From an uncultured delta proteobacterium (GTDB taxonomy: Bacteria; Myxococcota_A; Polyangia; Polyangiales; Polyangiaceae): a stretch of DNA of 64,000 nt. Both the position numbers and the translations under genes were made by a program. Below, one piece after another: positions 1 through 64,000 of this stretch. The DNA is taken from the NCBI GenBank assembly GCA_963696385.1, contig CAVOKF010000002.1:32001-96000 (forward strand). The letters run 5' to 3'. How positions within the stretch are numbered: the stretch's first letter is position 1; the number at the start of each line of letters is the position of its first letter. The notes under the pieces were generated by a model that ran no database searches, was not told where the DNA came from, and saw nothing but the letters and a program-made list of their open reading frames with translations.

Positions 1-383
1 TCGATTCCTTCGAGAGAGCCTTGCAAACCGCTCGGCAGCGCAAGCGGGGGCGCTGATGGTCAAACGTCTTCCCCGACTTCGTGCGTTAACATTGTCAGCG
101 CTTGTTCGGATGCGGCGTCGTCATCGCCGCTTCGACCTACTGCGGGGTGTAACGCCGTGCACGTTCGGCCCTTCGGGCACAAACCGTCGGGCAAGAGCAA
201 AGCGAGACGAGCGCCGCACCATTCGGCACCCAGGTTCTTCGATCTGGTTCCAACAGTGAGCGGCCCAGCCCGGTTCGTTCGTCAGCGGCGCCTACGCCCC
301 ACCCACCGTGATCACTCTATCGAACGGCACCAACACGTTCGCAACCCGGCGGTCGATCGTCTCTCCCGCACGTGTCGAAAATT

Positions 384-2266
384 GCCTAGCCCTACTTTCG
401 CAAAATCGCGACGCGGAGCGAGGCATTGCCGTCACGGGAGGCTTACGTTTGCGGCGTTTTCTCTTTCCATCGCTGGCGACACGGGATAGTGGAAAGAAAT
501 GCACTTCACGGAGAAGCTCGTCAATGGCAACCGTTACCGCATCGCTGCGCAAGCGGTCTGGGACGCAGCCGCCGGGCAGTCGTATTCTCGGCAGGCCATC
601 CTTGGACCGGCGGAGATGCCCGTGAGCGTGAAGCTCGCACAGCTGCGGACGGTGGGCCGACGTCCTATCGGCGACGTTGGGGCTCTGGTCTGGGTGGCGG
701 AGCAGTTAGACGTCGTCGGCACGCTCAATCGTGCGTGCGGCTGGAGTGGAGGAGCGAAGAGCGTGAGCCTTGGTGAAATGGTGCTCGCGGTTGCCGTGCA
801 GCGAGCGTGTTCACCCGCCGCGAAGTGCCACCTGAGCGCATTCTTGTCGGATGCGATCCCGCGGGTGTCCTGCCTTTCTGCGAAGTCGTTCACCGGACAG
901 GAATTCCATCGCCTTGCAGCGACGGCGACTGACGCGCAGCTGGAGACGGCGCAGATCGAGTTGGCCCGGGCCGCAGTGTCGAAGTTCGACCTCGGCACGA
1001 ATGTGCTCGCGTTCGACACGACGAATTTTGACACGTACATCGCCACAACAACCGAGGGAGATCTGGCGCGTCGCGGGCACGCAAAAAGCAAACGCGCTGA
1101 CCTCCGCGTAGTGGGTCTTGGTGTACTCGTGACCGAGACTGGACACGTCCCGTTGCTTCACCGGACGTATGCTGGCAATGCATCCGACCATACGGTTCTG
1201 GAAGACTGCCTCGGTGGACTGGCACGGCTCCACGATGCTTTGGACGCGGCCGAGGAACGCAAGCAACCGGGAGAGCGAACGATCGTGCGCGATGGTGGCT
1301 CCTGGGGCGAGCAGACGGAGCTGAATCTCGATGTTGCTGGCTACTACACGCTCGTGTCATTGCCGCTCGGCACGAAGGCCGCTGAGAAGGCGCTCGCAGA
1401 AGCAGCGGGCCGCGGAGCGATGAAGCCTCTGTCAGGCCGACTCCGTCACGTGCGCGCCGCACGTCTTCGCACGTCTGTCGGCGATCTTGACCGAACGCTG
1501 GTTGTGGTCGACAGCCAGGAACTTCTCGCCGGGCAGAAGCGCGGAATCGCAGCGGCCTTGAAGAAGGCGAAAGTCGAGTTGGCGAAACTCGAGCGACGCG
1601 TAACTGCTGGGCGCATCCGACGAGACGCTCTGCAGGCCCGTATCGCCAAAACGCTTCGACGTGAACACCTCACATCCTTCGTGGTCACCCACGTCGGCGG
1701 CACCGAGGACGCCCCAACGTTGCAGTGGAGCGTCGACCCCATCCGACGACGCGAGCTCGAGCGAACACGCCTCGGCAAACGGGTGCTCTGCACCGACAGA
1801 CACAGCTGGTCCAATGAACGGATTGTGACCGCTTGCCGCGGTCAATGGTGCGTCGAGGAGGTCTTCCGCCGATCGAAGAAGGGCGGCGTGGTTCCCTGGG
1901 GACCCTCGCACCAATGGGCCGACACCTCCCTGCGCCTGCACACGTTTGCGACCGTGCTCGGCCTGACGCTCGTTAGCCTTGCCCGGATCGCGATGGGCAC
2001 GACGAAGTCAGCGCGAGCGATGATGAAGACTCTCGCAGAGATTGAGGCAACGCAGGTGAGAGCCACTGGCGGGGGAATGGGCCGTCGCCCGACCTGGCTG
2101 CTCCCGCCCGACATTACCCCGTGGCAAAAGCAGGCGATCGAAGTCTTCGAGCTTGGACGTTGGATGCCTTCACTTCTTTCCACTATGCCGTCACGTCGCA
2201 AACGGGCTGCAATTCACGAGGCGGCGTAACCTGTTTCGCCGCCCGAATGCGAAAGTAGGGCTAGGC
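384..2266 (+). mobile_element. IS1634-family insertion sequence
   Basis: Perfect 19-bp inverted repeat gcctagccctactttcgca (384-402) / tgcgaaagtagggctaggc (2248-2266) flanks one DDE ORF. CTAG at 386-389 and 2261-2264 may be the target duplication. Confidence 0.85.
499..2229 (+). CDS. IS1634-family DDE transposase (576 aa)
   Basis: Motifs FDTTNF, RGHAKSKRADL, YAGNASD, VRDGG and C-terminal QWCVEEVFR..K. Confidence 0.85.
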   Translation: MHFTEKLVNGNRYRIAAQAVWDAAAGQSYSRQAILGPAEMPVSVKLAQLRTVGRRPIGDVGALVWVAEQLDVVGTLNRACGWSGGAKSVSLGEMVLAVAVQRACSPAAKCHLSAFLSDAIPRVSCLSAKSFTGQEFHRLAATATDAQLETAQIELARAAVSKFDLGTNVLAFDTTNFDTYIATTTEGDLARRGHAKSKRADLRVVGLGVLVTETGHVPLLHRTYAGNASDHTVLEDCLGGLARLHDALDAAEERKQPGERTIVRDGGSWGEQTELNLDVAGYYTLVSLPLGTKAAEKALAEAAGRGAMKPLSGRLRHVRAARLRTSVGDLDRTLVVVDSQELLAGQKRGIAAALKKAKVELAKLERRVTAGRIRRDALQARIAKTLRREHLTSFVVTHVGGTEDAPTLQWSVDPIRRRELERTRLGKRVLCTDRHSWSNERIVTACRGQWCVEEVFRRSKKGGVVPWGPSHQWADTSLRLHTFATVLGLTLVSLARIAMGTTKSARAMMKTLAEIEATQVRATGGGMGRRPTWLLPPDITPWQKQAIEVFELGRWMPSLLSTMPSRRKRAAIHEAA

Positions 2267-2275
2267 TCGCTCGGG

Positions 2276-2992
2276 ATGACAGGTGGGCGTGTGGTGCTTC
2301 GCTATTTCCCTGTGCTCGGCCGCGCGCAGGCGCTCCGCCACGCATTGGCCGATGCCGGAATCGCATTCGAAGACGTGCGCGTGCCGCCGGCAGAATGGGC
2401 GCACGTTCGTCAGGACCCCGCGTTCGGGGGTTCGTATCGTGCGCTTCCGACGCTGTCGTGGGGCGATGCGACCGTGTCGGAGACGCTGCCGATCGCGTTT
2501 TTCGTGGCACGGCGCTTGGGGGAGTACGCGCGCCTGAGCGACGAGGCCATCGCGGCTCGCGAGGCCGCCTGCTCCAGTAGCTACATCGACGTGATTCTGC
2601 GTCTTGCCGACGTGATTTATGCGGATGTGTTCTATCCCGGAGCCGATGCAGGCCGCAGCTTCGCGGCGATCGCGTCCCGCATCGTGCAGAAATTGGAGCT
2701 TCTGGACGGGCAAATGCCAGATGGAGCGTGGATCGGCGGTGACACGCCGGCGGTTGCCGATTTCTTCGTAATCGAGGCGTTCGAAAGCGCGCGATACGTT
2801 TTGGGCCCCGCGCGCGACGCGCCGTTGCGCGAGCGCCTGCCGCGGCTCGCGCGGCTTGCCGACGCGCTTCGCGATCGGCCCCTGCTGGTTGGCGCGATGA
2901 AAAGCCGTCCGGCCCGGTTCACGGCGCGCCCGGACGAGGATCGCGTGATCGAGGCCTTGCGCGCGGTCGATCTCGGGTCCGTGGGCCTCTGA
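2276..2992 (+). CDS. Glutathione S-transferase family protein
   Basis: LRYFPVLGRAQALRHAL...LPTL...SETLPI N-terminal domain; C-terminal G..P.VADF. Confidence 0.8.
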   Translation: MTGGRVVLRYFPVLGRAQALRHALADAGIAFEDVRVPPAEWAHVRQDPAFGGSYRALPTLSWGDATVSETLPIAFFVARRLGEYARLSDEAIAAREAACSSSYIDVILRLADVIYADVFYPGADAGRSFAAIASRIVQKLELLDGQMPDGAWIGGDTPAVADFFVIEAFESARYVLGPARDAPLRERLPRLARLADALRDRPLLVGAMKSRPARFTARPDEDRVIEALRAVDLGSVGL

Positions 2993-3004
2993 GGAGGGCG
3001 GGCT

Positions 3005-4348
3005 ATGCCGAAGGAACGTCGCGGGACGGTCGAATACGACGCCAAGAAAGGCTGCTACCGGATCCGGCTTACGCTCAACGACGGCAGCCGTCCGTGGGTG
3101 GACCTGACCCCGACCGCCCGCTCGGCGCTGGCCGAGAAGCGAGCGCGCGAGGTGGCGGTGCAGCGCTCGAAGATCGCGCGACAGGAGAACCTTCGCGCCG
3201 AGGACTTCGGCTTGAAGCCTCGGGCGGAAAAGGTCGACGCACTGGCGGCTCCGGCTACGGACGTCATGGAGCGGTGGCTCGAGGCGTGGACCCAGCACCG
3301 ACAGCGGCGCGGCCTATCGACGGCGAGCGAATCGGAGCGCATGTACCGACGGCACGTGGCGCCCGTCATCGCGACCCATGTGCGGGTGTGGACGGGCGAC
3401 GACTTCCGGCGTCTTTCCCGGACACTCGACGAGAAAGTTCGGACGGGCGAGCTGTCTTGGAAGAGTGCACTCAATGTCTGGGGCGTGGCCACCAAGATGG
3501 CGACCGATGCGGCGAGCTCAAAGCTCGACGAGATTCGGTGCCGATCGGACGATCCCTCGCACAGGGTCGAGGGGCCGGACCGGGGCGTCCGCAAGGTCAA
3601 GCAGTATCTCTATCCGTCGGAGCTCTTGACGCTGGTCGCGTCGGAGCGGGTGCCGATCCGATGGCGGCGACTGTTCGCGCTCGCGGTCTACTCGTACGCG
3701 CGTTCGGGCGAGCTCGAGGCACTCGAGCGGTCCGACGTCGACTTGGAGCACGCCACCGTGCACGTGCACCGGAGCGTCGACCGGGTGCGCAACAAGGGCA
3801 AGGTCAAGTCGACCAAGTCGGCGGTCGCTCGCCGTATCCCGATCGAGCCGGAGCTCGTGCCGCTGATGCGGGTGTTGGTCGCGGAAACGCAGAACCGAAT
3901 CTTCAAGATGCCGTCGGTGGGCGTGCTGTCGTCCAAGTTGAAGCACTACCTCGCGCAGGCGGGGGTGCAACGCTCCGAACTCTTCACGAGCGATGCGACG
4001 CGCAAAGCCATCACGTTCCACGACTTGCGGGCGACCGGGATCACCTGGTGCGCGGTGCGCGGCGACGATCCGTTGAAGATCATGCAGCGGGCCGGACATG
4101 CAAGTTTCGAGACGACCCGGGGCTACATCCGGGAGGCGGAAAACCTCCGCTCGAGCTTCGGTTCGGTCTTCCCTGCCCTACCGAAAAGCCTGCTCGAATC
4201 GTCCGTGGAATCGTCCCGAGGGAGGCCAAAATCACCTAACCAGATGAGTTCATTAGACAAATCGAGTGGAGCTGACGGGAATCGAACTCGACCATGCGCT
4301 TTCCGGGAAAACCGAGCGACTTCGCGAACTTGGCCACTAACAGGATGA
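3005..4348 (+). CDS. Tyrosine recombinase / phage-type integrase
   Basis: Catalytic motifs ARSGEL, K (KSTKS), FHDLRAT and AGHASFETTRGY. Confidence 0.92.
   Translation: MPKERRGTVEYDAKKGCYRIRLTLNDGSRPWVDLTPTARSALAEKRAREVAVQRSKIARQENLRAEDFGLKPRAEKVDALAAPATDVMERWLEAWTQHRQRRGLSTASESERMYRRHVAPVIATHVRVWTGDDFRRLSRTLDEKVRTGELSWKSALNVWGVATKMATDAASSKLDEIRCRSDDPSHRVEGPDRGVRKVKQYLYPSELLTLVASERVPIRWRRLFALAVYSYARSGELEALERSDVDLEHATVHVHRSVDRVRNKGKVKSTKSAVARRIPIEPELVPLMRVLVAETQNRIFKMPSVGVLSSKLKHYLAQAGVQRSELFTSDATRKAITFHDLRATGITWCAVRGDDPLKIMQRAGHASFETTRGYIREAENLRSSFGSVFPALPKSLLESSVESSRGRPKSPNQMSSLDKSSGADGNRTRPCAFRENRATSRTWPLTG
4264..4286 (-). other. att-core candidate (tmRNA/tRNA-Ala 3'-end-like) inside the integrase 3' end
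   Basis: Minus strand reads TTCGATTCCCGTCAGCTCCAC (T-loop, T-stem, acceptor strand). Identical 23-mer at 59991-60013. Confidence 0.7.
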
Positions 4349-4383
4349 AAACACTCCGGAATGCTCGTGCCGTCTCGATCCCT

Positions 4384-4779
4384 TCAGTTCCCTCTCGTTC
4401 CCTCTCTGGCTGCAGAGTCGGAGCAACATGAAGGGGGATCCGTTACGACCTGCCCATCCGCGACCGGCGCCACCACGCCCCGCTGCCGAGCCTTGCGGCC
4501 TCGCCGGCCCGGATGTGCTTGGCGAAACCAGTGCTGCCGGTCGCGGTTGTTCTGCCGACCCTCCACCGTCGTCGCTTCCAACCGCCGCGCCGTGCGACAG
4601 ATCCGCGCGCGCCCTACCCCTTGGCACGCCTCGCTGCAGTAGCGGCGCTCGCCGAACCGATCGCACCTGGCGCACGCGTAGAACCCCTCGCCGCAGGCCC
4701 CACAGCACGCAAAACGAAGCGGCTGCTCGACTCCCTCATGCTCGTGCACGCGTCCATTCCACGGACGCGTGATGCGCAC
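4384..4779 (-). CDS. Cys-rich zinc-binding small protein, probably an IS21-type accessory ORF remnant
   Basis: CGAC..FYACARCDR..RRYCSEAC followed by an Arg-rich tail. No transposase follows. Confidence 0.4.
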   Translation of the reverse strand: MRITRPWNGRVHEHEGVEQPLRFACCGACGEGFYACARCDRFGERRYCSEACQGVGRARICRTARRLEATTVEGRQNNRDRQHWFRQAHPGRRGRKARQRGVVAPVADGQVVTDPPSCCSDSAAREGTRGN

Positions 4780-5285
4780 GGGTTGACCCGGCGCTTGCTC
4801 TCAGGCACCGTCCGCGGCGTCCAGAGCCGCGTCCGCGTCTGGGCCGAAGGCTCGGGGTTGCCGCCCTGGGCCTTCACTCTTTTGTGCGTCCATTTCGTCG
4901 CGCCTTCTACGCCAGCACGCGCGCCGACACGAGCGGGGACCCTTCCCGCCGGCTCTCACGCAAGAGGATGGCCTTTGCGACCCGTCCTGAACGAATGCTC
5001 GGGCGTCCTACGCCCTGACGCGTCCCGGATCAGGCGGTTCTTCGCGTCGCTCTACAGACCCCCTTCGATTCGAGCTCGCTTCGTGTGCCGTTGCGCTTTG
5101 CCGCCGACTTGCGAGCCTGCTAGTGGCCACCGGACGCCACGAGACATCTCGCAGTTTCGCGCTATCCGCACGCGGCGTCGCGAGAATCTTGCGGCGAATG
5201 CGCAGACCGACCGGGCTGACGACCACGCCTCGAGGGTGCGCCAGCGGGCTCGTTTGCAGTACAGGCGCACACAGAGCTCCGAGGC

Positions 5286-5750
5286 TCAGCGCCCGTCGAC
5301 GAATTGACGGAACCGGCCGTCGCGAAAGGCGAGGGCCAGCTCCTTGCCTCGTGCAGCAGCGTTCGTTAGCTCAGTACGCGCGAAACCTTGCCGAAAGAAG
5401 TCGTTGAACCCAGCGACCCGGTGCAGCGCTTCCTGATCGCCTTCCACGAATCCCATGCTCCAGTTGCCGAAGCTGCGCTGAGGCAGGCTTCCTTGCATCA
5501 GCACGAGGATGCGATCGTGACGGGGATCCGCGGAGATATTCCGATAGAGGCCAGTCACCGCCGGCTCGAGGCCTTCCAAAATTTGGAAGAACGATCCTTG
5601 TCGATGCACGAGCATGCCGCTCACGCCGAGCCGTCCGTTGTTGGCTCGCGCATCCGTCAGTAGGACCGTCAGATCCGCGGCGCTAAACGGCTTCTTGGCC
5701 GCGCTGACATAGATGATCTGGTGCAGCTCCGGGGGAGGAACAGGATTCAT
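5286..5750 (-). CDS. BLUF-domain blue-light sensor protein
   Basis: IIYVS, ARANN..GVSGML, FFQILEG, ISADPRH, RSFGNWSM. Confidence 0.92.
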   Translation of the reverse strand: MNPVPPPELHQIIYVSAAKKPFSAADLTVLLTDARANNGRLGVSGMLVHRQGSFFQILEGLEPAVTGLYRNISADPRHDRILVLMQGSLPQRSFGNWSMGFVEGDQEALHRVAGFNDFFRQGFARTELTNAAARGKELALAFRDGRFRQFVDGR

Positions 5751-6011
5751 GGTCGAACCTTCGCCCGTGAGGGACCGATGCCGGCGGCTCGGCGGCCATC
5801 TGCGGGGTTAACGCCCGAGGCGGCAGTCGACTTTAGAGCGGCCAGGAATTCGCTCGAGCAGCCGGGGGGACTTTGCGGGAGACAGGGGGCTACCGCCCTC
5901 GGCCTTGCGAAGAAACCGGACGATGCGGTGGCCACGAGCCCCATGCGAAGTCGATATTTTCGCAAGGCATCGGTCTTGCGTTCGATCGGCGCAACTTTGG
6001 AGGCCGCTCGG

Positions 6012-7330
6012 ATGCAACGGACCGCGACATCTCGGCTCGCAGCCTGCCTGGTGCTGCTCGCGGCCCATATTGGAGCGAGCTGCGGCAGCGCGAGCTTATC
6101 GCATAGCGGCGCCGCCCCGAGCGGCGTGGGCGAAAGCGATGTTGCGAGCAGTAGCCTAGCTATAGCCTGTTGCGAAACGGGCGGCTGAGGCGCTTTCGCA
6201 ACAGGCTATAGCTAGGGACGCAGGACAGCAGCGGCTCCGGCGGCGACGCCAGCGCGAGCGACGGCACCGCGACGTTCGACGGCGGAACCGGGGCCGGCAA
6301 CCCGTATGGTCCTGCAGCACCGGCATTCCCGCGCAGGGCCAAGCGGCCGATGTATCCAATCCGACGACGGTCGTTTGGCACCGGGAGTCCCGCGAGTTGC
6401 ACCTTTGACGAGCTCGGCGCGGCTGTCCTTCAAGGTGGCATCATCACTTTCAATTGCGGCCGCGCTCCGGTCGTCATCGCCGTGACTGCCACTCTGAACG
6501 TCCCGATCGACCGGAACACCGTCATCGACGGCGGAAACCAGGTCACACTCGACGGAGAGAATCGGGTGCGAATCATGAGCTTCAATAGCCCGGGCTGGAT
6601 GACCAACAACTACGGATTAACGCTCCAGCACATCTCGCTCGTCAACGGCAAGACGACGCCCACCCAAGCGATCCCGGTAGCTCCGGCGCCTTGTTCTCAA
6701 GGGTGGGACGACGGACAAGGCGGCGCCGTGTATCTGCGTGACGGCAGCCTCACGGTCATCGACGCTACGTTCGCGAACAATCAGGCCGCGCCTCTCGGGC
6801 CGGACACGGGCGGGGACGCGATTTACGTGAACGGATGCAAAACCGGGGCATGGATCGTGAGCAGCACGTTCACCCACAACACCGCGAGCAACGCCGGAGC
6901 CGTCGGTGGCCTCGATGCGGAGCTCGACGTCTACGACAGCCTATTTACGAGAAACCAAGCCATCGGCAACGGCGCCAACGACCACGACCCATCCACGTGC
7001 TCGGCCATGAACAACGGCCAAAACGAGGTCGGGTCGGGCGGAAACGGCGGCGCCGTGTACAGCGACGGAGACTCGAAGAACATCACCCTTTGCGGAGACG
7101 CCATCCAGGACAACAGCGCAGGGGTCAACGCGTTCGGGGGAGGCCTCTTCTTCACGAGCGACGACATGATGGGCACGCTCGCCATCGTGGACTCGACGAT
7201 GACGGGGAAATACGGGCGGTTCCTGGACGAACGTCTCCTCGGGCCCCGTGACGAACGCGGGAACGGCGATCGGGGTGAACGCGAAGAGCATCACGGTGAC
7301 CCATTCCACGCTCCAAGGGGAGCCGTAGGT
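6012..7330 (+). pseudogene. Secreted pectin-lyase-fold (parallel beta-helix) lipoprotein, interrupted and frameshifted
   Basis: Lipoprotein-like N-terminus at 6012 is broken by the hairpin at 6155-6216. Main ORF has GGAVY/F..N repeats. Frameshifts near 6310, 6375 and 7205. Confidence 0.65.
6155..6216. repeat. 62-bp perfect hairpin (23-bp arms), mini-IS/MITE-like
   Basis: cctagctatagcctgttgcgaaa (6155-6177) / tttcgcaacaggctatagctagg (6194-6216). Confidence 0.9.
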
Positions 7331-7599
7331 CGGGTACCGGCGTCGCGCGCTCGATGGGACCTGAACTGAAGGAAAGGACCGTCGAGCGATCAAGGAAGCG
7401 TGCTTGCCCGACCAGGCCCCCGGCATCGGGCTGGAGGAAACGAGCGGCAATCACGTCGGCGGAGTCGTTCTCTCGGCGGTGTTCGAGGACCTTGGTCCGC
7501 CCAGCAACAGGACCGAATGGCAGGAACTCGACGTCGCGCGCCCTTTCATCGAGCGGCGTCGGAGCGTGGGCTCCGACAACTCCACCGGCAACCGCGATT

Positions 7600-7800
7600 G
7601 AGGGATGCGTCGCCGCGAAAGCCCCCAGTAGTCCGGTCGCGGGACGTGTCGTGACTGCATTTCCCGATCTCAATACGGAGAACGCGGCGAAAGTCGTCTC
7701 CATTGGCCCGATGCTGCAAGGGCTCGCCAAGCCCGTCAACGACCTTTAGCGCGGCGCGCTGGTGGACGACATCGTCTACACGATTGCGTTCACCGTAGCG
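7600..7800 (+). pseudogene. pta: Phosphate acetyltransferase C-terminal fragment
   Basis: [33 protein letters not shown], then SRGALVDDIVYTIA after a frameshift. Confidence 0.75.
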
Positions 7801-7929
7801 TGTGTGTGAATCGACTGATTCGCTCGCTCAATCGCCGGTCAGGTAGGCGAGAGGCGCGGGCGGTGGAGGTCGTCGCTTGGCCGTATCACGTGCGACGAGT
7901 ATGCACTTCAGCAGAGTTTCGAGGGCGCT

Positions 7930-8225
7930 CCCGTACAGGAGCATGTCGGCCGGGAACGAGAAGGTCGGCGTGCTCGCCTTGTCGAGTGCCGCGACGTACT
8001 CGAGAGTGAGCTTCACGTCGAGCGCGCCGACGTTGTCGTCGAGCTGCGCCATCGTGCGCGCGCCGATGCTCGTCGAGGTGACGCCCGGCCGATTCTGGAC
8101 CCAGAAGAGAGCGATGCGAGGCGCGGTCGTGCCTATCTCCCTCGCGATGCTCTCCATGAGGTGGAGGAGGTCGAAGGTGCGATCGTCGAGGTAATTCGTG
8201 ACGCGCGCGCCGCGGCCCGCCTCGC
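7930..8225 (-). pseudogene. Aldo/keto reductase C-terminal fragment
   Basis: IAREIGTT..RIALFWV..PGVTSTSIGARTMAQLDDN. Confidence 0.7.
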
Positions 8226-8239
8226 TGTTGGCCAGTCCG

Positions 8240-8410
8240 AGACCCCATTCAAGTGGGTGTGAACACCACTGCCGTTTGCTGGCGGAGCACGAGCACCGGC
8301 GTCGCTCGTTACGTGGTTTACATACGGACGAAAGCGACCCACCGCCACCAGGTACTTGTCTATCCGGAACCCACTCACCGTCGCGGGATCTGTCAAATTC
8401 GTCGGGCCGC
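8240..8410 (-). pseudogene. Fragment of an FGE-sulfatase/SUMF1-domain gene
   Basis: DPATVSGFRIDKYLV.VGRFR.YVN..PPANGSGVHTHLNG matches the genes at 39007-40665 and 56821-57969. Confidence 0.8.
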
Positions 8411-8412
8411 CG

Positions 8413-8512
8413 CTAGTACCTCGATTCCGCGGAATGGAAGGGTCGTTTTCCGCGATATTCCCGACGGGATCGGGTGGTCTCACCCCTCCGTTTCATGGAA
8501 TCGGGGTACTAG
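8413..8512. mobile_element. 100-bp MITE, copy 1
   Basis: Ends ctagtacctcgattcc / ggaatcggggtactag (16 bp, 1 mismatch). Identical copy at 61729-61828. Confidence 0.85.
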
Positions 8513-8514
8513 TG

Positions 8515-8994
8515 CTAGTCGCCGGCTTCCGCGGCGAGGCGCCCTTCGGCATTCTCGCGCGGGCCGTACGCATCGACCAAGGCGCCTGCCTTGCCCAGTC
8601 CGAAGGGCATCATGTTCACGTACACGCTCTCGTAGTCGCCGGGCCGAACGCGGTACGTCTCGTGCCAGATGCCGACGTCGCCGTTCGTTCCGACGAGGCG
8701 GTTGAAGGTGCGCCATGCCGGAAGGTGCTCCGCGGTGCGGCTCTTCGCATAGCTCATGAGATGGCCTATCGATCTCCAGTACGACACCATCAGCGTCGTT
8801 CTTCCGAAGAACGACTCGGCGCCCAAGAACCCGAGATCCGGATTGCGCGCGAGCTCGGCGACCATTCGAGGCATCGCCAAGGCGACGCGGAGCCATTGGT
8901 GGACCTTCCACCACCGATTGACGCGCATGCCGATGAGAAAGACCACGAATTCACCCTGCATCCGTCCCGCCAGTCGCTTTTGGATCGTCGCCAT
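8515..8994 (-). CDS. DUF4188 / monooxygenase-family protein
   Basis: VVFLIGMRVNRWW...YWRS...HLPAWRTFN...GDVGIWHETY...ESVYVNM.PFGL. Confidence 0.85.
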   Translation of the reverse strand: MATIQKRLAGRMQGEFVVFLIGMRVNRWWKVHQWLRVALAMPRMVAELARNPDLGFLGAESFFGRTTLMVSYWRSIGHLMSYAKSRTAEHLPAWRTFNRLVGTNGDVGIWHETYRVRPGDYESVYVNMMPFGLGKAGALVDAYGPRENAEGRLAAEAGD

Positions 8995-9028
8995 GGGAGC
9001 CGCCCTTTCGCCGTTAACAGCGTTCACT

Positions 9029-9643
9029 TTATTGCTGAAGTGGAGGTTCCGCAGCGAGCCCCGCGACGAGCTGTTCGGTCGCTCGCTCGTACAGGCGGAC
9101 GAACTTTGCCTCGCTTCCGACGCGGACCAGGTGTCCGGTGAGCCAGAGTGACACCAGGCCGTGCACGTGTGCCCAGATGACCGTCGCGACGTCGTGGGCG
9201 TCTGCCTCCCTAAGCACCCCCGCTGCCATGCACTCTCGAACGCGATCCACCAAAAACTGGAACGTCGGCTCCGGTGCTCTCGCCTTCACGATGGGTCGTG
9301 TCTTCTGAAAGTCCAAGGCCTCGCCCATGAAAAGGACGCGATAATCACGAGCATTCTCGATACCGAAGCGCAGGTATTGTTCGGATGCACCGGCAAGCCG
9401 CCGGCGAGGTGTGGGCTCCGACAAGGCGCGCACGAGGTACGAATAAAAGATCTGGAGACCTGCATCGCACACCTGGGCGAGAAGAGCTTCCTTTCCGTCG
9501 TAGTGCCGGTAGATCGCCGCGGCCGATACGCCGGCCCGGCGCGCCACCTCCCGCAGCGAGAAGCGAGCGAATCCCTGTTCCAGGTAGAGATCGCGGGCTT
9601 TGGTGAGCAGGCGCGCCTTCGTTTCGTCACCGCCAAACGACAT
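9029..9643 (-). CDS. TetR/AcrR transcriptional regulator (WHG-type C-terminus)
   Basis: SLREVARRAGVSAAAIYRHY HTH; IWAHVHGLVSL. Confidence 0.9.
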   Translation of the reverse strand: MSFGGDETKARLLTKARDLYLEQGFARFSLREVARRAGVSAAAIYRHYDGKEALLAQVCDAGLQIFYSYLVRALSEPTPRRRLAGASEQYLRFGIENARDYRVLFMGEALDFQKTRPIVKARAPEPTFQFLVDRVRECMAAGVLREADAHDVATVIWAHVHGLVSLWLTGHLVRVGSEAKFVRLYERATEQLVAGLAAEPPLQQ

Positions 9644-9660
9644 GTGAACGGTGTTTACAT
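9642..9660. promoter_or_regulatory. Probable TetR operator
   Basis: Near-palindrome atgtgaac-ggt-gtttacat overlapping the TetR start. Confidence 0.55.
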
Positions 9661-9686
9661 AACCGGCCAGCCGTCGTCAAGCCAGG

Positions 9687-10031
9687 TTGGGAAGGGCCGT
9701 ATTTGCCGTGACCCGGCCCGATATGCGGTGCCTCGAGCTACTCCGCGTTTGCATGCCAGAAGGAGTGCGCTGGACGACGCCAGGGGGCGGGCCGACGCTT
9801 TGGCTGGAGCTTCCCAAGGCGGTGGCCCTGAACCGACTCGGAGCGCGTCTTCATGACCGCGGAGTGAGCATCGAGTCGACGACGACCGCGTTCGAAGGCG
9901 AGCCGCATCTGCATGGCTTTCGCGTGAGTTACGCCTTCCTCCCACCTGAGACTCTCGAGCGGGCCGTCGAGAATCGTCGGAACGGCGAGCGCCGAAGAGC
10001 TCTCTCACGAACTGCCGCGCCGCGGACGTGA
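9687..10031 (+). pseudogene. PLP-dependent aminotransferase (MocR-like) C-terminal fragment
   Basis: MPEGVRWTTPGGG..LWLELP...RGV...FRVSYA. Confidence 0.6.
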
Positions 10032-10349
10032 AAGAGACTGCGGAGCGCCACCGGTTACCTGGGTATTTGGTTCCATGACTCCGTAGACGACCACGTTCTC
10101 CATCCTTCGGCGGAACCGCCCGAAACGGACGAGAGGGTGCCTAGCACCCAGGCATGGGGTACGTCACTCTCCCGACCGAGCCGACGTGCCTCCACGAAGA
10201 ACGGGCGCCTGACGGTCGTTGACCAACCACGCGGGCGAAAGAAGTCGAACCCATCCGGGGGCGCGAACTTCCATTCGGCGTTCGCCTGCGCCAGGACCTT
10301 GCCCCAGGCTCGCATGTTCCGCTTGAGGACCTCGGGCGCGTCATTGGGT

Positions 10350-11459
10350 TTACCCGATTCTTCGTCGAAACAACCATGCCGCCGCGGTCAGCGTGACGGC
10401 AGCGATGCAGAGCAAGGGCCACGTATTGTTGACCACGTCTCCCGGGCCCATTCCTTTCAGAAAGATGCCGCGCGCAATCACGAGGAAGTACCGGAGCGGG
10501 TTGACGAGCGTCAGCGGCTGCAGCCACGACGGCGTGCTCTCGATGGGCGTGGCGAAGCCCGAAAGGAGCGTTGCCGGGGCAAGGAACAGAAACGCGCCGA
10601 GGATCGCCTGCTGCTGCGTCGCTGAGAGCGCAGAGATGAAGAGCCCGACGCCAACGACCGACGCGAGGAAGAAAACCGCGCTGCCGTACAGGAGCAGCAC
10701 CGATCCGCGCATCGGCACGCCGAACCCGAACACGGCGACGACCACGTAGAGCGTGATGTGGAGGAATACGAACGCGAGCGGAGGAAGCACCTTGCCGAGC
10801 AGAATCTCGTGCGTCCGCAAAGGCGCCACGAACAGCTGGTCGAACGTGCCAAGCTCACGCTCGCGCGCCACCGAGAGCGCTGTGACGATCAGCCCGATCA
10901 GTTGAGCGATGATCGGGATGAGCCCCGGCAACGTGAACCACCTGAACGTAAGGTTCGGGTTGAACCAGTTTCGCGCGACGACGTGCGGCGTGCTCGCCAA
11001 ACGGTGCGCGCGCTCGTTCTCGTCAGCGATGTAGGAGGTGACGATCTCGCCGAGGTACCCGTTGACGATTTGCGCCGCGTTCGAGCGGCGCCCGTCCAGA
11101 AGAATCTGCACGGAGGCCGGGCGACCGGCGACCAGATCGCGCGAAAAGTTCGGCCCGACATCGATGGCCGCGATCGCACGCTCCTGGTCGAGTGTCGCCC
11201 GCAGCTCCGACGGATGGTGCACCGGCACGACCGTGCGGAACGTGGGAGAGCCTTCGATGCGTCGAACGAGCTCGACGCCAGCCGCTCCTTCGTCGCGGTT
11301 GAGCCCCACTACGTCGACGTTCTTGACCTCCAGGGTGGCGGCAAACGTGAAGACCACGAGCTGGACGAGCGGTGGCACCACGAGAATGAAGCGACTCTTC
11401 GGATCGCGCAGCACCACGAGCAGCTCCTTCACGACGAGGGCGACCAGCCGCGTCCACAT
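10350..11459 (-). CDS. ABC-2 transporter permease, YbhR-like
   Basis: MWTRLVALVVKELL...LDGRRSNAA...SVARERELGTFDQL...LLSGFATPIE. Confidence 0.9.
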   Translation of the reverse strand: MWTRLVALVVKELLVVLRDPKSRFILVVPPLVQLVVFTFAATLEVKNVDVVGLNRDEGAAGVELVRRIEGSPTFRTVVPVHHPSELRATLDQERAIAAIDVGPNFSRDLVAGRPASVQILLDGRRSNAAQIVNGYLGEIVTSYIADENERAHRLASTPHVVARNWFNPNLTFRWFTLPGLIPIIAQLIGLIVTALSVARERELGTFDQLFVAPLRTHEILLGKVLPPLAFVFLHITLYVVVAVFGFGVPMRGSVLLLYGSAVFFLASVVGVGLFISALSATQQQAILGAFLFLAPATLLSGFATPIESTPSWLQPLTLVNPLRYFLVIARGIFLKGMGPGDVVNNTWPLLCIAAVTLTAAAWLFRRRIG

Positions 11460-12411
11460 CGTCAGGCCACCCGCTTTCTCGTCGTAAGGACGGCAAGCAG
11501 GAAGAAGAGCACGCCGTAAAGCGTGAGGACGGCAGCACGATGGCTGATCCCGAGTCTGCAGAGTGTATTTCTCGCTGGGGATGTATGGCCCTTGTTCCTG
11601 AGGAGCATTGCGAGCCCCGCGCGATCGACCGCCGGCGGTACTCCGCCTCGTCCATGAAGTGCGTCGTGACCATGACGGCAACGCCCTTCTCGACCAAGCT
11701 GTTGATGTGTGTCCAGAACTCGCGCCGGGTGATCGGATCGACGCCGGACGTCGGGGGGCCATCGAACAGGAGCTTGCCGCCGTTGAGCAAAAGCACGCGA
11801 TCGCAGGCCTCCGCCTCATCGAGGTACGACGTCGACCAGACCACGCCCACCCCCTCGCTCTTCAGGCCGCTCACGATGCGCCAGAGCTCGCGGCGCGAGA
11901 TGGGGTCGACGCCGACCGAAGGTTCGTCGAGCAGCAGAAGCCGGGGTTTCCGAATGAGCGCGCACGCCAGGCCAAGCTTCTGCTTCATGCCGCCGGAGAG
12001 CTTTCCCGCGTGGCGCGATGAAAAGCGCTTCAGATCGGTGAACGAGAGCAATTCCTCGAAGCGCGGTTTCCGGTCGGCGACGGGCAATCCGCGCAGGTCG
12101 GCGTACAGACGCAGGTTCTCCACCACGCTTAGGTCTTCGTAAAGGCCGAAACGCTGCGGCATGTATCCGATCGAGGCATGGATCCGGTCGGCATGACGGG
12201 TGGGATCGAAGCCCAAAACCTCGAGGCAGCCGTCCTCGGCTACGAGCAACCCGGCCATGATGCGGATGAGCGTCGTCTTGCCCGCCCCGTCCGGCCCCAC
12301 CAATCCCGTGATTTCCCCCTCGAAGACCGTTCCCGACACCGTGTCGAGAGCAGGAGCTCCGACGCCGAAACGCTTGACGAGTCGGTCCATCCGAACCAGG
12401 GGCTGCAACAT
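11460..12411 (-). pseudogene. YbhF-like dual ABC ATPase, internally deleted, plus YbhS remnant
   Basis: GPDGAGKTT, LSGGMKQK and LLLDEPS are followed directly by second-domain TSGVDPITRREFW...TTHFMDEAEY. Confidence 0.75.
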
Positions 12412-12415
12412 CGGC

Positions 12416-13420
12416 TCACCCTTCGCCCGTGGTGATCTGCAGAGTGACGGGCATACCTTGGCGCAACCCGGGATCGGGCTCGTCGACGATGACGCGTAGC
12501 CGGTAGACGAGATCGGTCCGGAGGTCCGGGGTCTCGACCGACTTCGGTGTGAACTCGGCCGTTGGAGAAATGAACCCGACGTGACCTCGATAGCGGTGCG
12601 AAGGGGCCGAGTCGCTGGAGACCTCCACATGCGAGCCGGGATGGATCCTGCCGAGCTCCGTCTCTGCGACGTACGCCCGCACCCACACCGAATGCGTCAG
12701 CGACAGGACGTAGACGATGTCGTTGGGGGCGACGATCGCGCCCGGCTCTCGCACCCGCGAGATCACGACGCCGTCCGACGGAGCGATGAGTCGCGAGTCG
12801 TCGAGCGCCGTCTGAGCCGACGCAAGGCGAGCGCGCGCCAAGGCAAGGGTGGCGCGCGCCGCGGCGATGTCCTCGGCCCGAGTTCCCTGCACGAGCAAGC
12901 GCAGCGAATCCGCCGCCGATGCGACTCGGGCGTCCGCCTGGCGGCTGGTCGAGACGGCGTTGTCGCAGTTCGAGCGCGAGAGCGTACCGTCGTTCACGAG
13001 CCTTTCGGCGCGTCGGAGCTCGAGGCGGGCGTTATCCTGAGCCGCTTTGGCTTCGTCGACCGCAGCTTTCCCACGAGCGATCTCTGCCGGTCGAGAGCCC
13101 GCGATGAGCTTCTGCAGGTTCGCGTCTTGAGCGTCGACATCGGCCCGATCGGCGCGAAGTTCATCCTCGAACGTTCGCGGGTCGAGGACCGCCATGGGGG
13201 CTCCTGCGTTCACGCTCTGACCCTCTTCGAGTTGCATTTGCTGGATGCGACCGGCAACGCGGAAGCCCAGCTCGACCTGCCGGATGTCGACGTTGCCGTA
13301 GAGGATCAGGAGGTTCGAGGCAACGCTCTTTCGACCGAGGCGACCGGTGCTCACCGACCAGATCCCAACGATCGCGATCGTCACCCCGAGCAGCAGCGCG
13401 ACTCCCTTGCGCGCCTTCAT
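12416..13420 (-). CDS. HlyD-family membrane fusion protein, YbhG-like
   Basis: LYGNVDIRQVELGFRVAGRI...GFISPTAEFTPKSVETPDLRTDLVYRLR. Confidence 0.9.
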   Translation of the reverse strand: MKARKGVALLLGVTIAIVGIWSVSTGRLGRKSVASNLLILYGNVDIRQVELGFRVAGRIQQMQLEEGQSVNAGAPMAVLDPRTFEDELRADRADVDAQDANLQKLIAGSRPAEIARGKAAVDEAKAAQDNARLELRRAERLVNDGTLSRSNCDNAVSTSRQADARVASAADSLRLLVQGTRAEDIAAARATLALARARLASAQTALDDSRLIAPSDGVVISRVREPGAIVAPNDIVYVLSLTHSVWVRAYVAETELGRIHPGSHVEVSSDSAPSHRYRGHVGFISPTAEFTPKSVETPDLRTDLVYRLRVIVDEPDPGLRQGMPVTLQITTGEG

Positions 13421-13643
13421 CGCTTCCCTTGCCCGGGACGGACAGCGCCGGACGCCGCGTTCCAGCACTCGCTCCAGCAGCGCCAAACGTACCATTGGCC
13501 AGCGATGGTTGCAACTTCGCGCGCGTTGCCCGTCATTGCTTCGAGCGTGACGCAGGGGCGGGCACGGACGGCCGTTTTCCGGACGCGATCCAATTCGCTC
13601 AGCAGGTGGCTTTCGGCTAAGAATCTGTGCAGGGGACACCGTC

Positions 13644-14613
13644 GTGGAGTGCAACGTTCCGGTCACCGTTCGGACTCTTGTGTTGGTTCTGCTTGCGCCC
13701 CTGATGGCATGCGGCGGTCGCACGGGAGGGTCGCTAGGGACATCCGGCAGCACGTCGGCCGGATCGAGTGCGGCGAGCACGGGCTCTGTCTCGAGCAGGG
13801 GCTCTGTCTCGAGCATCGGCTCTGTCTCGAGCACCGGCTCTGTCCCGAGTACGGCGGCCCCTGCGGGGACCAGCGGCATCGGCACGGACGATGGCGGGTC
13901 GGGCACTGACGGTGGCAGTGATGGCGGCTCGGATTCGAGCATCAGCGCTTCCTCGAGCCTCACGGACGCCGCTGATGACGCTCTCGCCTGCAGTACGCCC
14001 CCGCCGGGCTGTGCTCGGACCCAAAATGCCGAAGTGTGCGGCCCTGGCTTCGTCTGCTGATCCGTCGCAGGGTTGCACCGCCACGGCGTGCACTTGCGAT
14101 CCGTCGGAGGGGTGGTTCTGCACCGCGGACTGCGGTGGGGGTTCTTGCATTCCCGTCGATGCGGCAACCCCCGGTGCTTCATGCCCGACAGCCCAGCCGG
14201 CGATGGGGAGCACGTGCGTCGGCCCAATCGCGTGCTCCTTCCCCGGCCTCTGCGGGTCGGTCATCTTCGAGTGTGGCACAACGCAGTCGTACTGGGCCGT
14301 GGCGACTACTGCGATGTGCAACGGCGCATGCCCCGCTGCAGAGCCCAAAGTGGGCGACCCGTGTATGGCCCCAGCAAAGTGCAGCTACACGTCGGCGTGC
14401 GGCGCCAACGATACGGTCTTTTGCAACGGAACGGGGACTGTTTCGATGATCATGGCGGGGACCTGTCCGGCGTGCCCGAGCCAAGAGCCGGCGCCGTTCT
14501 CGTCCTGTTCCGTCGCCCAGCAGTGCATGTTCACGAATGCGTGCGCGGGCACCGACGTCGCAACGTGTTCGAAAGGTGAGTGGAGCGTCCTTCGAGGGGA
14601 TTGCGAGATGTAA
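13644..14613 (+). pseudogene. Cys-rich myxobacterial lipoprotein split across two frames
   Basis: Lipobox LMAC; Ser/Gly linker with 18-bp tandem repeats (~13771-13850); CP..P..G..C repeats continue in another frame after ~14058. Confidence 0.6.
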
Positions 14614-14636
14614 GCGCCGCGGCCGCGAAGCGCTGC

Positions 14637-15653
14637 TCAGGCCTCCGTGCTCACGACGGGAGAAACCGCCTTCGGCTTGCCGTCGAGCAGCTCAATCGAG
14701 CGGAGCCTCGCGTCGAGACCAGGGGCCGGGTGCACGGTGATCAGCTCGTCCGCGTCCGAGTGATCGATGAACGCGGCGACGTAGGCGTGCACTTCGTCGC
14801 GCGTGCCGACCGCCGCGTACGTCATCATCTGCTGGAGCTGCGCTCCGGCGGGGGATTCGATGAGCTCGTCCGCCTCCTCGTCCGTGAGCGTCCGCCCCTT
14901 CCCGAGGAGCAGGCGGACGCGCATCCGCTGCACAAACCGAAGCTGCTCGTGCGCCCGCTGCGCCGTGTCCGCAGCTATGACGGTGAGCCCGGGGATAACG
15001 TACGGAGCCGCGAGCTGCCGGGATGGGCGGAACTCACGACGGTAGAGCGCGACCGCGTCGACGAGGTCGTGCGGCGCGAAATGCGACGCGAACGCGTAGG
15101 GCAGACCGAAGGTTGCAGCCAACTTTGCGCCAAAGAGAGACGAGCCCAGGATGTACAAGGGTACCTTCGCGCCGCGACCTGGGATCGCGTTCACTCCGGG
15201 CACGCGCGTCTCATCCGCGAGGTAACCCTGAAGCTCGAGCACGTCTTCGGGGAACCGGTCGGACGCCGAGGCGGCGCGACGAAGCGCGTGCGTCGTCGTG
15301 AGATCGGTTCCCGGTGCGCGCCCGAGGCCGAGGTCGATGCGACCGGGATAGAGCGCCTCGAGCGTTCCGAACTGCTCGGCGATCACGAGCGGCGCGTGGT
15401 TGGCAAGCATGATGCCCCCCGCACCCACCCGTATGGTCCGCGTCTGCGATGCGACATGGGCTACGAGGATGCTGGTCGCCGAGGAGCCGATGCTCGCCAT
15501 GTTGTGGTGCTCGGCGTACCAGACTCGTTGGTAGCCGAGCTCCTCGGCGCGCTGCGCGATGGATACACTCGCACGGAACGCATCGCGCGCCGTCTGGCCC
15601 GGACCGATGATCGCGAGATCGAGGAGCGACAGAGGAACGGATCGACCTCTCAT
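14637..15653 (-). CDS. Luciferase-like (LLM) flavin-dependent oxidoreductase
   Basis: WYAEHHNM...[23 protein letters not shown]...[12 protein letters not shown]. Confidence 0.92.
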
Positions 15654-15954
15654 GACCATCCATATTAAGCATGAGTGGAGCGCCGCGGGGCCGATTAGGG
15701 CTGACGATACTACGCCCACCAGTTCTCGACGGCCACTCCATTTGAGGCAAGGAAGGCACCGGCGCATCTCGGTAGCGCGTCACAGGAGGCGAGTCGGCTC
15801 ACTGCACAACTCGCCGAGCACGGGGCGCGCGGACACGGAAACGGGCCCACAAGCTCCTCTTCGACGACAGCGCTCCGCAGGGACTGATCGACTTCTTCGC
15901 CGGCACCTCCACGCGGGCGCAGTCCTGATGAAACACCCGTGCCGAGGGAACACT

Positions 15955-17229
15955 TTGGTCTACGACGTGATCATCGCCGGGGCCGGCCCGGTCGGCCTGT
16001 TCCTGGCCTGCGAGCTTCGGCTCATGAAGCTCTCCGTACTGGTGCTCGAACAACAGAAAGACCCCCACTCACCGCTGAAGCGGCTTCCGTTTGGACTGCG
16101 AGGGCTCTGGGGCCCAAGCATCGAAGCTTTCTACCGGCGCGGGCTTCTGGAACGGATTGCGGCCGAATCGCGTCCCGCGGGTGCGCCCGGCCAGTCGAGC
16201 CAGCCGACACCCGGGGCAGCGCAGCGCGGGCCGGCCGGCCACTGCGCGGGCATCCAGTTCGACCGCAGCCTCATCGACGCGGGGCGGTGGACGTATCGAC
16301 TGCCGGGCCCGTCCTCCATCCAGCTCGGGAGCGCGATGGAGCAACTCGAGCGCGTGCTCGCCGCTCACGCGATCTCCGTCGGCGTCGAGCTCCAACGCAG
16401 CCGCGGCGTCGACGGCTTCGAGACTTCGAACGATGAAGTTACCGTCTGTTCTGGCGAAGAGCGCTTTCGCGGGCTATTTCTCGTGGGCTGCGACGGCGGC
16501 CGCAGCACCGTCCGCAAGCAAGGTGGCTTCGAGTTCGTCGGTACCGATCCCGAGTTCACCGGATATTCGGTCCACGTCGACATTGCCGACCCGGAGAAAC
16601 TCCGCATGGGCCGGCAAGCGACCCCGACGGGCCATTACACGCAAGCGCAGGCAGGGTTCTGGCGTTTGCCGACTTCGACGGCGGCTCTTCCCACCGCGAA
16701 GAGCCGATCACGCGCGAGCACGTGCAAGCGGTGCTGCGGCGCGTGTCCAACACGGACGTAACCCTCACGGCGTTGCACCTCGTCTCGACATGGACCGACC
16801 GCTCGCTCCAAGCCACGACCTACCGCAAGGGACGCGTGCTCCTGGCGGGACGCCGCGCATGTGGACAAGGCTTGAACCCCGGGCTCGGAGACGCCATGAA
16901 CCTCGGCTGGAAGCTCGCTGCGACCGTCCGGGGGGATGCCCCCGATGGCTTGCTCGACAGCTACACCACGGAGCGGCACGCGGTCGGAGCGCGCATCCTC
17001 GCTGTTGGACTTCGACCGGCAGCCGTCGCTAAAAGCGCTTGATGGCCTTTGGGGCGACCATGTCAAGTACGTGGCGAGCGACGCCAAGGAGCGCCTTGGC
17101 CTCCGCGCGCTGCTCGTGCGTCCTGATGGATTCGTTGCATGGGCGTGCGATACGACTCCCAGTCCCGAGGAAGTCGCACGAGCGGCGGTGAGATGGTTCG
17201 CGAGCCGCGAACATTCACGCCATCAGTAG
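15955..17229 (+). pseudogene. FAD-dependent monooxygenase, frameshifted and deleted
   Basis: GAGPVG, LVGCDGGRSTVR, GQGLN.GLGDAMNLGWKL and LLVRPDGFVAW are spread over three frames. Confidence 0.8.
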
Positions 17230-17571
17230 CTGACAGGAAGCCGTTCGGCTGAAAGGACTACCGCGGCGTGCGAGCTGGCGATGCGAGGCACACCTTGGGG
17301 CACCGTGTCGGCGGCAACAACACTGTGTCGGCGGGCACGGGACCACTCCCCGTCCTGCGGCGGCGCGGGGAGAACGCACGCGCCGCCGTTTTGATCACGA
17401 AACGTTCGATCGCCGGCCACTTACGCGAACAGGATGCATCCTTCCGAAGCTCTCCCCCGCGCGCGCGGCGTTGCCAACGACCGCGCGGCTCAGCCTTTCC
17501 CGCCTGGCGGCGACCCGACGCGGCGCGCTGACCGACGCCATCGCGGGACGCCGGGCGTAAAAACGCGAACC

Positions 17572-19191
17572 GTGGTCCGCTCGATCCCATCGGCCCTCGT
17601 TGCACTGCTCACGGCAGCCGGGTCGCCGGCCCGCGCGCAGGCCGCGTCGGACGCCGGGACGAAAACGCTGATCGATTACTTTTTGCCGACGCCGATCATC
17701 TGTCCGCTGACCTCGAACACATGGGGCGCGGCTTCGGTTCTTCCGCGGGACATTTGCAACGGCCTCGAAGACTCGACCAACATGACGTGGCAGTACTGGG
17801 ACGGGAAGATCTTGGAAAATACGGACGGGAAATTCCACATTTATGCCGGGCGCTGGCCTCAGGACAAAGGCTTTGCCGACTGGCCTCAGTCCGTCATCGT
17901 CAAAGGCATCAGCAACGACACGGTTGTCGGATCGTACGTCCCAAGCACCAGTGCTCCTTTCACCGGCAAGGAGCAGAACGTGACGGGCATCGTTCTCAAC
18001 AATGGGAGCTTTGCCCTCATGGATAGCCCGGGCAACATCTATACGGCGACCTCGCTCGATGGTCCGTGGGCGTCGCAGGGTGTCATCTCCATCACGGCCA
18101 ACGGGTTCCCCATCGCGACGCAGACCACGGAGAACCAAACGATCTGGCAGAGCGCTCAGGGCAGCTTCCTCATCATCTCAAGGAACTTTCAGGTGATGGT
18201 GAGCAGCGAGAACATCCTCGGCCCGTATGTGATCCAGACGACCATTCCGGATCTTCAATCCGAGGGTTACGAAGACCCGGTGGTCTGGTGCAGCGGCGGG
18301 CAGTACCACCTGGTCGCGAACATGTACAACGCCCGCAAGGCGTATCATTTCACGTCGCCCGATGGCATTCACAACTGGACCAACAAGGGATTGGCCTACG
18401 ATCCGACCACCGATTTCGTGCGCTACACGGACGGAACGGTCAACAACTGGTACAAGGCGGAGAGACCCGGTGTGTTCTTGCAAGGGGGCCACGTCGTCGC
18501 CTTCAGTCTGGCGGTCGTCGACGTGGACAAGACGCTGGATCTCGCGAATGACAACCACGGAAGCAAAGTCATCGTCGTACCGTTCGACGGAGTGTCCCTC
18601 GATCGCGACGACCCAGGCCCCGGAAGCGCGGGTTGCCCTCTCGAGCCGGACGACGGCGGCAGCATCGACGCAAGCTATTACTCGGGCAGCGGCACCGACT
18701 CGGGCGGCGGGAGCTCGGACGCCGCCCAAGCGGAATCGAGCGCCGCCGACGCAGGCGCTTCGACCGGCTCCAGCGGGCTTGCCGACGCGTCCGAGCGCGT
18801 GGATGCCACGGCCGCGGGTGGCCCCATCGTCGACGCTGCTTTGTCCGACGAAGTCGGCGCGCTTGCAACGGCCGACGCTCAGGGCGGAGGCTCACAGGGT
18901 GGCGGATCGCAGGGTGGCGCAGATGGCGCGGGAGGCGCCCTCTCGAGCGACGGCGGGGGGGTCACACCTCCCAGCGCGAGCTCGAATGCGGGGGGCTGTT
19001 CGTGCCGAACGAGCGAAGGCGGTGGCGCGAACGGCGCGTTCGGGGCACTCATGATGGGCGTAGCGTTTGCCGTGTGGCGGAGGCGGTGGCGTGGCGTGAA
19101 CACGCTCTCAGCGGGGCACACCGGGCTCGGGGGTGACGGCGGCGAGGAGCGCGGGACGTTCCGGCGTGGCGCTCTCTCGCGAGAAGCCTAA
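17572..19191 (+). CDS. Secreted beta-propeller glycoside hydrolase (GH43-like) with MYXO-CTERM-type anchor
   Basis: YWDGKI, EDPVVW, AERP motifs; low-complexity linker; GGCSC + hydrophobic segment + RRR. Confidence 0.7.
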   Translation: MVRSIPSALVALLTAAGSPARAQAASDAGTKTLIDYFLPTPIICPLTSNTWGAASVLPRDICNGLEDSTNMTWQYWDGKILENTDGKFHIYAGRWPQDKGFADWPQSVIVKGISNDTVVGSYVPSTSAPFTGKEQNVTGIVLNNGSFALMDSPGNIYTATSLDGPWASQGVISITANGFPIATQTTENQTIWQSAQGSFLIISRNFQVMVSSENILGPYVIQTTIPDLQSEGYEDPVVWCSGGQYHLVANMYNARKAYHFTSPDGIHNWTNKGLAYDPTTDFVRYTDGTVNNWYKAERPGVFLQGGHVVAFSLAVVDVDKTLDLANDNHGSKVIVVPFDGVSLDRDDPGPGSAGCPLEPDDGGSIDASYYSGSGTDSGGGSSDAAQAESSAADAGASTGSSGLADASERVDATAAGGPIVDAALSDEVGALATADAQGGGSQGGGSQGGADGAGGALSSDGGGVTPPSASSNAGGCSCRTSEGGGANGAFGALMMGVAFAVWRRRWRGVNTLSAGHTGLGGDGGEERGTFRRGALSREA

Positions 19192-19475
19192 CGCCGGCGC
19201 CGCCTCGTCGCGCGAACCCGTTTCCGCGCCTCCTCACTGCTCGCTCATAGATCCGATCGTCGCGTAACTATCCAATCAGGCGGCAATTGCTCTCTTTCGC
19301 CTGGGAGGTCGTCTCGCAGGCGTGCGCTCGAGGCGCCTGAGTCGTCGTTCGGTCTCGCGCACTTCGGTTCACGAGCCGGTCGCCCCTCGGCCACTAACCG
19401 AACGCGCCGACAAACTTGGGTCATGGCCGACGATGAGCACCCGCTTGCGCGGTCGCGTGGAGCCGAAGAGGCGAA

Positions 19476-21944
19476 TTGAATAAGGCGAAAGTTGTTGCTC
19501 TTACGGTGCTTGCCCTCTTGAACGGGGCGTTCTCGTCCGCCTGCGGCTCAAGCTCCATGGCCAGGTCGGGTGGCTTGTCCGGACCGGCCGATTCCGGTAA
19601 CGGCGACGGGGTCGGTCCCGGCGGAGGCGAAGGCGGTGCCCAGAACCATGATGGCGGTTCCAGCGGCGCGGGTGGTCTCGATGCGAGTGCGGACGCCACC
19701 GACGGAGCCGTGGCAGCCGACGGCGCAGCGGGTGCGTCCGCCACCGACGGAGCGGCGGCCGACAGCGCGGCGGGTGCGGACGCCACCGCGGGGGGTTCGG
19801 ACGCGGCCTCCACGGCGTCGACCCTTCGACAGACAATAAACCTCAATCAGGGCTGGACGTTTCAGCTCGGCGACTACGCGGGCGCACAGGCGAGCACGTA
19901 TGACGATACCGCCTGGAGCCCCGTCAACTTGCCGCACTCGTTCAGTCTGCCCTACTTCATGTGGACGCAGTTCTACGTTGGCTACGGGTGGTACCGGAAG
20001 CACTTCACCATGCCGGTGGAGTGGTCGGGCAAGAGCCTATCTCTCGAGTTCGAGGGAGCGTTTCAAGACGCGGAAATTTACGTCAACGGCCAGCTCATTG
20101 GCGAACATCTCGGCGGGTATACCGGGTTTTCCTACGACATCACTAGCGCCGCGGTGGTGGGCGACAACGTGGTCGCCGTGAGGTTGAACAACAACTGGAA
20201 TGCCGAACTGGCGCCGCGGGCGGGGGACCACGAATTCAGTGGGGGCCTCTACCGTGACGTTCACCTCGTCGTGACCGATCCGCTGCACGTGACGTGGTAC
20301 GGCACGTTCGTGACGACGCCGACCGTGTCGGCGACGTTGGCCACGGTCAATATCCAGACCGAAGTCCAAAACGCCAACTCGGTCGCCAAAAGCTGCACCG
20401 TCCAGACCGACATCGTCGACGCGACCGGAACGATGGTGACAAGCGTGACCTCGACCCAAATAGTTGCGGCCAACACGACCGTCACGTTCAGTCAGACCAC
20501 ACCGACGATCGCCAATCCGGCGCTCTGGCATCCCGACCACCCGACGCTCTACCAGGCCGTCAGCACCGTCTCGGACGGGGCGACGCCCGTAGACAATTAC
20601 ACCACGAATTTCGGCTTCCGATGGTTCAGCTGGAGCGCCAGCACCGGCTTCACGCTGAACGGTTCGCACTACTACATTCACGGCGCGGACGTGCATCAGG
20701 ACCACGCCGGGTGGGTGGACGGCGTGACGAATGCCGGTCTGGTCCGCGACGTGACGATGGTCAAAAGCGCGGGATTCAACTTCATCCGAGGCTCGCACTA
20801 CCCGAAAGACCCTGCGTTTGGAGACGCCTGCGACGAGCTCGGCGTGTTGTTCTGGTCGGAGAACAATTTCTGGGGTGCGGGGGCTGGAACGGGGGAGGGG
20901 ACCTGGATGACGGCCGGCGCCTACCCCAACAACACCGCCGATCAGGCACCCTTCGAAACGAGCGTGCTCAATAGCCTCACCGACATGATCCGCGTCCATC
21001 GAAACCATCCGAGCATCGTGGCGTGGAGCATGTGCAACGAAGTCTTTGCGACGGCTTCGGCGACCATCCCGCTCATGAGAGCGTTGCTGTCGAAAGAGGT
21101 CGCGCTGGCACACCAGCTCGATCCGACACGACCTGCCGGCATCGGAGGCGCCCAGCGGCCGGAGGGCGCCACGACGCGTATCGACTTGCTCGGAGACATC
21201 GCCGGATACAACGGCGACGGCGCCGTGATTGCCATGTTTCAAAACCCGGGCATCGCCAACGTCGTGACGGAATACGGCAGCGTCGTCGCGACTCGACCGG
21301 GAGCGTACGATCCCGGCTGGGGTAACCTAAGTTCGCAGTTGACGAACGGCTTTCCGACAGAATTCGCGTGGCGCAGCGGGCAGGCGCGGTGGGCCGCGTT
21401 CGACTACGGAACGCCCTATGGCACCGTCAATTCGGAGACCGGAATCATCGATTACTTTCGGCTGCCGAAGCGCGCCTGGTACTGGTATCGCAACGCCTAT
21501 GCGAACATTCCGCCGCCGACGTGGCCGGTCAACGGTACGCCGGCCGCGTTGCAGCTCACGGCCGACAAGTCCACACTCGCCGCCGCGGACGGCACGGACG
21601 ACGCGCAGTTAGTCGTTACGGTTCTGGATTCCACCGGAGCCCCCATCAGCAACAACGTGACCGTCACCCTAACCGTCGAATCGGGCCCGGGCGAGTTTCC
21701 GACGGGGCCCAGCATCACGTTCACTCCGCCGTCGAGCAGCCCGCAATCGGACATTCAGATTCTCGACGGGCGGGCGGCCATCGAGTTTCGCAGTTATTAC
21801 GCGGGCACGACGGTCATCAACGCGACGTCTCCCGGACTCATGGGCGCTAGCGTCACCATCGTAACGCAGGGCAGTCCCGCCTGGGTGGCGGGCGTCACTC
21901 CGCCCACGCCCGCGCGACCGTACGCTCGGTACACGGCAAATTGA
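19476..21944 (+). CDS. Glycoside hydrolase family 2 lipoprotein
   Basis: GWYRKHF, LEFEGA, GGLYRDV, HQDH, FIRGSHYP, RNHPSIVAWSMCNE. Confidence 0.92.
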   Translation: MNKAKVVALTVLALLNGAFSSACGSSSMARSGGLSGPADSGNGDGVGPGGGEGGAQNHDGGSSGAGGLDASADATDGAVAADGAAGASATDGAAADSAAGADATAGGSDAASTASTLRQTINLNQGWTFQLGDYAGAQASTYDDTAWSPVNLPHSFSLPYFMWTQFYVGYGWYRKHFTMPVEWSGKSLSLEFEGAFQDAEIYVNGQLIGEHLGGYTGFSYDITSAAVVGDNVVAVRLNNNWNAELAPRAGDHEFSGGLYRDVHLVVTDPLHVTWYGTFVTTPTVSATLATVNIQTEVQNANSVAKSCTVQTDIVDATGTMVTSVTSTQIVAANTTVTFSQTTPTIANPALWHPDHPTLYQAVSTVSDGATPVDNYTTNFGFRWFSWSASTGFTLNGSHYYIHGADVHQDHAGWVDGVTNAGLVRDVTMVKSAGFNFIRGSHYPKDPAFGDACDELGVLFWSENNFWGAGAGTGEGTWMTAGAYPNNTADQAPFETSVLNSLTDMIRVHRNHPSIVAWSMCNEVFATASATIPLMRALLSKEVALAHQLDPTRPAGIGGAQRPEGATTRIDLLGDIAGYNGDGAVIAMFQNPGIANVVTEYGSVVATRPGAYDPGWGNLSSQLTNGFPTEFAWRSGQARWAAFDYGTPYGTVNSETGIIDYFRLPKRAWYWYRNAYANIPPPTWPVNGTPAALQLTADKSTLAAADGTDDAQLVVTVLDSTGAPISNNVTVTLTVESGPGEFPTGPSITFTPPSSSPQSDIQILDGRAAIEFRSYYAGTTVINATSPGLMGASVTIVTQGSPAWVAGVTPPTPARPYARYTAN

Positions 21945-22145
21945 GGCTGCGACGGGTCCGCTGGCGGCTAGGGGCGCAGCGGCCAACAAGGCCCGCGGTC
22001 ATCGCAAAAACGGGTTGTGAACTGACCGGCTTCGCGTCTCAAATGGGTCGACCCGTTTGAATCTGGCTGAACAAAGTCTCCCCTAGACTAAGAGGCCTCG
22101 CCGACGAGAGGGTCGTTTCGTCCGAAAGAGGCAGCGTTGTCACGC

Positions 22146-22814
22146 TCACGTTCTGACCTGGGTGGCCTTCGACCGTGGCGCAGGCGTGGAGCAGGTCGAG
22201 CAGGGCGCACCGCTTCCGTGCTGGATATTGTTCCGAGTCGGCTCCGCACGTAGCGTGCCACGGGACGGCTGCTCCACCATCTGGCCGAGGCGCGCGTAGA
22301 TGAATCGGAACGTGGGCGGCGCTCCTTCGAAGCACCAACGGACCCAAGCCTCGCCCTCGGCCCAGGCCTTCCGCGCGGAGACGTTCCGAATCACCCACGC
22401 CATCGCCGCCTCCGACCACTTTTCAATCGTCCCCCCAGGCTCGGGAAGGAGCTGACCGCCGACGACGACCATCACGCAATCGCCCAACCGCCCCTCGGCC
22501 TCGAGCACCTCCACCGTTGCCTTCGTGAAGATCGAACGGACCGCGTTGTTGGCCGGCTGGCCCTTGGCGTGGCCGAACGGGAGCGCGCTCGAAGCGTCCA
22601 CGATGGCGTCGGGGCGCGACGAGCGAACAACCGCAGACACGGCCGCCGCGTCGCAGAGATCTCCCTTGATCAGCGTCACCATCGCACGGAGCGCCTCCGG
22701 CACCTTGTCGGGATTGCGCACGAACGCCGCGACCGTCCAGCCCCGCTCGAGCACGCGCTCCATCACGAGGCGTCCGGCCTTGCCCGTAGCCCCGCAGATC
22801 AACATGGTCCCCAT
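22146..22814 (-). CDS. NAD(P)H-binding Rossmann-fold protein, 3' end possibly damaged
   Basis: MLICGATGKAG...VAAFVRNPDK. Confidence 0.65.
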   Translation of the reverse strand: MGTMLICGATGKAGRLVMERVLERGWTVAAFVRNPDKVPEALRAMVTLIKGDLCDAAAVSAVVRSSRPDAIVDASSALPFGHAKGQPANNAVRSIFTKATVEVLEAEGRLGDCVMVVVGGQLLPEPGGTIEKWSEAAMAWVIRNVSARKAWAEGEAWVRWCFEGAPPTFRFIYARLGQMVEQPSRGTLRAEPTRNNIQHGSGAPCSTCSTPAPRSKATQVRT

Positions 22815-22836
22815 CGGAGCCTCCGCGTGAATCGTT

Positions 22837-24730
22837 TCACACCCACTCGAGCTTCTCGAGGTCGGCGAGCAATCCCGGTCCGGTCGGCTGCCAGCCCAGC
22901 GCCGCGCGCGTCTGCTCGCTCGCCGAGCGGATGTCTTCGCCTGCGAGCGCGCCCATCCACCCGAAGTAGCCCGGTGCCTCGTCGGGCGTGATCGAGCGAA
23001 CGGGCACTCGCAGTCCCTTCCCGAGGACGTCCGCGATCGCGCGCAGTTGCACGCCTTCCTCGCCCACGGCGTGGTAGCGCGCCATCGCGTTCTTCTCAAG
23101 CGCGCGCCGGTAGAGGCGCGCCACGTCGTTCACGTGCGCTGCCGACCAGTGGTTCGAGCCATCGCCGACGTACCCCACGAAGCCCTTTTGGCGCGCGACC
23201 TCGATCACGAACGAGACGAGCCCCGCGCGGCGCGTGTCGTGCACCTGCGGCAGTCGCACGATCGCGACACGCACCCCGCGCTGCGCCACGGCATCGGCGG
23301 CCCGCTCGGGCGTGCGCGGGAATCCTCCGTCGGAGGGCGGCGCGTCATTCTCGGTCGCGGGCCGACCTGGGGTCCTGACCATGCCCACCCCCGAGGTCAC
23401 GATCAGCAGCTTCTGCGTGCCCGCGAGCGCTTCGCCCAGCGCCGCGATCGCCCGCTGCTCGTTCGCGCAATTGTCGGCGAACTTGGAGAAGTCGTGATCG
23501 AACGCGAGGTGGATCACCGCGTCCCTTCAGCGGCGCCCTCGTTGTGACCCACCCCGCGGCGGGATCGTGAGCCAGGGGGGCCGGTGAACGGTGGCCCTCT
23601 GGCGGCGTGATCGTGATCCACCTGGTTGCCCAATAGCAAGCCGTCGAATAGGGCCGGCGCGGGCTCGGGCACGCGCTCTGCATCGAGCCTCTTGCGACCC
23701 AATGAAGTGCATAGCCATGATCGCAGCGCGAGGAGCGGGGCCGTGTTGCCGCGTGTTGCCACGTGGCAACGCCAGGCCGGTGCACGGCGCCCTTCCAGGT
23801 GTGCACGATCCCAGCGAGCGACGAGCTCGTTCGTCGGCTGCGAGTGGTCGTGGCATGCGACGTGCGTGAGCAAATTCCATATTTTATGAAGCAATATCCA
23901 ATACATAGATAGCCCTCCCGCCGCCACCCGGTCGGCCCGTCGAGAGTCGCAGTCGATCTGCCGTTTGCTTCACGAGCACACGCTGCGGCCCAGCCCTTGC
24001 CGCGCGTTGGAGGTGTTGGCGAATCGACGTTCGAACAGGCCATCTTCGACTGTTGACGTCGGCCTCGTGCGGCGCGGTTGCCCTTGTTCTTGACGGAGCC
24101 AGCGCGCAAGGGCTTGCGCTCGGGATTCTAGAGTCAGCGTGCAGCGCGGCTCGGCACTGCCGGGCGCGCGGGTGCGCAGAGTCCTACCGGCGTCTTGCTT
24201 CGGGGCTCCCACTGCCGAGGCTCTCGCGACGCTGTCAGCGCCCTCGCGATCGGATCACTCTCGCGATCCAAGTAGACCGATTTCGAGAGAAGCGACGACG
24301 ACCAATCTCCGAGCGCGCACGAAAGCGAGCCGCGATGACGGCTACGCGGGAACGGCTCCGGCTGCGAAAGTCAATGCGCGTATCCCACCGACCGGACCCG
24401 GCCGTCCACCGCTGACCTTGGCGGTAGACGGGTGGGTCACGATCCCGCCGCCGCCGGCGTTGCGCTGGGACCATGACGTGGATCACGAGAACGCCCGGAA
24501 GTGGATCACTTTAAAGGCGCCGCTGAAGCCGCGTCCGCATGCGCGGCCGGAATTGAGAGTGTCTCGGGCCGAGTGAGATCGCCACGCGCCACTTCCGCGC
24601 CCGCAAGCGCGAGCGCCGCTACCGACGAGTCGGAGCGTGCGAGCCCGACGACCGCATGCCCTGCGCCCTTCAGCTCGCGGACGACGGCAGAACCGATAAA
24701 ACCAGACGCACCGGTGACGAAGACACGCAT
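22837..24730 (-). pseudogene. SDR/NAD-dependent epimerase interrupted by a 1004-bp insertion
   Basis: N-part MRVFVTGASGFIGS (24730-24529), C-part VIHLAF.HDFS (23516-22837). Removing the insert and one target copy restores 882 nt in frame. Confidence 0.9.
23525..24528. mobile_element. Non-autonomous 1004-bp element with IS21-like ends
   Basis: 8-bp target duplication ccgcgtcc (23517-23524, 24529-24536). Imperfect TIRs cttcagcggcgccctcgttgtgacccac / cttcagcggcgcctttaaagtgatccac. Internal gtgaYccac repeats. Confidence 0.88.
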
Positions 24731-24740
24731 GCGGACCTCC

Positions 24741-24791
24741 TGATGTCAGACGCTGACATTCGACTAACATGTGATGTCAGTGCCTGCAATC
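24741..24791. promoter_or_regulatory. Probable TetR operators in divergent intergenic region
   Basis: Palindrome tgtcag-acg-ctgaca plus a second tgatgtcag copy between the SDR gene and tetR. Confidence 0.6.
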
Positions 24792-24798
24792 AGGTAGC

Positions 24799-25443
24799 AT
24801 GGGGACGATGGCGCGCTGGGAGCCCGACGCACGCGGACGGCTGGAGAAGGCCGCGATGGAGCTCTTTCAAGAGCGTGGGTACGTGGAGACGACGGTCGAG
24901 GAGATCGCGACGTGCGCCGGCCTCACGGAGCGGACCTTCTTCCGCTACTTCGCCGACAAGCGCGAGGTGCTGTTCTCCGGGTCGAAGGAGCTCGAGAAAG
25001 GCATCGTGGACGGCATCGAGAGCACCTCCCGAGAGGCAGGTCCGCTGGAGGCCGTCGTCGCCGCCTTCGAGGCGGCAGGCGCTAAGCTCCAAGACCGCCG
25101 TGACATCCGCTTCGTTCGAGCAAGGTACGCGCTCGTCACCAACCATGCGGAGCTCCAAGAGCGCGAGCTCATCAAGCTCGCCTCACTTGCGATGGCGGTC
25201 ACCAAGGCGCTTCGTGTGCGGGGAGTCCCCGAGCCTGCCGCAAGCCTCGCTGCCGAGGTGGGCATCGCCGTCTTCAAGGTCGGCTTCGAACGCTGGGTCA
25301 ACGAGAGGAAGCCGAGCGACCTCGCAGCACAAATCCGCGCGGCGGCGGACGCCCTCAAGGCCGTCGCTGCCGCACGGAACGCACCGACCAAGCGCCCAAG
25401 AAGGAAACCCCGCGCCGCGCGTAGCGGGCTCGGCAATCGGTAG
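24799..25443 (+). CDS. TetR-family transcriptional regulator
   Basis: TTVEEIA..AGLTERTFFRYFADKREVLF. Confidence 0.9.
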   Translation: MGTMARWEPDARGRLEKAAMELFQERGYVETTVEEIATCAGLTERTFFRYFADKREVLFSGSKELEKGIVDGIESTSREAGPLEAVVAAFEAAGAKLQDRRDIRFVRARYALVTNHAELQERELIKLASLAMAVTKALRVRGVPEPAASLAAEVGIAVFKVGFERWVNERKPSDLAAQIRAAADALKAVAAARNAPTKRPRRKPRAARSGLGNR

Positions 25444-25559
25444 CAGAAGCCTGGATCGGACACCGTCCTTGACCTGTGCTCGCAGATGGCCGGAGGAAAT
25501 TCGGGTCCGTTGCTCGTTGCCATCGTTGTTTCGGCAGCTGCGACCGCGGCGGTCGCCCG

Positions 25560-26270
25560 CCCCGCTCGTCCGCAGACTACCGCGATTTCGTGCGTCTTTT
25601 CCCCGAACTCTGGGTGCCCGAGGGGCCGTCGTCCGCGGAGCGCTTCGCCGAGTGGATCGCTCCCCCCCACGCTCTGGTGTTGCGCGACGGCGACGCGGTC
25701 CTCGGGTTCGCATGGGCGCGCCCGCGTGGCGACCGGCCGCACGTCTCAATCGTGATCACCAATCCGGCGCATCGACGCCAGGCAGTGGCGCGCACGCTGA
25801 TGACGGCCGTCCCGGAGCAGGGCCGTGCCGCGGGCTTTCGGCGGTGGATGCTCAACGTCAAACCAGACAACACGGCGGCCCGAACGCTCTACGAGCGCTG
25901 TGGCATGAGCGTCGTGCTGGCGTCGGTCTATCGCGTGGGCGGATGTGGCGCGGATCGAGCCCCTGGCCGGAATCGTTGCTCGCCCGCTGCCACCGGCCGA
26001 CAATGCCCGGTTCGAGGACGCTCTGGCGCTCTCTCGCGGCGAACCCTCAGACTATCGCGCACCAGCGGGGCGCGCCTGGTGGGTGCAGAAGGTCCCGACG
26101 GCCCGGTCGGCGTCGTCGCGTACGACCCGATCCACCCAGGAGTTCCGCTGCTGCGGGTCCGCTTGCCGCGTGCTGCTCGACGCCATCCGCCGCTACGCCC
26201 ACCCGGACCACGACTGCGGTTCAGAGTCCGATTTGGGGTTCGTCGACCGGGCGCGAGCCCGACGAGCTAA
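25560..26270 (+). pseudogene. GNAT acetyltransferase, degraded
   Basis: PAHRRQAVARTLM...LNVKPDNTAARTLYERCG; frameshifts downstream. Confidence 0.6.
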
Positions 26271-26711
26271 TGGTGACCGCCAGATTTTCGACCCCGCCGC
26301 CCGCCTCCGCTCGTTCGAGATCGTGGCGGAAGTCGCGCGGGGCGTGAGAACGATTTTCGCGTCGTATCCGCAAATCGGCTCCGGGCGACGATGGCCAAAG
26401 CAAACTCCATGGCATTCCGAGTCGAATTCGACGGCACGCACCCTCTTCGGGCCTCTCGGACCCCCGACGAGCTTCCGACGGTCGAGTCTTGCGCCGAGTC
26501 GCCCTTCATGAAGTCCCCGCCCGCGCCGTATCCTCCCCGGGGGCAGAGATCGATGCCCGCTTGCGCGGACCGATCGCTTGCGGATCGAATGGACCTGTCG
26601 CCGCCGCAGAACAAGCGGAGTCCGTGGTCACAGGAAACCAAACGGAGTTCGGCCGTTTCGGTTTGTGGAAAAAAGTTTGTGAAAAAAACATCGGAGGCGG
26701 CGAGAAGCAGG

Positions 26712-27347
26712 ATGCTGACGGCAGCTTGGGATGTGGGACGCCTCATCGAGCTGCGATTCTCCGGAAGCCCGACCCTCGAGGACGTCGCGCAGTTCGAGCG
26801 CGACTCGCACGCGTGCGTGGTGTCCTGCGTCGCACGGACCAAACAGCCCGTGGTCGTATGCACCGACATTCGGGCGACGCAGTTGTTCCGACCCGCGGTG
26901 ACAGACCGACTGATTCAAACGATGCGGGGGAACAATCGGATGGTGGAACGAAACGGCATGCTCGGCAACGGCAGCGCGCTGATGGCGCTGCAGATCGTCA
27001 GGCTCACCAACGAGGCGGCGGGCGACCATCGAAGACGCATTTTCGAGGAATTGGAACCGCTGCTCGATTGGCTCGCTGCGTCGTTGACGGCCGAAGAGCA
27101 GGCCGGAGTGCGCCATTTCTTGGCTGGGCACGAGATGAGCGGGACGGGACAGGAAACAACTACGACAGTCGCGACGGGCAGGGATAGGCGCACGCCGCGC
27201 CCGTTCCCCCACTCCCGAAGTCGTCTCTTCCCAGACTCGAGGCCGCAAGGGAACGCGCCGAGCATGGCGATCGAGCTCAAGGTGGATGTCGGCCGCCTTT
27301 CGCGGGGACTTCGGAAACGAGCCAAAATCGGCCCACGGTTCGAGTGA
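26712..27347 (+). CDS. Hypothetical STAS/SpoIIAA-like myxobacterial protein
   Basis: VGRLIELRF...VVCTDIR...LQIVRL...RRIFEE...LDWL pattern. Confidence 0.5.
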   Translation: MLTAAWDVGRLIELRFSGSPTLEDVAQFERDSHACVVSCVARTKQPVVVCTDIRATQLFRPAVTDRLIQTMRGNNRMVERNGMLGNGSALMALQIVRLTNEAAGDHRRRIFEELEPLLDWLAASLTAEEQAGVRHFLAGHEMSGTGQETTTTVATGRDRRTPRPFPHSRSRLFPDSRPQGNAPSMAIELKVDVGRLSRGLRKRAKIGPRFE

Positions 27348-27416
27348 AAACGAACGCCCCAAAGGGATTCTACGTTAACTCACCGTCTCGCTGGCCTCTT
27401 CGTCGACCGGCAGGCG
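27322..27416 (-). repeat. dif-like repeat copy G
   Basis: aacgccccaaa-gggatt-ctacgttaact (27353-27380) followed by ctcttcgtcgaccggcaggc. Confidence 0.7.
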
Positions 27417-27451
27417 TGCATCCGACGCACGGTCAGCGTCCAGCCCACGGT

Positions 27452-29260
27452 CTACCGAAGGCCCGGAAGGACCTGCGTACCCTCAATCTGGACGGCCGTC
27501 AGAGCGGCCGGGTTGAGCCCCAGGAGGGCGAGGATCGTCGGTGCGACCTGGGTAGTCTCGACGGAGGTGGACTCGACCCGAACCGGTATGCCCGGGCCGC
27601 TGACAACCATCAGGACGTGTGTGTCGCCCGTGTTCATACCACCGTGCTCGGCGAGCTTGGTCGGCCCCGAGTAAACGATGCCCACCTGGACCTTGCCGAA
27701 GACGTCCGGGTAGTGGCCATTGTCAACCGGGACGCCGAAGAAGTTGGCGGCCTCAGCGCCGACCCAGATCTGCGCGAGGCCCGAATGCTGGACGGTGACG
27801 GGGTTCTTGTTGATGTCGAAACCCGCAGCGGTGTGGTTCCACAGATAGCTCTTGACGAAGTCGCAAGCGGCCTGCGAGTTGTCCGACAGGTAGGACTGCC
27901 ACAGGTCGTCGTCGGTTCCGGCAACGATCAGGCTCGTGTTGCTCGGGTGCGTCTCCGCCCAGGCGGCGTTGATCGCGCTGATGATCGGGCCGTCCTTGAC
28001 GGTGCGGAGCTGGTTCGGATCCAGCGGCGACTGGCCGTGCTTGGCCGTGACGATGATCGTCGTCGAGCCCGCGAGGCCGTCCTTGTCGATCGTAGAAACC
28101 ATGCGGCCAAGTTGAGCGTCGACGTAGTCGAGCGCGCTCGAGAGGACGGGGCCGGGAACGAGCTGACCGTTGACGAACTGGTACCCACCTGCCTCCGGAG
28201 CGCTGGTGGTGAAATTTCCGTTCGCGTCCGGACCGATCAACGTCGTCGGAGTCGAGGGGATCTTCTCCGCGACCGAGACGGTCTGGAAGTTCATGCCGAA
28301 GATCGCCGGGGTGCCGACGTGGGTCTTGCCCGAGTGGTCGAGACCGTCGATCTCATTCAGGATGGCCTGGACCTTGTAGCCGTCGTACTGCTTGGTGGCG
28401 GCGTCGATGTGCGCCCAGTCGTTGTCCTGCGGGTAAGGGACACCGTTCGGCATGACAGCCTGCGAGTCGATCTCCGGCGAGAAGAGGTCGTCAATGCTCT
28501 CGCCGTTCGAGCCCGGACCATTGAACGACGCGTAGATCTCGTGCTTGTCAGACCAAGCGGTGCGCAGGCCGGCGTTGTGGATGACCTGGAAGATCGTGTT
28601 GTCGCCGAGGTAGTCCCACGGAGTGATCGGCTCGCAGGTCTTCGGGTCCACTGGGAACGTGCCCGGGTTGAGCGACGTCTTCGGGTCGAACTTCAGGTTC
28701 ATGATCGCGGCCGGGTTGGTGTCAAGGCCGTTGGCGAAGATCGAACCGTCCTCGTCGAACGACGGGAAGGTGCCGTTCGCGGGATTGATGAAGTCGAGAA
28801 CATTCGCCAGCGCGTCATCCGGCGAGTCATAGATGACGTCACCACCGGTGGCCGGCTGGCCCGGGGTGCAGGCAGCGCCCCCCTCGTCGACCTCGTGGCT
28901 GTACTCAACGTCGTAGTAGACGCCCGTCGATTTGGGGTTACCGCCGGTCATCAGCGCGGTGCCACCCGGGTCGGAGTCCGACGGGTTGGAGGTCGCCGCA
29001 TTGGTGTACTCGCTGCCAGAGTGAACCAACTTGGCAAGCGTCGAGTTTGGGTGGTTGGCGACGTACCAGTCAAGGTCACTCTGGTGCATGCCATCGATCG
29101 AAATCAGCAGCACGTGCTGGTGGCGGTGGCCCTGGTCCTGGCAGTCAGCCGCGATCGCCTGCGTCGAGGTGCCCGTGATTTCTTCGCCGGCGCCGGCGTT
29201 CGAGCTGCAGGCCCCGACGAGGCAAAGCGACAGCAGCGGCAGAGTAGTTCGAATGCGCAT
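27452..29260 (-). CDS. Alkaline-phosphatase-superfamily (type I phosphodiesterase) lipoprotein
   Basis: Lipobox LVGAC; HVLLISIDGMH, TAKHGQSP, AEHGG, QVAPTIL. Confidence 0.88.
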   Translation of the reverse strand: MRIRTTLPLLSLCLVGACSSNAGAGEEITGTSTQAIAADCQDQGHRHQHVLLISIDGMHQSDLDWYVANHPNSTLAKLVHSGSEYTNAATSNPSDSDPGGTALMTGGNPKSTGVYYDVEYSHEVDEGGAACTPGQPATGGDVIYDSPDDALANVLDFINPANGTFPSFDEDGSIFANGLDTNPAAIMNLKFDPKTSLNPGTFPVDPKTCEPITPWDYLGDNTIFQVIHNAGLRTAWSDKHEIYASFNGPGSNGESIDDLFSPEIDSQAVMPNGVPYPQDNDWAHIDAATKQYDGYKVQAILNEIDGLDHSGKTHVGTPAIFGMNFQTVSVAEKIPSTPTTLIGPDANGNFTTSAPEAGGYQFVNGQLVPGPVLSSALDYVDAQLGRMVSTIDKDGLAGSTTIIVTAKHGQSPLDPNQLRTVKDGPIISAINAAWAETHPSNTSLIVAGTDDDLWQSYLSDNSQAACDFVKSYLWNHTAAGFDINKNPVTVQHSGLAQIWVGAEAANFFGVPVDNGHYPDVFGKVQVGIVYSGPTKLAEHGGMNTGDTHVLMVVSGPGIPVRVESTSVETTQVAPTILALLGLNPAALTAVQIEGTQVLPGLR

Positions 29261-29734
29261 CGGTGATCTCCTTCTTGCATCATGTGTGCGGTGCCCTCGC
29301 GCTTTGTAGTCGGCTCTGTGTGACGACGATGTGCCGATGCAGCAAAAACAAGAGGGCCAGATCGGCGTGCAATTGTCACCGAAAGGCGGTTTTCGTGGAC
29401 CACGCGGCAGTTCGTGCTCGACAGCGACCCGAATGACGAAACCCTTGCGCAGCTCGGGGGCGCGCCTCACCGTCGTCACCCCCTTGGTTTCTCCGACCTT
29501 GCGCGGGCCGCCGCTTCTACTGCGAGGGACTGGGCTTCGAGTTCGACGGATGGTTCGTCGTCGTCGAGGGCTCGTACACGGCGACGCTCAACGGCAAGGA
29601 AGTCCGAGTCGGGGCCCGGCAGAAATGCTCCATCCCCAAGGGCACCCGAATCGCAGGCCGAGTCACCGCCGGGACGAGGATGGTTCACGCGTTCGGTGAC
29701 CGAAGAGCGGAGCGTAGATGAACCGCGCCGGGCC

Positions 29735-30100
29735 TAAGCCTAAGGCATCCCGAACGAGCCACACAGGCGAAGAGCACGACGACCAACGAGGCGAGCAGCG
29801 TCGCACGACCGAGCGAGCTTGCGAGCCGCCGAGCGCCGGCTCGCGTCGAGAGCACGTCATGTGCCGCCTTTAGCGCCACGACGACAACGACGGCGGATGG
29901 CTTGTAGGCGAGGGTCCGTCCGAAGTCCGATGCCCAGAAGGCTGCCACACCCAACATCGACAGGCTAATCCCGCGCATCGCGAGGTTGATGGCGCCGGTT
30001 GCGAGGAGCAGACCGATGCAAATCCAACCGAGCGTCCGGAACCGCAGACCCATCTTCTGGCCGCTCTGGCGCTTTGGGCGATTTCCCAGTCCCGCTCGGT
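29735..30100 (-). pseudogene. CopD/DUF4149-like membrane protein fragment
   Basis: GLRFRTLGWICIGLLLATG.N...FGRTLAYK...HD. Confidence 0.5.
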
Positions 30101-30245
30101 TCCAAGCACGAACGCCACTTCGAGCGGCGAGGGCGCGAGTCGCGCACGGGCGGAAAAAATCACGCAGGGGCATCGAAGTCCGTTCCTGCGCTGGTTGCGC
30201 TGGTCCGATCGCGGTCAAACGACCACGGCTGAGGGATGGGATGCC

Positions 30246-30354
30246 AAATTGGCGCGGTTGCACGGACCACGAACGCCCCAAAGGCGTTATATGTGACCGC
30301 GGAGGTTTCCGCGGCTCTTCGTCGACCGATACCCTTTCGCCCGGCTACTCGCTC
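30246..30354 (-). repeat. dif-like repeat copy A
   Basis: aacgccccaaa-ggcgtt-atatgtgaccg (30272-30299) plus accessory segment ending ctactcgctc. Confidence 0.85.
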
Positions 30355-31088
30355 GACGCTGAGTCCTGGCGGCACAAAGAGGCCCAGCAGCGCTCTCGGT
30401 CCAAAAGAAACCTACGGACGACGACGCCTGACGGCGTCCGGATGCGCCCCGCGGTCGGCGACCGCCTCTCCGCGGGGCGTCCTTGAATTCGAAAGTTCCG
30501 TCACTCGGGAAGGCTTACCTTAAAGCAATCCCAGATGCCATTGTGGACATCGTACTCGCAAGAGCCTGAGGAGCAGTCGCTATCGTTTACACATACGTCG
30601 CACGCCGTGTGGCAGTAGTTCGCGGCCTGGCCGCACGCGTCGCCGTCCACGGACCGCCGTCAGAGCTCTCCCAGCATCCTACGGACGGAGGAGGAGCCGG
30701 AGGAGTCGCTGTGCTCGTCGTGCCAGGCGCCGGGAGGCCCGCATCGGCGCGCAGCGCGAAGCTGTCGCAACCGGCGCCGCCGCTCGGCGAGCACCATCCA
30801 CCTGGCCCGCAATCGGAGTCGACGGTGCAGTTGCCGCCCGCATAGCAGAGGTTCGGCGCGGAGGTCGATGTTGAGGGGCGACAGACGCAAGGTCCGACGT
30901 GACAGTAACGACTCCGCCTTTGCTGACTTGAGCGACGATGCGGTGCGGCTGCATGTGCCACACAACGACACCGCCGATCGTGCGGAGGAGCGACGGCAGC
31001 GTAAGCCCCATCGGTCCTCAAGCCGTAGCGCTCAGCAACTCGCTCGATTGCCTTTGCGGCCCGCCCCGTTGGGGCACCCTGGCGCCCC

Positions 31089-31473
31089 ATGGTCCTCGAG
31101 GTCACCGGGCTCGAGAAGCGCCTACGAGGGCATCGTCGCGGTCGCCGGGGTGAGCTTCTCCGTCGCGGCCGGGGAGATCCCGGGTCTGGTCGGACCCAAC
31201 GGCGCCGGCAAGACGACGACGCTCCGCTGCCTCGGGGGCATCCTCCGGCCGAGCGCGGGGACCGTAAAGGTGGCTGGCAGGGACATCGTCGCCGATCCGG
31301 TGGGCGCCAAGCAGCACCTCGCGTTTCTGCCCGACGAGCCGCGCCTCTTCGAGTATCTGTCCGTCCGCGAACACCTGAACCTCGTCGCCCGCCTGTACCG
31401 CGTCGCCGGCTGGGAGGCGAAGGCGGACGCGCTGCTCTCCGAGCTCGAGCTCGCCGACAAGCGGGACGATTGA
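31089..31473 (+). pseudogene. ABC transporter ATP-binding protein N-terminal fragment
   Basis: GLVGPNGAGKTT; truncated before the signature motif. Confidence 0.75.
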
Positions 31474-31518
31474 GCAACTGCGCCGATACGCCTCGACGCT
31501 CATCGCACGCCTCACGGA

Positions 31519-31557
31519 CGCAGTCGCACAATCGCCTATTATTTAGTTAGGTTAAAT
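31519..31557 (+). repeat. dif-like half-site H abutting the IS4 end
   Basis: cgcagtcgcacaatcgcctatt is the reverse complement of 43401-43422 (1 mismatch); followed by ttaggttaaat. Confidence 0.6.
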
Positions 31558-32854
31558 TAAGAGTCTTCGATCAGCCCATCCGACTTCAACTTGGTCAGCA
31601 TCGGCTCCATGTCGCTCCACTCGAACCGAGACCCGTCGTCGCGCCATCCGAGGCAATCGCCAGCGACGAACTCCCTCTCGGCGAGCAATCGCTGCACGAA
31701 CGGGATCGCCTCGCCGACCAATTCGACGGCGTGACTCGTCCCCACCGCAAGACACCCAGCGACGCTTCCGCGAAGTGTGCGAGCGAGCGTTTCAGAAGGG
31801 CTGCGAGCAAGCTCGCCCATATCATCGCTTTCGCGATAGCGGCCTTGCCCGTATCGAAGGCATGAAGGTTGGCGTGGGATTTGAACTCTTTGAACAGGAG
31901 TTCCACCTGCCAGCGGAGGCGATACAAGCCGGCCACGTCGGCGGCGGAGAAGCGCTTGCGAGCGAGGTTGCTGTGCAGGTACACGAACGTCTTCGCGTTG
32001 CGCTTGCCGCGCTTGTAGATCGCCACAATTCGCCCGCGATACACGAATGAATTCGCCTGCCATTCGATGTCGAGATCGACCGTGTGGGCCGGAAGCAGGT
32101 CCCAGTTCAACTTCTGGCCGAGCAACTTGGGGATGGATTTGCCGGCGCTGTCGAAAGCGGCCCGAATGGTGGGTCGAATGTTTTTGGTTCCGCGGACGAT
32201 GAAGGCGCCGCCCGCTTGGTCGACGTCGAAAAAGAATTTTCGCTCCTCGTACCCTCGGTCGGCCAGAAAGAGCCGCTCGCGAAGACTCGCGGCCTCGGGA
32301 CGGTAGGTTCGCTCGGTCTCCTTGTCGGCCGTCAGGGCGACGATGCGCACATCGTCTTGGAGCAGACTCATCGTGACGTGCAGTTCCACGGCGGCAGGCG
32401 AGATTTTTGTAAAGCGGCCCGGCCATGTGCCTTTCAAGTCGTCCTTGAGCGCGAACGACGTCCCGTCGTGAATGACGATGTCCCGAAAGGTCGACAGTTT
32501 GGGGGACACGGCGTGCAGAACCGGCTGGCTCATCTTCTGTACCGTCGCTTCCAGCAGCATCCGAAACATCTCTGGAAAGGACGCTTGCGCGAGCCGGTTG
32601 TGAAAGGGCTTATATCGCAGCGAAAGGCCCGCGAATTTCCGGAACGTCCGCAGAATATCGGCCAACCACTTGGCGTGGCCCGACCCGAGCGTGGACAGCA
32701 CCGCCACGACCATCGCCAGCGGCATCACCTTGCGCACTCGCCGTAGCCAGCCGCTACGTCTCGCGATCGCGGTCACCTGCTCCTCGCCGAGTACTTCCGT
32801 AAGCCGTTTCGCATACACGCCGACTCCGGCGCGTGTCCTGTTTGATCCGTGCAT
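31557..32854 (-). mobile_element. IS4-family transposase with frameshift near the 3' end
   Basis: IHDGTSF, LADRGY and LYRLRWQVELLFKEFK (Y-R-E-K motif). Confidence 0.88.
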
Positions 32855-32981
32855 CGGGGGTCTCCTTTCGCGTTGTCTCACAACAGCGTCTAGAGAATCC
32901 CCGATGCCTTTGACTATCCAATTCGTGCACTATGCACGTAAGTGATCGAGATCACTCGGGAAATAAAGATCCTACCTATGT

Positions 32982-33506
32982 ATGCGGCTTCGCGAACACC
33001 TGCAACCTCACTTCCTTCGCAACACGCTGAACGCCATCGCCGCCTTGATCGACGAGGAGCCTTCGGAGGCACGCGATCTACTCGCTGCTGTGGCCGATCT
33101 TCTGACGGACTCCATTGAGGACTCGGCTCCGCAGCGGCCGCTCGGCATCGAGTTAGCATGGTTACGTTACCGAGGATCGCTACACGTCGCTTGGGACGAA
33201 GAACCGATGACCTCGGCGACCCTGGTCCCGCGCCTTCTACTGCAGCGGCTCGTGGAGAACGCCGTGCACCACGGTGCACTCGCCAGACGGACCGATGGAT
33301 GCGTGACGGTCCGCACGCGCGCCCGGCGCGGCGGCGGGGCCATCGTCGAGGTCGAGGACAACGGTCCGGTTATCTCCCCAAGTGGTTCGAGCGCCATCGG
33401 GCTGGGTCTACGGCTCGTCCGGCAGCGTGTCGATCTGGAGTCTCACGGCTCGTTTCGCCTGGAGTCGACTCCGAACGGCACACGAGCCATCGTGGAGTTG
33501 CCGTGA
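32982..33506 (+). pseudogene. LytS-type histidine kinase C-terminal fragment
   Basis: LQPHFLRNTLNAI, LVENAVHHG, VEDNG, GLGL. N-terminus is absent at the IS4 boundary. Confidence 0.8.
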
Positions 33507-34285
33507 CACCGCTGCGCGTGTTGGTTGTCGACGACGAAATAGCCCGCCCGAAACTATCTGGTGCGATTGCTGCAACAGACTGGGCGCGCGGACGTCGTGG
33601 CCGCCGTCTCGACGGTCGAGGAGGCGCAGCAGGCGCTGGCGCCGGAGGCCGGCGCATCGGTCGACGCAGCATTTGTAGACGTGCGACTACGCTGTCCCGA
33701 GCGTGACGACGCGGGTCTAGCCTGGATCCGGAGCTTGGTCTCCACCACAGAGCCGCCGCTCTTCGTGCTTGCGACGGCCCACAAGAAGCACCCCGTCGAG
33801 GCCTTCGATCTCGGCGCGTCGACTTTTTACTCAAGCCGTTCACCTCGGCGCGCGTGCTGGCGTGCATGGATCGACTGACGGATCGGCGCCGTCCCGCACC
33901 GCGGATAGCACGGATACCCCAGCGCATCGCGGCGCGTCACGAGCACGTGATCGTCTTTGTCGACCTCGCAGAAGTCTGGGCGTGCGAAGCCGCCGAGAGG
34001 CTGACGTTCGTTCATTCAGCTCGAGGTCGCTTCGATCTTGACCTGACGCTATCGGCTATGCCCATGTCGCTCGGGCGCGGCTTGCTGCGCGTGCACGGCA
34101 ACTGGCTTGTGAATCCGTTGCGTGTCCTGGAGCTCGAGCGGGAGGCGGGCGAGACCACGTTGCTGGTGGGGTGCACGGAAGATGGTCGGACCGTCGGCGT
34201 GCGAGTGCCCGTCGCAAAGGACCGCGCCGCTGCCGTGCGCGATGCGCTGCCGTCGGTTGCGCCGGGTGTGCGACACTCCACTTGA
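33503..34285 (+). pseudogene. LytTR-family response regulator, frameshifted
   Basis: LRVLVVDDE, FVDVRL, VLATAH..VEAF, LRVHGNWLVN across three frames. Confidence 0.8.
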
Positions 34286-34386
34286 CCGTCAGAAGCCCCC
34301 TCCGAAGGGGAAGACCCACGTGCGGTCGTGGGACGAAAAGGGCAGGTAGTCGGATCAACCGCCGGGCTCACACGTGAGCATCCGAT

Positions 34387-35560
34387 TCACGGATCTCCCA
34401 CCAAGCCTGGCACCGGGATCGGCACGGCGCTGTAGGCTGCTTCACCCAACGACTCGCATTGGGCGGCGCCCCAGCAGACGACCCCGCCGCCATCCGCGAT
34501 GGCACACGCGGACGCCGCGCCCACGGAGACGGCGATCGCAGCGCTGCCCAGGTCGGGCACGGTAACCGGGGGATACGTCGGAACAACGCCGTCGCGTGTG
34601 TCATTGCCCCACGATTCGACGCTCCCCGCCCTCAACGCACAGGCGGACTGGGTGCCCACCGACACCGCCGTGACTCCGCTCGCCAGTCCGGACACGGCTT
34701 GCGGAATCGTGGCCGTAGCGCCCCCGATGTTTTGCATGAGAGCACCCCAGCATTCGATCTGCCCGCCGGTCGTGAGAGCGCAGGCGGACTGCTGTCCAAC
34801 GGAGATGGCCTCCACGCCGCTCTCAAGTCCCGTGACGGGGACCGGTGCCGCACTCGCCGCCGTCGAGTCGTTGCCGAGCTGACCGAAGTCGTTGCCGCCC
34901 CAGCACTCCACCCCGCCGCCGGCAGTCACGGCACAGGCCGAGTCGAACCCCACCGATACCGACGTCACGCCGCTCGGCAGACCGGCGACGGGCGACGGGG
35001 TCGCGAGATACGAATAGCCGCCAAGCTGAACGCCCCAGCACTCGACTTCGCCGCTGGCCGTCAATCCGCACGCAGACCCATCTCCGACCGACACGGCGAT
35101 GACCGCTCCGCTGAATCCAGCGATCGTCATCGTCAGCGCCGACGAGCCTCCGTCGCTCGCGGCCACGATGTCGCCCCAGCATTCCACTTCGCCGCTCGCG
35201 CTGGCGGCGCACGCCGAGTTGGTTCCGACGGAGAGCGAGAATCGGAGAGCTCGACAGGCCGCCGATGGGCACCGGAACCGCGCTCGAGACCAGCGAATCG
35301 TTCCCGAGCACCCCGTTCTGGTTGCACCCCCAGCACACGACCGCGCCTGCCGCCGTAAGAGCGCACGCGGCCGATGCTCCGATGGAGACCGCCACCGCCG
35401 TCAGCGGCTCCACGTGCTCTCCGGGTTCACGCTGGGCGCCCTTTTCGACCGGACCGTCGCCGATCACGCCGGAATCGTTCCCGCCAAGCTCGGCGCCGCG
35501 ATCGCTGCATGCAGGGAACGCCACGACAACCAAGACCCGCCAGCGCCAAGACAAGGCAGG
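34387..35560 (-). pseudogene. RCC1-repeat secreted protein, frameshifted
   Basis: Repeated SVG...ACA....G.V.CWG.N..GQLG. Confidence 0.8.
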
Positions 35561-35599
35561 CGGGCGCGCCCGACGGCGTCGCGCGCACGCCTCAAGCGA

Positions 35600-35762
35600 G
35601 CGGAACCGCGCTACGACGCGAAGCTGCTCCTCGAACTGTCGAACGGCCTGACTTACCGACGAGGCGGACACGTTGAGCTCGCGCGCCGCGGCGCTGAAGC
35701 TCCGCCTCGCGACGGCAAGGAATACGTGAAGCTGCGGCAGCAGGCTCGGGCTCAGCGGCATG
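35600..35762 (-). pseudogene. LysR regulator HTH fragment
   Basis: LHVFLAVARRSFSAAARELNVSASSVSQAVRQFEEQL. Confidence 0.75.
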
Positions 35763-35914
35763 ATTGTGAAGCATACCTTCAAGGCGCATTGCGATCGTGC
35801 GCGTAGCGAGAACGACGAACAGGTCGTACTTTCTGGGTCGGAGGCGAGAGGAGACATGACCAAGATCGAAGGAAAGGTCGTCGTCACGGCGCCAGCAGTG
35901 GGGTTGGCGTGTCA

Positions 35915-36249
35915 GTGATCGACGAGTACCTGGCCACCCTCACCGGAGACCAGCGCGCGGCGCTCGATAAGCTCCGGAAGACGATACGTCCATCCTTCCA
36001 CTAGCCGAGGAGTGCATCAGCTACGGGATGCCGGCGTTTCGGCTCGATGGAAGAGTCGTCGCTGGATTCCAGGCTACGGCCAAGGGCTGCTCCTACTACC
36101 CATTCAGTGGAGCGACCTTGCAGACTCTCGGCGGGGACCTGAAGAGCTACGGCCACACCAATAGCGCCCTTCATTTCCGCCGTGACAAGCCCTTGCCATC
36201 GACACTCGTCCGCAAGCTGATCAAGGCACGCATCGCCGAGCCCCGATAG
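35915..36249 (+). pseudogene. DUF1801 (YdhG-like) protein, frameshifted
   Basis: IDEYLA...LRKTI / EECISYGMPAF...YPFS...LVRKLIKARI. Confidence 0.7.
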
Positions 36250-36802
36250 TTTCCAGGCGGGTCTGCGGTCCCATGCGGGACGAGCTTCGAACTCCTGCCG
36301 GTAAGCCCACCGCCGACCCACCGAATCGTTTTCCGGAGCCGGGCAGAGGTTGCCAAGGCAACCGGCCCCGAGGATGCGTTCCTCGCGCGTGGTGTCGTGA
36401 GCGGCCAATCATTAGGCAACCGAGGGATGTTGCCATCCCTGGCCCTTACGGAACCGAGCGCGTCCGCTAGGACGGGCCGGAGCGCGCTGCGATCGCCGCC
36501 TCATCGATGGCGCGCAGGATACGCCGCGCGTGGTCGAGGAACCGCTCGCCCGACGGCAAGAGGCGCACGCCGCGCGGCGTACGCTCGAGGAGCGGCGCGC
36601 CGAGCTCGTCTTCGACGTCTCGGGTTTCCTTTCGCCGCGCTGCGTTCGGTCTCTGGTCGCAAAGCGACCAAATTCCAGCAGCCGCGTCTTTTCGTGTGCT
36701 TTCGGCAAACGTGCGTGAACCTATGACCGCGGACCGCTACTTTCGGCGGGGGGAGGCCCCTGAACCACCGGCGCGGGGGGGCGCCGCGCAACGAGCGAGC
36801 GT

Positions 36803-36900
36803 TTAGGCCCCGCAACAGCGCTTAAACTCTTTTCCCGAGCCGCAGGGGCACGTCGCATTGCGTCCGACCTTGGTCGCGGCGACGACGACGTTCTGGGGGT
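36803..36900 (-). pseudogene. SEC-C motif C-terminal fragment
   Basis: KVGRNATCPCGSGKEFKRCCG. Confidence 0.7.
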
Positions 36901-37057
36901 GCACGTGCGATGCGGCTCCGCCGCCCTCTCGAGCGACACGTCGCATGCGTTGGAACCGTTGGCGTAGTCGGTCCACACCGTAGCCGTCGAGCAACTCGCG
37001 CCAGAGGCGTTGGACCCGCGAGGACCGTGGACGTTGGGAGCTTGGAGGCGGCGAACC

Positions 37058-37170
37058 GAGCGAATAGTCGCTCCAAAGCGTATCGGCCAACGAAGAGACC
37101 GGGAAACCGCCGCAGTCACATAAGATCCCTTTGGGGCGCTCGTTCTCACTGAAACAGCGGACCGATTTGG
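37058..37170 (+). repeat. dif-like repeat copy B
   Basis: gagcgaatag...cgaagag...cagtcacataa-gatccc-tttggggcgct; ungapped 84-bp match to copy A. Confidence 0.85.
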
Positions 37171-37399
37171 TCCGGGCGGACGACTCGCGCGGTACGGTCG
37201 ACGGGTGCTTGACGTCGTGCTGGCGGTGACCTGCGTCATCGCCATCGTCCATTCGGCAAGGCAGCGGTTCGTATTCGGGATCGCGTGCGCAATGGCGATC
37301 GTCTACGGACTCGTCGCGTCGGCGTTTTGCGTAATGACCGCTGTCCGGCGCGGAGTGGTCGGCGCGGAGTACGCGTTCGGCCTTCTTTTCCTCGAGATG

Positions 37400-37840
37400 G
37401 CGATACGCTTGGGGCTCGAGGTGACGCTGGCGATCGTGCAGACCAACACGGTCGGGCACACTCGAGCGGGTGGCTTCCACCGCCTCGCCTTCCAGCCGAC
37501 GTTCGACGGACAGGTCGAGGCCGGACGCGATCACGTCCTCGTGGACGATCACGTCGGCCTTGGTAGCACTCTCGCGAACCTTCGGGGCCACATCGAGAGC
37601 CGCGGCGGTACGGTCGTCTTGGCGACCACGCTGAGCGCGAGCCGTCGCAGTGAGGTGCTTGCGCTTCGCGCCGGGACGCTTCACTCTCTCTCTGACAAGC
37701 ATGGCGAACTCGACAAATACTGGCGGAACCACGTCGGCTTCGGCATCGACGTCCTCACCGAGGCCGAGGCCGGCTATCTCCTGCGCGCCCCGTCCGTTGA
37801 CGCCATCCGAGCTGGAGTGGCTCAGGCGAGAGGGGGCTGA
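37400..37840 (+). pseudogene. Phosphoribosyltransferase-like C-terminal fragment
   Basis: HVLVDDHVGLGSTL PRPP-loop-like motif. Confidence 0.55.
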
Positions 37841-38016
37841 GTTCCAGGCCGAGTATGCCGCCATCCGCGCCCGCATTGGTCATCCGGTGGATGCGCAGGC
37901 GGCGCGCTCTCGGGGCTGATCGGAACCAGAACCAGGCGGCGGTGCTGAGTTGGCTCCTTTCGTCGTCGTCTCCCCCACGCCGCGGCTGTCCTCGCTCCTT
38001 GGGCTGTCCGCCGGCT

Positions 38017-38352
38017 TCAGGCAGCGGCGCGGTAGTCATGATGAAGGCCGCCGAGCACGGGGATGGCCTCGACCGGGCCAGCAAACTTGGCTCGGGAGCG
38101 TTCCGTGCGGACCGGAGCCTGCTGGCCGATGCCCTGGTGAGGCCGAGCCGGGTTGAAGTAGCTCAGGGCATACTCGGCGAGGAGATACCGCAGGTGCCGC
38201 TCCGACAGGATGATCACGTGGTCGAGGCACTCGCGGCGGACGCTACCCAAGAAGCGTTCGCACACCGCATTCATCAGGGGCGCCCGGACCGCGGTGTGCA
38301 GGACGCGCGTCCCGACGCCCGCGGCGACGCGGTCGAAGACGGCTCCGAACTG
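38017..38352 (-). pseudogene. rve integrase-core IS transposase 3' fragment
   Basis: MNAVCERFLGSVRRECLDH...RPHQG...LGGLHHDYR; paralog of 53418-53924. Confidence 0.85.
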
Positions 38353-38489
38353 CCCAGGTCAAACCCCGAGTACGTGGCGCACCCTCGCCATCGCCCGCCA
38401 GAATCTCGGAGGCTCGTCCGTGACCGACTTCAGAACCGCGGAACATGGGCTTTTTTGCCGCGTTTGCCGCGTTTCTGTTCGCGATCCAG

Positions 38490-38600
38490 GAGCGAGTAGG
38501 CGGCGCAAAGCTTGTCGGCCGACGAAGAGACGCGGAAACCGTCGCGGCCACATAAAAATCGCCTTTGGGGCGTTCAAAGCGCCGTCCCAATTGAGCAACG
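38490..38600 (+). repeat. dif-like repeat copy C (8-bp spacer)
   Basis: gagcgagtag...cgacgaagag...cggccacataa-aaatcgcc-tttggggcgtt. Confidence 0.85.
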
Positions 38601-38674
38601 CCCGCGCGCACTAACAGCTGCGCTGACGAGGAAGCCGCGAAGGCGCTTTCTACGCAAGCGAGGAGACCTGAACC

Positions 38675-38870
38675 ATGGCCAAAGCGACGACGGCGGCGAA
38701 GAAACCCCTTTCGAAGAGCGCAATCCTGCAAGCCGTGACGGAGGCGGGGCGGCGAGGAAATCTCGCGCAAGCAGGTCAAGCAGGTGATCGAAACGCTCGT
38801 GGAAGTGGGTCACCGGGAACTCAAGAAAACCGGCATCTTCGTGCTGCCCGGATTCGCCAAGTTCGTACCC
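38675..38870 (+). pseudogene. HU-family DNA-binding protein, frameshifted and truncated
   Basis: KPLSKSAILQAVTEA / SRKQVKQVIETL...ELKKTGIFVLPGFAKF. Confidence 0.75.
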
Positions 38871-39006
38871 AAGCCGTGATCACAGCGCCATCTCCATCAA
38901 CGAGCACGATCGTCGCGTTCTGGTTGGTTCTTGCGGACTGCCGCGGGCCCGCCGCATTTCGCTTCGCGCAGACCGCCCAAACGCTGAGCAACCCCGGCTA
39001 TGAGTA

Positions 39007-40665
39007 TCAGGGGGTCCGCGCGCACCGGAAGCCCTTGTAGGTATCCGCGTTGAGCGGGGGGGCCCCTTGAAATTCGTGAGGGGAGCAGCCAACCCACCAG
39101 TCGCAACCCTGGACGCTTCGACTGTACTGCTCGGGCGGCGCGGGGACCAACCCCAGATACGCGCAATCGCGGCCCGGACAAGGGTACGACGAGGGAAATA
39201 CGTCCAGGGTCCACTCCAGTTCCTCTCCGACCATGTCGAGTTGACCCCAGTAGGCGGCACCCTGTAGCGCGGTTCCCACCGGCGCAACGGAGCACGAACC
39301 GACGGACCACCCCTCACTGCAGTCGAAGTCACACTGGCCGATCTGACCGCAACCGAGGTTGAACTCGCCGCAGGAGCTGGGACCGCAGGCCCTGAAGTTA
39401 GGCACACACCCACTCCCGGCGGTCGGCGCCGGAACGGGCTCGGGATAGTCGCAATCGACAATCGCGTACTCGGGACTCCATACCGCAGTCAGTTCGTTTC
39501 CGGCATCATAAGCGTCCGGACCTGTCGAGCCCCAAGGGTATTCGCGCTCCTGGCTGCCGCCCACGGCGGCGTAGTCCCATTCCGCTGCGCTCGGCAAAAA
39601 CCCGCCATCCCAAATGCAGAACGCATACGCCTGGTACCAGGTGATGCCGGTGGCCGGTAGGTTTTCCGGACTGCCCGCCGTGATCGGCCAAGTGGCACTC
39701 ACGAGCGAGCTCCAAGAAACCCCAACCGGCGCCAGTAGCGCGTTCCAGTCGGTCGCGTCCCAGCCGGTCTCGTACACCGGTTGCTGAGATTGGGTCACGG
39801 CGCTCGCATTGACCAATCCGAGACCCCCATTCACGTGCGTGTGCTTGCCGCTGCCGTTCGCAGGCGGAGCGCCGGAGGCGCCAGCGACGTAGTTCACGTA
39901 CTGCCGGAACCGGCCCGCCGTAACGAGATACTTGTCCAGACGAAAACCACTCACCGTGACCGGGGGGCCCTCCACGAGCGCTCCCGCGTCGGTGACGGTC
40001 GGGTTACTGTTCGCTGGAGCGGGCGCAGCGGACGCGGCGGCAACGCGGTAGTACGTCCCGCCCGGGACTTCCAGGCTCGTGCAGCAGCTTTCGGTTCCGC
40101 TGCCGCCCGGACCGCAATTGGTCATGCCGGGCCCACCGGGGGCGCAACTCGGGGCGACGGTCGTCGAGCCAACGCAGGCGCCATCGACGCAGTCCCCCGT
40201 GAAGCACGTCCATACATTCCCCCATCCGCCGTCGGGGCCGCAGGTCTCGACGGCGTTGCCCACGCACTGCGTGGCCATCGGTGTGCAGACCGCCGACTCT
40301 TCGGTCGCGGCGTCCGCGGTTGGGGCGTCCGCGGTTGGGGCGTCCGCGGTTGGGGCGTCCGCGGTTGGGGCGTCCGCGGTTGGGGCGTCCGCGGTTGCGG
40401 CGTCCGCGGTTGGGGCGTCCGCGGTTGCGGCGTCCGCGCTTCCGGCGTCGGCAGTTGTGGCGTCCGCACTTCCGGTCGATCCCCAAGCACTCGAGAAACC
40501 GCTGGAGCTCGGGCTGCCGATCGATCCGCTTGAGGCGGGCGCGCTTGCGCCGGAGCGGCTGGGGGCCAGCGCCGAATCCGACGGCCCCAACGTGGGCTCT
40601 TCAGCGACTAGACCGCAACCGAAAAGCACGAGGGCGACCGCGCCCGAAACGCAAACTCGGCCCAT
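39007..40665 (-). CDS. FGE-sulfatase/SUMF1 (C-type-lectin-fold) lipoprotein
   Basis: Lipobox LFGC; FRLDKYLVT, AFCIWDGGFLPSAAEW, YPWG, GFRCAR. Confidence 0.88.
   Translation of the reverse strand: MGRVCVSGAVALVLFGCGLVAEEPTLGPSDSALAPSRSGASAPASSGSIGSPSSSGFSSAWGSTGSADATTADAGSADAATADAPTADAATADAPTADAPTADAPTADAPTADAPTADAATEESAVCTPMATQCVGNAVETCGPDGGWGNVWTCFTGDCVDGACVGSTTVAPSCAPGGPGMTNCGPGGSGTESCCTSLEVPGGTYYRVAAASAAPAPANSNPTVTDAGALVEGPPVTVSGFRLDKYLVTAGRFRQYVNYVAGASGAPPANGSGKHTHVNGGLGLVNASAVTQSQQPVYETGWDATDWNALLAPVGVSWSSLVSATWPITAGSPENLPATGITWYQAYAFCIWDGGFLPSAAEWDYAAVGGSQEREYPWGSTGPDAYDAGNELTAVWSPEYAIVDCDYPEPVPAPTAGSGCVPNFRACGPSSCGEFNLGCGQIGQCDFDCSEGWSVGSCSVAPVGTALQGAAYWGQLDMVGEELEWTLDVFPSSYPCPGRDCAYLGLVPAPPEQYSRSVQGCDWWVGCSPHEFQGAPPLNADTYKGFRCARTP
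40306..40470. repeat. 15-bp coding tandem repeat (ADAPT/ADAAT linker)
   Basis: gcgtccgcggttggg repeated about 8 times plus degenerate copies. Confidence 0.92.
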
Positions 40666-40754
40666 CTTCGGCAGTGGCGGCAGACCCGGATAACGGCGCG
40701 CCCAATCGTTCCTCGACTTGATTACTTACCCAGACCTCTATGTAGGTCGTGTCG

Positions 40755-41496
40755 CTACACGTCATGCCGACTCGCCGGCGTCGCCGTGCATGCTCCTGCG
40801 CTGCAGTACGGCGTAGCCGCCGGGCACGCCACCGCAGTTGCCCAGCCGGTGCACCCGTTGGATTGCGTCGCGCACGTCTCGAGCCCGCCCGTCACGCACT
40901 GACCGGCTCCGATCGTGCACGCGTTGGTGCAACACGCTCCGGCACTGCATGCGCCGTTGCTGCACGGCGTCGATGCTGACTCGTAGAAGCACCCCTGCGC
41001 GTCCATCGCGCAGGTCACCAAGGTGGACGTCGTCGCGCACACGTTCCCCAAGGCCGTGCAGGTCGCGCCGGCGTTGCAGGTGCACGCCGCCCCCCCAGCG
41101 CTTGTCGTGCAGCTCTGATGCGCGCCGCGCGCCACCGCCGTCCCCCACTGGCCGTTCGACCCGCACATCTCGACGCCCGTGCCCGGGCACCGCGTGCCCG
41201 TGGGCGTGCACGCCGTCGAGCTGTTCGATGCGGAACTGCTGCTCGAACTGGAAGCGCTCGAGCTGGCGCCATTGGCGCCTGAACCGCTCGTGGCGGAGGA
41301 ACTGCTTGAGCCGGCCGCGCTGACGCCTGAGCTCATCGTCGAGCCTGGCTGCGGCTATGCTCTGCCCGGACGCGCCGCCGTCCAATTCGGACGTTGAAGT
41401 GCCGCCAAGTAGACCGGTTCTGGAGCCGCACCCGGCCAGAACCGAGACTGCGGCCGTCATCGCCCGCATCCGCGTTTGGAATCGGGCCGCCTTCAT
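40755..41496 (-). pseudogene. Cys-rich lipoprotein, frameshifted and 3'-truncated
   Basis: N-terminus MKAARFQTRMRAMTAA..LAGC is homologous to the gene starting at 57969; Cys repeats lie in a second frame. Confidence 0.65.
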
Positions 41497-41644
41497 TCCC
41501 CTGCCGAGCACTATCCCGTGAGTGGAGAGCGAGCGCAAGGACGGGCGCGAGGTTCGGCTCGAGAGCCGATCGCTACTCGTCGCTCGTCTTCAGGTTGCCT
41601 CCTTCTCCCGGATTAACCCATGCCATCGCGCTCGGAATCCCCGC

Positions 41645-41994
41645 TCAAGCCCTCAGCACGGCTTGCACTCTTGCTCTCTCTCCCACCAGAATCTCGAACG
41701 CTCGGCCGAGACCGACCTCGGCCGCAACCGCCTTGAGCAGGGACTCGACGGACCCGGCGCTCACGCCACTCTTCGCCACAGCGTGCGCGACCGGTGCCTT
41801 GACGGGTGCGGCTGCCTTCGCCGCCGCCTTGCTCGCGGCCGCTTTGGCGGCTCCGCGAACGTCGTAGACGTAGGTGTCCGTGAGGGCGATGCCGGCCGCT
41901 TTGGCCTTGGCGACCACGCCTTTGGCGGACAACCGGGGATCCGCGGAACGTACAAAGTCGGCTTTGGTCTGCTTGGGGGCTGTTTGGCTGTCAT
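41645..41994 (-). CDS. Small Lys/Ala-rich basic protein, putative DNA-binding; 5' frameshift
   Basis: TKADFVRS..LSAKGVVAKAKAAGIALTDTYVYDVR..LLKAVAAEVGLGRA; GAGGAG upstream of ATG 41994. Confidence 0.55.
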
Positions 41995-42008
41995 GTTCAA
42001 TCTCCTCG

Positions 42009-42131
42009 GAGCGAGTAGGCGTCGCAAAGCCTGCCGGTCGACGAAGAGCCGCGGAAGCCGCCGCGGAAACATATCGCGTCTTAATCGCGTCTTAGGAGCG
42101 TCCGTTGTCGCTGAAGCGGCGAAAGATTTGG
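42009..42131 (+). repeat. dif-like repeat copy D with internal 11-bp duplication
   Basis: gagcgagtag...cgacgaagag...cggaaacat, then atcgcgtctta twice (42073-42094), then ggagcgtcc. Confidence 0.8.
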
Positions 42132-42452
42132 CGCTCGCGGGTGATCGAACAGGCCCACGCGCGGCTCGGGGTCGCCCGCGAGTCCGCGCGACCTTCATCG
42201 GTCATCGCAGACTATCGGCCCGAAACGTCCGACCGGCCGCGCGCCCTTCGCTTGTGCGCAGTCGCCGCAATAGGATCCGGCTGTCGCGGTGCGCCCGGAC
42301 GGAGCTCAACTCGACCGCGCGACTTGCTGTGGCATAGGCCTTGCTGTCATGCGGGAGCATGGAAGCAGCCGGGGGTTGTTCGAGGCGGCTGCGCGTCCAC
42401 GAGGCGGACGGCGAGCGCCCTCTCCCCGCCCTGAATCTCTCTGCCGCTCGCG

Positions 42453-42974
42453 TTGCTGTTTCTCGGGGCCGGCGCCTGCGGCCCCCCGTGTGGTGACCAG
42501 CCGGCGTGCAAGTTCGTCAATCTGCTGACGGAGTGCTTGTCGGCGCCGGACTGTCCTGTGAGCGGCGCCGGAGTGAAGGTGTTGCCGGGCGCGAACCCTC
42601 CCGACGCTGGGGCTCTTCAGACTATGGGCTCCAATGTCTCAATGACCCTCGTGAGCATGTTTCAAAATGACTCGATTGAGGTTCCCTTCGCAGAGAGCGC
42701 CGCCACGATTGCGGCGCTGCCGATCCTCGACATTCAGGTCCTGGGGGTGGTCTTCGGGAGCGCCGACCAGGTCTCCGTGCTCATCAACGGTCAGCCCTGG
42801 ATCGGGTGCGAGCCGCAGCACTTCAACGGGACCTCCGAAGAGTGGAAGTGCCCTCTCCCGGCGGGTACCCAGACCCTTGGGCTGCGAACGCAGGCGGCCG
42901 GCTTCGAAGCGGCGACGATCGCCCTGACCGAGGCCACCTGCACCGGCCACCAGTATGTCGTCTGTGGCGATTGA
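42453..42974 (+). CDS. Hypothetical secreted lipoprotein (start uncertain)
   Basis: AGAC lipobox-like motif; Cys-containing ORF with coding-like composition. Confidence 0.5.
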   Translation: MLFLGAGACGPPCGDQPACKFVNLLTECLSAPDCPVSGAGVKVLPGANPPDAGALQTMGSNVSMTLVSMFQNDSIEVPFAESAATIAALPILDIQVLGVVFGSADQVSVLINGQPWIGCEPQHFNGTSEEWKCPLPAGTQTLGLRTQAAGFEAATIALTEATCTGHQYVVCGD

Positions 42975-43133
42975 GGGGGCGCGGGTGCATGGCATCGCGG
43001 TCGCCGTCTCTCTCGCGACCCGCACCCGACGCACATGTTGAAGCGTTCGGGCAGTGCGTCGAGTTCTCTCTCGACCCGATGGTCGAGGGATTCACGCCCT
43101 TCGCCAACTTGGATGGCGGCTACGTCCTTGCTG

Positions 43134-43161
43134 AAATCCGATAAGGCGTTTTACGATGACT
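43134..43161 (+). repeat. dif-like site I (degenerate accessory segment)
   Basis: aaatccgataa-ggcgtt-ttacgatgact; same spacer as copy A. Confidence 0.6.
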
Positions 43162-43331
43162 CGCCGGGCCTTCTTGGCTCGACCCCGTTGCACTCCTTAT
43201 CCGCACGTAAAGCACCTCAGCGGATTTCAACGACGGCAGGACGCGGTCCTGATTTGGCTGCTCGCAACGATAGCCCGAACGTCGCGATCGGAGCTGGCCG
43301 GCTCCACCCTTTCTTAGCTCGATCGTTCGCG

Positions 43332-43422
43332 GCGAGTAGTAAACCCAAAGCACGTCGGTCGACGAAGACCTGCGGGAAGCCACCGCGGTCACATATATGC
43401 AATAGGCGATTCTGCGACTGCG
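43332..43422 (+). repeat. dif-like repeat copy E
   Basis: gcgagtagtaaaccc...cggtcacatat-atgcaa-taggcgattct. Confidence 0.85.
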
Positions 43423-43940
43423 CCGGGTGACGCATGCGAGGAGCGCGGACGGGAGACGGCGCAGTTGCTCAATCGACCGGTTGGACGGAGCCGGTGCGCG
43501 GCAGAGACCGGGCGCTTCCGGAGGCCGTCTTGGCGGGGCCGCTATGGGGAAAGAGGCCGTACGGGTTCGGTCCGCGGCTGCGGGCTGGCTGGTGGCGTTC
43601 GCGTGGGTAGCGCAGGCAGAGGCGGGCGCGCGCGCCGAGGGGGGCCGACCGCGGTCCCAACCGGCGAGAATGGGTCGACCGATCCGCGCGCCGAGTGGGT
43701 ACGCCGTCGCGAGCGCACACGTCGCCCCGGCCGCGCCGAGGGCACAGTTGGGCGTGGTTGCCGACGCTTCGTTGCGGTCACGCGGCCTCCGGCGGCGCGC
43801 GCGCGAGGGCGTGGGGATCGTCGAGGGGCCGACGCACGACGGCGAGTGCGCCGCAGGCGGGGCATCGACGCACGTCGATGCCGGTCAAGTGTCGCAGCAG
43901 CTCTTGCCAGGGCAGCGCGGCATCGGGCGCGCCCAATAGG

Positions 43941-44033
43941 GAGCGAGTAGTAAACCCAAAGCACGTCGGTCGACGAAGAGCTGCGGGAAGCCACCGCGGT
44001 CACATATCGCATCTTATGACGCGTCCGTTGCCA
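43941..44033 (+). repeat. dif-like repeat copy F (3' exon of the group II intron)
   Basis: cggtcacatat-cgcatc-ttatgacgcgt; 64/65 identical to copy E over 43943-44007. Confidence 0.85.
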
Positions 44034-45973
44034 GTCGGGTAGGCCGGGGATGTTGTCTCCCCGGCCCCCCTTCGGATCCGGACGTGCGCAATTCACGCAT
44101 CCGGCTCTTCGGTCACGGGTTCGCTGCGCGCGGGAGAAATGGGTGAGCGATGCGAGGCGGCGGGAGCGGGTAGCGCTCCAGCAGAAGCCGCATTCGCTTC
44201 CAAGGCATATGGCGTCGTTGCGACCGGCGGTTGAGCCACCGGCGCCACAACGCAATAGTCTTGCGGCAGAAGAGCGCGATGGCGCGGAAATTCCCGGTGA
44301 TTCCGTAATATCCGTAGTGACCACGCAGCTTTTGCCCAAGTGCCTTCTGCTGCTCGCGGATGGCGTCGTGCCGGTGCTCCCTGCACCATTGCGCGACCCG
44401 CGACACCGCTCTCCGGAAGCGGTCTTTGGCTGTTTTGCGCATGACAATCCACTTGCCAGAGCGAGCTTTGCCCCAGTAGTGCGTGAAGCCGAGTAGGTCG
44501 AAGCTGCCAGGACCTCGGTCGCCGCCATCGACTTTCGATGAGCGACGGTCAGGGCGCTGAAACTCCACCAACCGCGTCTTCTCGGGATGCAGCGCCAGGC
44601 CGTACGCACCCAATCGCTTCGGCAGCACGTCCAGCACCTTGCGGGCATCCACTTCATGCGAAAACAAAAGCACTGCATCGTCCGCGTAGCGGACGAGCAG
44701 CGCCTTGCCCGAAAGCCTTGGTTTAACTTCGCGCTCAAACCAGACGTCGAGCACCTCGTGCAGGAAAATGTTCGCCAGAATCGGCGAAATCACCCCGCCC
44801 TGCGGTGTGCCCGTTTCCGGATACGCAATGGCTCCGTCTTCGAGCACGCCCGCATTCAACCACTTTCCGATGAGCCGCAGCAGCACTCCGTCGTGCACCC
44901 TGCGGCGTAGGACTTCCCGTAATTTCCCGTGGTCCAGGACGTCGAAGAACTTGCGTACGTCGACCTCGAAAACCCACCCGCCACCCATCATTACCGCTTG
45001 ATTCTGCAGGGTCTCGAGCGCTTGATGCGCCGAGCGCCCCGGCCGGAAGCCGTACGAGCAGTCCAGAAAGTCCTGCTCGTAGACCGCCTCCAGCACCATC
45101 GCGACCGCGCGCTGCAATACCTTATCTTCGAAGCTGGGAATGCCGAGCGGTCTCGTTTCCGAGCCGCTCCCCTTCGGGATATGGACTCGCCGCACCGGCG
45201 GTGCTCGGTACGTACCAGACTTCGCGCGTTCGAGAAGCGACTGCAGGTTGCCCTCCAGGTTTTCCGCATACTCTTGCGCGCTCTGCCCGTCTACGCCACG
45301 AGCCCCGTCCTTGCGTGTGCGTCGGTACGCTTCGCGGAGCCAGTCGGTATCGATGTGATGGGCAAGCGTTCGGAACGCCATATCGGGCGCGTCCTTCGCC
45401 AGCTTTCGAGTTTCGTTGAGATGGGAATTGAGTTCGGCGCCTCGGCCATCGTTCCCTCCAGCGGTTCCGTGTTTTCCGGTGCCGCCCTTTGCTCGGCGGG
45501 GTCCCTTGGGACGGTTCCCCCGCGTCGTCGCTCCTACTGCGGCACTCCGACTTCCCGTCGCCCATCGCGCTTGGCTTCGTTGCCTTCGCCGCGCACTACC
45601 GCCGCAATTCAACAGCCGGAGGCGCCGGGATATCCCAGGTTCCTGGACCGTCCTTTGCGTACATGCCCTGCTGTTCACCCCGGCAGAGTCGACGGGCCAG
45701 GCCTTCGGGCTCGCCCGACTTTTCGGCACGTCGATGTTGCCTTCCGCGTTTCAAAACGCGTCGGCCTCCGCGAAGAGACGGATTTCGAGGCTCTTTGCAC
45801 GGCCTGCACGCCCGCTGTGTACGCTTCGCAGCCGCGATTGCTCGCGAACCACGCAACACTCGCTTCCGGCTGGCGGCCCCGCCTTGGCCGGTCGGGAATT
45901 TCACCCGCGGACGGTTACGTGAGGTTTCCGCTCTTACATGTCTTCCTCCTCACCCAGGCTTCGCCTGGCGCAC
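44034..45973 (-). mobile_element. Group II intron (1940 nt)
   Basis: 5' GTGCG at 45973; domain V GAGCCGGATGCGTGAATTGCGCACGTCCGGATC; domain VI hairpin ending CCCGAC at 44034. Confidence 0.93.
44113..45449 (-). CDS. ltrA: Group II intron reverse transcriptase/maturase without endonuclease domain; 5' frameshift
   Basis: [47 protein letters not shown]. Confidence 0.92.
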
Positions 45974-46591
45974 TTGAAAGTGCCATCCAATTGAGTGAAC
46001 GACGGGACCCGCATGCTTCCCGGCCTTCTCCTGCGGCATTTTGCCTTGGGTGCCGCCTCTCGGGAGGCGCGCAGCAGGCGCAAGCGGCGGGCATCCGCCT
46101 CCCGACGGGAGGCATCTCCATGCCCGGCACCGGAGCCACGCACAGGCATCCCTTTGATGCCGAGCATGGCTTGATGCCGAGCATGGCGAGGAGCCACCCG
46201 TTTGCGGCGGCGAGCACCGTCGAGACAATGCCGGGCACGGAAAAGGCCGTCTCTCCGCCCGGGCGCTGGCCGAAGGGCCAAGCCGTCAGGGTTGGGCACG
46301 CTGAAGAGCGTGCCTCCCGGGCCCCGAAGCCGCCCGCCGACGGCGGGCCTCTCCCCGTTCCCCCCTGAGCAGCGCGCAGCGCGGCTTGCCTCCGGCCCCG
46401 GCGGAGGCCGGGGGAAGGGCGACCGTGCCCTGCGTAGCCGAAGGCGAAGCATGGGAGCCCGCACAGGCGGCGGGCCGCCGAGCACGCGATTGGGGGAACT
46501 CGGCCGCCCGCAGTCGCCCGAAGCTGCCGTGAGGCAGCGTAGGGGGGCGAGGACGGACGCAAGGGGGCACCAGCACGCCTCGGCTCTGCGG

Positions 46592-46620
46592 TTGATTGAT
46601 CGCACGAATAGTATTATGAT
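46592..46620 (+). promoter_or_regulatory. Sigma70-type promoter of the vapBC-like operon
   Basis: TTGATT-17 bp-TATGAT, ending 32 bp before ATG 46653. Confidence 0.65.
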
Positions 46621-46652
46621 TCCAGTAGTTAGGAACAACGCCGAGGACCCCC

Positions 46653-46886
46653 ATGCGCGCCCCTACCCTCAAGCTGCCCGACCCGACGCTCGACCGGAAG
46701 CTGACGGCAATCGCCAAGCGGCGGCACACGACGCGCGCCAAGGCGTTGCGCGAGGCGCTGGACGCGTTGGACAAACAGACGACGAACCCCACCGTCGCAT
46801 CGCTGGCAGACGATCTGATTGGGTCGCTGGAAGGACCGGGCGATCTGCTCTCGAATCCGAAGCACATGGCTGGCTACGGGCGGTGA
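46653..46886 (+). CDS. RHH/CopG-family antitoxin
   Basis: TLKLPD.TLDRKL..IAKRR.TTRAKALREAL; GTGA overlap with the PIN gene. Confidence 0.8.
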   Translation: MRAPTLKLPDPTLDRKLTAIAKRRHTTRAKALREALDALDKQTTNPTVASLADDLIGSLEGPGDLLSNPKHMAGYGR

Positions 46887-47296
46887 CGGCGATCGTCGAT
46901 ACGGGGCCGCTGGTCGCCCTGCTCGACGCGCGTGAGCCGCACCATGCCTGGGCGCGCGAGACGCTCGGCAGGCTGGAGACGCCGATTCAGACCTGCGAGG
47001 CGGTGCTCAGCGAGGCGTGCTTCCTGCTGCGCGGTGTGAAGGGCGGCCGCAACGCAGTACTGTCGCTCGTGAGCCGGGGCATCGTCACACTGGACTTCCA
47101 GCTCGCTCCCGAACTCGAAGCGGTCCGCAAGCTCATGACGAAATACACGAGCGTGCCGATGGCGCTCGCCGACGCGTGCCTCGTGCGCATGAGCGAGCTC
47201 ACGGCGCGCAGCGCCGTCGTGACCGTCGACGGAGACTTTCGCATCTACCGCCGCAACGGGCGGCAGGCCATCCCGGTCGTGATGCCGGAGGACTGA
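46883..47296 (+). CDS. PIN-domain VapC-like toxin
   Basis: IVDTGPLVAL...VLSEACFLL...LADACLV...TVDGDF. Confidence 0.88.
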   Translation: MTAIVDTGPLVALLDAREPHHAWARETLGRLETPIQTCEAVLSEACFLLRGVKGGRNAVLSLVSRGIVTLDFQLAPELEAVRKLMTKYTSVPMALADACLVRMSELTARSAVVTVDGDFRIYRRNGRQAIPVVMPED

Positions 47297-47299
47297 GCG

Positions 47300-47497
47300 C
47301 TATCGGGGAGGCCCCTCATTCCGGGGAAGGACGTCCCCGGCCGTCGCGTCCGCACCAGCCTCGGAGGCCTCGTATTCCTCTTTCAGCAGCCGAAGCCCGG
47401 CCGCGCACACGTCTGCGACGCTGGCGTAATGGCCGGCAGTGACCTCCGCTTCGGCGAAGGCAAGAAGATCATCTGGCAAATGGACTGTAAAGGACAT
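47300..47497 (-). CDS. ParD-like RHH antitoxin, orphan or truncated
   Basis: VHLPDDL.AF....V.AGHYASVADV..AGLRLL. Confidence 0.7.
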   Translation of the reverse strand: MSFTVHLPDDLLAFAEAEVTAGHYASVADVCAAGLRLLKEEYEASEAGADATAGDVLPRNEGPPR

Positions 47498-47536
47498 GGA
47501 CTCGCTCGAACCGTTCCCTCACTCTCTTCCGCTTTG

Positions 47537-47552
47537 GCGAGTAGTAAGCCCA
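47537..47552 (+). repeat. Left end of dif-like repeat (copy J); 5' exon of the second intron
   Basis: gcgagtagtaagccca matches gcgagtagtaaaccca of copies E/F at 15/16. Confidence 0.65.
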
Positions 47553-48241
47553 GTGCGACCAGGCAAGGCTGGTCTGAAAGGAATGAGATGCGATGAGCTC
47601 ATAAAATTCAGAGAGTCGTCCAGCGGGTGCGAACCCCGCCCGGCGAAGGGCCGAGCCCGTCCAGCCGGAAGCGAGGCTTGCGCCGGCCGCCGCAAGGCGT
47701 TCGGCGATGCGTAGTCACGCGAGTGAGTGGGCCGTGGGGAATGCAGCCACGAAAACTACATCAGTCCGGATGCCGAGCGCTTTGGGCGGCGCGAAGGCGA
47801 CGGCGGCTGCTGCGCAGCAGGGCGAGCAGGAGCCGCATCCGGCGGGGTCTACGACCACGGCACGCCACAAGAGGACGAACCAGACACCTGGGAGGCCCTC
47901 GCTTTTCCTCGGTGAAATCCCGGAGCAACGGAGAGCCGGTCACCCGTCTCCGACGCGCCGAGCGCACGCGGATGCGCGCACGGCCGGCCGAGCGCCTCCC
48001 CGTGAGGGGCTCCGCGCAGAACAAGCATTCGCGCCGAGGTAGGCCGCTGGCGAGGGGAGACCGGAGCCACGGCCGAAGGAAGCGGGGGAGTCGGAGGGCC
48101 GCATACGAGCGTGGACGTCGGGGAACGGATTGGCACCCGGACCCGGCCGAGCAAAGGCGGCCCGTGCTGAGTTGAACTTCAGGAGGGAACCATGCCCGAC
48201 GCATCGACGTTGGAAGACATGTCACCGAAACTATTGAAGGT
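47553..48241 (+). mobile_element. Truncated group II intron (5' domains and start of the RT ORF)
   Basis: Starts GTGCGACC; GNRA-rich hairpins; AGGAGGGAACC-ATG and MPDASTLEDMSPKLLKV resemble the RT start of the first intron; then an abrupt break. Confidence 0.75.
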
Positions 48242-48339
48242 GTCCCGTAAATAATGAACAGATTGGCGCGCCGATGGACCAGACCCTGCGGACCGTCTTG
48301 GCCGGAGGCCGTGTCACAGAACTTGAACCGGAACCGAGC

Positions 48340-49115
48340 TATTGCGCGCAAACGGAGAGAGCGCGGCAGCGAGACGGAAAACGAAGACGGCGGGGCCGAT
48401 GCAGGCCCCCTGGACGCAACGTTCGTGTCCATGGGACGCGACAATTCGGTCTGTGCGATCGCGTCGGGCGGCGGTGCCGTGTGTTGGGGCGACGCCATCA
48501 ACGGAGAGTTCGGGTTCAACCCCATTCCCGTTCCCGCTCCGGTCATGGGTCTCGCGAGCGGCATCACCGGCGTGTCCGTCGGACAAATCTCTGCCTGCGC
48601 GATCGGGTCGGGCGGCGCGGTGGTGTGCTGAGGGGACAATTCGGACGGGGAGCTCGGCAACGGCTCCACGACGACCAGTGCCGTTCCGGTCCAGGTCACA
48701 AGCCTGACGATCGGTGTCACGTTCGTGTCGGTGGGAGACCTGTCGGCCTGTGCTGTGGAGTCCAGCGGCGCAATCCAGTGCTGGGGCGATAACACCGGCA
48801 ACACGTCCACCCCGAGCAGTTCGGTGCCGGTGCCCGTCATGGGCCTCGCGAGCGGTGCGATCGCCGTGTCCGCGGGCACGGTCGCCTGCGCGATCGCGTC
48901 GGGCGGCGCCGTCCAGTGCTGGGGTGGCAATAGCTTGGGCCAGCTCGGCAACGGCACCACGACCGACAGCGCAGTGCCGGTGCAGGTGACCGGCCTCACG
49001 AGCGGCGCAACCAGCGTCTCCGTGGGGGTCGCCGTCGCCTGCGCCGTTGTGGCCGGGGGCGTCCAGTGCTGGGGCAGCAAAGAGTACGGACAACTCGGCA
49101 ACGGGTCCACGAGGC
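48340..49115 (+). pseudogene. RCC1-repeat protein fragment with in-frame TGA at 48629
   Basis: CAI.SGGAV.CWG.N..GQLGNG repeats. Confidence 0.8.
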
Positions 49116-49326
49116 GTGACTTCCGTGTCCGTGAGCGTGAGGGCCGCGGACCTCGAGAGGAGCCATCACAGCGGCGAGGCCGGTCGGGCGCAGGGCTGCC
49201 GTCCCCGGGCGTCACCCGTTCGGGGGAGCCGCGTCGCCTTGACGCCTCCGGCGGCGCCGGGCAGAGTCCCTTCCTGACGGGAGCGGCGGATGGGTCCGGC
49301 AGCCAAAGATCACGGGGAAGAGCGCT

Positions 49327-52300
49327 TTGCGATGGCAGACTTGTTTTCGGCGCCCTGACGGCCATGTGCCGGCAACCGGATCGGACGTGCGACGGGCGGC
49401 GCGCCGAGGCGTATCGGCGCGCATTCCATGGCCGCAGAGGGGATTGGACCTGACCGGGCGGCTGCATGCAGCCGTCGGGGCTTTCGCGAGCGTCGGCCCG
49501 ACCGTCCTCGGGCCGTGCCTCGGCGTGCTCCGCCGACTCGCGAGCGTCGCGATCCTTGCCGCCCTGGCGACGGGCTGCTCGAGCAAGGTCATTCAGGCCG
49601 GCGGCCTGGAGCTGATCCTCGAGACGAACATGAAGCAGGGGACGGACTTCAATTCGATCACCGTCGACATCCAGGAAGAGCAAGGCGAAGCCGGTACGTT
49701 TCGGACCGTCACCGACGTCCCCATCCCCGTTCAGATGGGCACGCTGCCCGGGACGATCTCCATCGCCGCCGGCAAGAGCGGCAACGAAGTGGCGCTCATC
49801 ACGATCACGGCGATGTTGGGCAACACGCCTGTGGTCGACCGCGTGATCGAGGTTCAGGTGCCCGAGGATCGGGTCGCCGAGCTGGTGGTCTTGCTTTCGT
49901 CGAATTGCGCCGGCCAGCTTCACACGAGCTGCCAGGATCCGCAGAGCGAGAGCTGTCAACCGGCTTCGGGGACCTGCGGTTCGGATTCGGTGAATGCTTC
50001 GACCTTGCCCACCTACTCGCCGAACGAGTTCGAAGGGGGGTCGGCGGACGCGACAATCGTCGAAGCCGGGCTCGAGGCCGCAACCGCGGAAACCGGGCCC
50101 GCGGCGCCGCCGGATGCGACGGTCGCCGAAACGGGGTCAGACGCCGCACCGGACGGCACGGCACCCGGCGATGCTTCCGCCGAGCCCGACGCCGTGCCGG
50201 ACGGGCCCCCGTGCACACCGGGTGGATCGTGTACTTTTTCGTCGTGTCAGTCGGGTTCGTACGTGTGCGAGGACGGCGGACGGGTCTGCAGTCCCATTGC
50301 GACGGGACGGATCGAGGCGGGCACGGCCTGCTCCGAGCCTGACGATGCGGATGTCGCGATCGACGCTGGAGCGGAGACGTTCGTGTGCAACGCGGCCGGG
50401 GCGTGCGTCGAGTGCAACGCCGGGGGCGATTGCTCCGAACCCGCACAGCCTTGCATTCGCAAGGCGTATGCCTGCTCCTCGGGGGTGGCCACGTGTCAGA
50501 CGGTCGGAGACGCGGTCGAAGGTTCCTCGTGCGGCGCAGGTTTGTACTGCTACAACGGCGTTTGCAGCGCCTGCACGGTCGGCGCCGCATGCGCACCGGC
50601 AACGCAGCCGTGTCACCTCGGCAGCGTCACGGCCTGCACGGCCGGCGTGGCGACGTGCACCGACCAGACCACGAACGCCGCGGCGGGCAAGTCGTGTGAA
50701 ACCGCGACAGTCCCGATCGGTGTCTGCGACGGCGCGGGCAACTGCGTTTCGTGTACGCCGAACGCGCTATGCACCCCCACGGGCAACACGTGCCAAAGCG
50801 GGACGATGTCCTGCTCGTCCGGCCCCGAGTGCGTCGCCGGAAGCGCCGTCAACCAGGGGAAGCCATGCGGGACCGGCAAGGTTTGCTCCAGCGGAACCTG
50901 CGTGGCGTGCGGCGCGGCGTCCTGCCCCGATGGGTGCTGCAATGCCGACGGGTGCGTCGCCGCCGAGACGACGACCGAATGCGGCCTGGGCGGCGTCGCG
51001 TGCAGCACGTGTCCCCCGCCCGCCGTGGGGGGCGTGGCGGCGTGCGACACGTCCACCGGCGCCTGCGCGGTCACGTGCAACGGGGGCTACCACGCTTGCT
51101 CGGGTGCGTGCGCGGCCAACACGAGTGTGAACACCTGCGGGAGTTCGTGCACGCCATGCGCCCTGCCCAACGCGACGTCCACGTGTACGGGCGGCGCCTG
51201 CGCCATCGCGACGTGCGACCCCGGATTCGGCAACTGCAACGGCCTCGCCTCGGACGGCTGCGAGACTCCCCTCGATACCACCACGAACTGCGCCGGATGC
51301 AACGTCGCCTGCACGCAGCCGAACGCCACGGCGACGTGCGCGACGGGCGTGTGCGCCATCGCCACGTGCGACGGGGGCTACCATATTTGCTCGGGTGCGT
51401 GCGCGGCCAACACGAGTGTGAACACCTGCGGGAGTTCATGCACGCCATGCGCCCTGCCCAACGCGACGTCCACGTGTACGGGCGGCGCCTGCGCCATCGC
51501 GACGTGCGACCCCGGATTCGGCAACTGCAACGGCCTCGCCTCGGACGGCTGCGAGACTCCTCTCGATACCACCACGAACTGCGCCGGATGCAACGTCGCC
51601 TGCACGCAGCCGAACGCCACGGCGACGTGCGCGACGGGCGTGTGCGCCATCGCCGCGTGCGATGAGGGCTACCATATTTGTTCGGGTGCGTGCGCGGCCA
51701 ACACGAGTGTGAACACCTGCGGGAGTGCGTGCACGCCGTGCGCCCTGTCGAACGCGACCTCCGCGTGCACGGACGGCGCGTGCGCCATCGCGACGTGCGA
51801 CACCGACTTCGGCAATTGCAACGGCCTCGCCTCGGACGGCTGCGAGGTGGACCTATTGACTTCGTCCACGAATTGCGGCGCGTGCCAACACGACTGCTTG
51901 GGCGGAGAGTGCTTGGACGGCGAGTGTCAGCCCATTGCGATCGTGCCGGCGACGGCTCAGCCGACCGCGGTCACCAGCGACGGCACGCAGGTCATGTGGA
52001 CCAACTCGGCCGGCGCGGTCCAGGGAGTCAAAGTCACCGGCGGCACGACGTGGACGTTGGGCAGCGCGACCAACGCAAGCCCGTACATCACCAACGACGG
52101 GACGTACACGTATTGGGCGAACAACCTGCCCTGCGCGGATCCCTTGGGGTCGGCGGCCGTCCTTTCGGCGCTCGACACCGGCGGCCCGGCGACGACGCAG
52201 TGGTCCATCGGGAACTGCGGCGTACCGGTCACGATGCAGAGCGTGCTGGCGACCGGCACGACTCTCTATTCCGTCCTGTTCAACCCCTTTGACGGCGAAT

Positions 52301-52824
52301 GCGGCGCGACGCTCTATCTCCAGCCGCTCCAGATGCCGAGCGCGACGTCACCCCCGGCCTTCACCAACGGGCCTTGCGTCCCCAAGGGCTTGGCCGCCGA
52401 CGTCACCTCCATCTATTGGACCGACCTAGGCACGGGAGCGGTCATGGCCGAGCCGCTCGCCGGTGGCACGCCCACATCGCTCGCGAGCGCCGTGAGCCCG
52501 CTGGGCATCGGTGTCGCGGGCGGTTACGTGTATTGGACCGATAACGTCAGCGATGTGCTCCAGCGGGTCGCGACATCGCTCGCGACGACGGCGCAGACTC
52601 TGGAAAGCACGACCGCACCGGGGCCGCTCTACGTGGACGGAACGAACGTCTACTGGATCGACAGCGCCGGAGTGGAGCGGGCTCCCGTCGCCGGCGGCAC
52701 GGTGGTGACCGTCGGTGTTGGGCAAACGCCGGTCGCGATCGCCGGTGACGCGACGGCCGTTTATTGGGCCAACCAGGGAACCGGCGCCGACAACGGCTCC
52801 ATTGAGAGACTCCGCAAGCCCTAG
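49327..52824 (+). CDS. Large Cys-rich repeat lipoprotein with C-terminal beta-propeller (true start likely later)
   Basis: LATGC lipobox; many Cys repeats including GNCNG..SDGCE; YWT/YWA repeats at the C-terminus. Confidence 0.8.
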   Translation: MRWQTCFRRPDGHVPATGSDVRRAARRGVSARIPWPQRGLDLTGRLHAAVGAFASVGPTVLGPCLGVLRRLASVAILAALATGCSSKVIQAGGLELILETNMKQGTDFNSITVDIQEEQGEAGTFRTVTDVPIPVQMGTLPGTISIAAGKSGNEVALITITAMLGNTPVVDRVIEVQVPEDRVAELVVLLSSNCAGQLHTSCQDPQSESCQPASGTCGSDSVNASTLPTYSPNEFEGGSADATIVEAGLEAATAETGPAAPPDATVAETGSDAAPDGTAPGDASAEPDAVPDGPPCTPGGSCTFSSCQSGSYVCEDGGRVCSPIATGRIEAGTACSEPDDADVAIDAGAETFVCNAAGACVECNAGGDCSEPAQPCIRKAYACSSGVATCQTVGDAVEGSSCGAGLYCYNGVCSACTVGAACAPATQPCHLGSVTACTAGVATCTDQTTNAAAGKSCETATVPIGVCDGAGNCVSCTPNALCTPTGNTCQSGTMSCSSGPECVAGSAVNQGKPCGTGKVCSSGTCVACGAASCPDGCCNADGCVAAETTTECGLGGVACSTCPPPAVGGVAACDTSTGACAVTCNGGYHACSGACAANTSVNTCGSSCTPCALPNATSTCTGGACAIATCDPGFGNCNGLASDGCETPLDTTTNCAGCNVACTQPNATATCATGVCAIATCDGGYHICSGACAANTSVNTCGSSCTPCALPNATSTCTGGACAIATCDPGFGNCNGLASDGCETPLDTTTNCAGCNVACTQPNATATCATGVCAIAACDEGYHICSGACAANTSVNTCGSACTPCALSNATSACTDGACAIATCDTDFGNCNGLASDGCEVDLLTSSTNCGACQHDCLGGECLDGECQPIAIVPATAQPTAVTSDGTQVMWTNSAGAVQGVKVTGGTTWTLGSATNASPYITNDGTYTYWANNLPCADPLGSAAVLSALDTGGPATTQWSIGNCGVPVTMQSVLATGTTLYSVLFNPFDGECGATLYLQPLQMPSATSPPAFTNGPCVPKGLAADVTSIYWTDLGTGAVMAEPLAGGTPTSLASAVSPLGIGVAGGYVYWTDNVSDVLQRVATSLATTAQTLESTTAPGPLYVDGTNVYWIDSAGVERAPVAGGTVVTVGVGQTPVAIAGDATAVYWANQGTGADNGSIERLRKP
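51081..51845 (+). repeat. 291-bp (97-codon) intragenic tandem repeat, about 2.6 copies
   Basis: Units start at 51081, 51372 and 51663; the first two are nearly identical. Confidence 0.92.
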
Positions 52825-52904
52825 CCGTTGCCGTGTTCGGCGGCACCGGCTACGGCGAGCCTGTCCTGGCTCCTTGGGGATGGCCTCGACTATGTTCGCG
52901 CACG

Positions 52905-53924
52905 ATGTTCGCCATCGTGACCGTGCTTGCCGCCGCTCTCGTGGACCTGTTTCGCTCGCGACGGTCGTTGCTCACCGAAAGCGCTTTGCTCCGACACCAA
53001 CACCCCGTGCTGGAGCGGTCGGTCGCCCGGCCGCACGTGACGCGGCTCGACCGGATCGTGCTGGTGGCACTCGCTGCCATCACGCCGACGTGGCGGAACC
53101 TGCTGCGGGTGCTCCAACCCGAGACGCTTCTCCGCTGGCACCCCGCCGGCTTCAAGGCTCTCCGGCGCTGGCGCAGCCGACCAGGGCCGACGTTGCGCAT
53201 CGCGGCCGAGACCGTGGCGCTGATCCGCACGATGGCGCGTGAAAACTCGCTTTGGGGTGCGGAGAGGATTCGCGGAGAGTTGCTCAAGCTCGGAATCAAA
53301 GCCAGCAAGCGCACGGTGCAGAAGTACATGCGCGCCGCGCGACCGCAGCGGCCTGAAAGGCAGCGCTGGTCCACGTTTCTGCGAAACCATGCCTGCGACA
53401 TCTGAGCTTGCGATTTCTTGCAAGCCTACGATTTGTTCTTCCGCCCCATCTTCACGCTCGTGTTCATCGAACTGGCCACGCGCAACGTCGTGTTCGCCGC
53501 AACGACGCGCACGCCGTCACAGGCATGGGTCGCGCAGCGGCTTCGCAACGCGACCCCCCTCGGCGTGGCACCGAAGTTCTTGATTCGCGACCGAGACGAC
53601 AAGTTCGGGACCGCCCTCGATGCGCTGGCCCTTGCCACCGGCATCCGGGTGATCCGCACGGCGGTGCGCGCGCCCAACATGAACGCCATCTGTAAACGCT
53701 TTCTCGGCTCGCTGCGTCGCGAGTGCCTCGACCACATCCTGGTGCTTGACGACCGGCACTTGCACCGCGTGGTCGCCGAGTACATCCGCTACTTCAACGC
53801 CGCACGCCCTCACCAAGGGCTCCGCCAGCAGACGCCGGTGCCCGCCGTGCGCCCCAGCGACGGGAAGGTCGTCCGATTGCCGGTGCTTGGCGGCCTGCAT
53901 CATGACTATCGCAGAGCTGCATGA
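52905..53924 (+). pseudogene. rve integrase-core IS transposase with internal stop
   Basis: PETLLRWH, WGAERIRGEL, TGA at 53403, ACDF, LIRDRD, RRECLDH. Confidence 0.88.
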
Positions 53925-54094
53925 AAGACGCGATTGCGCGCCGATTCGCGAAGTAGCCAGCACGGTGCGAGCGAGCTGCCTCGGTTAGAGCTCGCCGAAC
54001 GCGAAGTTGGGCTTCGCGATGTCGCTGAGCGCGTGGTTGACCAAGTTGCATTAGTCGGTTGACGAAGTTGCTCTCAAGTGCCACCCTAAGGATC

Positions 54095-54679
54095 ATGATT
54101 GGTGACGTGTCCGTTCACGGGCGGCGAATCGTCGTGAAGACGAAGGCACGCGGCGACTTCCTACTGCGAGTCGCCCACGCAACGGCCGACGTGCCCGAGG
54201 CCGAGCTGGGTGGCCCCAGGGTCCTCCGAGTGCTGCTCAATCGGCTCGCGGATAACCTGCTTCCGACGGACGACCCGCTGGTTCATGCGCGGCTCCGTGG
54301 CCTGCTTGCCATGCGGGAGCTCCTCAACGCAAACGGAGGGGCGCTTTCCGCAGACGACGTCCGGACGATGCTTGGCATCTCGCGGCAAGCCGTGGACAAA
54401 CGCCGCAGAGCCGGGAGGCTACTCGCTGTCGAGCTGCCTCGCCGGGGACTTTTCTATCCTGCGTGGCAGTTCACCCCTGCAGGCAGCACCCTTTCCGGCA
54501 TGACCGAGATTCTGGCGGCGCTGAGGAAGCACCAAGTCGACGGTTGGGCACAGCTGCGGTTCTTTTTGAGCCTCAACGACCGGCTCGGCGGACGGCGCCC
54601 GATCGACGTCATCGGCGAAGGAGATGTCGATGCCGTGTTGGAAGCCGTCGGCGCGTTCGATGAGCATGGCGCCGCGTGA
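54095..54679 (+). CDS. Xre/MbcA-like antitoxin
   Basis: HTH LGISRQAVDKRR, YPAWQF, LGGRRPID; coupled to a RES gene. Confidence 0.75.
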   Translation: MIGDVSVHGRRIVVKTKARGDFLLRVAHATADVPEAELGGPRVLRVLLNRLADNLLPTDDPLVHARLRGLLAMRELLNANGGALSADDVRTMLGISRQAVDKRRRAGRLLAVELPRRGLFYPAWQFTPAGSTLSGMTEILAALRKHQVDGWAQLRFFLSLNDRLGGRRPIDVIGEGDVDAVLEAVGAFDEHGAA

Positions 54680-55269
54680 GCGTGCAGCACCCCAATCCGC
54701 CGGGGTCGACCGACGCGTTGCGGCTGCTCATCCGACGCATCTCCTACGGTTGGTACCGCATCCACCACACCGGCAACCCCCCCCTACAGTTTGGCACGAG
54801 ACCGAGCAACCGGTTTGATTCGCCGGCCGGTGAATTCGGCGTGCTCTACGTCGCCAAGGACGCGTACGGAGCCTTCATCGAAACGTTCGGCCATGAGACC
54901 GGACGAACACCGCTGGTCACACAGGCCGAGCTGCACGCCCGCGAAATCTCCATCGTCAGCAGTACGCGGGCACTACGGCTCGTCAATCTCCGGGGCGAAG
55001 GGCTATCCCGCATGGGCGCGGACGTAGCGCTCACCAGCGGGTCCGATTATGCCCTTTCACGACGTTGGGCGATGGCCCTTTATCGCCATCGGAGGCAACC
55101 CGACGGCATACTGTACCGGGCGCGTCACGACCCCGCTCGAACGTGCGCCGCTCTCTTCGATCGCGCGGCTCTCGCTCTTACGGCACGGCAAACCGGAACG
55201 CTGCTCGTCCCGGCCCATCTCGGCCTCCTAGCCGACATCCTCGACAGGTATGGCTATGGCCTCGGGTGA
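54676..55269 (+). CDS. RES-domain toxin (putative NAD+ phosphorylase)
   Basis: WYRI, NRFDSP, VLYVA, FIET, DGILYRAR, ALFDR. Confidence 0.85.
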   Translation: MSVQHPNPPGSTDALRLLIRRISYGWYRIHHTGNPPLQFGTRPSNRFDSPAGEFGVLYVAKDAYGAFIETFGHETGRTPLVTQAELHAREISIVSSTRALRLVNLRGEGLSRMGADVALTSGSDYALSRRWAMALYRHRRQPDGILYRARHDPARTCAALFDRAALALTARQTGTLLVPAHLGLLADILDRYGYGLG

Positions 55270-55376
55270 GGCGTGGGGCGGCGGGGACATGACCATCCAG
55301 ACACACCGCTTGCCCTTGAGTTCCGGCGCGGCGGCTCGTCGTCGGCACGCTGCGAGGAAAGGCCAAAACGCCGAAG

Positions 55377-56603
55377 CCGTCCTGTCCGGAAACCCATCGT
55401 CGGCGATTGTCGCATAAGTTCGGGGCAAATCGCAGGCTTGAAGGTGCGGCAGGACACGGGCAGTGTGGGCGCGGTCCGATGCTCCCGGCGACGCTCCAAT
55501 TCATCATCGCGATGGTCGCGCACGCGATCAATGAGCGGATGGCGCGGAGGGTCGACTACTTGCACGAGGAGGTTCGGGTCCTCAAGGAGGCTCTCGCGGC
55601 AGCGACCGGCACGATCCGGATCGACTTCACCGCCGACCAGCGGCGCCGCCTGGCGCTCAAAGGCAAGCTGCTGACTGCCAAGGAACGCAGGGCCTGCTGC
55701 CAGATCGTGCGCCCCGAGACGATCCTCGCCTGGTTTCGCCAACTGGCCTCGGATAAATACGACAGCTCGGAGACTCGCAAGGTCGGCCGGCCCCGCAAAG
55801 CGAGCGACAGTCGCCGACTCGTCGTCGAGATGGCGCGCGACAACCCGGGATGGGGGTACACGAAAATCCGCGATGCGATGCGAGGGCTGAAGATCGAGAT
55901 CGGCCGCACCACCGTCGCCAGCATCCTGGCGGACGCCGGCGTAGAGCCGGCGCCGGATCGCAATCGCAAACGGACCTGGGCGCACTTCCTCAAAAGCCAC
56001 TGGGAGACGCTGTACGCGTGCGACTTCTTCAGCGTCGAAGTCTTGGGCATGTTCGGGACCGTCCGCACCATGGTGTTCTTCGTCATGTGCATCAAGACCC
56101 GCGCCGTGCGGATCGCCGGGGTCCGCATCGCCCCGGACGGCGATTGGATGAAGCAGATTGCCCGCAATCTTCTGGATCCGGTAGACGGATTTCTGCGAAA
56201 CGCGAGCCATCTGATCCACGATCGGGACCCCGTGTTCACCGAGGCATGGACGGCGCTGCTCGAGACTGGCCGCGTGACCTGCGTGCCCATTCCGGCGCGA
56301 AGTCCAAATTGCAACCCCCACGCCGAGCGTTTCGTGAAGAGCATCCGCAGCGAGTGCTTGGACCGCTTCGTCATCTTCGGCGAGCGCCACCTGCGGCATC
56401 TGATCCGCGAGTTCGCCGCCCATTACCACACCGAGCGCTACCACCAAGGACTTGGCAGCCAAATCATCAGGCCGACGCCGTCGCCGAGCAACGACAACGC
56501 GTCGCTTGGCGCGATCGGGTGTCGATCGCGTCTCGGCGGACTCCTCAATTTCTACCGTCGCGAGGCTGCGTGAAGAGCGGCGACGGCTTTTCGGACATCA
56601 CGG
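55377..56603 (+). mobile_element. rve-type IS with intact transposase (CDS 55479-56573)
   Basis: Imperfect 23-bp IR ccgtcctgtccggaaacccatcg / ccgtgatgtccgaaaagccgtcg; ACDFF, LIHDRD, AERFVKSIRSECLD. Confidence 0.85.
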
Positions 56604-56820
56604 GCTCATGGCGGCGGTAGCCAAATACTCGTTCGGCAGTCACGCAGCTCTCGAGTGCCGGTGGTGGAGTCACCCGCGGCGCGGAAGGGCGGCGACCTTG
56701 CCGCCGCTGGGCAGCTGGACGGCGCGCGATAGCGGCGCATCGCGACCGAACGGGGATCATCGTGGGTCGCAAACCTTCGATGTAAGGCTTTCTTATCCTC
56801 TCCTTCCTTCCTGCCGCTTT

Positions 56821-57969
56821 TCACGGCGGACTCCTGGCGCAACGAAAGCCGATGTCGTTGGCGCGGAACGTCGGGAAGTCGCCGCCGCGGACCGGGGCAA
56901 ACAAGGCCGCCGCGGTTTCGCTGAAGTCGCCGCCCCAATCCGCCCGGCCGTAACCTGTAGCTGTCGTGAGATAGGCGCAATTTATGCACGGGACGTAGGT
57001 GGCAGACGAATCCAGGTTCCACTCCCAGAGTTCCCCCGCCATATCCAGCTGACCCCAGTAACCCGCTCCCAGCATCGCCGTCCCTACCGGCGCGATATAC
57101 GTCGGGTTGGCCGTGTAGTAATCGCCGTAAATCGCATACTGGTTCGCCGTCCCCGGATCCGTCGACCCCCACGGATACTCGAGCTGCTGACTCCCACCCG
57201 CCGCCACGTACTCCCACTCCGCTTCGCTCGGCAAAAAGCCCCCATCCCAAATACAAAACGCGTACGCCTCGTACCAGTCCACGCAGTTGAGCGGCAGATT
57301 CTCTTGGCTGCCCGCCGTGGTCGTCCACGTCTCCGAGGGTGCCTCGCAGCTTAGGTTCGTGTTCCACGTGCTCGCCGCGCCAGCCCCCGTAGCGATGTAC
57401 ATGTTCCAGTCCGTCGCGTCCCAGCCCGTCTCGTCCGGCCCCGCGACCGCGCTATTGGCTAGGCCCCGGCCCCCATTCAAGTACGCGTGGATACCGCTGC
57501 CGTTGGCAGGTGGGGCGCCGGTGTTGCTCGTCACATAGTTCACGTACTGCCGGAACCGTCCGACCGTCACGAGGTACTTATCCAGGCGAAATCCGCTCAC
57601 CGTTGCCGGGTCGGCCTCGCCGGTCGGACCGCCGTCCGTTGCGGTCGCGAACCCGCCATCGAAGTAGTTGATGTCACCATACGTTCGATAGTACGTCCCA
57701 CCCGGGACCTCCAGGCTGGTGCAGCAGCTCTCGCTCCCGCTTCCCCCGGGGCCGCAGTTCGTCATTCCCGGCCCGCCGGGCTGGCAGCTAGGTGGGATAC
57801 TTACTGGGCCGGAAGAGCTGCTCGTGGAGACGCTCACGCTGCTCGAACCGGCCGCAGCGGACATGCCGGCAAGCAGCTCGGTCCTTGCGCCGCATCCATT
57901 CGGGACGGCAACGACCAAGATCGCCGCCGTCATCGCGCGCATCAGCGTTTGGAATCCAACGGCGCTCAT
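56821..57969 (-). CDS. FGE-sulfatase/SUMF1 (C-type-lectin-fold) lipoprotein
   Basis: FRLDKYLVT, LPSEAEWE, YPWG, DMAGELWEW, IGFRCAR. Confidence 0.9.
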   Translation of the reverse strand: MSAVGFQTLMRAMTAAILVVAVPNGCGARTELLAGMSAAAGSSSVSVSTSSSSGPVSIPPSCQPGGPGMTNCGPGGSGSESCCTSLEVPGGTYYRTYGDINYFDGGFATATDGGPTGEADPATVSGFRLDKYLVTVGRFRQYVNYVTSNTGAPPANGSGIHAYLNGGRGLANSAVAGPDETGWDATDWNMYIATGAGAASTWNTNLSCEAPSETWTTTAGSQENLPLNCVDWYEAYAFCIWDGGFLPSEAEWEYVAAGGSQQLEYPWGSTDPGTANQYAIYGDYYTANPTYIAPVGTAMLGAGYWGQLDMAGELWEWNLDSSATYVPCINCAYLTTATGYGRADWGGDFSETAAALFAPVRGGDFPTFRANDIGFRCARSPP

Positions 57970-58587
57970 TCCGCTCCAGAGCAATATCCGGTGAGTCGAC
58001 CGCAAGCGCAAGGACCGCCGCGCGAAGCTCGACGACAGGGGCATTTGAATTTGGGGGACATTGCGGCCGCACTCTCGCTCGGAGTGGTGATGCTGCGTCC
58101 TTGACGGCGACGATCGGCGTGTCGGCTTGCACGCTGTGGAAGCGCTCATCTTTGGACGGTCGAGGATGGACCTCCTTCCCAAGTGATATCGATTCGTAAT
58201 GGCAACAATCCATTCGATGGATTGGAGCCGTTCGACGGGACGACGGTCCGCCGTAGGGGCCGTGAGCCATCTCGACCGCCCCTTGGTCGTCCACCCGTCG
58301 CCGCCTCGGCACGCCTGACCATCACACCAATGATTATGAGCACTTAGTTCGGGCATTCCTTTGGCAGTTGCGCTGGCCCGAGAATTGCCGTATGCGTTGT
58401 TCGTGCACCTTCCTCTGCGCGTGTAGCGCCCTTTGGTCGAAGCCGCTTACGGAGCGCTGAGCCTATACGGCTAACGCGCTTTCGGTTGAGCCTTCGAGAG
58501 TACGCGCCGCACTCGGCACATCGGTGTCGTACGCCCGAAGACTCGCTTTCTTCATGGGTCTCACAATCCGCGATCGGGGTGGGCGTG

Positions 58588-58839
58588 ATGGACAGCCACA
58601 GTGATATTCTAGCGATGCCCGCCGAAGCGGCGTGGGTTGCGCTCGAGGGCGACGTGCTGACAGTGGAGGAGCTTGCCGCGCAGCTGCGGGTTAAGCCCAA
58701 GACCGTCTACGCGGCCATTCGACGCAAGCAAATCCCCGGCATCCTGCGCGTGGGAAGACTCATCCGCATCTCGCGATCGAGCGTGCTAGCGTGGCTTGCC
58801 GGCCAAGATCGTGAAGCTCGCTCACGGAGCCAACGATGA
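58588..58839 (+). CDS. Excisionase-like HTH protein
   Basis: VLTVEELAAQLRVKPKTVY..I....IPG.LRVGRLIRI; ATGA overlap with the integrase. Confidence 0.85.
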   Translation: MDSHSDILAMPAEAAWVALEGDVLTVEELAAQLRVKPKTVYAAIRRKQIPGILRVGRLIRISRSSVLAWLAGQDREARSRSQR

Positions 58840-59970
58840 GCGTGCGCAGCGAACGGCGCCGAGACAAGGTCTCGGGCAAAGTACGGGAATATTGGATGGT
58901 CCATGTCGTAATCCAACTGCCGGATGGACGGCTTGTGCAAGCGCGCAAGGCACTTTCGAAGACGAAGGTGAACAAGCGCGAGGCCGAGGCGTACGAACGG
59001 CGACTGCGGGTGGAGATGCTCAATCCGTCCGCGGTGAAGCCAAAGGAGGTCCCCACACTCAAACAGTTCTGGCCGACGTTCCTCGCATGGGCGAAGGGCG
59101 AGCGGCACAAGGCGAGCGGAATCCACTCGAAGGAGTCGATCTACCGGGTGCACCTGGCGCCCGCGTTCGACTCCAAGCGGCTCGATCAGATCGATGACGC
59201 AGCCATCACGCGCATCAAGTGCAAGCTCGCTACCGCGGGCCGCAGCCGCAAGACCGCGAACAACATTCTGGGCGTGCTGTCGAAAGCCCTGCGGCTCGCG
59301 TTCAAGTGGAAGGTGCTCTCGCAGATGCCCTGCGAATTCAACCTGAAACCAGTCAAGAACATCCGCATCGACTTCTACGAGTTCGCCGACTACGACCGGC
59401 TCGTCGACGCCGCCGGCAAGGTCGGAAGCCGCTACGCGGCGCTCGTGCTTCTCGGCGGCGACGCAGGGCTACGACGCAGCGAGATCATCGGGCTTCGATG
59501 GTGCGACGTGGACTTTGCAAGAGGTCAGCTGCGCATCGTGCAAGCGCAGTGGAAGGATACGGTCGACACCCCCAAGAGCGACAAGCCGCGCATCGTTCCG
59601 ATGACCGATGCGCTGACCGATGCGCTCAAGAGGCACCGGCATCTTCGCAGCGAGCGGGTTCTATGCTTGGACGACGGCAAGCCGGCGCCCGGGCATGTGC
59701 TTCGCGACTGGCTGGAAGCGGTGCAGCGCCGGGGGCGGGCTCGAGGTACGGGGGAGCCTTCATAAGCTCCGCCATACGTTCTGCTCGCACCTGGCGATGC
59801 GAGGCGCATCGGCCAAGGCCATTCAGGAGCCGGCCGGGCACGCCGATCTGGCGACCACGATGCGGTACATGCACCTGTCGCCGGCGGCGCGCGACAGCGC
59901 CATCGCCCTGCTCAACGTGCGAAACCACAGCAACATAGCAGCAACGATCGGTAGCGAAATCTATAACTAG
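58836..59970 (+). pseudogene. Tyrosine integrase with frameshift near 59735
   Basis: AGLRRSEI and TPKS in one frame; LHKLRHTFCS and GHADLATTMRY in another. Confidence 0.88.
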
Positions 59971-59990
59971 CTGAATTGCTTATGGAAAGA

Positions 59991-60013
59991 GAGTGGAGCT
60001 GACGGGAATCGAA
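59991..60013 (-). other. att-core candidate identical to 4264-4286
   Basis: gagtggagctgacgggaatcgaa, 20 bp after the integrase stop. Confidence 0.7.
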
Positions 60014-60031
60014 AAGGTGGGCCAAAGCGCG

Positions 60032-60316
60032 ATGAACCCCAACAAACATACGATAGTCGCAATTGGCTCCGATCTGTCAAGGTCCGAAAATACGCCAGTT
60101 CGTGACCCTTCGAGCGCATTGGCGTCAATTGGTGAATCCGAATCCGAAATAGTGAGCGACGCGGCCCTCGAGCGAGCGATCGTTGACGCCGTCACGATGG
60201 GGGTGGGGGACGTGGCGCGCACACTCGCGACCCGACTCGAGGAGCGGCGGCGAGCGCTCGTGCCGGCGAACGTCGCGGATATGGCGACGGCGCTTGTGGA
60301 ACAAACGCCCAAATGA
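60032..60316 (+). CDS. Small hypothetical protein next to the att core
   Basis: Helical ALERAIVDAV..G..DVARTLA..LEERR segment. Confidence 0.4.
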   Translation: MNPNKHTIVAIGSDLSRSENTPVRDPSSALASIGESESEIVSDAALERAIVDAVTMGVGDVARTLATRLEERRRALVPANVADMATALVEQTPK

Positions 60317-60317
60317 C

Positions 60318-60653
60318 TCATACGGCTCGCCGCTTCTTGGGCCTCGGCGCATCCAACGCCCCGACGGATCCTCGGCGCGCTGTTCGGCGGCGCGGAGACG
60401 GGCGACGGCTCTCCATCGCCAGCCGCAGGATACGGTTGATGCGCGTCTGGTAGCCCTTGCCCAGCGACTTGAGCCAAGCGAGCACGTCCGCGTCAAGACG
60501 AATGGTGAGTTGGCGTTTCGCGGGCGGCCAGGGCACGCGCACCGCATTCGCTAGAAACGCCTCATCGAGCGGCGGAATGTCCGCGTAGTCGAGGGTCTCA
60601 TCGGTGAGACGGTCAACTCTCTCCAAGTCGCTCTTGATAGACTTCTTGCTCAC
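60318..60653 (-). CDS. brnA: BrnA-family antitoxin
   Basis: DYADIPPL...KRQLTIRLDADVLAWLKS.GKGYQTRINRILR. Confidence 0.88.
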   Translation of the reverse strand: MSKKSIKSDLERVDRLTDETLDYADIPPLDEAFLANAVRVPWPPAKRQLTIRLDADVLAWLKSLGKGYQTRINRILRLAMESRRPSPRRRTARRGSVGALDAPRPKKRRAV

Positions 60654-60897
60654 GGCGGTTCGCCTTTCTCGTCGAGATGATGCGCGTCGCGTCGTCCCCG
60701 CGCGCGGTATGGCGAGGACGGACGACCACGCGACCGGCGAGCACGCCCAGTGTGATGAACCGCTGCTCGCCATAGTCGAAGCGGTTATCTTCGAGGGTAA
60801 CGGTCGGGCCGTCGAACACGAGCGGCGCGTCCTCAAAGCTGAGGCCGTGTTTTGCGAGGTTGTGGCGAGCTTTCGCTTCATCCCATTCGTAACGCAC
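60613..60897 (-). CDS. brnT: BrnT-family toxin
   Basis: YEWDEAKARHNLAKHGLSF...YGEQRF..LG...RIISTRKANRRE. Confidence 0.88.
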   Translation of the reverse strand: MRYEWDEAKARHNLAKHGLSFEDAPLVFDGPTVTLEDNRFDYGEQRFITLGVLAGRVVVRPRHTARGDDATRIISTRKANRREQEVYQERLGES

Positions 60898-61097
60898 GTG
60901 TAGCTCTTTTTGTAGTTACATTCAAGCGAGGAAAAGCGGATTGAACCGGGCTATGGTCACGTACGGTTACGGCCAACGCTCGGCCCGGCACTGCGTTCGC
61001 ATCGTCGGAATGAAGTCGTCCAACTCGTCGTGAAACGACGCAGTCGTTCGAGTACCCGTCGATCCACGCGACCTGGCCCGTCGGAGAGCACGCGCAA

Positions 61098-61307
61098 TTA
61101 GTTATACCGCAAGGAGTTCTTCGCGAACGAAGTGCAAGCGGACCATTTGGGTGCCTGATCCTCTTCGAAGTGACAGCGCACGGCATCGCGAATTTCGTCG
61201 TGAAGCTGAGCCACGGTATCCGCCTCCGTGAAGATCGACATCCCCAGGGCGCGCGCGGTATAGCCGCCCGCGGCGGCTTCTTCGACGACGAAAATGATCT
61301 CGCTCAT
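61098..61307 (-). CDS. HicB-like antitoxin (3' frameshift, no partner seen)
   Basis: EIIFVVEEA..GGYTARALG.SIFTEADT..QL...IRDAVRCHF. Confidence 0.65.
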   Translation of the reverse strand: MSEIIFVVEEAAAGGYTARALGMSIFTEADTVAQLHDEIRDAVRCHFEEDQAPKWSACTSFAKNSLRYN

Positions 61308-61728
61308 GCTTAGCCTCAGTCAAGGTAGCTGACTTGCAGGCGAGCGACACGGCGCCTGCCGTCGCTCTGCCAGACGTTCTCTTGAATTCAGGGTGCCGTC
61401 CAGTGTGCAACCCTTATCGCGCTCTGACCCGTCGAGGGGACTGGCGCACGATATCGGCAAATAGTCGTGCGAGATCGCACTGTGATGCCCTCCGAGCAGA
61501 TCTCGATCTGATCGCTCGCCGCCGCCGTCAGCGGCATCGCCACGAACGCCGGCGCAGTCGCTCAGCGCAGTCGGAGGTTGCCGTAGTGATGACCCGCGGC
61601 ACATCGACCGCGCGATCGACAGCTGCTCGGCGTGGGCGCGCTACAGCGACCGACCGGGCGGCGCTTCCGCGAGTCGCCGGACTGCACCACCGCGTATTCG
61701 AGGGCCGCGTTCACAAGCGACAATGGCC

Positions 61729-61828
61729 CTAGTACCTCGATTCCGCGGAATGGAAGGGTCGTTTTCCGCGATATTCCCGACGGGATCGGGTGGTCTCACC
61801 CCTCCGTTTCATGGAATCGGGGTACTAG
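61729..61828. mobile_element. 100-bp MITE, copy 2
   Basis: Identical to 8413-8512, same orientation, CTAG ends. Confidence 0.85.
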
Positions 61829-61861
61829 TGCGCGCGCGGAGCTACAGTCGGTTGGATCCCC

Positions 61862-62131
61862 TTGAGCGCGCATACCGTGACCGTTAGCGTTGAACTCCCC
61901 GTGACCGGCGGCGCCACCGCGCCCGACTCCCGGCTCATCGGTGACGAGCTCCGCGTCCTCTGGATCATCGAACAGGTTCGGACGAAGCGCATCGGCGTCG
62001 GCAAGGGCGCGGAGCTTGCCGGCATGCCGCGCGCGGCGTTCATGCAGGCGCTGGGCACGCACGGCGTGCCCGTGATCGACTACCCGCCCGCTGACCTGCA
62101 GGGCGAGCTTGATATGCGGGAAATGGGTTGA
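61862..62131 (+). CDS. UPF0175-family antitoxin
   Basis: IGVGKGAELAGMPR.AFMQAL..HGVP..DY...DL..EL. Confidence 0.8.
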   Translation: MSAHTVTVSVELPVTGGATAPDSRLIGDELRVLWIIEQVRTKRIGVGKGAELAGMPRAAFMQALGTHGVPVIDYPPADLQGELDMREMG

Positions 62132-62625
62132 TCGTCGTCCCCGACGCGGGGCCGCTCATCTACCTGGGCGGAGCCGGACACCTCGATCTCCTCCGCCGCC
62201 TCTACACCGAAGTCGTTGTGCCTCGCATCGTGCTCGATGAGGTTGTCGTTGCGGGCGCGGGCATGACAGGAGCCGACGCCGTGGCGGCCGCGCACTGGCT
62301 GAGAATCGAGGACGTCGCTCCCGACCCCGATCTGCTGGACGTGCTCGACCGCGGAGAGGCAGCCGCGCTTCCGCTTGCCGCGCGCCTTATGGCCACGCTT
62401 CTCGTCGACGATAGCGCCGCGCGAGCCATCGCCGGCGCGAGAGGCATTCGGGTCGTCGGGACGATCGGCCTGTTGCTGCAAGCGAAGCGGAGGGAGTACC
62501 TCACCGCGGTGGGCCCCGTAATCGCTCAAATGGAGCAGCTTGGAAATGTACCTGTCCGCGCTACTTCGCGAGGAAGTCGTCCGGCTCGCTGGCGAGGACG
62601 GCTAAACAAGTTCCGGGCTGAGTGA
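62128..62625 (+). CDS. DUF3368 PIN-domain toxin (possible 3' frameshift)
   Basis: VVPDAGPLIYL...LDRGEAAAL...LLVDD..AR...GTIGLLL.AK. Confidence 0.82.
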   Translation: MIVVPDAGPLIYLGGAGHLDLLRRLYTEVVVPRIVLDEVVVAGAGMTGADAVAAAHWLRIEDVAPDPDLLDVLDRGEAAALPLAARLMATLLVDDSAARAIAGARGIRVVGTIGLLLQAKRREYLTAVGPVIAQMEQLGNVPVRATSRGSRPARWRGRLNKFRAE

Positions 62626-62696
62626 TTCGGCGTCAACCGGTATAGGACCACGTGACGTAGCGAGGTACGTCACGACCTCGATGAGGGGCACGACGC

Positions 62697-62800
62697 TCAG
62701 ACTTCTTGCTCACGGCGGTTCGCCTTTCTCATCGAGATGATGCGCATCCGTGGTCCTCGTGCGCGGTATCGGCGACGACGACAACGCAGCGGGGGGAGGT
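62697..62800 (-). pseudogene. brnT 3' fragment
   Basis: RIISMRKANRREQEV; gacttcttgctcacggcggttcgcctttctc is shared with 60640-60670. Confidence 0.7.
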
Positions 62801-62962
62801 GAAGCGCCGATTTTTCGGCTGGGCCCAGACGTGACGAGAAGGGCCAGCAGTGCAGTCTCAAAGGCCGCCGGAGCGGACGCGCGCTTGCTTCAGCCATTCC
62901 GTCGAGCCGCCGCGATGCTAGGCGAGCGACCGTTCCAGCTTGCGCCCCAGCGCGGTGTCGCT

Positions 62963-63889
62963 CTACCTCCGATTGCGACGATCCGCGATGCCCGAAGGAT
63001 TGCCCGGCTCGACGGCGAATAAGTCCTCGGTGCTCACGGCGGTGACGGCCTTGTCGAGCCAGCCTTCGAGCGTAGCGAGGTCGGGACAGGCAAGGATGCG
63101 CGCGTGTTGCTCGGCCGTAACGGCGAGTTCACGGCGCTCGAGAACGCGGAGGATCGATCGGGCTTCGCCCTCGGCGCGGCCTTCAGCCTTGCCGTCAGCC
63201 TTGCCCTGCGCGAACAATCGGCGTTGCGTCTCGCTAAAGAACTGCTGGCCTTGAGGAAGCATCTCGAAGCTCTTTCTGGCGGCTTCGCCGAGTGAGGACT
63301 CGATCAACGCGAAGCATAGCATCTTCAGCGACTCCGGCAGACCCGCGGCCCCCACCGCCGCGGCCGTCGCGACCCGAACCGCGGTGGGCACGTCGTCGTC
63401 CCGACCGTGCGCCATGACCGGTAGCACGGCCAGATGCGGCTCGCGCACGGCGACATCGACGTCTGTGATGACCGGGATGCCCTCCGGCCCGATGACGAAC
63501 GCTCTCCACGCCAAGCCCCCGCCGAGGTCGACGGTCTTGGCCGCCCAGCGGGCCGTATCTGCGTCGGGGGTGACCACGAGCACCACGAAGGGGCACCGGT
63601 GTCGCGCTCGGGCGCTGACGGCGTACATCGGCCACGTGACGGGCTTGTCCCGATCGACGTGGAGTTGCGCTTCGAGGATGATGCCGAAGACCGTTTGGCC
63701 CTCCACGAGCAAGACCACCGCATCGGCGTGGTACTCGGTGGGAACGAGAGCATTGAGCGAGGCCTCGGCAAGACGAGCCTCCGTGAACACCGGCAGCGAG
63801 ACGTGCAGCAGTTCACGCAACAGGTCCGCCGCGAGCTCGGGCCTCTCGCGCACCAGCGCGATGATCCCTTCGTGGAGCAGCGACGGCAT
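62963..63889 (-). CDS. Rpn/YhgA-like PD-(D/E)XK-fold protein
   Basis: EYHADAVV...ILEAQL...WP.Y; tail GKADGKAEGRAEGEA...LEGWL. Confidence 0.65.
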   Translation of the reverse strand: MPSLLHEGIIALVRERPELAADLLRELLHVSLPVFTEARLAEASLNALVPTEYHADAVVLLVEGQTVFGIILEAQLHVDRDKPVTWPMYAVSARARHRCPFVVLVVTPDADTARWAAKTVDLGGGLAWRAFVIGPEGIPVITDVDVAVREPHLAVLPVMAHGRDDDVPTAVRVATAAAVGAAGLPESLKMLCFALIESSLGEAARKSFEMLPQGQQFFSETQRRLFAQGKADGKAEGRAEGEARSILRVLERRELAVTAEQHARILACPDLATLEGWLDKAVTAVSTEDLFAVEPGNPSGIADRRNRR

Positions 63890-64000
63890 CGCCGCGACAC
63901 TACCCGAGGGGACGAGCGAGCGCACCCCCGCGCCGCAGCGGCAGCACGTCCGGCTCAGCCCCGGCCTGGCCCGTCGCGATCGCCTCCGATTACTCGTCTC

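Follow-up and report, generated by a model that had tools for sequence, protein, structure and literature searches.

Solo modules resembling the origin end of an IS91/ISCR-family transposon, with a host-matched dif-like site, at gene-array seams in the Polyangiaceae

Results

Repeated modules at the locus

The window, which is the whole 64-kb stretch of DNA analyzed here, carries copies of a non-coding repeat that bound variable gene segments, together with an IS4-like insertion sequence, a group II intron and the 5′ part of a second one (Table 1). An earlier note on this DNA had proposed both the non-coding nature of the repeat and its place at the edges of gene segments, and both are borne out. 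It had also listed nine copies, A to I, and a stub, J. When an nhmmer profile was made from the window copies, it recovered seven of the ten (A-G) as members of one family, in the orientations that the note had assigned, and J stands as a short stub. The other two fell away: H, at 31519, is rejected as a module copy and is instead the terminal inverted repeat of the IS4-like element, whose positions 31519-31540 pair with 43401-43422 (95% complementary), and I, which was recognized by eye, went unreported by the profile even at E≤100.

Table 1. Positions of the repeat copies and of the elements lodged among them
Feature	Position	Strand	Dif-like core (mismatches against the host's probable dif)	Description
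Copy G	27321..27417	-	27353-27380 (5/22)	nhmmer E 3.1e-13, profile positions 30-124; first ~20 nt missing (5′-truncated)
Copy A	30238..30357	-	30272-30299, AACGCCCCAAA-GGCGTT-ATATGTGACCG (5/22)	Full module, probably of oriIS type; nhmmer E 1.9e-31
IS4-like insertion sequence	31519..32929 (only the 31519 end mapped)	-		DDE_Tnp_1 transposase at 31595-32881 (PF01609, E 1.5e-17)
Copy B	37056..37169 (profile match to 37173)	+	37113-37140, read on the minus strand	Full module; nhmmer E 1.3e-30
Copy C	38487..38600	+	In a 6-nt register (8/22)	nhmmer E 1e-23; 10-nt gap in the 3′ palindrome; 7-nt "spacer"
Copy D	42011..42135 (profile match from 42005)	+		Full module; nhmmer E 2.8e-32
Site "I"	43134..43161	+		Isolated dif-like 28-mer, by-eye likeness; 10/28 mismatches against a myxobacterial dif
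Copy E	43325..43397	+		nhmmer E 3e-17, profile positions 5-76; 5′ 70 nt of the module only
Copy F	43938..45997	+	Weaker (8 mismatches)	nhmmer E 1.7e-23 for 43938-44034; module split by a group II intron
Group II intron in copy F	about 44027-45975 (1.95 kb)	-		RT ORF 44113-45729 (RVT_1, E 2.4e-34)
Stub J	47537..47553	+		17 nt, exact match to the 5′ ends of E and F; profile E only 0.15
Second group II intron, 5′ part	from 47554 (GTGCG)	+		D1-D4 at 47631-47857; Rfam RF02005, 105.5 bits

The 3′ UTR of a conserved phosphodiesterase gene (minus strand, 27452-29479) is joined to copy G; in G008 and G007, the orthologs share 94-95% identity until 27415-27417 and diverge beyond. Module-free G003 homologs define the 3′ junction of copy B (...CCGATTTG/GTCCGG, where the slash marks the boundary) and the 5′ junction of copy D (...cctcgga/GCGAGTAG; G003 homolog 86% identical). 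Copy D lies upstream of a start codon on the minus strand, at a distance of 16 nt. An 11-6-11 site in every full copy, as the earlier note had it, is found in A, B and G, with 5-6 mismatches in 22 to the host's probable dif; the spacer of C is 7 nt long, the site in F is weaker, and in D an 11-bp tandem duplication (ATCGCGTCTTA twice) interrupts the core. This duplication is shared by five other copies, and we read it as the excision footprint of an IS4-like element. An IS4-like end fragment (43397-43422) truncates copy E at its core, and the same end sequence abuts truncated modules through the same junction at four other genome sites. In copy F, the last 22 nt resume past the intron at 45976-45997, the remainder reading TTGAAAGTGCCATCCAATTGAG; this intron, with Rfam matches to RF02005 at 45669-45901 (127 bits) and to RF00029 at 44034-44109, occupies an insertion point common to three other copies. 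The second intron cuts off the module at stub J, and the matching 3′ intron-module junction is present at four other genome sites.

Ends and genomic distribution of the module

A search of the 6.94-Mb genome that contains the window (G000) with the profile from the window copies gave 87 matches at E<1e-5 with unique flanks, many more than chance would give, confirming a real repeat family, whose copies are grouped in regions with many mobile elements. The module is ~112-125 bp long (roughly 115 bases) and runs between sharp ends, GCGAGTAG ... CCGATTTG, that are fixed at RGC/GAGTAG and GATTTG/R; the flank at the outer tip is R-G-C (R in 28+11, G in 43 and C in 39, of 45). Because the end sequences GCGAGTAG and GATTTG are unrelated, there are no terminal inverted repeats. 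Each module contains two local palindromes with the 11-6-11 dif-like site between them. Module orientations in G000 are mixed, most modules are solo, with no transposase gene alongside, and they form seams between variable gene segments.

A structured non-coding RNA, or the attC sites of an integron, might be suspected from the size of ~120 nt, which resembles that of chromosomal attC repeats, from the short local palindromes, and from the targeting of the repeat by introns and insertion sequences, as occurs with attC. RNAalifold, however, returned no consensus structure for 40 copies (-0.48 kcal/mol, 2 pairs, no covariation), Rfam gave no matching family, and the module lacks a whole-length palindrome. 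By a crude gene call, its orientation is unlinked to that of neighboring genes, 18 modules having the same orientation as the upstream gene and 14 the opposite one. Two of the 32 tyrosine-recombinase matches, the Xer-type proteins, were scanned with NCBIfam and gave 91-122 bits with the integron-integrase model, for which the cut-off is 265. This explanation is already close to refuted and can hardly be correct.

Link to an IS91/ISCR-type transposase gene

The earlier note had itself named IS ends or a non-coding RNA as identities that would speak against its own proposal; the RNA half finds no fold or Rfam match, while the modules do probably correspond to the end of an IS91/ISCR-type element. 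Within the window there is no transposase gene of this type, but the genome has four Y2_Tnp (PF04986) loci, all outside the window, and at 4/4 of them a module lies 63-68 nt past the tnpA stop codon in one fixed orientation. The transposases of 567 and 569 aa carry Zn_Tnp_IS91 (PF14319) in addition to Y2_Tnp; in NCBIfam they score highest with ISCR clade Ia (E 4e-84; 283 bits, where the cut-off is 925 bits), and they also match the NCBIfam IS91 transposase (E 1e-27). According to a published account, the oriIS of ISCR1 is ~100 bp long, lies downstream of the transposase gene and suffices to mobilize adjacent DNA, and the right end reads ...CTTCCTATACCC (PMC13023784). The module tips read ...CTTACTACTCGC in G000 and ...ATTTCCTATGCGC in G122, a relative in another genus; in a by-eye comparison with the published ISCR1 22-mer, 8/12 positions agree in G000 and TTCCTAT is shared in G122 (PMC13023784).

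The tnpA of G122 is 59% identical to that of G000 and is linked to a sequence of the same layout. The G122 module is 100 nt long, with at least 41 matches, and the copies stand in three mostly co-oriented arrays (shared orientation in 18/22, 15/15 and 5/5 rows), each of which begins directly behind a tnpA; one abutting tandem pair of modules is also present. Comparison of the empty site cctccgg/CGTACC with the filled 5′ and 3′ junctions shows that insertion in G122 was precise and without target duplication, and in G000 single junctions only could be fixed. Across the order, a dif-like site (≤3/15 mismatches) follows IS91-like tnpA genes at 8/24 loci and is found at 0/29 upstream controls.

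Several observations count against an oriIS identity. The IS91-family target next to oriIS is usually the tetranucleotide GTTC or CTTG, which is not seen beside the outer tip of the modules, where RGC stands instead. The solo modules are sharp at the inner end also, which simple one-ended transposition does not predict, and this inner end is unlike the far end of the IS, which, as mapped from four copies, bears a palindrome and is variable in its upstream extent. No module whose two flanks both match one empty site was found in G000 or G122. The mixed module orientations of G000 and the absence of tnpA from the window are further points against this identity.

One alternative is that the modules are independent miniature repeats of REP/MITE-like character, moved by some other enzyme, and that they serve as landing pads, with the IS91-like element inserting beside the GATTTG end at a GTTC-like tetranucleotide. 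IS-linked copies indeed read GATTTG-GAAC at the inner end, GAAC being the reverse complement of GTTC, and near-identical IS bodies adjoin different module subtypes, so the IS could have landed beside pre-existing modules. The modules also have fixed points at which IS110-family elements, two IS4-like elements and two group II introns are inserted. Yet no other candidate transposase is consistently linked to the repeat, and the tip has an end motif of the ISCR/IS91 oriIS type (PMC13023784). The recurrence of the tnpA-linked layout in a genus with so divergent a tnpA, the dif-like site behind tnpA across the order, and the start of all three G122 arrays at tnpA likewise make this alternative quite implausible.

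The dif-like core and the position of the breaks

The dif sites of the hosts are designated probable on the grounds of their likeness to predicted sites and single copy per genome, and that of G122 also lies roughly opposite dnaA. The module cores of G000 differ from its own probable dif at a mean of 7.2/22 positions (66 copies), compared with 11.4 for 1500 random windows, and ≤6 mismatches were counted in 31/66 cores and in 0.2% of the 1500 windows. The fit to E. coli dif is poor (10.0 mismatches), and the earlier note's description of the site as dif-like holds with respect to the host's own sequence rather than that of E. coli. Against the probable dif of G122, the G000 modules show 9.8 mismatches in 22, whereas the G122 modules show 3.1/22 against their own and 8.1 against that of G000; the arm positions that match the host's own probable dif number about 15/22 in G000 and 19/22 in G122, and fewer across hosts. 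As judged by sequence comparison, the module core tracks each host's own probable dif, from which we infer that it may be bound by the host XerC and XerD. On contig C3 lie two XerC-/XerD-type genes whose best NCBIfam matches, to XerC (288 bits) and to XerD (314 bits), fall slightly short of the equivalog cut-offs; the second gene passes the PRK00283 subfamily cut-off. The same contig bears the probable dif of G000, which lies ~430 kb from the only full module there; among weak profile matches on C3, one falls at dif itself (E 0.12) and none elsewhere.

The earlier note had concluded that XerCD drives the accumulation of gene cassettes and had expected synteny to break in the spacer. Under such a scheme, the modules would be XerCD sites with accessory arms, the host XerC and XerD would excise and integrate the intervening segments, and the IS91-like gene would be either a passenger or part of a module-targeting element. 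The match of the core to the host's own dif in two genera and the presence of XerC- and XerD-type genes agree with this, as do a few chimeric modules that switch type close to the core (e.g., C7:1361145) and the mostly uniform orientation of the G122 modules, because recombination between co-oriented modules would release one-module circles. When the breaks were located, however, similarity between genomes and between paralogs was found to end at both module ends, about 35-75 nt from the spacer. No crossover was seen within a module spacer, linkage between variant positions is strongest across it, and one pair of copies with a common left flank of 400 nt differs already in the palindrome 5′ of the core. 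Moreover, one module is inserted at a non-dif-like site, several cores are degenerate, having a 7-nt spacer or a duplication, and the arrays lie away from the host dif (0.8-1.7 Mb in G122). Because the seams fall at the module ends and not in the spacer, the scheme is only partly supported, and accumulation driven by XerCD seems improbable.

Discussion

The repeats are probably oriIS modules from the end of a rolling-circle transposon of the IS91/ISCR family; most are solo, and they enclose a dif-like site that matches the host. A complete element would have the module immediately downstream of its transposase gene, the GCGAGTAG tip forming the outer terminus. The HUH-Y2 transposase, acting in trans, might nick this tip, after which the nicked module could move by itself or together with neighboring DNA, in the manner of one-ended transposition. 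The module would insert precisely, without target duplication, and repeated insertion beside resident modules, together with exchange between modules, might lead to arrays in which the modules are the seams between gene segments. The host-tracking dif-like site suggests that rolling-circle transposition and the XerCD machinery may be connected, and possible roles of XerCD at the core would be the resolution or integration of double-stranded products. A more elaborate two-enzyme system can also be envisaged, in which the HUH transposase releases circles of one segment and one module, and XerCD integrates, resolves or reshuffles them via the dif mimic at other modules, so that integron-like arrays would arise downstream of the transposase gene in soil myxobacteria; we regard it as conceivable but unlikely.

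Like the modules and their transposases, the IS91 family (IS91, IS801 and IS1294) and ISCR elements such as ISCR1 have an HUH-Y2 transposase with a zinc-binding N-terminus, and they lack inverted terminal repeats and target duplication while variable DNA adjoins their ends. Also in common are an oriIS of ~100 bp immediately after the gene, palindromes in a subterminal position and a terminal motif of similar sequence. The modules differ in that dozens are solo, both ends are fixed, they form arrays, of which one in G122 extends to 22 rows, no GTTC or CTTG stands by the tip, and a host-matched dif-like site lies inside the oriIS region. Miniature right-end derivatives of IS801 in Pseudomonas syringae are short, have no transposase gene, hold the ori end and are thought to be moved in trans; the present modules are distinguished from them by uniform length, by number (87 compared with four parent ISs), by their arrangement in arrays and by the dif mimic.

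A host-tuned 11-6-11 dif-like site is shared with IMEXs, such as the CTX phage, and with the pdif modules of Acinetobacter, and CTX-type phages pair a rolling-circle (HUH) initiator with XerCD. The present modules differ from these systems in lying away from the host dif, in forming no alternately inverted pairs, and in having their boundaries at the tips instead of the spacer. In the full-text literature searched, outside which most subscription papers lie, we found no description of a host-matched dif-like site inside an oriIS region or of a link between rolling-circle transposition and XerCD. The arrays of G122 resemble those of integrons: a single gene for a recombinase or transposase stands at the end, and co-oriented sites of ~100 nt follow it between unrelated genes. 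In both systems, IS110-family elements and group II introns target these sites. However, the gene at the end encodes an HUH transposase, the modules have no folded palindrome of the attC type, and neither of the two Xer-type proteins scanned with NCBIfam qualified as an integron integrase.

ISCR and IS91 elements are known for capturing neighboring genes, but how they assemble multi-gene regions is poorly understood. In the Polyangiaceae, origin ends of ~100 bp, as the modules probably are, occur as dozens of solo units at the seams of variable gene arrays, and at least five other mobile elements use them as landing pads; they also explain why these assemblies break where they do. Should XerCD prove to act at the modules, they would represent a new route of gene-cassette accretion, and if it does not, they would still form a new and well-defined subgroup within an IS family that is already known.

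The repeat family in the window and the genome

The family of non-coding repeats described in the earlier note is real: repeat finding recovered it at the same places in the window, and when a profile HMM built from the window copies was used to scan the genome under study (G000, Polyangiaceae; 6.94 Mb, 8 contigs, 65.5% G+C), as that note had proposed, 87 matches at E<1e-5 were obtained genome-wide, 49 of which are essentially full-length modules of about 112-125 bp. Of the ten copies that had been named, A to G match the window-built profile, with E-values of 3e-13 to 3e-32, J is a 17-nt stub, and H and I are not copies; H is actually the inverted-repeat end of an IS4-like element, and I gives no match at all. 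Copy E consists of the first 70 nt of the module only, copy G is without the first ~20 nt, copy F is interrupted by a group II intron beyond which the final 22 nt of the module resume, and J runs into GTGCG, with which a second group II intron begins. The flanks are unique for every copy, and the module ends are fixed, at R-G-C/GAGTAG on one side and GATTTG/R on the other (the slash marks the boundary). The copies are concentrated near contig ends: they occur throughout C2, at either end of C4 and C7, at the start of C6 and at the end of C1. The window corresponds to positions 32001-96000 of C2. Its 20 kb from 27 to 47 kb is crowded with gene fragments, IS pieces and toxin-antitoxin genes, and, a phosphodiesterase gene apart, hardly any of it is matched in four other congeners.

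Locations of the features discussed in the text (C, contig of G000 except in the last row)
Feature	Location	Strand	Remarks
Phosphodiesterase/sulfatase-type gene	window 27452-29479		94-95% identical over 1.72 kb in the congeners G008 and G007; each of the three genomes has its own signal-peptide region and downstream DNA
Fragments of ABC ATPase, histidine kinase and LytTR	window 30868-34285		Near the RCC1 pieces
RCC1-repeat gene pieces	window 34387-35887 and 48314-49453		Several frames; likely pseudogene debris; one piece joined in frame to a LysR HTH fragment
ORF with FGE-sulfatase domain	window 39007-40665	minus	Probable secreted protein
Ten tandem 15-nt units	window 40272-40482		Low-complexity repeat within the preceding ORF
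11-bp tandem duplication in copy D	window 42064-42091
First group II intron	window 44027-45975	minus	Interrupts copy F
Final 22 nt of copy F	window, from 45976
Second group II intron	window 47554 onward	plus	Seems truncated, with no domain V-VI match
IS110-family element (462 aa; DEDD_Tnp_IS110 and Transposase_20)	C2:22148-23536		Inserted near module 3' end at the fixed point ...GGCGAAAGATT^; 5 similar sites
Sets of 2-3 adjacent tyrosine-recombinase genes (406-547 aa)	C4:8244-11959, C4:83132-87943, C3:817480-819585		Near module-rich regions; possibly recombinase-in-trio type elements
Probable dif of G000	C3:50569-50596		AAGGCCCCTAA-GGAACA-TTATGTGAACT; outside the window
Best arms-only match to E. 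coli dif	C5:648143		Partial module, not at a skew switch; rejected as dif
Repeated dif-like sites of another genome, G127	G127 C4:2810-29105	one strand	Four copies of ATAAGGGCAATTATGTAAACC in 27 kb, in addition to one best host dif

Linkage of the module to IS91/ISCR-type transposase genes

The window contains no transposase gene of the IS91/ISCR type (tnpA), and the identity of the module emerges from the rest of the genome. Of the four Y2_Tnp loci in G000, one is broken; in all four a module lies 63-68 nt beyond the tnpA stop codon, always oriented so that GATTTG faces the gene and GAGTAG forms the outer end. Another 4 or 5 modules are followed by remnants of the interior of this IS. The 567-aa transposase has the IS91 zinc-binding domain and the Y2 transposase domain, and its best match is the NCBIfam model "ISCR clade Ia", at an E-value of 4e-84 but with a score well under the cut-off of that model. 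Two papers on the IS91/ISCR family place terIS upstream of the transposase gene and oriIS on its downstream side; one-ended transposition needs no more than about 80-100 bp of oriIS, and the target is not duplicated (PMC13181058; PMC13023784). The right end of ISCR1 terminates in CTTCCTATACCC (PMC13023784), with which the outer tip of the module, CTTACTACTCGC in G000 and ATTTCCTATGCGC in G122, a genome of the same family and another genus, was compared by eye. The linkage to tnpA, the transposase domains and the ISCR1-like tip together argue that the module is the oriIS region of an IS91/ISCR-type element. The earlier note had set its cassette reading against the outcome that the repeats prove to be ends of a known IS, and ISCR/IS91 oriIS end modules are now their best-supported identity. 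Two properties sit less well with this assignment: the target tetranucleotide of the family was not found, and the sharp inner end of solo copies has no explanation under it. A separate idea, that the target is NRGC and matches the tetranucleotide at the 3' terminus, is at odds with an empty site in G122.

A second module family in G122, which is assembled in 3 contigs, repeats the arrangement. Its transposase is 59% identical to that of G000, and its tnpA is followed by a module of 100 nt, GCGCATAGG ... CCAGGGTG, that is different but laid out in the same way and has at least 41 matches in the genome. Modules share one orientation within three regions (18/22, 15/15 and 5/5), and in all three arrays tnpA stands at one extreme, with the array extending 17-66 kb from the ori side of the gene. 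One pair of modules abuts head to tail. Apparent "half modules" in G122 had suggested that the module forms the junction between ter and ori in head-to-tail units; this was dropped, because these halves are modules interrupted by insertions of 1.5-5.7 kb, and their overlap of ~10 nt is the target duplication of the insertions. A paralogous empty site, cctccgg/CGTACC, could be compared with one filled 5' junction and one filled 3' junction, and shows that insertion of the module was precise and without duplication, into a target sequence that is not dif-like. None of 19 G122 modules has both flanks matching one empty site, and therefore either the flanks were reshuffled after insertion or the modules travel with adjacent DNA.

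Other elements inserted in the module and tests of an RNA or attC-type site

Several other elements insert at fixed points of the module. In the window this is the case for two group II introns of the Rfam D1-D4-6 class, one inserted antisense and the other sense, and their junctions with the module recur at 3 (first intron) and 4 (second intron) other sites in G000, so that the module is a homing site for them. A pair of related IS4-like elements (445-446 aa, DDE_Tnp_1) has its insertion point exactly at the dif-like core, the 11-6-11 site inside the module, where 10 bp of target are duplicated; a third IS4-like element inserts after CACATAA^. The 11-bp tandem duplication in copy D and in 5 other G000 copies lies exactly at the IS4-like insertion point and looks like an excision footprint of such an element. 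The IS110-family element resembles in its choice of site the IS1111 elements that target attC.

The Rfam search of the window found no family for the repeat and matched only the two group II introns, and RNAalifold, applied to 40 copies from two genomes, found 2 invariant pairs at -0.48 kcal/mol with no covariation, so that neither a structured RNA nor an attC-type folded site is supported. A cassette-like rule for the orientation of neighboring genes was likewise dropped, since no rule appeared (18 same versus 14 opposite upstream) and this count, from a crude GC3-based gene caller that is weak in these regions, is uninformative.

Match of the dif-like core to the probable dif site of its own host

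The earlier note had recognized the core by its likeness to E. coli dif. Scored by that yardstick, the modules are marginal, with a mean of 10.0 mismatches over the 22 arm positions, compared with 11.3 for shuffled modules and 11.7 for random windows, and in G000 itself no site lies within 8 of 28 mismatches of E. coli dif and one, unrelated, lies at 9. This likeness is too weak to argue from, so the probable dif of the host itself was used instead. GC skew on contig C3 is ambiguous for placing dif; the best candidate in G000, located there, was found with the guidance of the sites predicted for Sorangium, Myxococcus and Anaeromyxobacter in the supplement of Kono et al. 2011 (PMC3025954). It is single-copy in G000, identical and single-copy in the congener G003, and present with 3 changes in G007, a congener without modules. 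A relaxed form occurs in 15 of 31 congeners (13 of 29 without the unpublished genomes G224 and G010), once in 10 of the 15 and with 2 or 3 matches in the other five. The genus form of dif has CTAA where most dif sites have ATAA. In G122, a single perfect match to the generic dif pattern, AATTCGCATAA-GATACA-TTATGTAAACT, lies roughly opposite the contig bearing dnaA. The two sites are taken as the probable dif sites of their hosts.

Each module family is closest to the probable dif of its own host. The 66 G000 copies differ from their own dif at a mean of 7.2 of the 22 positions, and from those of G122, E. coli and Sorangium at 9.8, 10.0 and 10.1, respectively; random G000 windows differ from G000 dif at a mean of 11.4, with 0.2% at 6 or fewer. 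For the 18 G122 copies, the corresponding means are 3.1 for their own dif, 8.1 for G000, 7.1 for E. coli and 6.1 for Sorangium. At the five arm positions where the two host sites differ, the G122 module has the base of its own host at 5/5, and a G000 module subtype has that of its own host at 4/5 and that of the other host at 0. Across the order, 8 of 24 IS91-like loci with at least 150 nt of downstream sequence have a dif-like site (at most 3 mismatches at 15 specified positions) on the downstream side of the gene, 6 of the 8 on the same strand and 81-172 nt beyond the stop, and none was found in 29 upstream control stretches at even 4 mismatches. The own-host match and the sites downstream of tnpA across the order thus support the view that the core is an integral, host-matched feature of the oriIS region in this group. 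The dif-like site of the earlier note is borne out, and in a more specific form than could be seen from the window. In the literature searched, with subscription journals covered in part, no description of a dif-like site in an IS91/ISCR oriIS was found.

Seams between gene segments and the role of XerCD

In the G000 comparisons, wherever a flank has a homolog elsewhere, similarity ends at the module tip. A 666-bp segment between two G003 modules recurs in G000 contig C1 at 97% identity, bounded by module ends, and G003 homologs fix the 5' junction of copy D and the 3' junction of copy B. Copy G is joined to the 3' UTR of the phosphodiesterase gene, whose 94-95% identical orthologs in G008 and G007 continue differently. 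Only one informative pair with a shared flank exists within G000, and its members, with a common left flank, differ already 5' of the core. If XerCD had exchanged cassettes, as the earlier note proposed, synteny should break in the spacer; the breaks are at module tips instead. Variant columns share the most mutual information across the core (columns 62-111), and the values are lower on both sides. XerC- and XerD-type genes are present in G000, on contig C3, but seams at the tips and linkage peaking across the core leave XerCD as cassette driver not shown and in part contradicted. XerCD action between modules with identical cores would be compatible with the linkage and seam data because such events leave no trace in the module, and it has no positive support. 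In four public read runs, which gave short contigs only, no circle or deletion junction was interpretable; the module edges there have many alternative neighbors and pieces of other module variants. A cassette system that combines HUH and Xer action is a possible but less likely reading.

Distribution and significance

Among 24 congeners searched by BLAST, only one other than G000, G003, has the module. Scanning 185,579 species genomes for the exact pattern turned up 21 loci. A "Polyangiaceae bacterium" MAG accounts for 18 of them, an "Acidobacteriaceae" MAG (L019/L029) has 2, spaced 1.6 kb apart on a single contig, and a "Rhodanobacteraceae" MAG (L011) has 1; the loci in the latter two MAGs may be on mis-binned myxobacterial contigs or reflect transfer. 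IS91-like transposase genes at E<=1e-30 are present in at least 102 of 201 genomes of the order, and behind the distant ones the G000 module DNA profile finds only a weak match, in G122. Other genomes have multi-copy dif-like sites of their own beside one best host site, some followed by a CTACTCGC-type tip; those of G049 and G188, which like G127 belong to other genera, are co-oriented. Genomes of Polyangia in which such candidate module families are seen include G011, G015, G020, G127, G049, G188 and G225. Multi-copy dif-like sites thus look widespread in the order. In G000, the best-supported reading is that the modules are mostly solo oriIS end modules, which would mark the seams of variable gene segments.

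Follow-up and report, generated by a model that had tools for sequence, protein, structure and literature searches.

Two related group II introns at two fixed positions of a multi-copy repeat, their probable homing target

Two related group II introns, int1 and int2, are located at two fixed positions of one repeat, on opposite strands. We consider it very probable that they represent two sister lineages of endonuclease-less introns which retrohome into this multi-copy element of about 115 nt. That the repeat family serves as the homing target of both introns was first proposed in a sequence-only reading of the window (the whole stretch of 64,000 nucleotides analyzed here), and this core proposal is supported by recurrent insertion points with differing flanks, by the presence of each intron in two repeat subfamilies, by EBS/IBS pairing and by the distribution of target motifs. 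Homing of endonuclease-less introns into multi-copy mobile DNA is in itself textbook behavior; this repeat, as a target of group II introns, has not been described before.

Results

Searching the source genome (G000, 6.9 Mb) with a model of the repeat (nhmmer) gave 91 matches, which account for 0.13% of the bases and occur in both orientations in several regions. Cassette-like units of 0.6-3.5 kb, with toxin-antitoxin pairs among them, are delimited by the repeats. When one repeat copy was compared by BLAST with 100 other genomes of the family, one 27-nt match only was obtained. The host of the repeat and the introns is a myxobacterium of soil and peat, as yet uncultured. A coupling between the repeat and a stop codon of upstream ORFs was considered and rejected, as the open-frame lengths of the copies examined revealed no consistent frame. 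The repeat copies of the window and the parts of both introns are listed in Table 1.

Table 1. Repeat copies, introns and predicted recognition elements in the window
Feature	Position	Strand	Evidence or remark
Repeat copy, diverged	27319..27425	-	nhmmer E=3.9e-22
Repeat copy, uninterrupted	30241..30355	-	nhmmer E=1.9e-29
Repeat copy, uninterrupted	37057..37173	+	nhmmer E=1.5e-29
Repeat copy C, shorter variant	38489..38579	+	nhmmer E=1e-21
Repeat copy D, uninterrupted	42008..42131	+	nhmmer E=9e-28
Repeat copy, 3' side truncated	43330..43397	+	nhmmer E=6.5e-15
Repeat copy F, model positions 3-97 (int1 3' exon in minus-strand reading)	43940..44033	+	nhmmer E=7e-23
int1, structurally complete group II intron, 1940 nt, 5' GTGCG...3' CGAC	44034..45973	-	RF02005, RF00029
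int1 domains V and VI	44034..44109	-	RF00029 40.5 bits, cut-off 40
int1 RT/maturase ORF from internal ATG, 422 aa	44113..45381	-	TIGR04416 335.8 bits, cut-off 300
10-nt deletion, window int1 only, frameshifts RT N-terminus	45404..45405	-	alignment with C7 copy and six homologues
int1 EBS1 TTGAAA, hairpin loop, intron positions 220-225	45749..45754	-	pairs with IBS1 TTTCAA
int1 probable EBS2 CCGTC, intron positions 193-197	45777..45781	-	pairing with IBS2
Repeat copy F, remaining ~22 nt (int1 5' exon in minus-strand reading)	45974..45995	+	junction
int1 IBS1; IBS2	45974-45979; 45983-45987		in 5' exon, repeat copy F
Repeat copy J, first 16 nt only (int2 5' exon)	47537..47552	+	junction
int2 IBS2 GTAGT; IBS1 GCCCA	47541-47545; 47548-47552	+	in 5' exon, repeat copy J
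int2, 5' fragment, 689 nt: D1-D3 and first RT codons	47553..48241	+	RF02005 105.5 bits
int2 probable EBS2 ACTAC	47755..47759	+	pairs with exon GTAGT, 2 nt upstream of IBS1
int2 EBS1 TGGGC	47783..47787	+	same alignment column as int1 EBS1; pairs with GCCCA

On the minus strand, int1 runs from GTGCGCC, beginning at 45973, up to CCCGAC, ending at 44034, and its domains D1-D4 were recognized by the Rfam model RF02005 (127.4 bits at 45669-45901, minus strand; cut-off 49). A second copy (G000:C7:1357017-1358966) is 99.4% identical to that of the window. The ribozyme of the window copy is complete, but its RT is frameshifted by the 10-nt deletion; the ancestral SD and ATG, at 45449, are out of frame with the window ORF. 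The missing 10 nt were present in contigs of three of the four public runs. Int1 was also found in contigs of two RNA libraries, which does not prove its transcription. No exon joint across int1 was found in contigs of two RNA and two DNA public runs, and thus neither empty alleles nor spliced exons are indicated by them.

Int2 opens with GTGCGACC at 47553 and is matched by RF02005 at 47631-47857 (cut-off 49). It is 99% identical to the full copies G000:C6:18186 and C6:39041 as far as 48241; the similarity of the window to these copies extends from 47537 to 48241, with none beyond. Domains V and VI and the 3' end are absent, and the remainder of both the intron and the repeat is missing. The window int2 is a dead 5' stump. 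Domain V in the full int2 copies was recognized by eye only. The RT/maturase encoded by one int2 copy (L001) scored 323.3 bits with TIGR04416 (cut-off 300). The RT/maturases of the two introns, 422 and 439 aa long, share 53% identity, and neither an HNH nor another nuclease domain was detected in the RT/maturases at E<=1. A further intron, int3, is nested in int2 right behind domain V at two loci outside the window, its boundaries having been drawn by eye.

All junctions of the close families of int1 and int2 in the source genome fall at the same two repeat positions, with the exception of one int1-like 3' fragment (C1:356974), diverged (89% identity) and lying outside any repeat. Every 5' junction of int1 (3/3) has the form CAATTGG(R)(Y)GGC(R)CTTTCAA/GTGCGCC (here and below, the slash marks the insertion point), and three of the four 3' junctions read CCCGAC/TG(R)CAACG..., i.e. 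they continue into the remainder of the repeat. The outer flanks of these copies differ and two repeat subfamilies are represented. Excision of int1 in silico joins ...GCGTCCGTTGCCA to TTGAAAGTGCCATCCAATTGAG, and the product matches the uninterrupted copy G000:C7:1383867 as well as copies C and D, whose resemblance to the joined flanks had been pointed out in the sequence-only reading.

The start of int2 directly behind an end of the repeat, likewise claimed from the window, recurs throughout the genome: all five 5' junctions are preceded by GCGAGTAG and 8 nt. The 5' exon exists in two variants, TAAGCCCA and GGCCGTTCA, and copies diverge beyond 16 nt. The four 3' ends (4/4; ...CTACTCGAC/AAGTGCGTCGGTCGAC) lead directly into the remainder of the repeat, and joining the flanks restores an uninterrupted repeat. 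Int2, too, occurs in two repeat subfamilies. The 16-nt match at copy J exceeds chance. At a tolerance of up to 3 mismatches, the 16-mer GCGAGTAGTAAGCCCA was found three times in the window, every time with at most one mismatch, versus 0.20 expected, and none of 100 shuffles reached 3 matches.

The distribution of potential target sites in the source genome is consistent with such specificity. All empty int1 target motifs (6/6) lie within repeat matches, as do 18 of the 24 loose int2 motifs. About 4/10 of the int1 sites are occupied, and 5 out of some 24 of the int2 sites. Occupation is confined to subfamilies bearing the IBS motifs, and identical empty sites remain alongside. A bias of insertion towards the lagging-strand template, as in RmInt1-like introns, would be expected if priming depended on the replication fork; GC skew, calculated in 100-kb bins for this purpose, was near zero on the contigs bearing intron copies. 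In a second genome, Polyangiaceae MAG SPRUCE 451, the 3' end of int1 was found at the same repeat position in six copies with six different outer flanks. L069, alone of these loci, matches the source genome in full length, at the C7:1357017 locus (99.97% identity over 3168 nt). For four loci no match to the flanks exists there, and the L076 flank corresponds to C7:113989-116194, a region in which the source genome lacks the repeat.

A check of pairing between EBS and exon ends, suggested in the earlier reading, gave a positive result for EBS1, which pairs with the exon and covaries with its end over 10 homologues (mean cognate pairing 5.8 versus 3.74, sd 0.93, for non-cognate combinations). 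For EBS2 the corresponding means were 5.6 and 4.27, and its covariation with the exon across homologues is probable; the support from 5-nt matches is modest, and in 2 of the 10 homologues the match is only 4 nt long, at the level of the non-cognate background (4.27). The int1 motif CCGTC, of which the initial 700 nt of the intron contain four occurrences, pairs with GATGG at the window copy and with GACGG at the C7 copies. Both introns are endonuclease-less and appear to be guided by EBS1 plus a probable EBS2. Homologues of int1 in other genera (69-76% DNA identity) reside in other targets, and the repeat HMM gave a single non-significant match (E=0.052) in 19 loci around them. The expectation that the flanks of homologues would contain the repeat was therefore not borne out, but the EBS1 of each homologue fits its own exon; as the genomes concerned lack the repeat and EBS1 matches the exon in every case, the comparison of flanks was badly posed.

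The repeat is located downstream of all four PF04986 (IS91-type Y2 transposase) loci, in one orientation, as the outer end. The one transposase ORF that was mapped has its stop codon 46-66 nt ahead of the repeat, and similarity among the four IS copies stops at the outer end of the repeat. Judged by this adjacency, the repeat most likely represents a terminal module, namely that of a rolling-circle transposon of the IS91 type, accompanied by many solo derivatives; alternatively, it could be a site beside which such a transposon lands. IS91 has its target, GTTC/CTTG, next to its end. In the alignment listings this motif was not seen beside the repeat, and the flanks outside GCGAGTAG vary (CGA, GGA, CGG, GGG, others). 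The label 'dif-like', given to the repeat earlier, is doubtful, since 4/4 IS91-type Y2 genes are followed by the repeat as outer end. Sites of the dif/Xer type keep a conserved 11-6-11 core; in an alignment of 48 copies, the dif-like 'core' stretch differs between subfamilies and bears a 12-14-nt indel.

Discussion

The mechanism that we propose would involve recognition of two different sites of the same element. Int1, by means of EBS1 TTGAAA and the probable EBS2 CCGTC, would pair with GA(Y)GG-N3-TTTCAA/T on one strand, near the inner repeat end, and int2, using EBS1 TGGGC and the probable EBS2 ACTAC, with GTAG(T/G)-N2-G(Y)(Y)CA/A on the opposite strand, at a distance of 16 nt from the outer end. 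The RNA of the intron would be inserted into DNA by reverse splicing and then copied by its own RT. Because the intron protein lacks a nuclease, host replication is presumably required for priming, as was shown for RmInt1. Copies within one repeat subfamily might have spread together with the repeat, so that only at least two events per intron are certain.

Such spreading could, in an extreme case, account for the whole pattern: the intron would have entered the repeat once or twice, and mobility of the repeat or segmental duplication would have multiplied both. Indeed, all occupied int1 copies of SPRUCE 451 and two of those in the source genome belong to one subfamily with identical sequence, the 115-nt unit keeps both edges sharp around the intron, as would be expected of a moving unit, and the presence of the repeat differs between genomes, as illustrated by the L076 flank and the corresponding region without the repeat. 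We nevertheless regard this explanation as unlikely. It is contradicted by the occurrence of each intron in two subfamilies, by an EBS1 that is complementary to the site and covaries with it across homologues, and by occupation restricted to the subfamilies with IBS motifs, with identical empty sites persisting beside them; moreover, a terminal module lengthened by 2 kb would hardly be a good substrate for transposition. The possibility that intron flanks merely resemble the repeat, by chance or through an assembly artifact, could appeal only to the fact that the window flank of 16 nt is short, and it is practically negligible given that the same junctions recur on four contigs as well as in another assembly, and that contigs of public metagenomes cross from the 3' end of the intron into the repeat.

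The earlier reading placed the introns in the framework of class C introns and attC sites, in which the target is a recombination site, folded into a stem-loop, of an integron-like cassette array and only a short IBS1 is used. Repeats bounding cassette-like units, toxin-antitoxin pairs included, introns devoid of endonuclease, and the position of a different intron, int3, directly behind a hairpin (domain V of int2) would all agree with this. However, the best score for an integron integrase (TIGR02249) was 68.5 bits versus a cut-off of 265, the repeats occur in both orientations in several genome regions, and RNAalifold, run with DNA parameters on both strands of the repeat, gave no consensus fold. 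On these grounds of missing integrase and missing fold, an integron was rejected. There is no conserved hairpin upstream of int2, since its 5' exon differs between copies beyond 16 nt, and int1 lies inside a small hairpin, not behind one. In class C introns, domain V is shorter than about 34 nt; that of int1 is about 34 nt long. With the probable EBS2-IBS2 pairing added, recognition would proceed via EBS1 and probable EBS2, not via a stem-loop, and the class C explanation becomes very improbable.

Retrohoming guided by EBS pairing could also be set in a wider scheme, which we find speculative and rather improbable. A guild of at least three to four lineages of endonuclease-less introns (int1, int2, int4 and an element ending ...GGACGGTTAC) would be specialized on the IS91-type terminal module and would enter it via a transposition intermediate, not the replication fork. 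In the IS91 model, one strand is displaced as single-stranded DNA from a nick, and int2 would read this strand, starting 16 nt from the nick. The introns might then be hyperparasites disabling the ends used for cassette shuffling, and the shuffling system might strike back at them; one repeat end was found joined to int1 at position 98. Among the matches listed in a literature search on group II introns and IS91, no title or abstract described homing into an IS91 end.

The closest precedent for the retrohoming proposed here appears to be RmInt1 in ISRm2011-2. According to the parts consulted of the reports on this intron (PMC1802570, PMC8914252, PMC6698660), it shares with int1 and int2 an RT/maturase without an endonuclease domain, EBS-IBS recognition and a multi-copy mobile target. 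Partial occupation of sites is a further common feature: 3/13 ISRm2011-2 sites in Sinorhizobium meliloti 1021, according to the consulted part of PMC1802570, compared with the fractions given above for int1 and int2. The target found here differs in being a non-coding terminal module of ~115 nt and not a site within an IS of the ISRm2011-2 group, and one small element provides sites for both sister introns, one on each strand. An IEP without D/En domains, as in RmInt1-like introns (ORF class D), is also present here, the likeness being one of domain content. The text of Toro and Martinez-Abarca (2013) gave no match for myxobacterial names, and the literature search for a paper linking RF02005 to an intron class gave only Rfam 15 records.

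Group IIC-attC and IIB introns in integrons and CALINs resemble the present ones in their association with repeated boundary elements and with cassette arrays rich in toxin-antitoxin pairs, as described in the consulted part of PMC7923331, which also discusses clustering of mobile elements that need single-stranded DNA. The differences are that no integron integrase and no attC-like fold were found here, and that targeting probably involves both EBS1 and EBS2. As regards the target and not the introns, the likeness to IS91 and ISCR elements consists in a Y2 HUH transposase (PF04986) with the repeat just downstream (4/4) and in the many solo ends between cassettes; the lack of GTTC/CTTG beside the repeat is a difference, and the end would be a putative origin. 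Int3 within int2 after domain V, at two loci, recalls twintrons and nested bacterial group II introns, a likeness that concerns loci outside the window, with boundaries set by eye.

These introns provide a clean natural example of group II intron retargeting, in which the EBS1 of each relative fits its own exon, with two sister introns (53% protein identity) fitted to two sites of one 115-nt element. Large cassette regions are structured by the repeat, whose exact edges and subfamilies are marked by the intron junctions, and occupied versus empty repeat sites might be used to distinguish strains. Should the repeat indeed be linked to a rolling-circle transposon, this system would allow a test of whether endonuclease-less introns use single-stranded DNA other than that of the replication fork.

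Results

The Rfam scan of the window at the gathering threshold gave three matches, all within the span of the two introns. The structurally complete one, int1, comprises 1940 nt, from the 5′ end GTGCGCC to the 3′ end CCCGAC, and its ORF was recognized as a group II intron RT/maturase (NCBIfam TIGR04416, 335.8 bits, cut-off 300), in which no HNH or other nuclease domain was found even at E ≤ 1. The second, int2, begins with GTGCGACC. It is 99% identical to full copies elsewhere in the genome over 47537-48241 and unrelated to them beyond; since this likeness stops at 48241, int2 is a 689-nt 5′ stump, as the sequence-only reading had proposed. The proteins of int1 and int2 are 53% identical, and the introns are therefore distinct yet related; with the Rfam matches and the junctions described below, this upholds the view that two different group II introns reside in copies of the repeat.

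Relative to the copy on contig C7 and all six homologues aligned, int1 of the window lacks 10 nt, as a result of which the RT is no longer in frame with the conserved SD and ATG at 45449. A 422-aa protein could be produced from an internal ATG at 45381. The 10 nt are carried in contigs from three of four public metagenome/metatranscriptome runs; thus, intact int1 is the common form.

Features of the window and the related twintron
Feature	Position	Strand	Details
int1, complete group II intron	44034-45973	-	
RF00029 (domains V-VI)	44034-44109	-	40.5 bits, cut-off 40
RF02005 (group II D1-D4)	45669-45901	-	127.4 bits
RHH antitoxin and PIN toxin pair	46653-46886 and 46883-47296	+	between int1 and int2
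ParD-like antitoxin fragment	47300-47500	-	between int1 and int2
int2, intron fragment	47553-48241	+	
RF02005 (group II D1-D4)	47631-47857	+	105.5 bits
Tandem repeat, 15 nt, 10 registers	40272-40482		within FGE-sulfatase-domain ORF
Tandem triplet, 291 nt	51072-51944		within 1165-aa ORF without Pfam match
DDE transposase and several rve-type integrase fragments	31595-32881, 38017-38274, 52833-56573		
int3 twintron	L001 (G000:C6:17900-22500), about 2300-4301; also L002 (G000:C7)		RF02003, 111 bits

The content of 46653-47500 is cassette-like. Broken mobile elements and split genes, including those for epimerase, histidine kinase and RCC1-repeat proteins, make up a mosaic in the region of the transposase and integrase fragments.

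Seven clear copies of the ~115-nt repeat lie in the window. A profile built from them matched the 6.94-Mb genome 117 times at E < 1; 91 matches had E ≤ 0.001, totalling 8,883 nt (0.13% of the genome). Both strands carry them, with concentrations on contig C2, at either end of C4 and C7, and within the initial 130 kb of C6. When 48 full-length copies, which form several subfamilies, were aligned, the edges proved sharp (GCGAGTAG to CCGATTTG).

The insertion points are fixed. int1 lies antisense to the repeat model, its 5′ exon being the final ~22 nt of the repeat (ending ...CAATTGGATGGCACTTTCAA) and its 3′ exon the remainder (beginning TGGCAACGGACGCG...). This arrangement was found at all three 5′ junctions in the genome and at three of the four int1-family 3′ ends, the remaining one belonging to an 89%-identical fragment on C1, outside any repeat; the copies have differing sequences outside the repeat and occupy two of its subfamilies. 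int2 is inserted in the sense orientation. All five of its 5′ junctions follow GCGAGTAG and 8 nt more (TAAGCCCA in four, GGCCGTTCA in one), with unrelated sequence farther upstream, and its four 3′ ends read ...CTACTCGAC followed by AAGTGCGTCGGTCGAC; the joined flanks restore exactly an uninterrupted repeat. The 16-nt flank, about whose significance there had been doubt, matched the window three times when up to 3 mismatches were allowed (0 or 1 mismatch each), compared with an expectation of 0.20, and three matches were not reached in any of 100 shuffles; with the genome-wide int2 junctions, this settles the match as real.

Unoccupied copies of the int1 motif GAYGG-N3-TTTCAA-T number six in the genome, all inside repeats, and in three further copies the motif is followed by the intron's GTGCG. 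A looser int2 motif had 24 unoccupied matches, 18 in repeat hits and 1 more in a weak repeat fragment; five target copies are occupied. Occupancy is about 4 of 10 for int1 and 5 of about 24 for int2, and invasion is limited to the subfamilies bearing the motif.

Domain I of both introns was aligned with that of eight homologues from other genera. In each intron, the hairpin loop corresponding to int1 positions 216-227 complements the 5-7 nt at the end of that intron's own 5′ exon: TTGAAA with TTTCAA in int1, TGGGC with GCCCA in int2, and, for example, GAACCG/CGGTTC, TCAGAG/CTCTGA and CGTAAG/CTTACG in the homologues. With the longest run of pairing as the score, the mean was 5.8 for cognate pairs and 3.74 (sd 0.93) for non-cognate ones; this loop is EBS1. 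A second loop, ~25 nt upstream, scored 5.6 versus 4.27 (int1 CCGTC with GATGG or GACGG; int2 ACTAC with GTAGT) and is probably EBS2, less well supported than EBS1: its matches are short, and the initial 700 nt of int1 contain CCGTC four times. The anticipated pairing with the exon ends was thus found for EBS1, and that of EBS2 is probable.

Homologues of int1, roughly 69-76% identical (matches >1 kb), are common in the family, with matches in 50 of 100 other genomes; a search of all 100 for the repeat gave nothing except one 27-nt match. At the 14 loci with a readable junction the flanks were indeed unrelated to the repeat, an outcome that the sequence-only reading had counted against itself. 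We read it as retargeting rather than refutation, because the repeat was not found there and EBS1 of each homologue fits its own exon; the homing claim stands.

When 185,579 species genomes were scanned by pattern, one other repeat-rich genome emerged, the Polyangiaceae MAG SPRUCE 451 (about 28 loci). In six repeat copies the match stops at one common model position, adjoining the int1 3′ end, and their outer flanks all differ; identity to int1 is 97-100% in the alignable fragments. One locus (L069) corresponds to that at C7:1357017, with 99.97% identity over its whole length of 3168 nt. Four others have flanks without a match in the window's genome, and that of L076 corresponds to C7:113989-116194, a stretch of the window's genome devoid of the repeat. 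The repeat was also seen on contigs filed under other phyla, in a Candidatus Cybelea bin and an Acidobacteriaceae bin (L042 and L060/L077). The former contig also carries an int1 5′ end (100% identity), the latter is 99% identical to G000:C6:44675-49457, and they look like mis-binned pieces of this myxobacterial lineage.

Several further junctions were noted. At two loci int3, with its own RT (TIGR04416, 366 bits), a long domain VI and boundaries read by eye, is inserted in int2 directly after domain V. A fourth intron family (RF02003, 61 bits; locus L083, G000:C4:81200-83800) starts near C4:81445 with GTGCAGCG, directly after ...GTTGTCATTGAAA of a repeat copy, a third insertion point; its other copy, at C3:47477, is outside any repeat. 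A diverged int1-like 3′ end (CCCGAC) near C1:356974 (locus L084, G000:C1:355900-357600) continues directly into GTGCGCCAGGCG, which is the 12-nt start of an intron 5′ end, in a head-to-tail junction. At C7:1421597-1421802, int1 is represented by its initial ~98 nt, preceded by the normal repeat-derived 5′ exon and joined directly to a full repeat copy at the latter's outer end (GCGAGTAG); the repeat element looks to have landed inside an intron. Another element, ending ...GGCCGGACGGTTAC, adjoins the repeat around position 16 of the model (C4:49577; C2:104000-104107); at the C2 site the same flank, ending ...GGACGGTTA, precedes the 5′ end of one more intron (GTGCGCC), and an RF02005 match scoring 72.9 bits lies nearby.

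Discussion

Fixed junctions, EBS1 pairing, the confinement of motifs to repeats and the SPRUCE 451 copies bear out the proposal that the introns home into the repeat family, and we consider homing of int1 and int2, as predicted from these sequences, to be sound. The suggested likeness to class C introns at attC sites did not survive. Recognition through EBS1 and EBS2 is the IIA/IIB mode, that of class C being a stem-loop mode, and exons here are recognized by EBS1 and a probable EBS2. An integron integrase was sought with TIGR02249 and not found (best 68.5 bits, cut-off 265), nor did the repeat show a consensus fold.

A separate problem is the nature of the repeat. Genes for an IS91-type Y2 transposase (PF04986) were found at four loci. 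At each, the repeat lies downstream in a single orientation, starting 46-66 nt past the stop codon of the one transposase ORF mapped; the outer edge of the repeat is the exact point where the four elements cease to resemble each other. The repeats are likely to be end modules of a rolling-circle transposon. Alternatively, the repeat may be a site at which such an element prefers to land. No GTTC/CTTG, the target of IS91, was seen beside the repeat.

The closest precedent for int1 and int2 is RmInt1, which has no endonuclease, takes the multi-copy ISRm2011-2 as its natural homing site and in strain 1021 occupies 3 of 13 sites, on the lagging-strand template (PMC1802570). IIC-attC introns and IIB introns in CALINs, as presented in PMC7923331, are alike in setting but unlike in mechanism. 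What is unusual here is that one 115-nt element has become the common target, on both strands, of two sister introns and apparently of further lineages, and that this element may be part of a transposon moving through single-stranded DNA.
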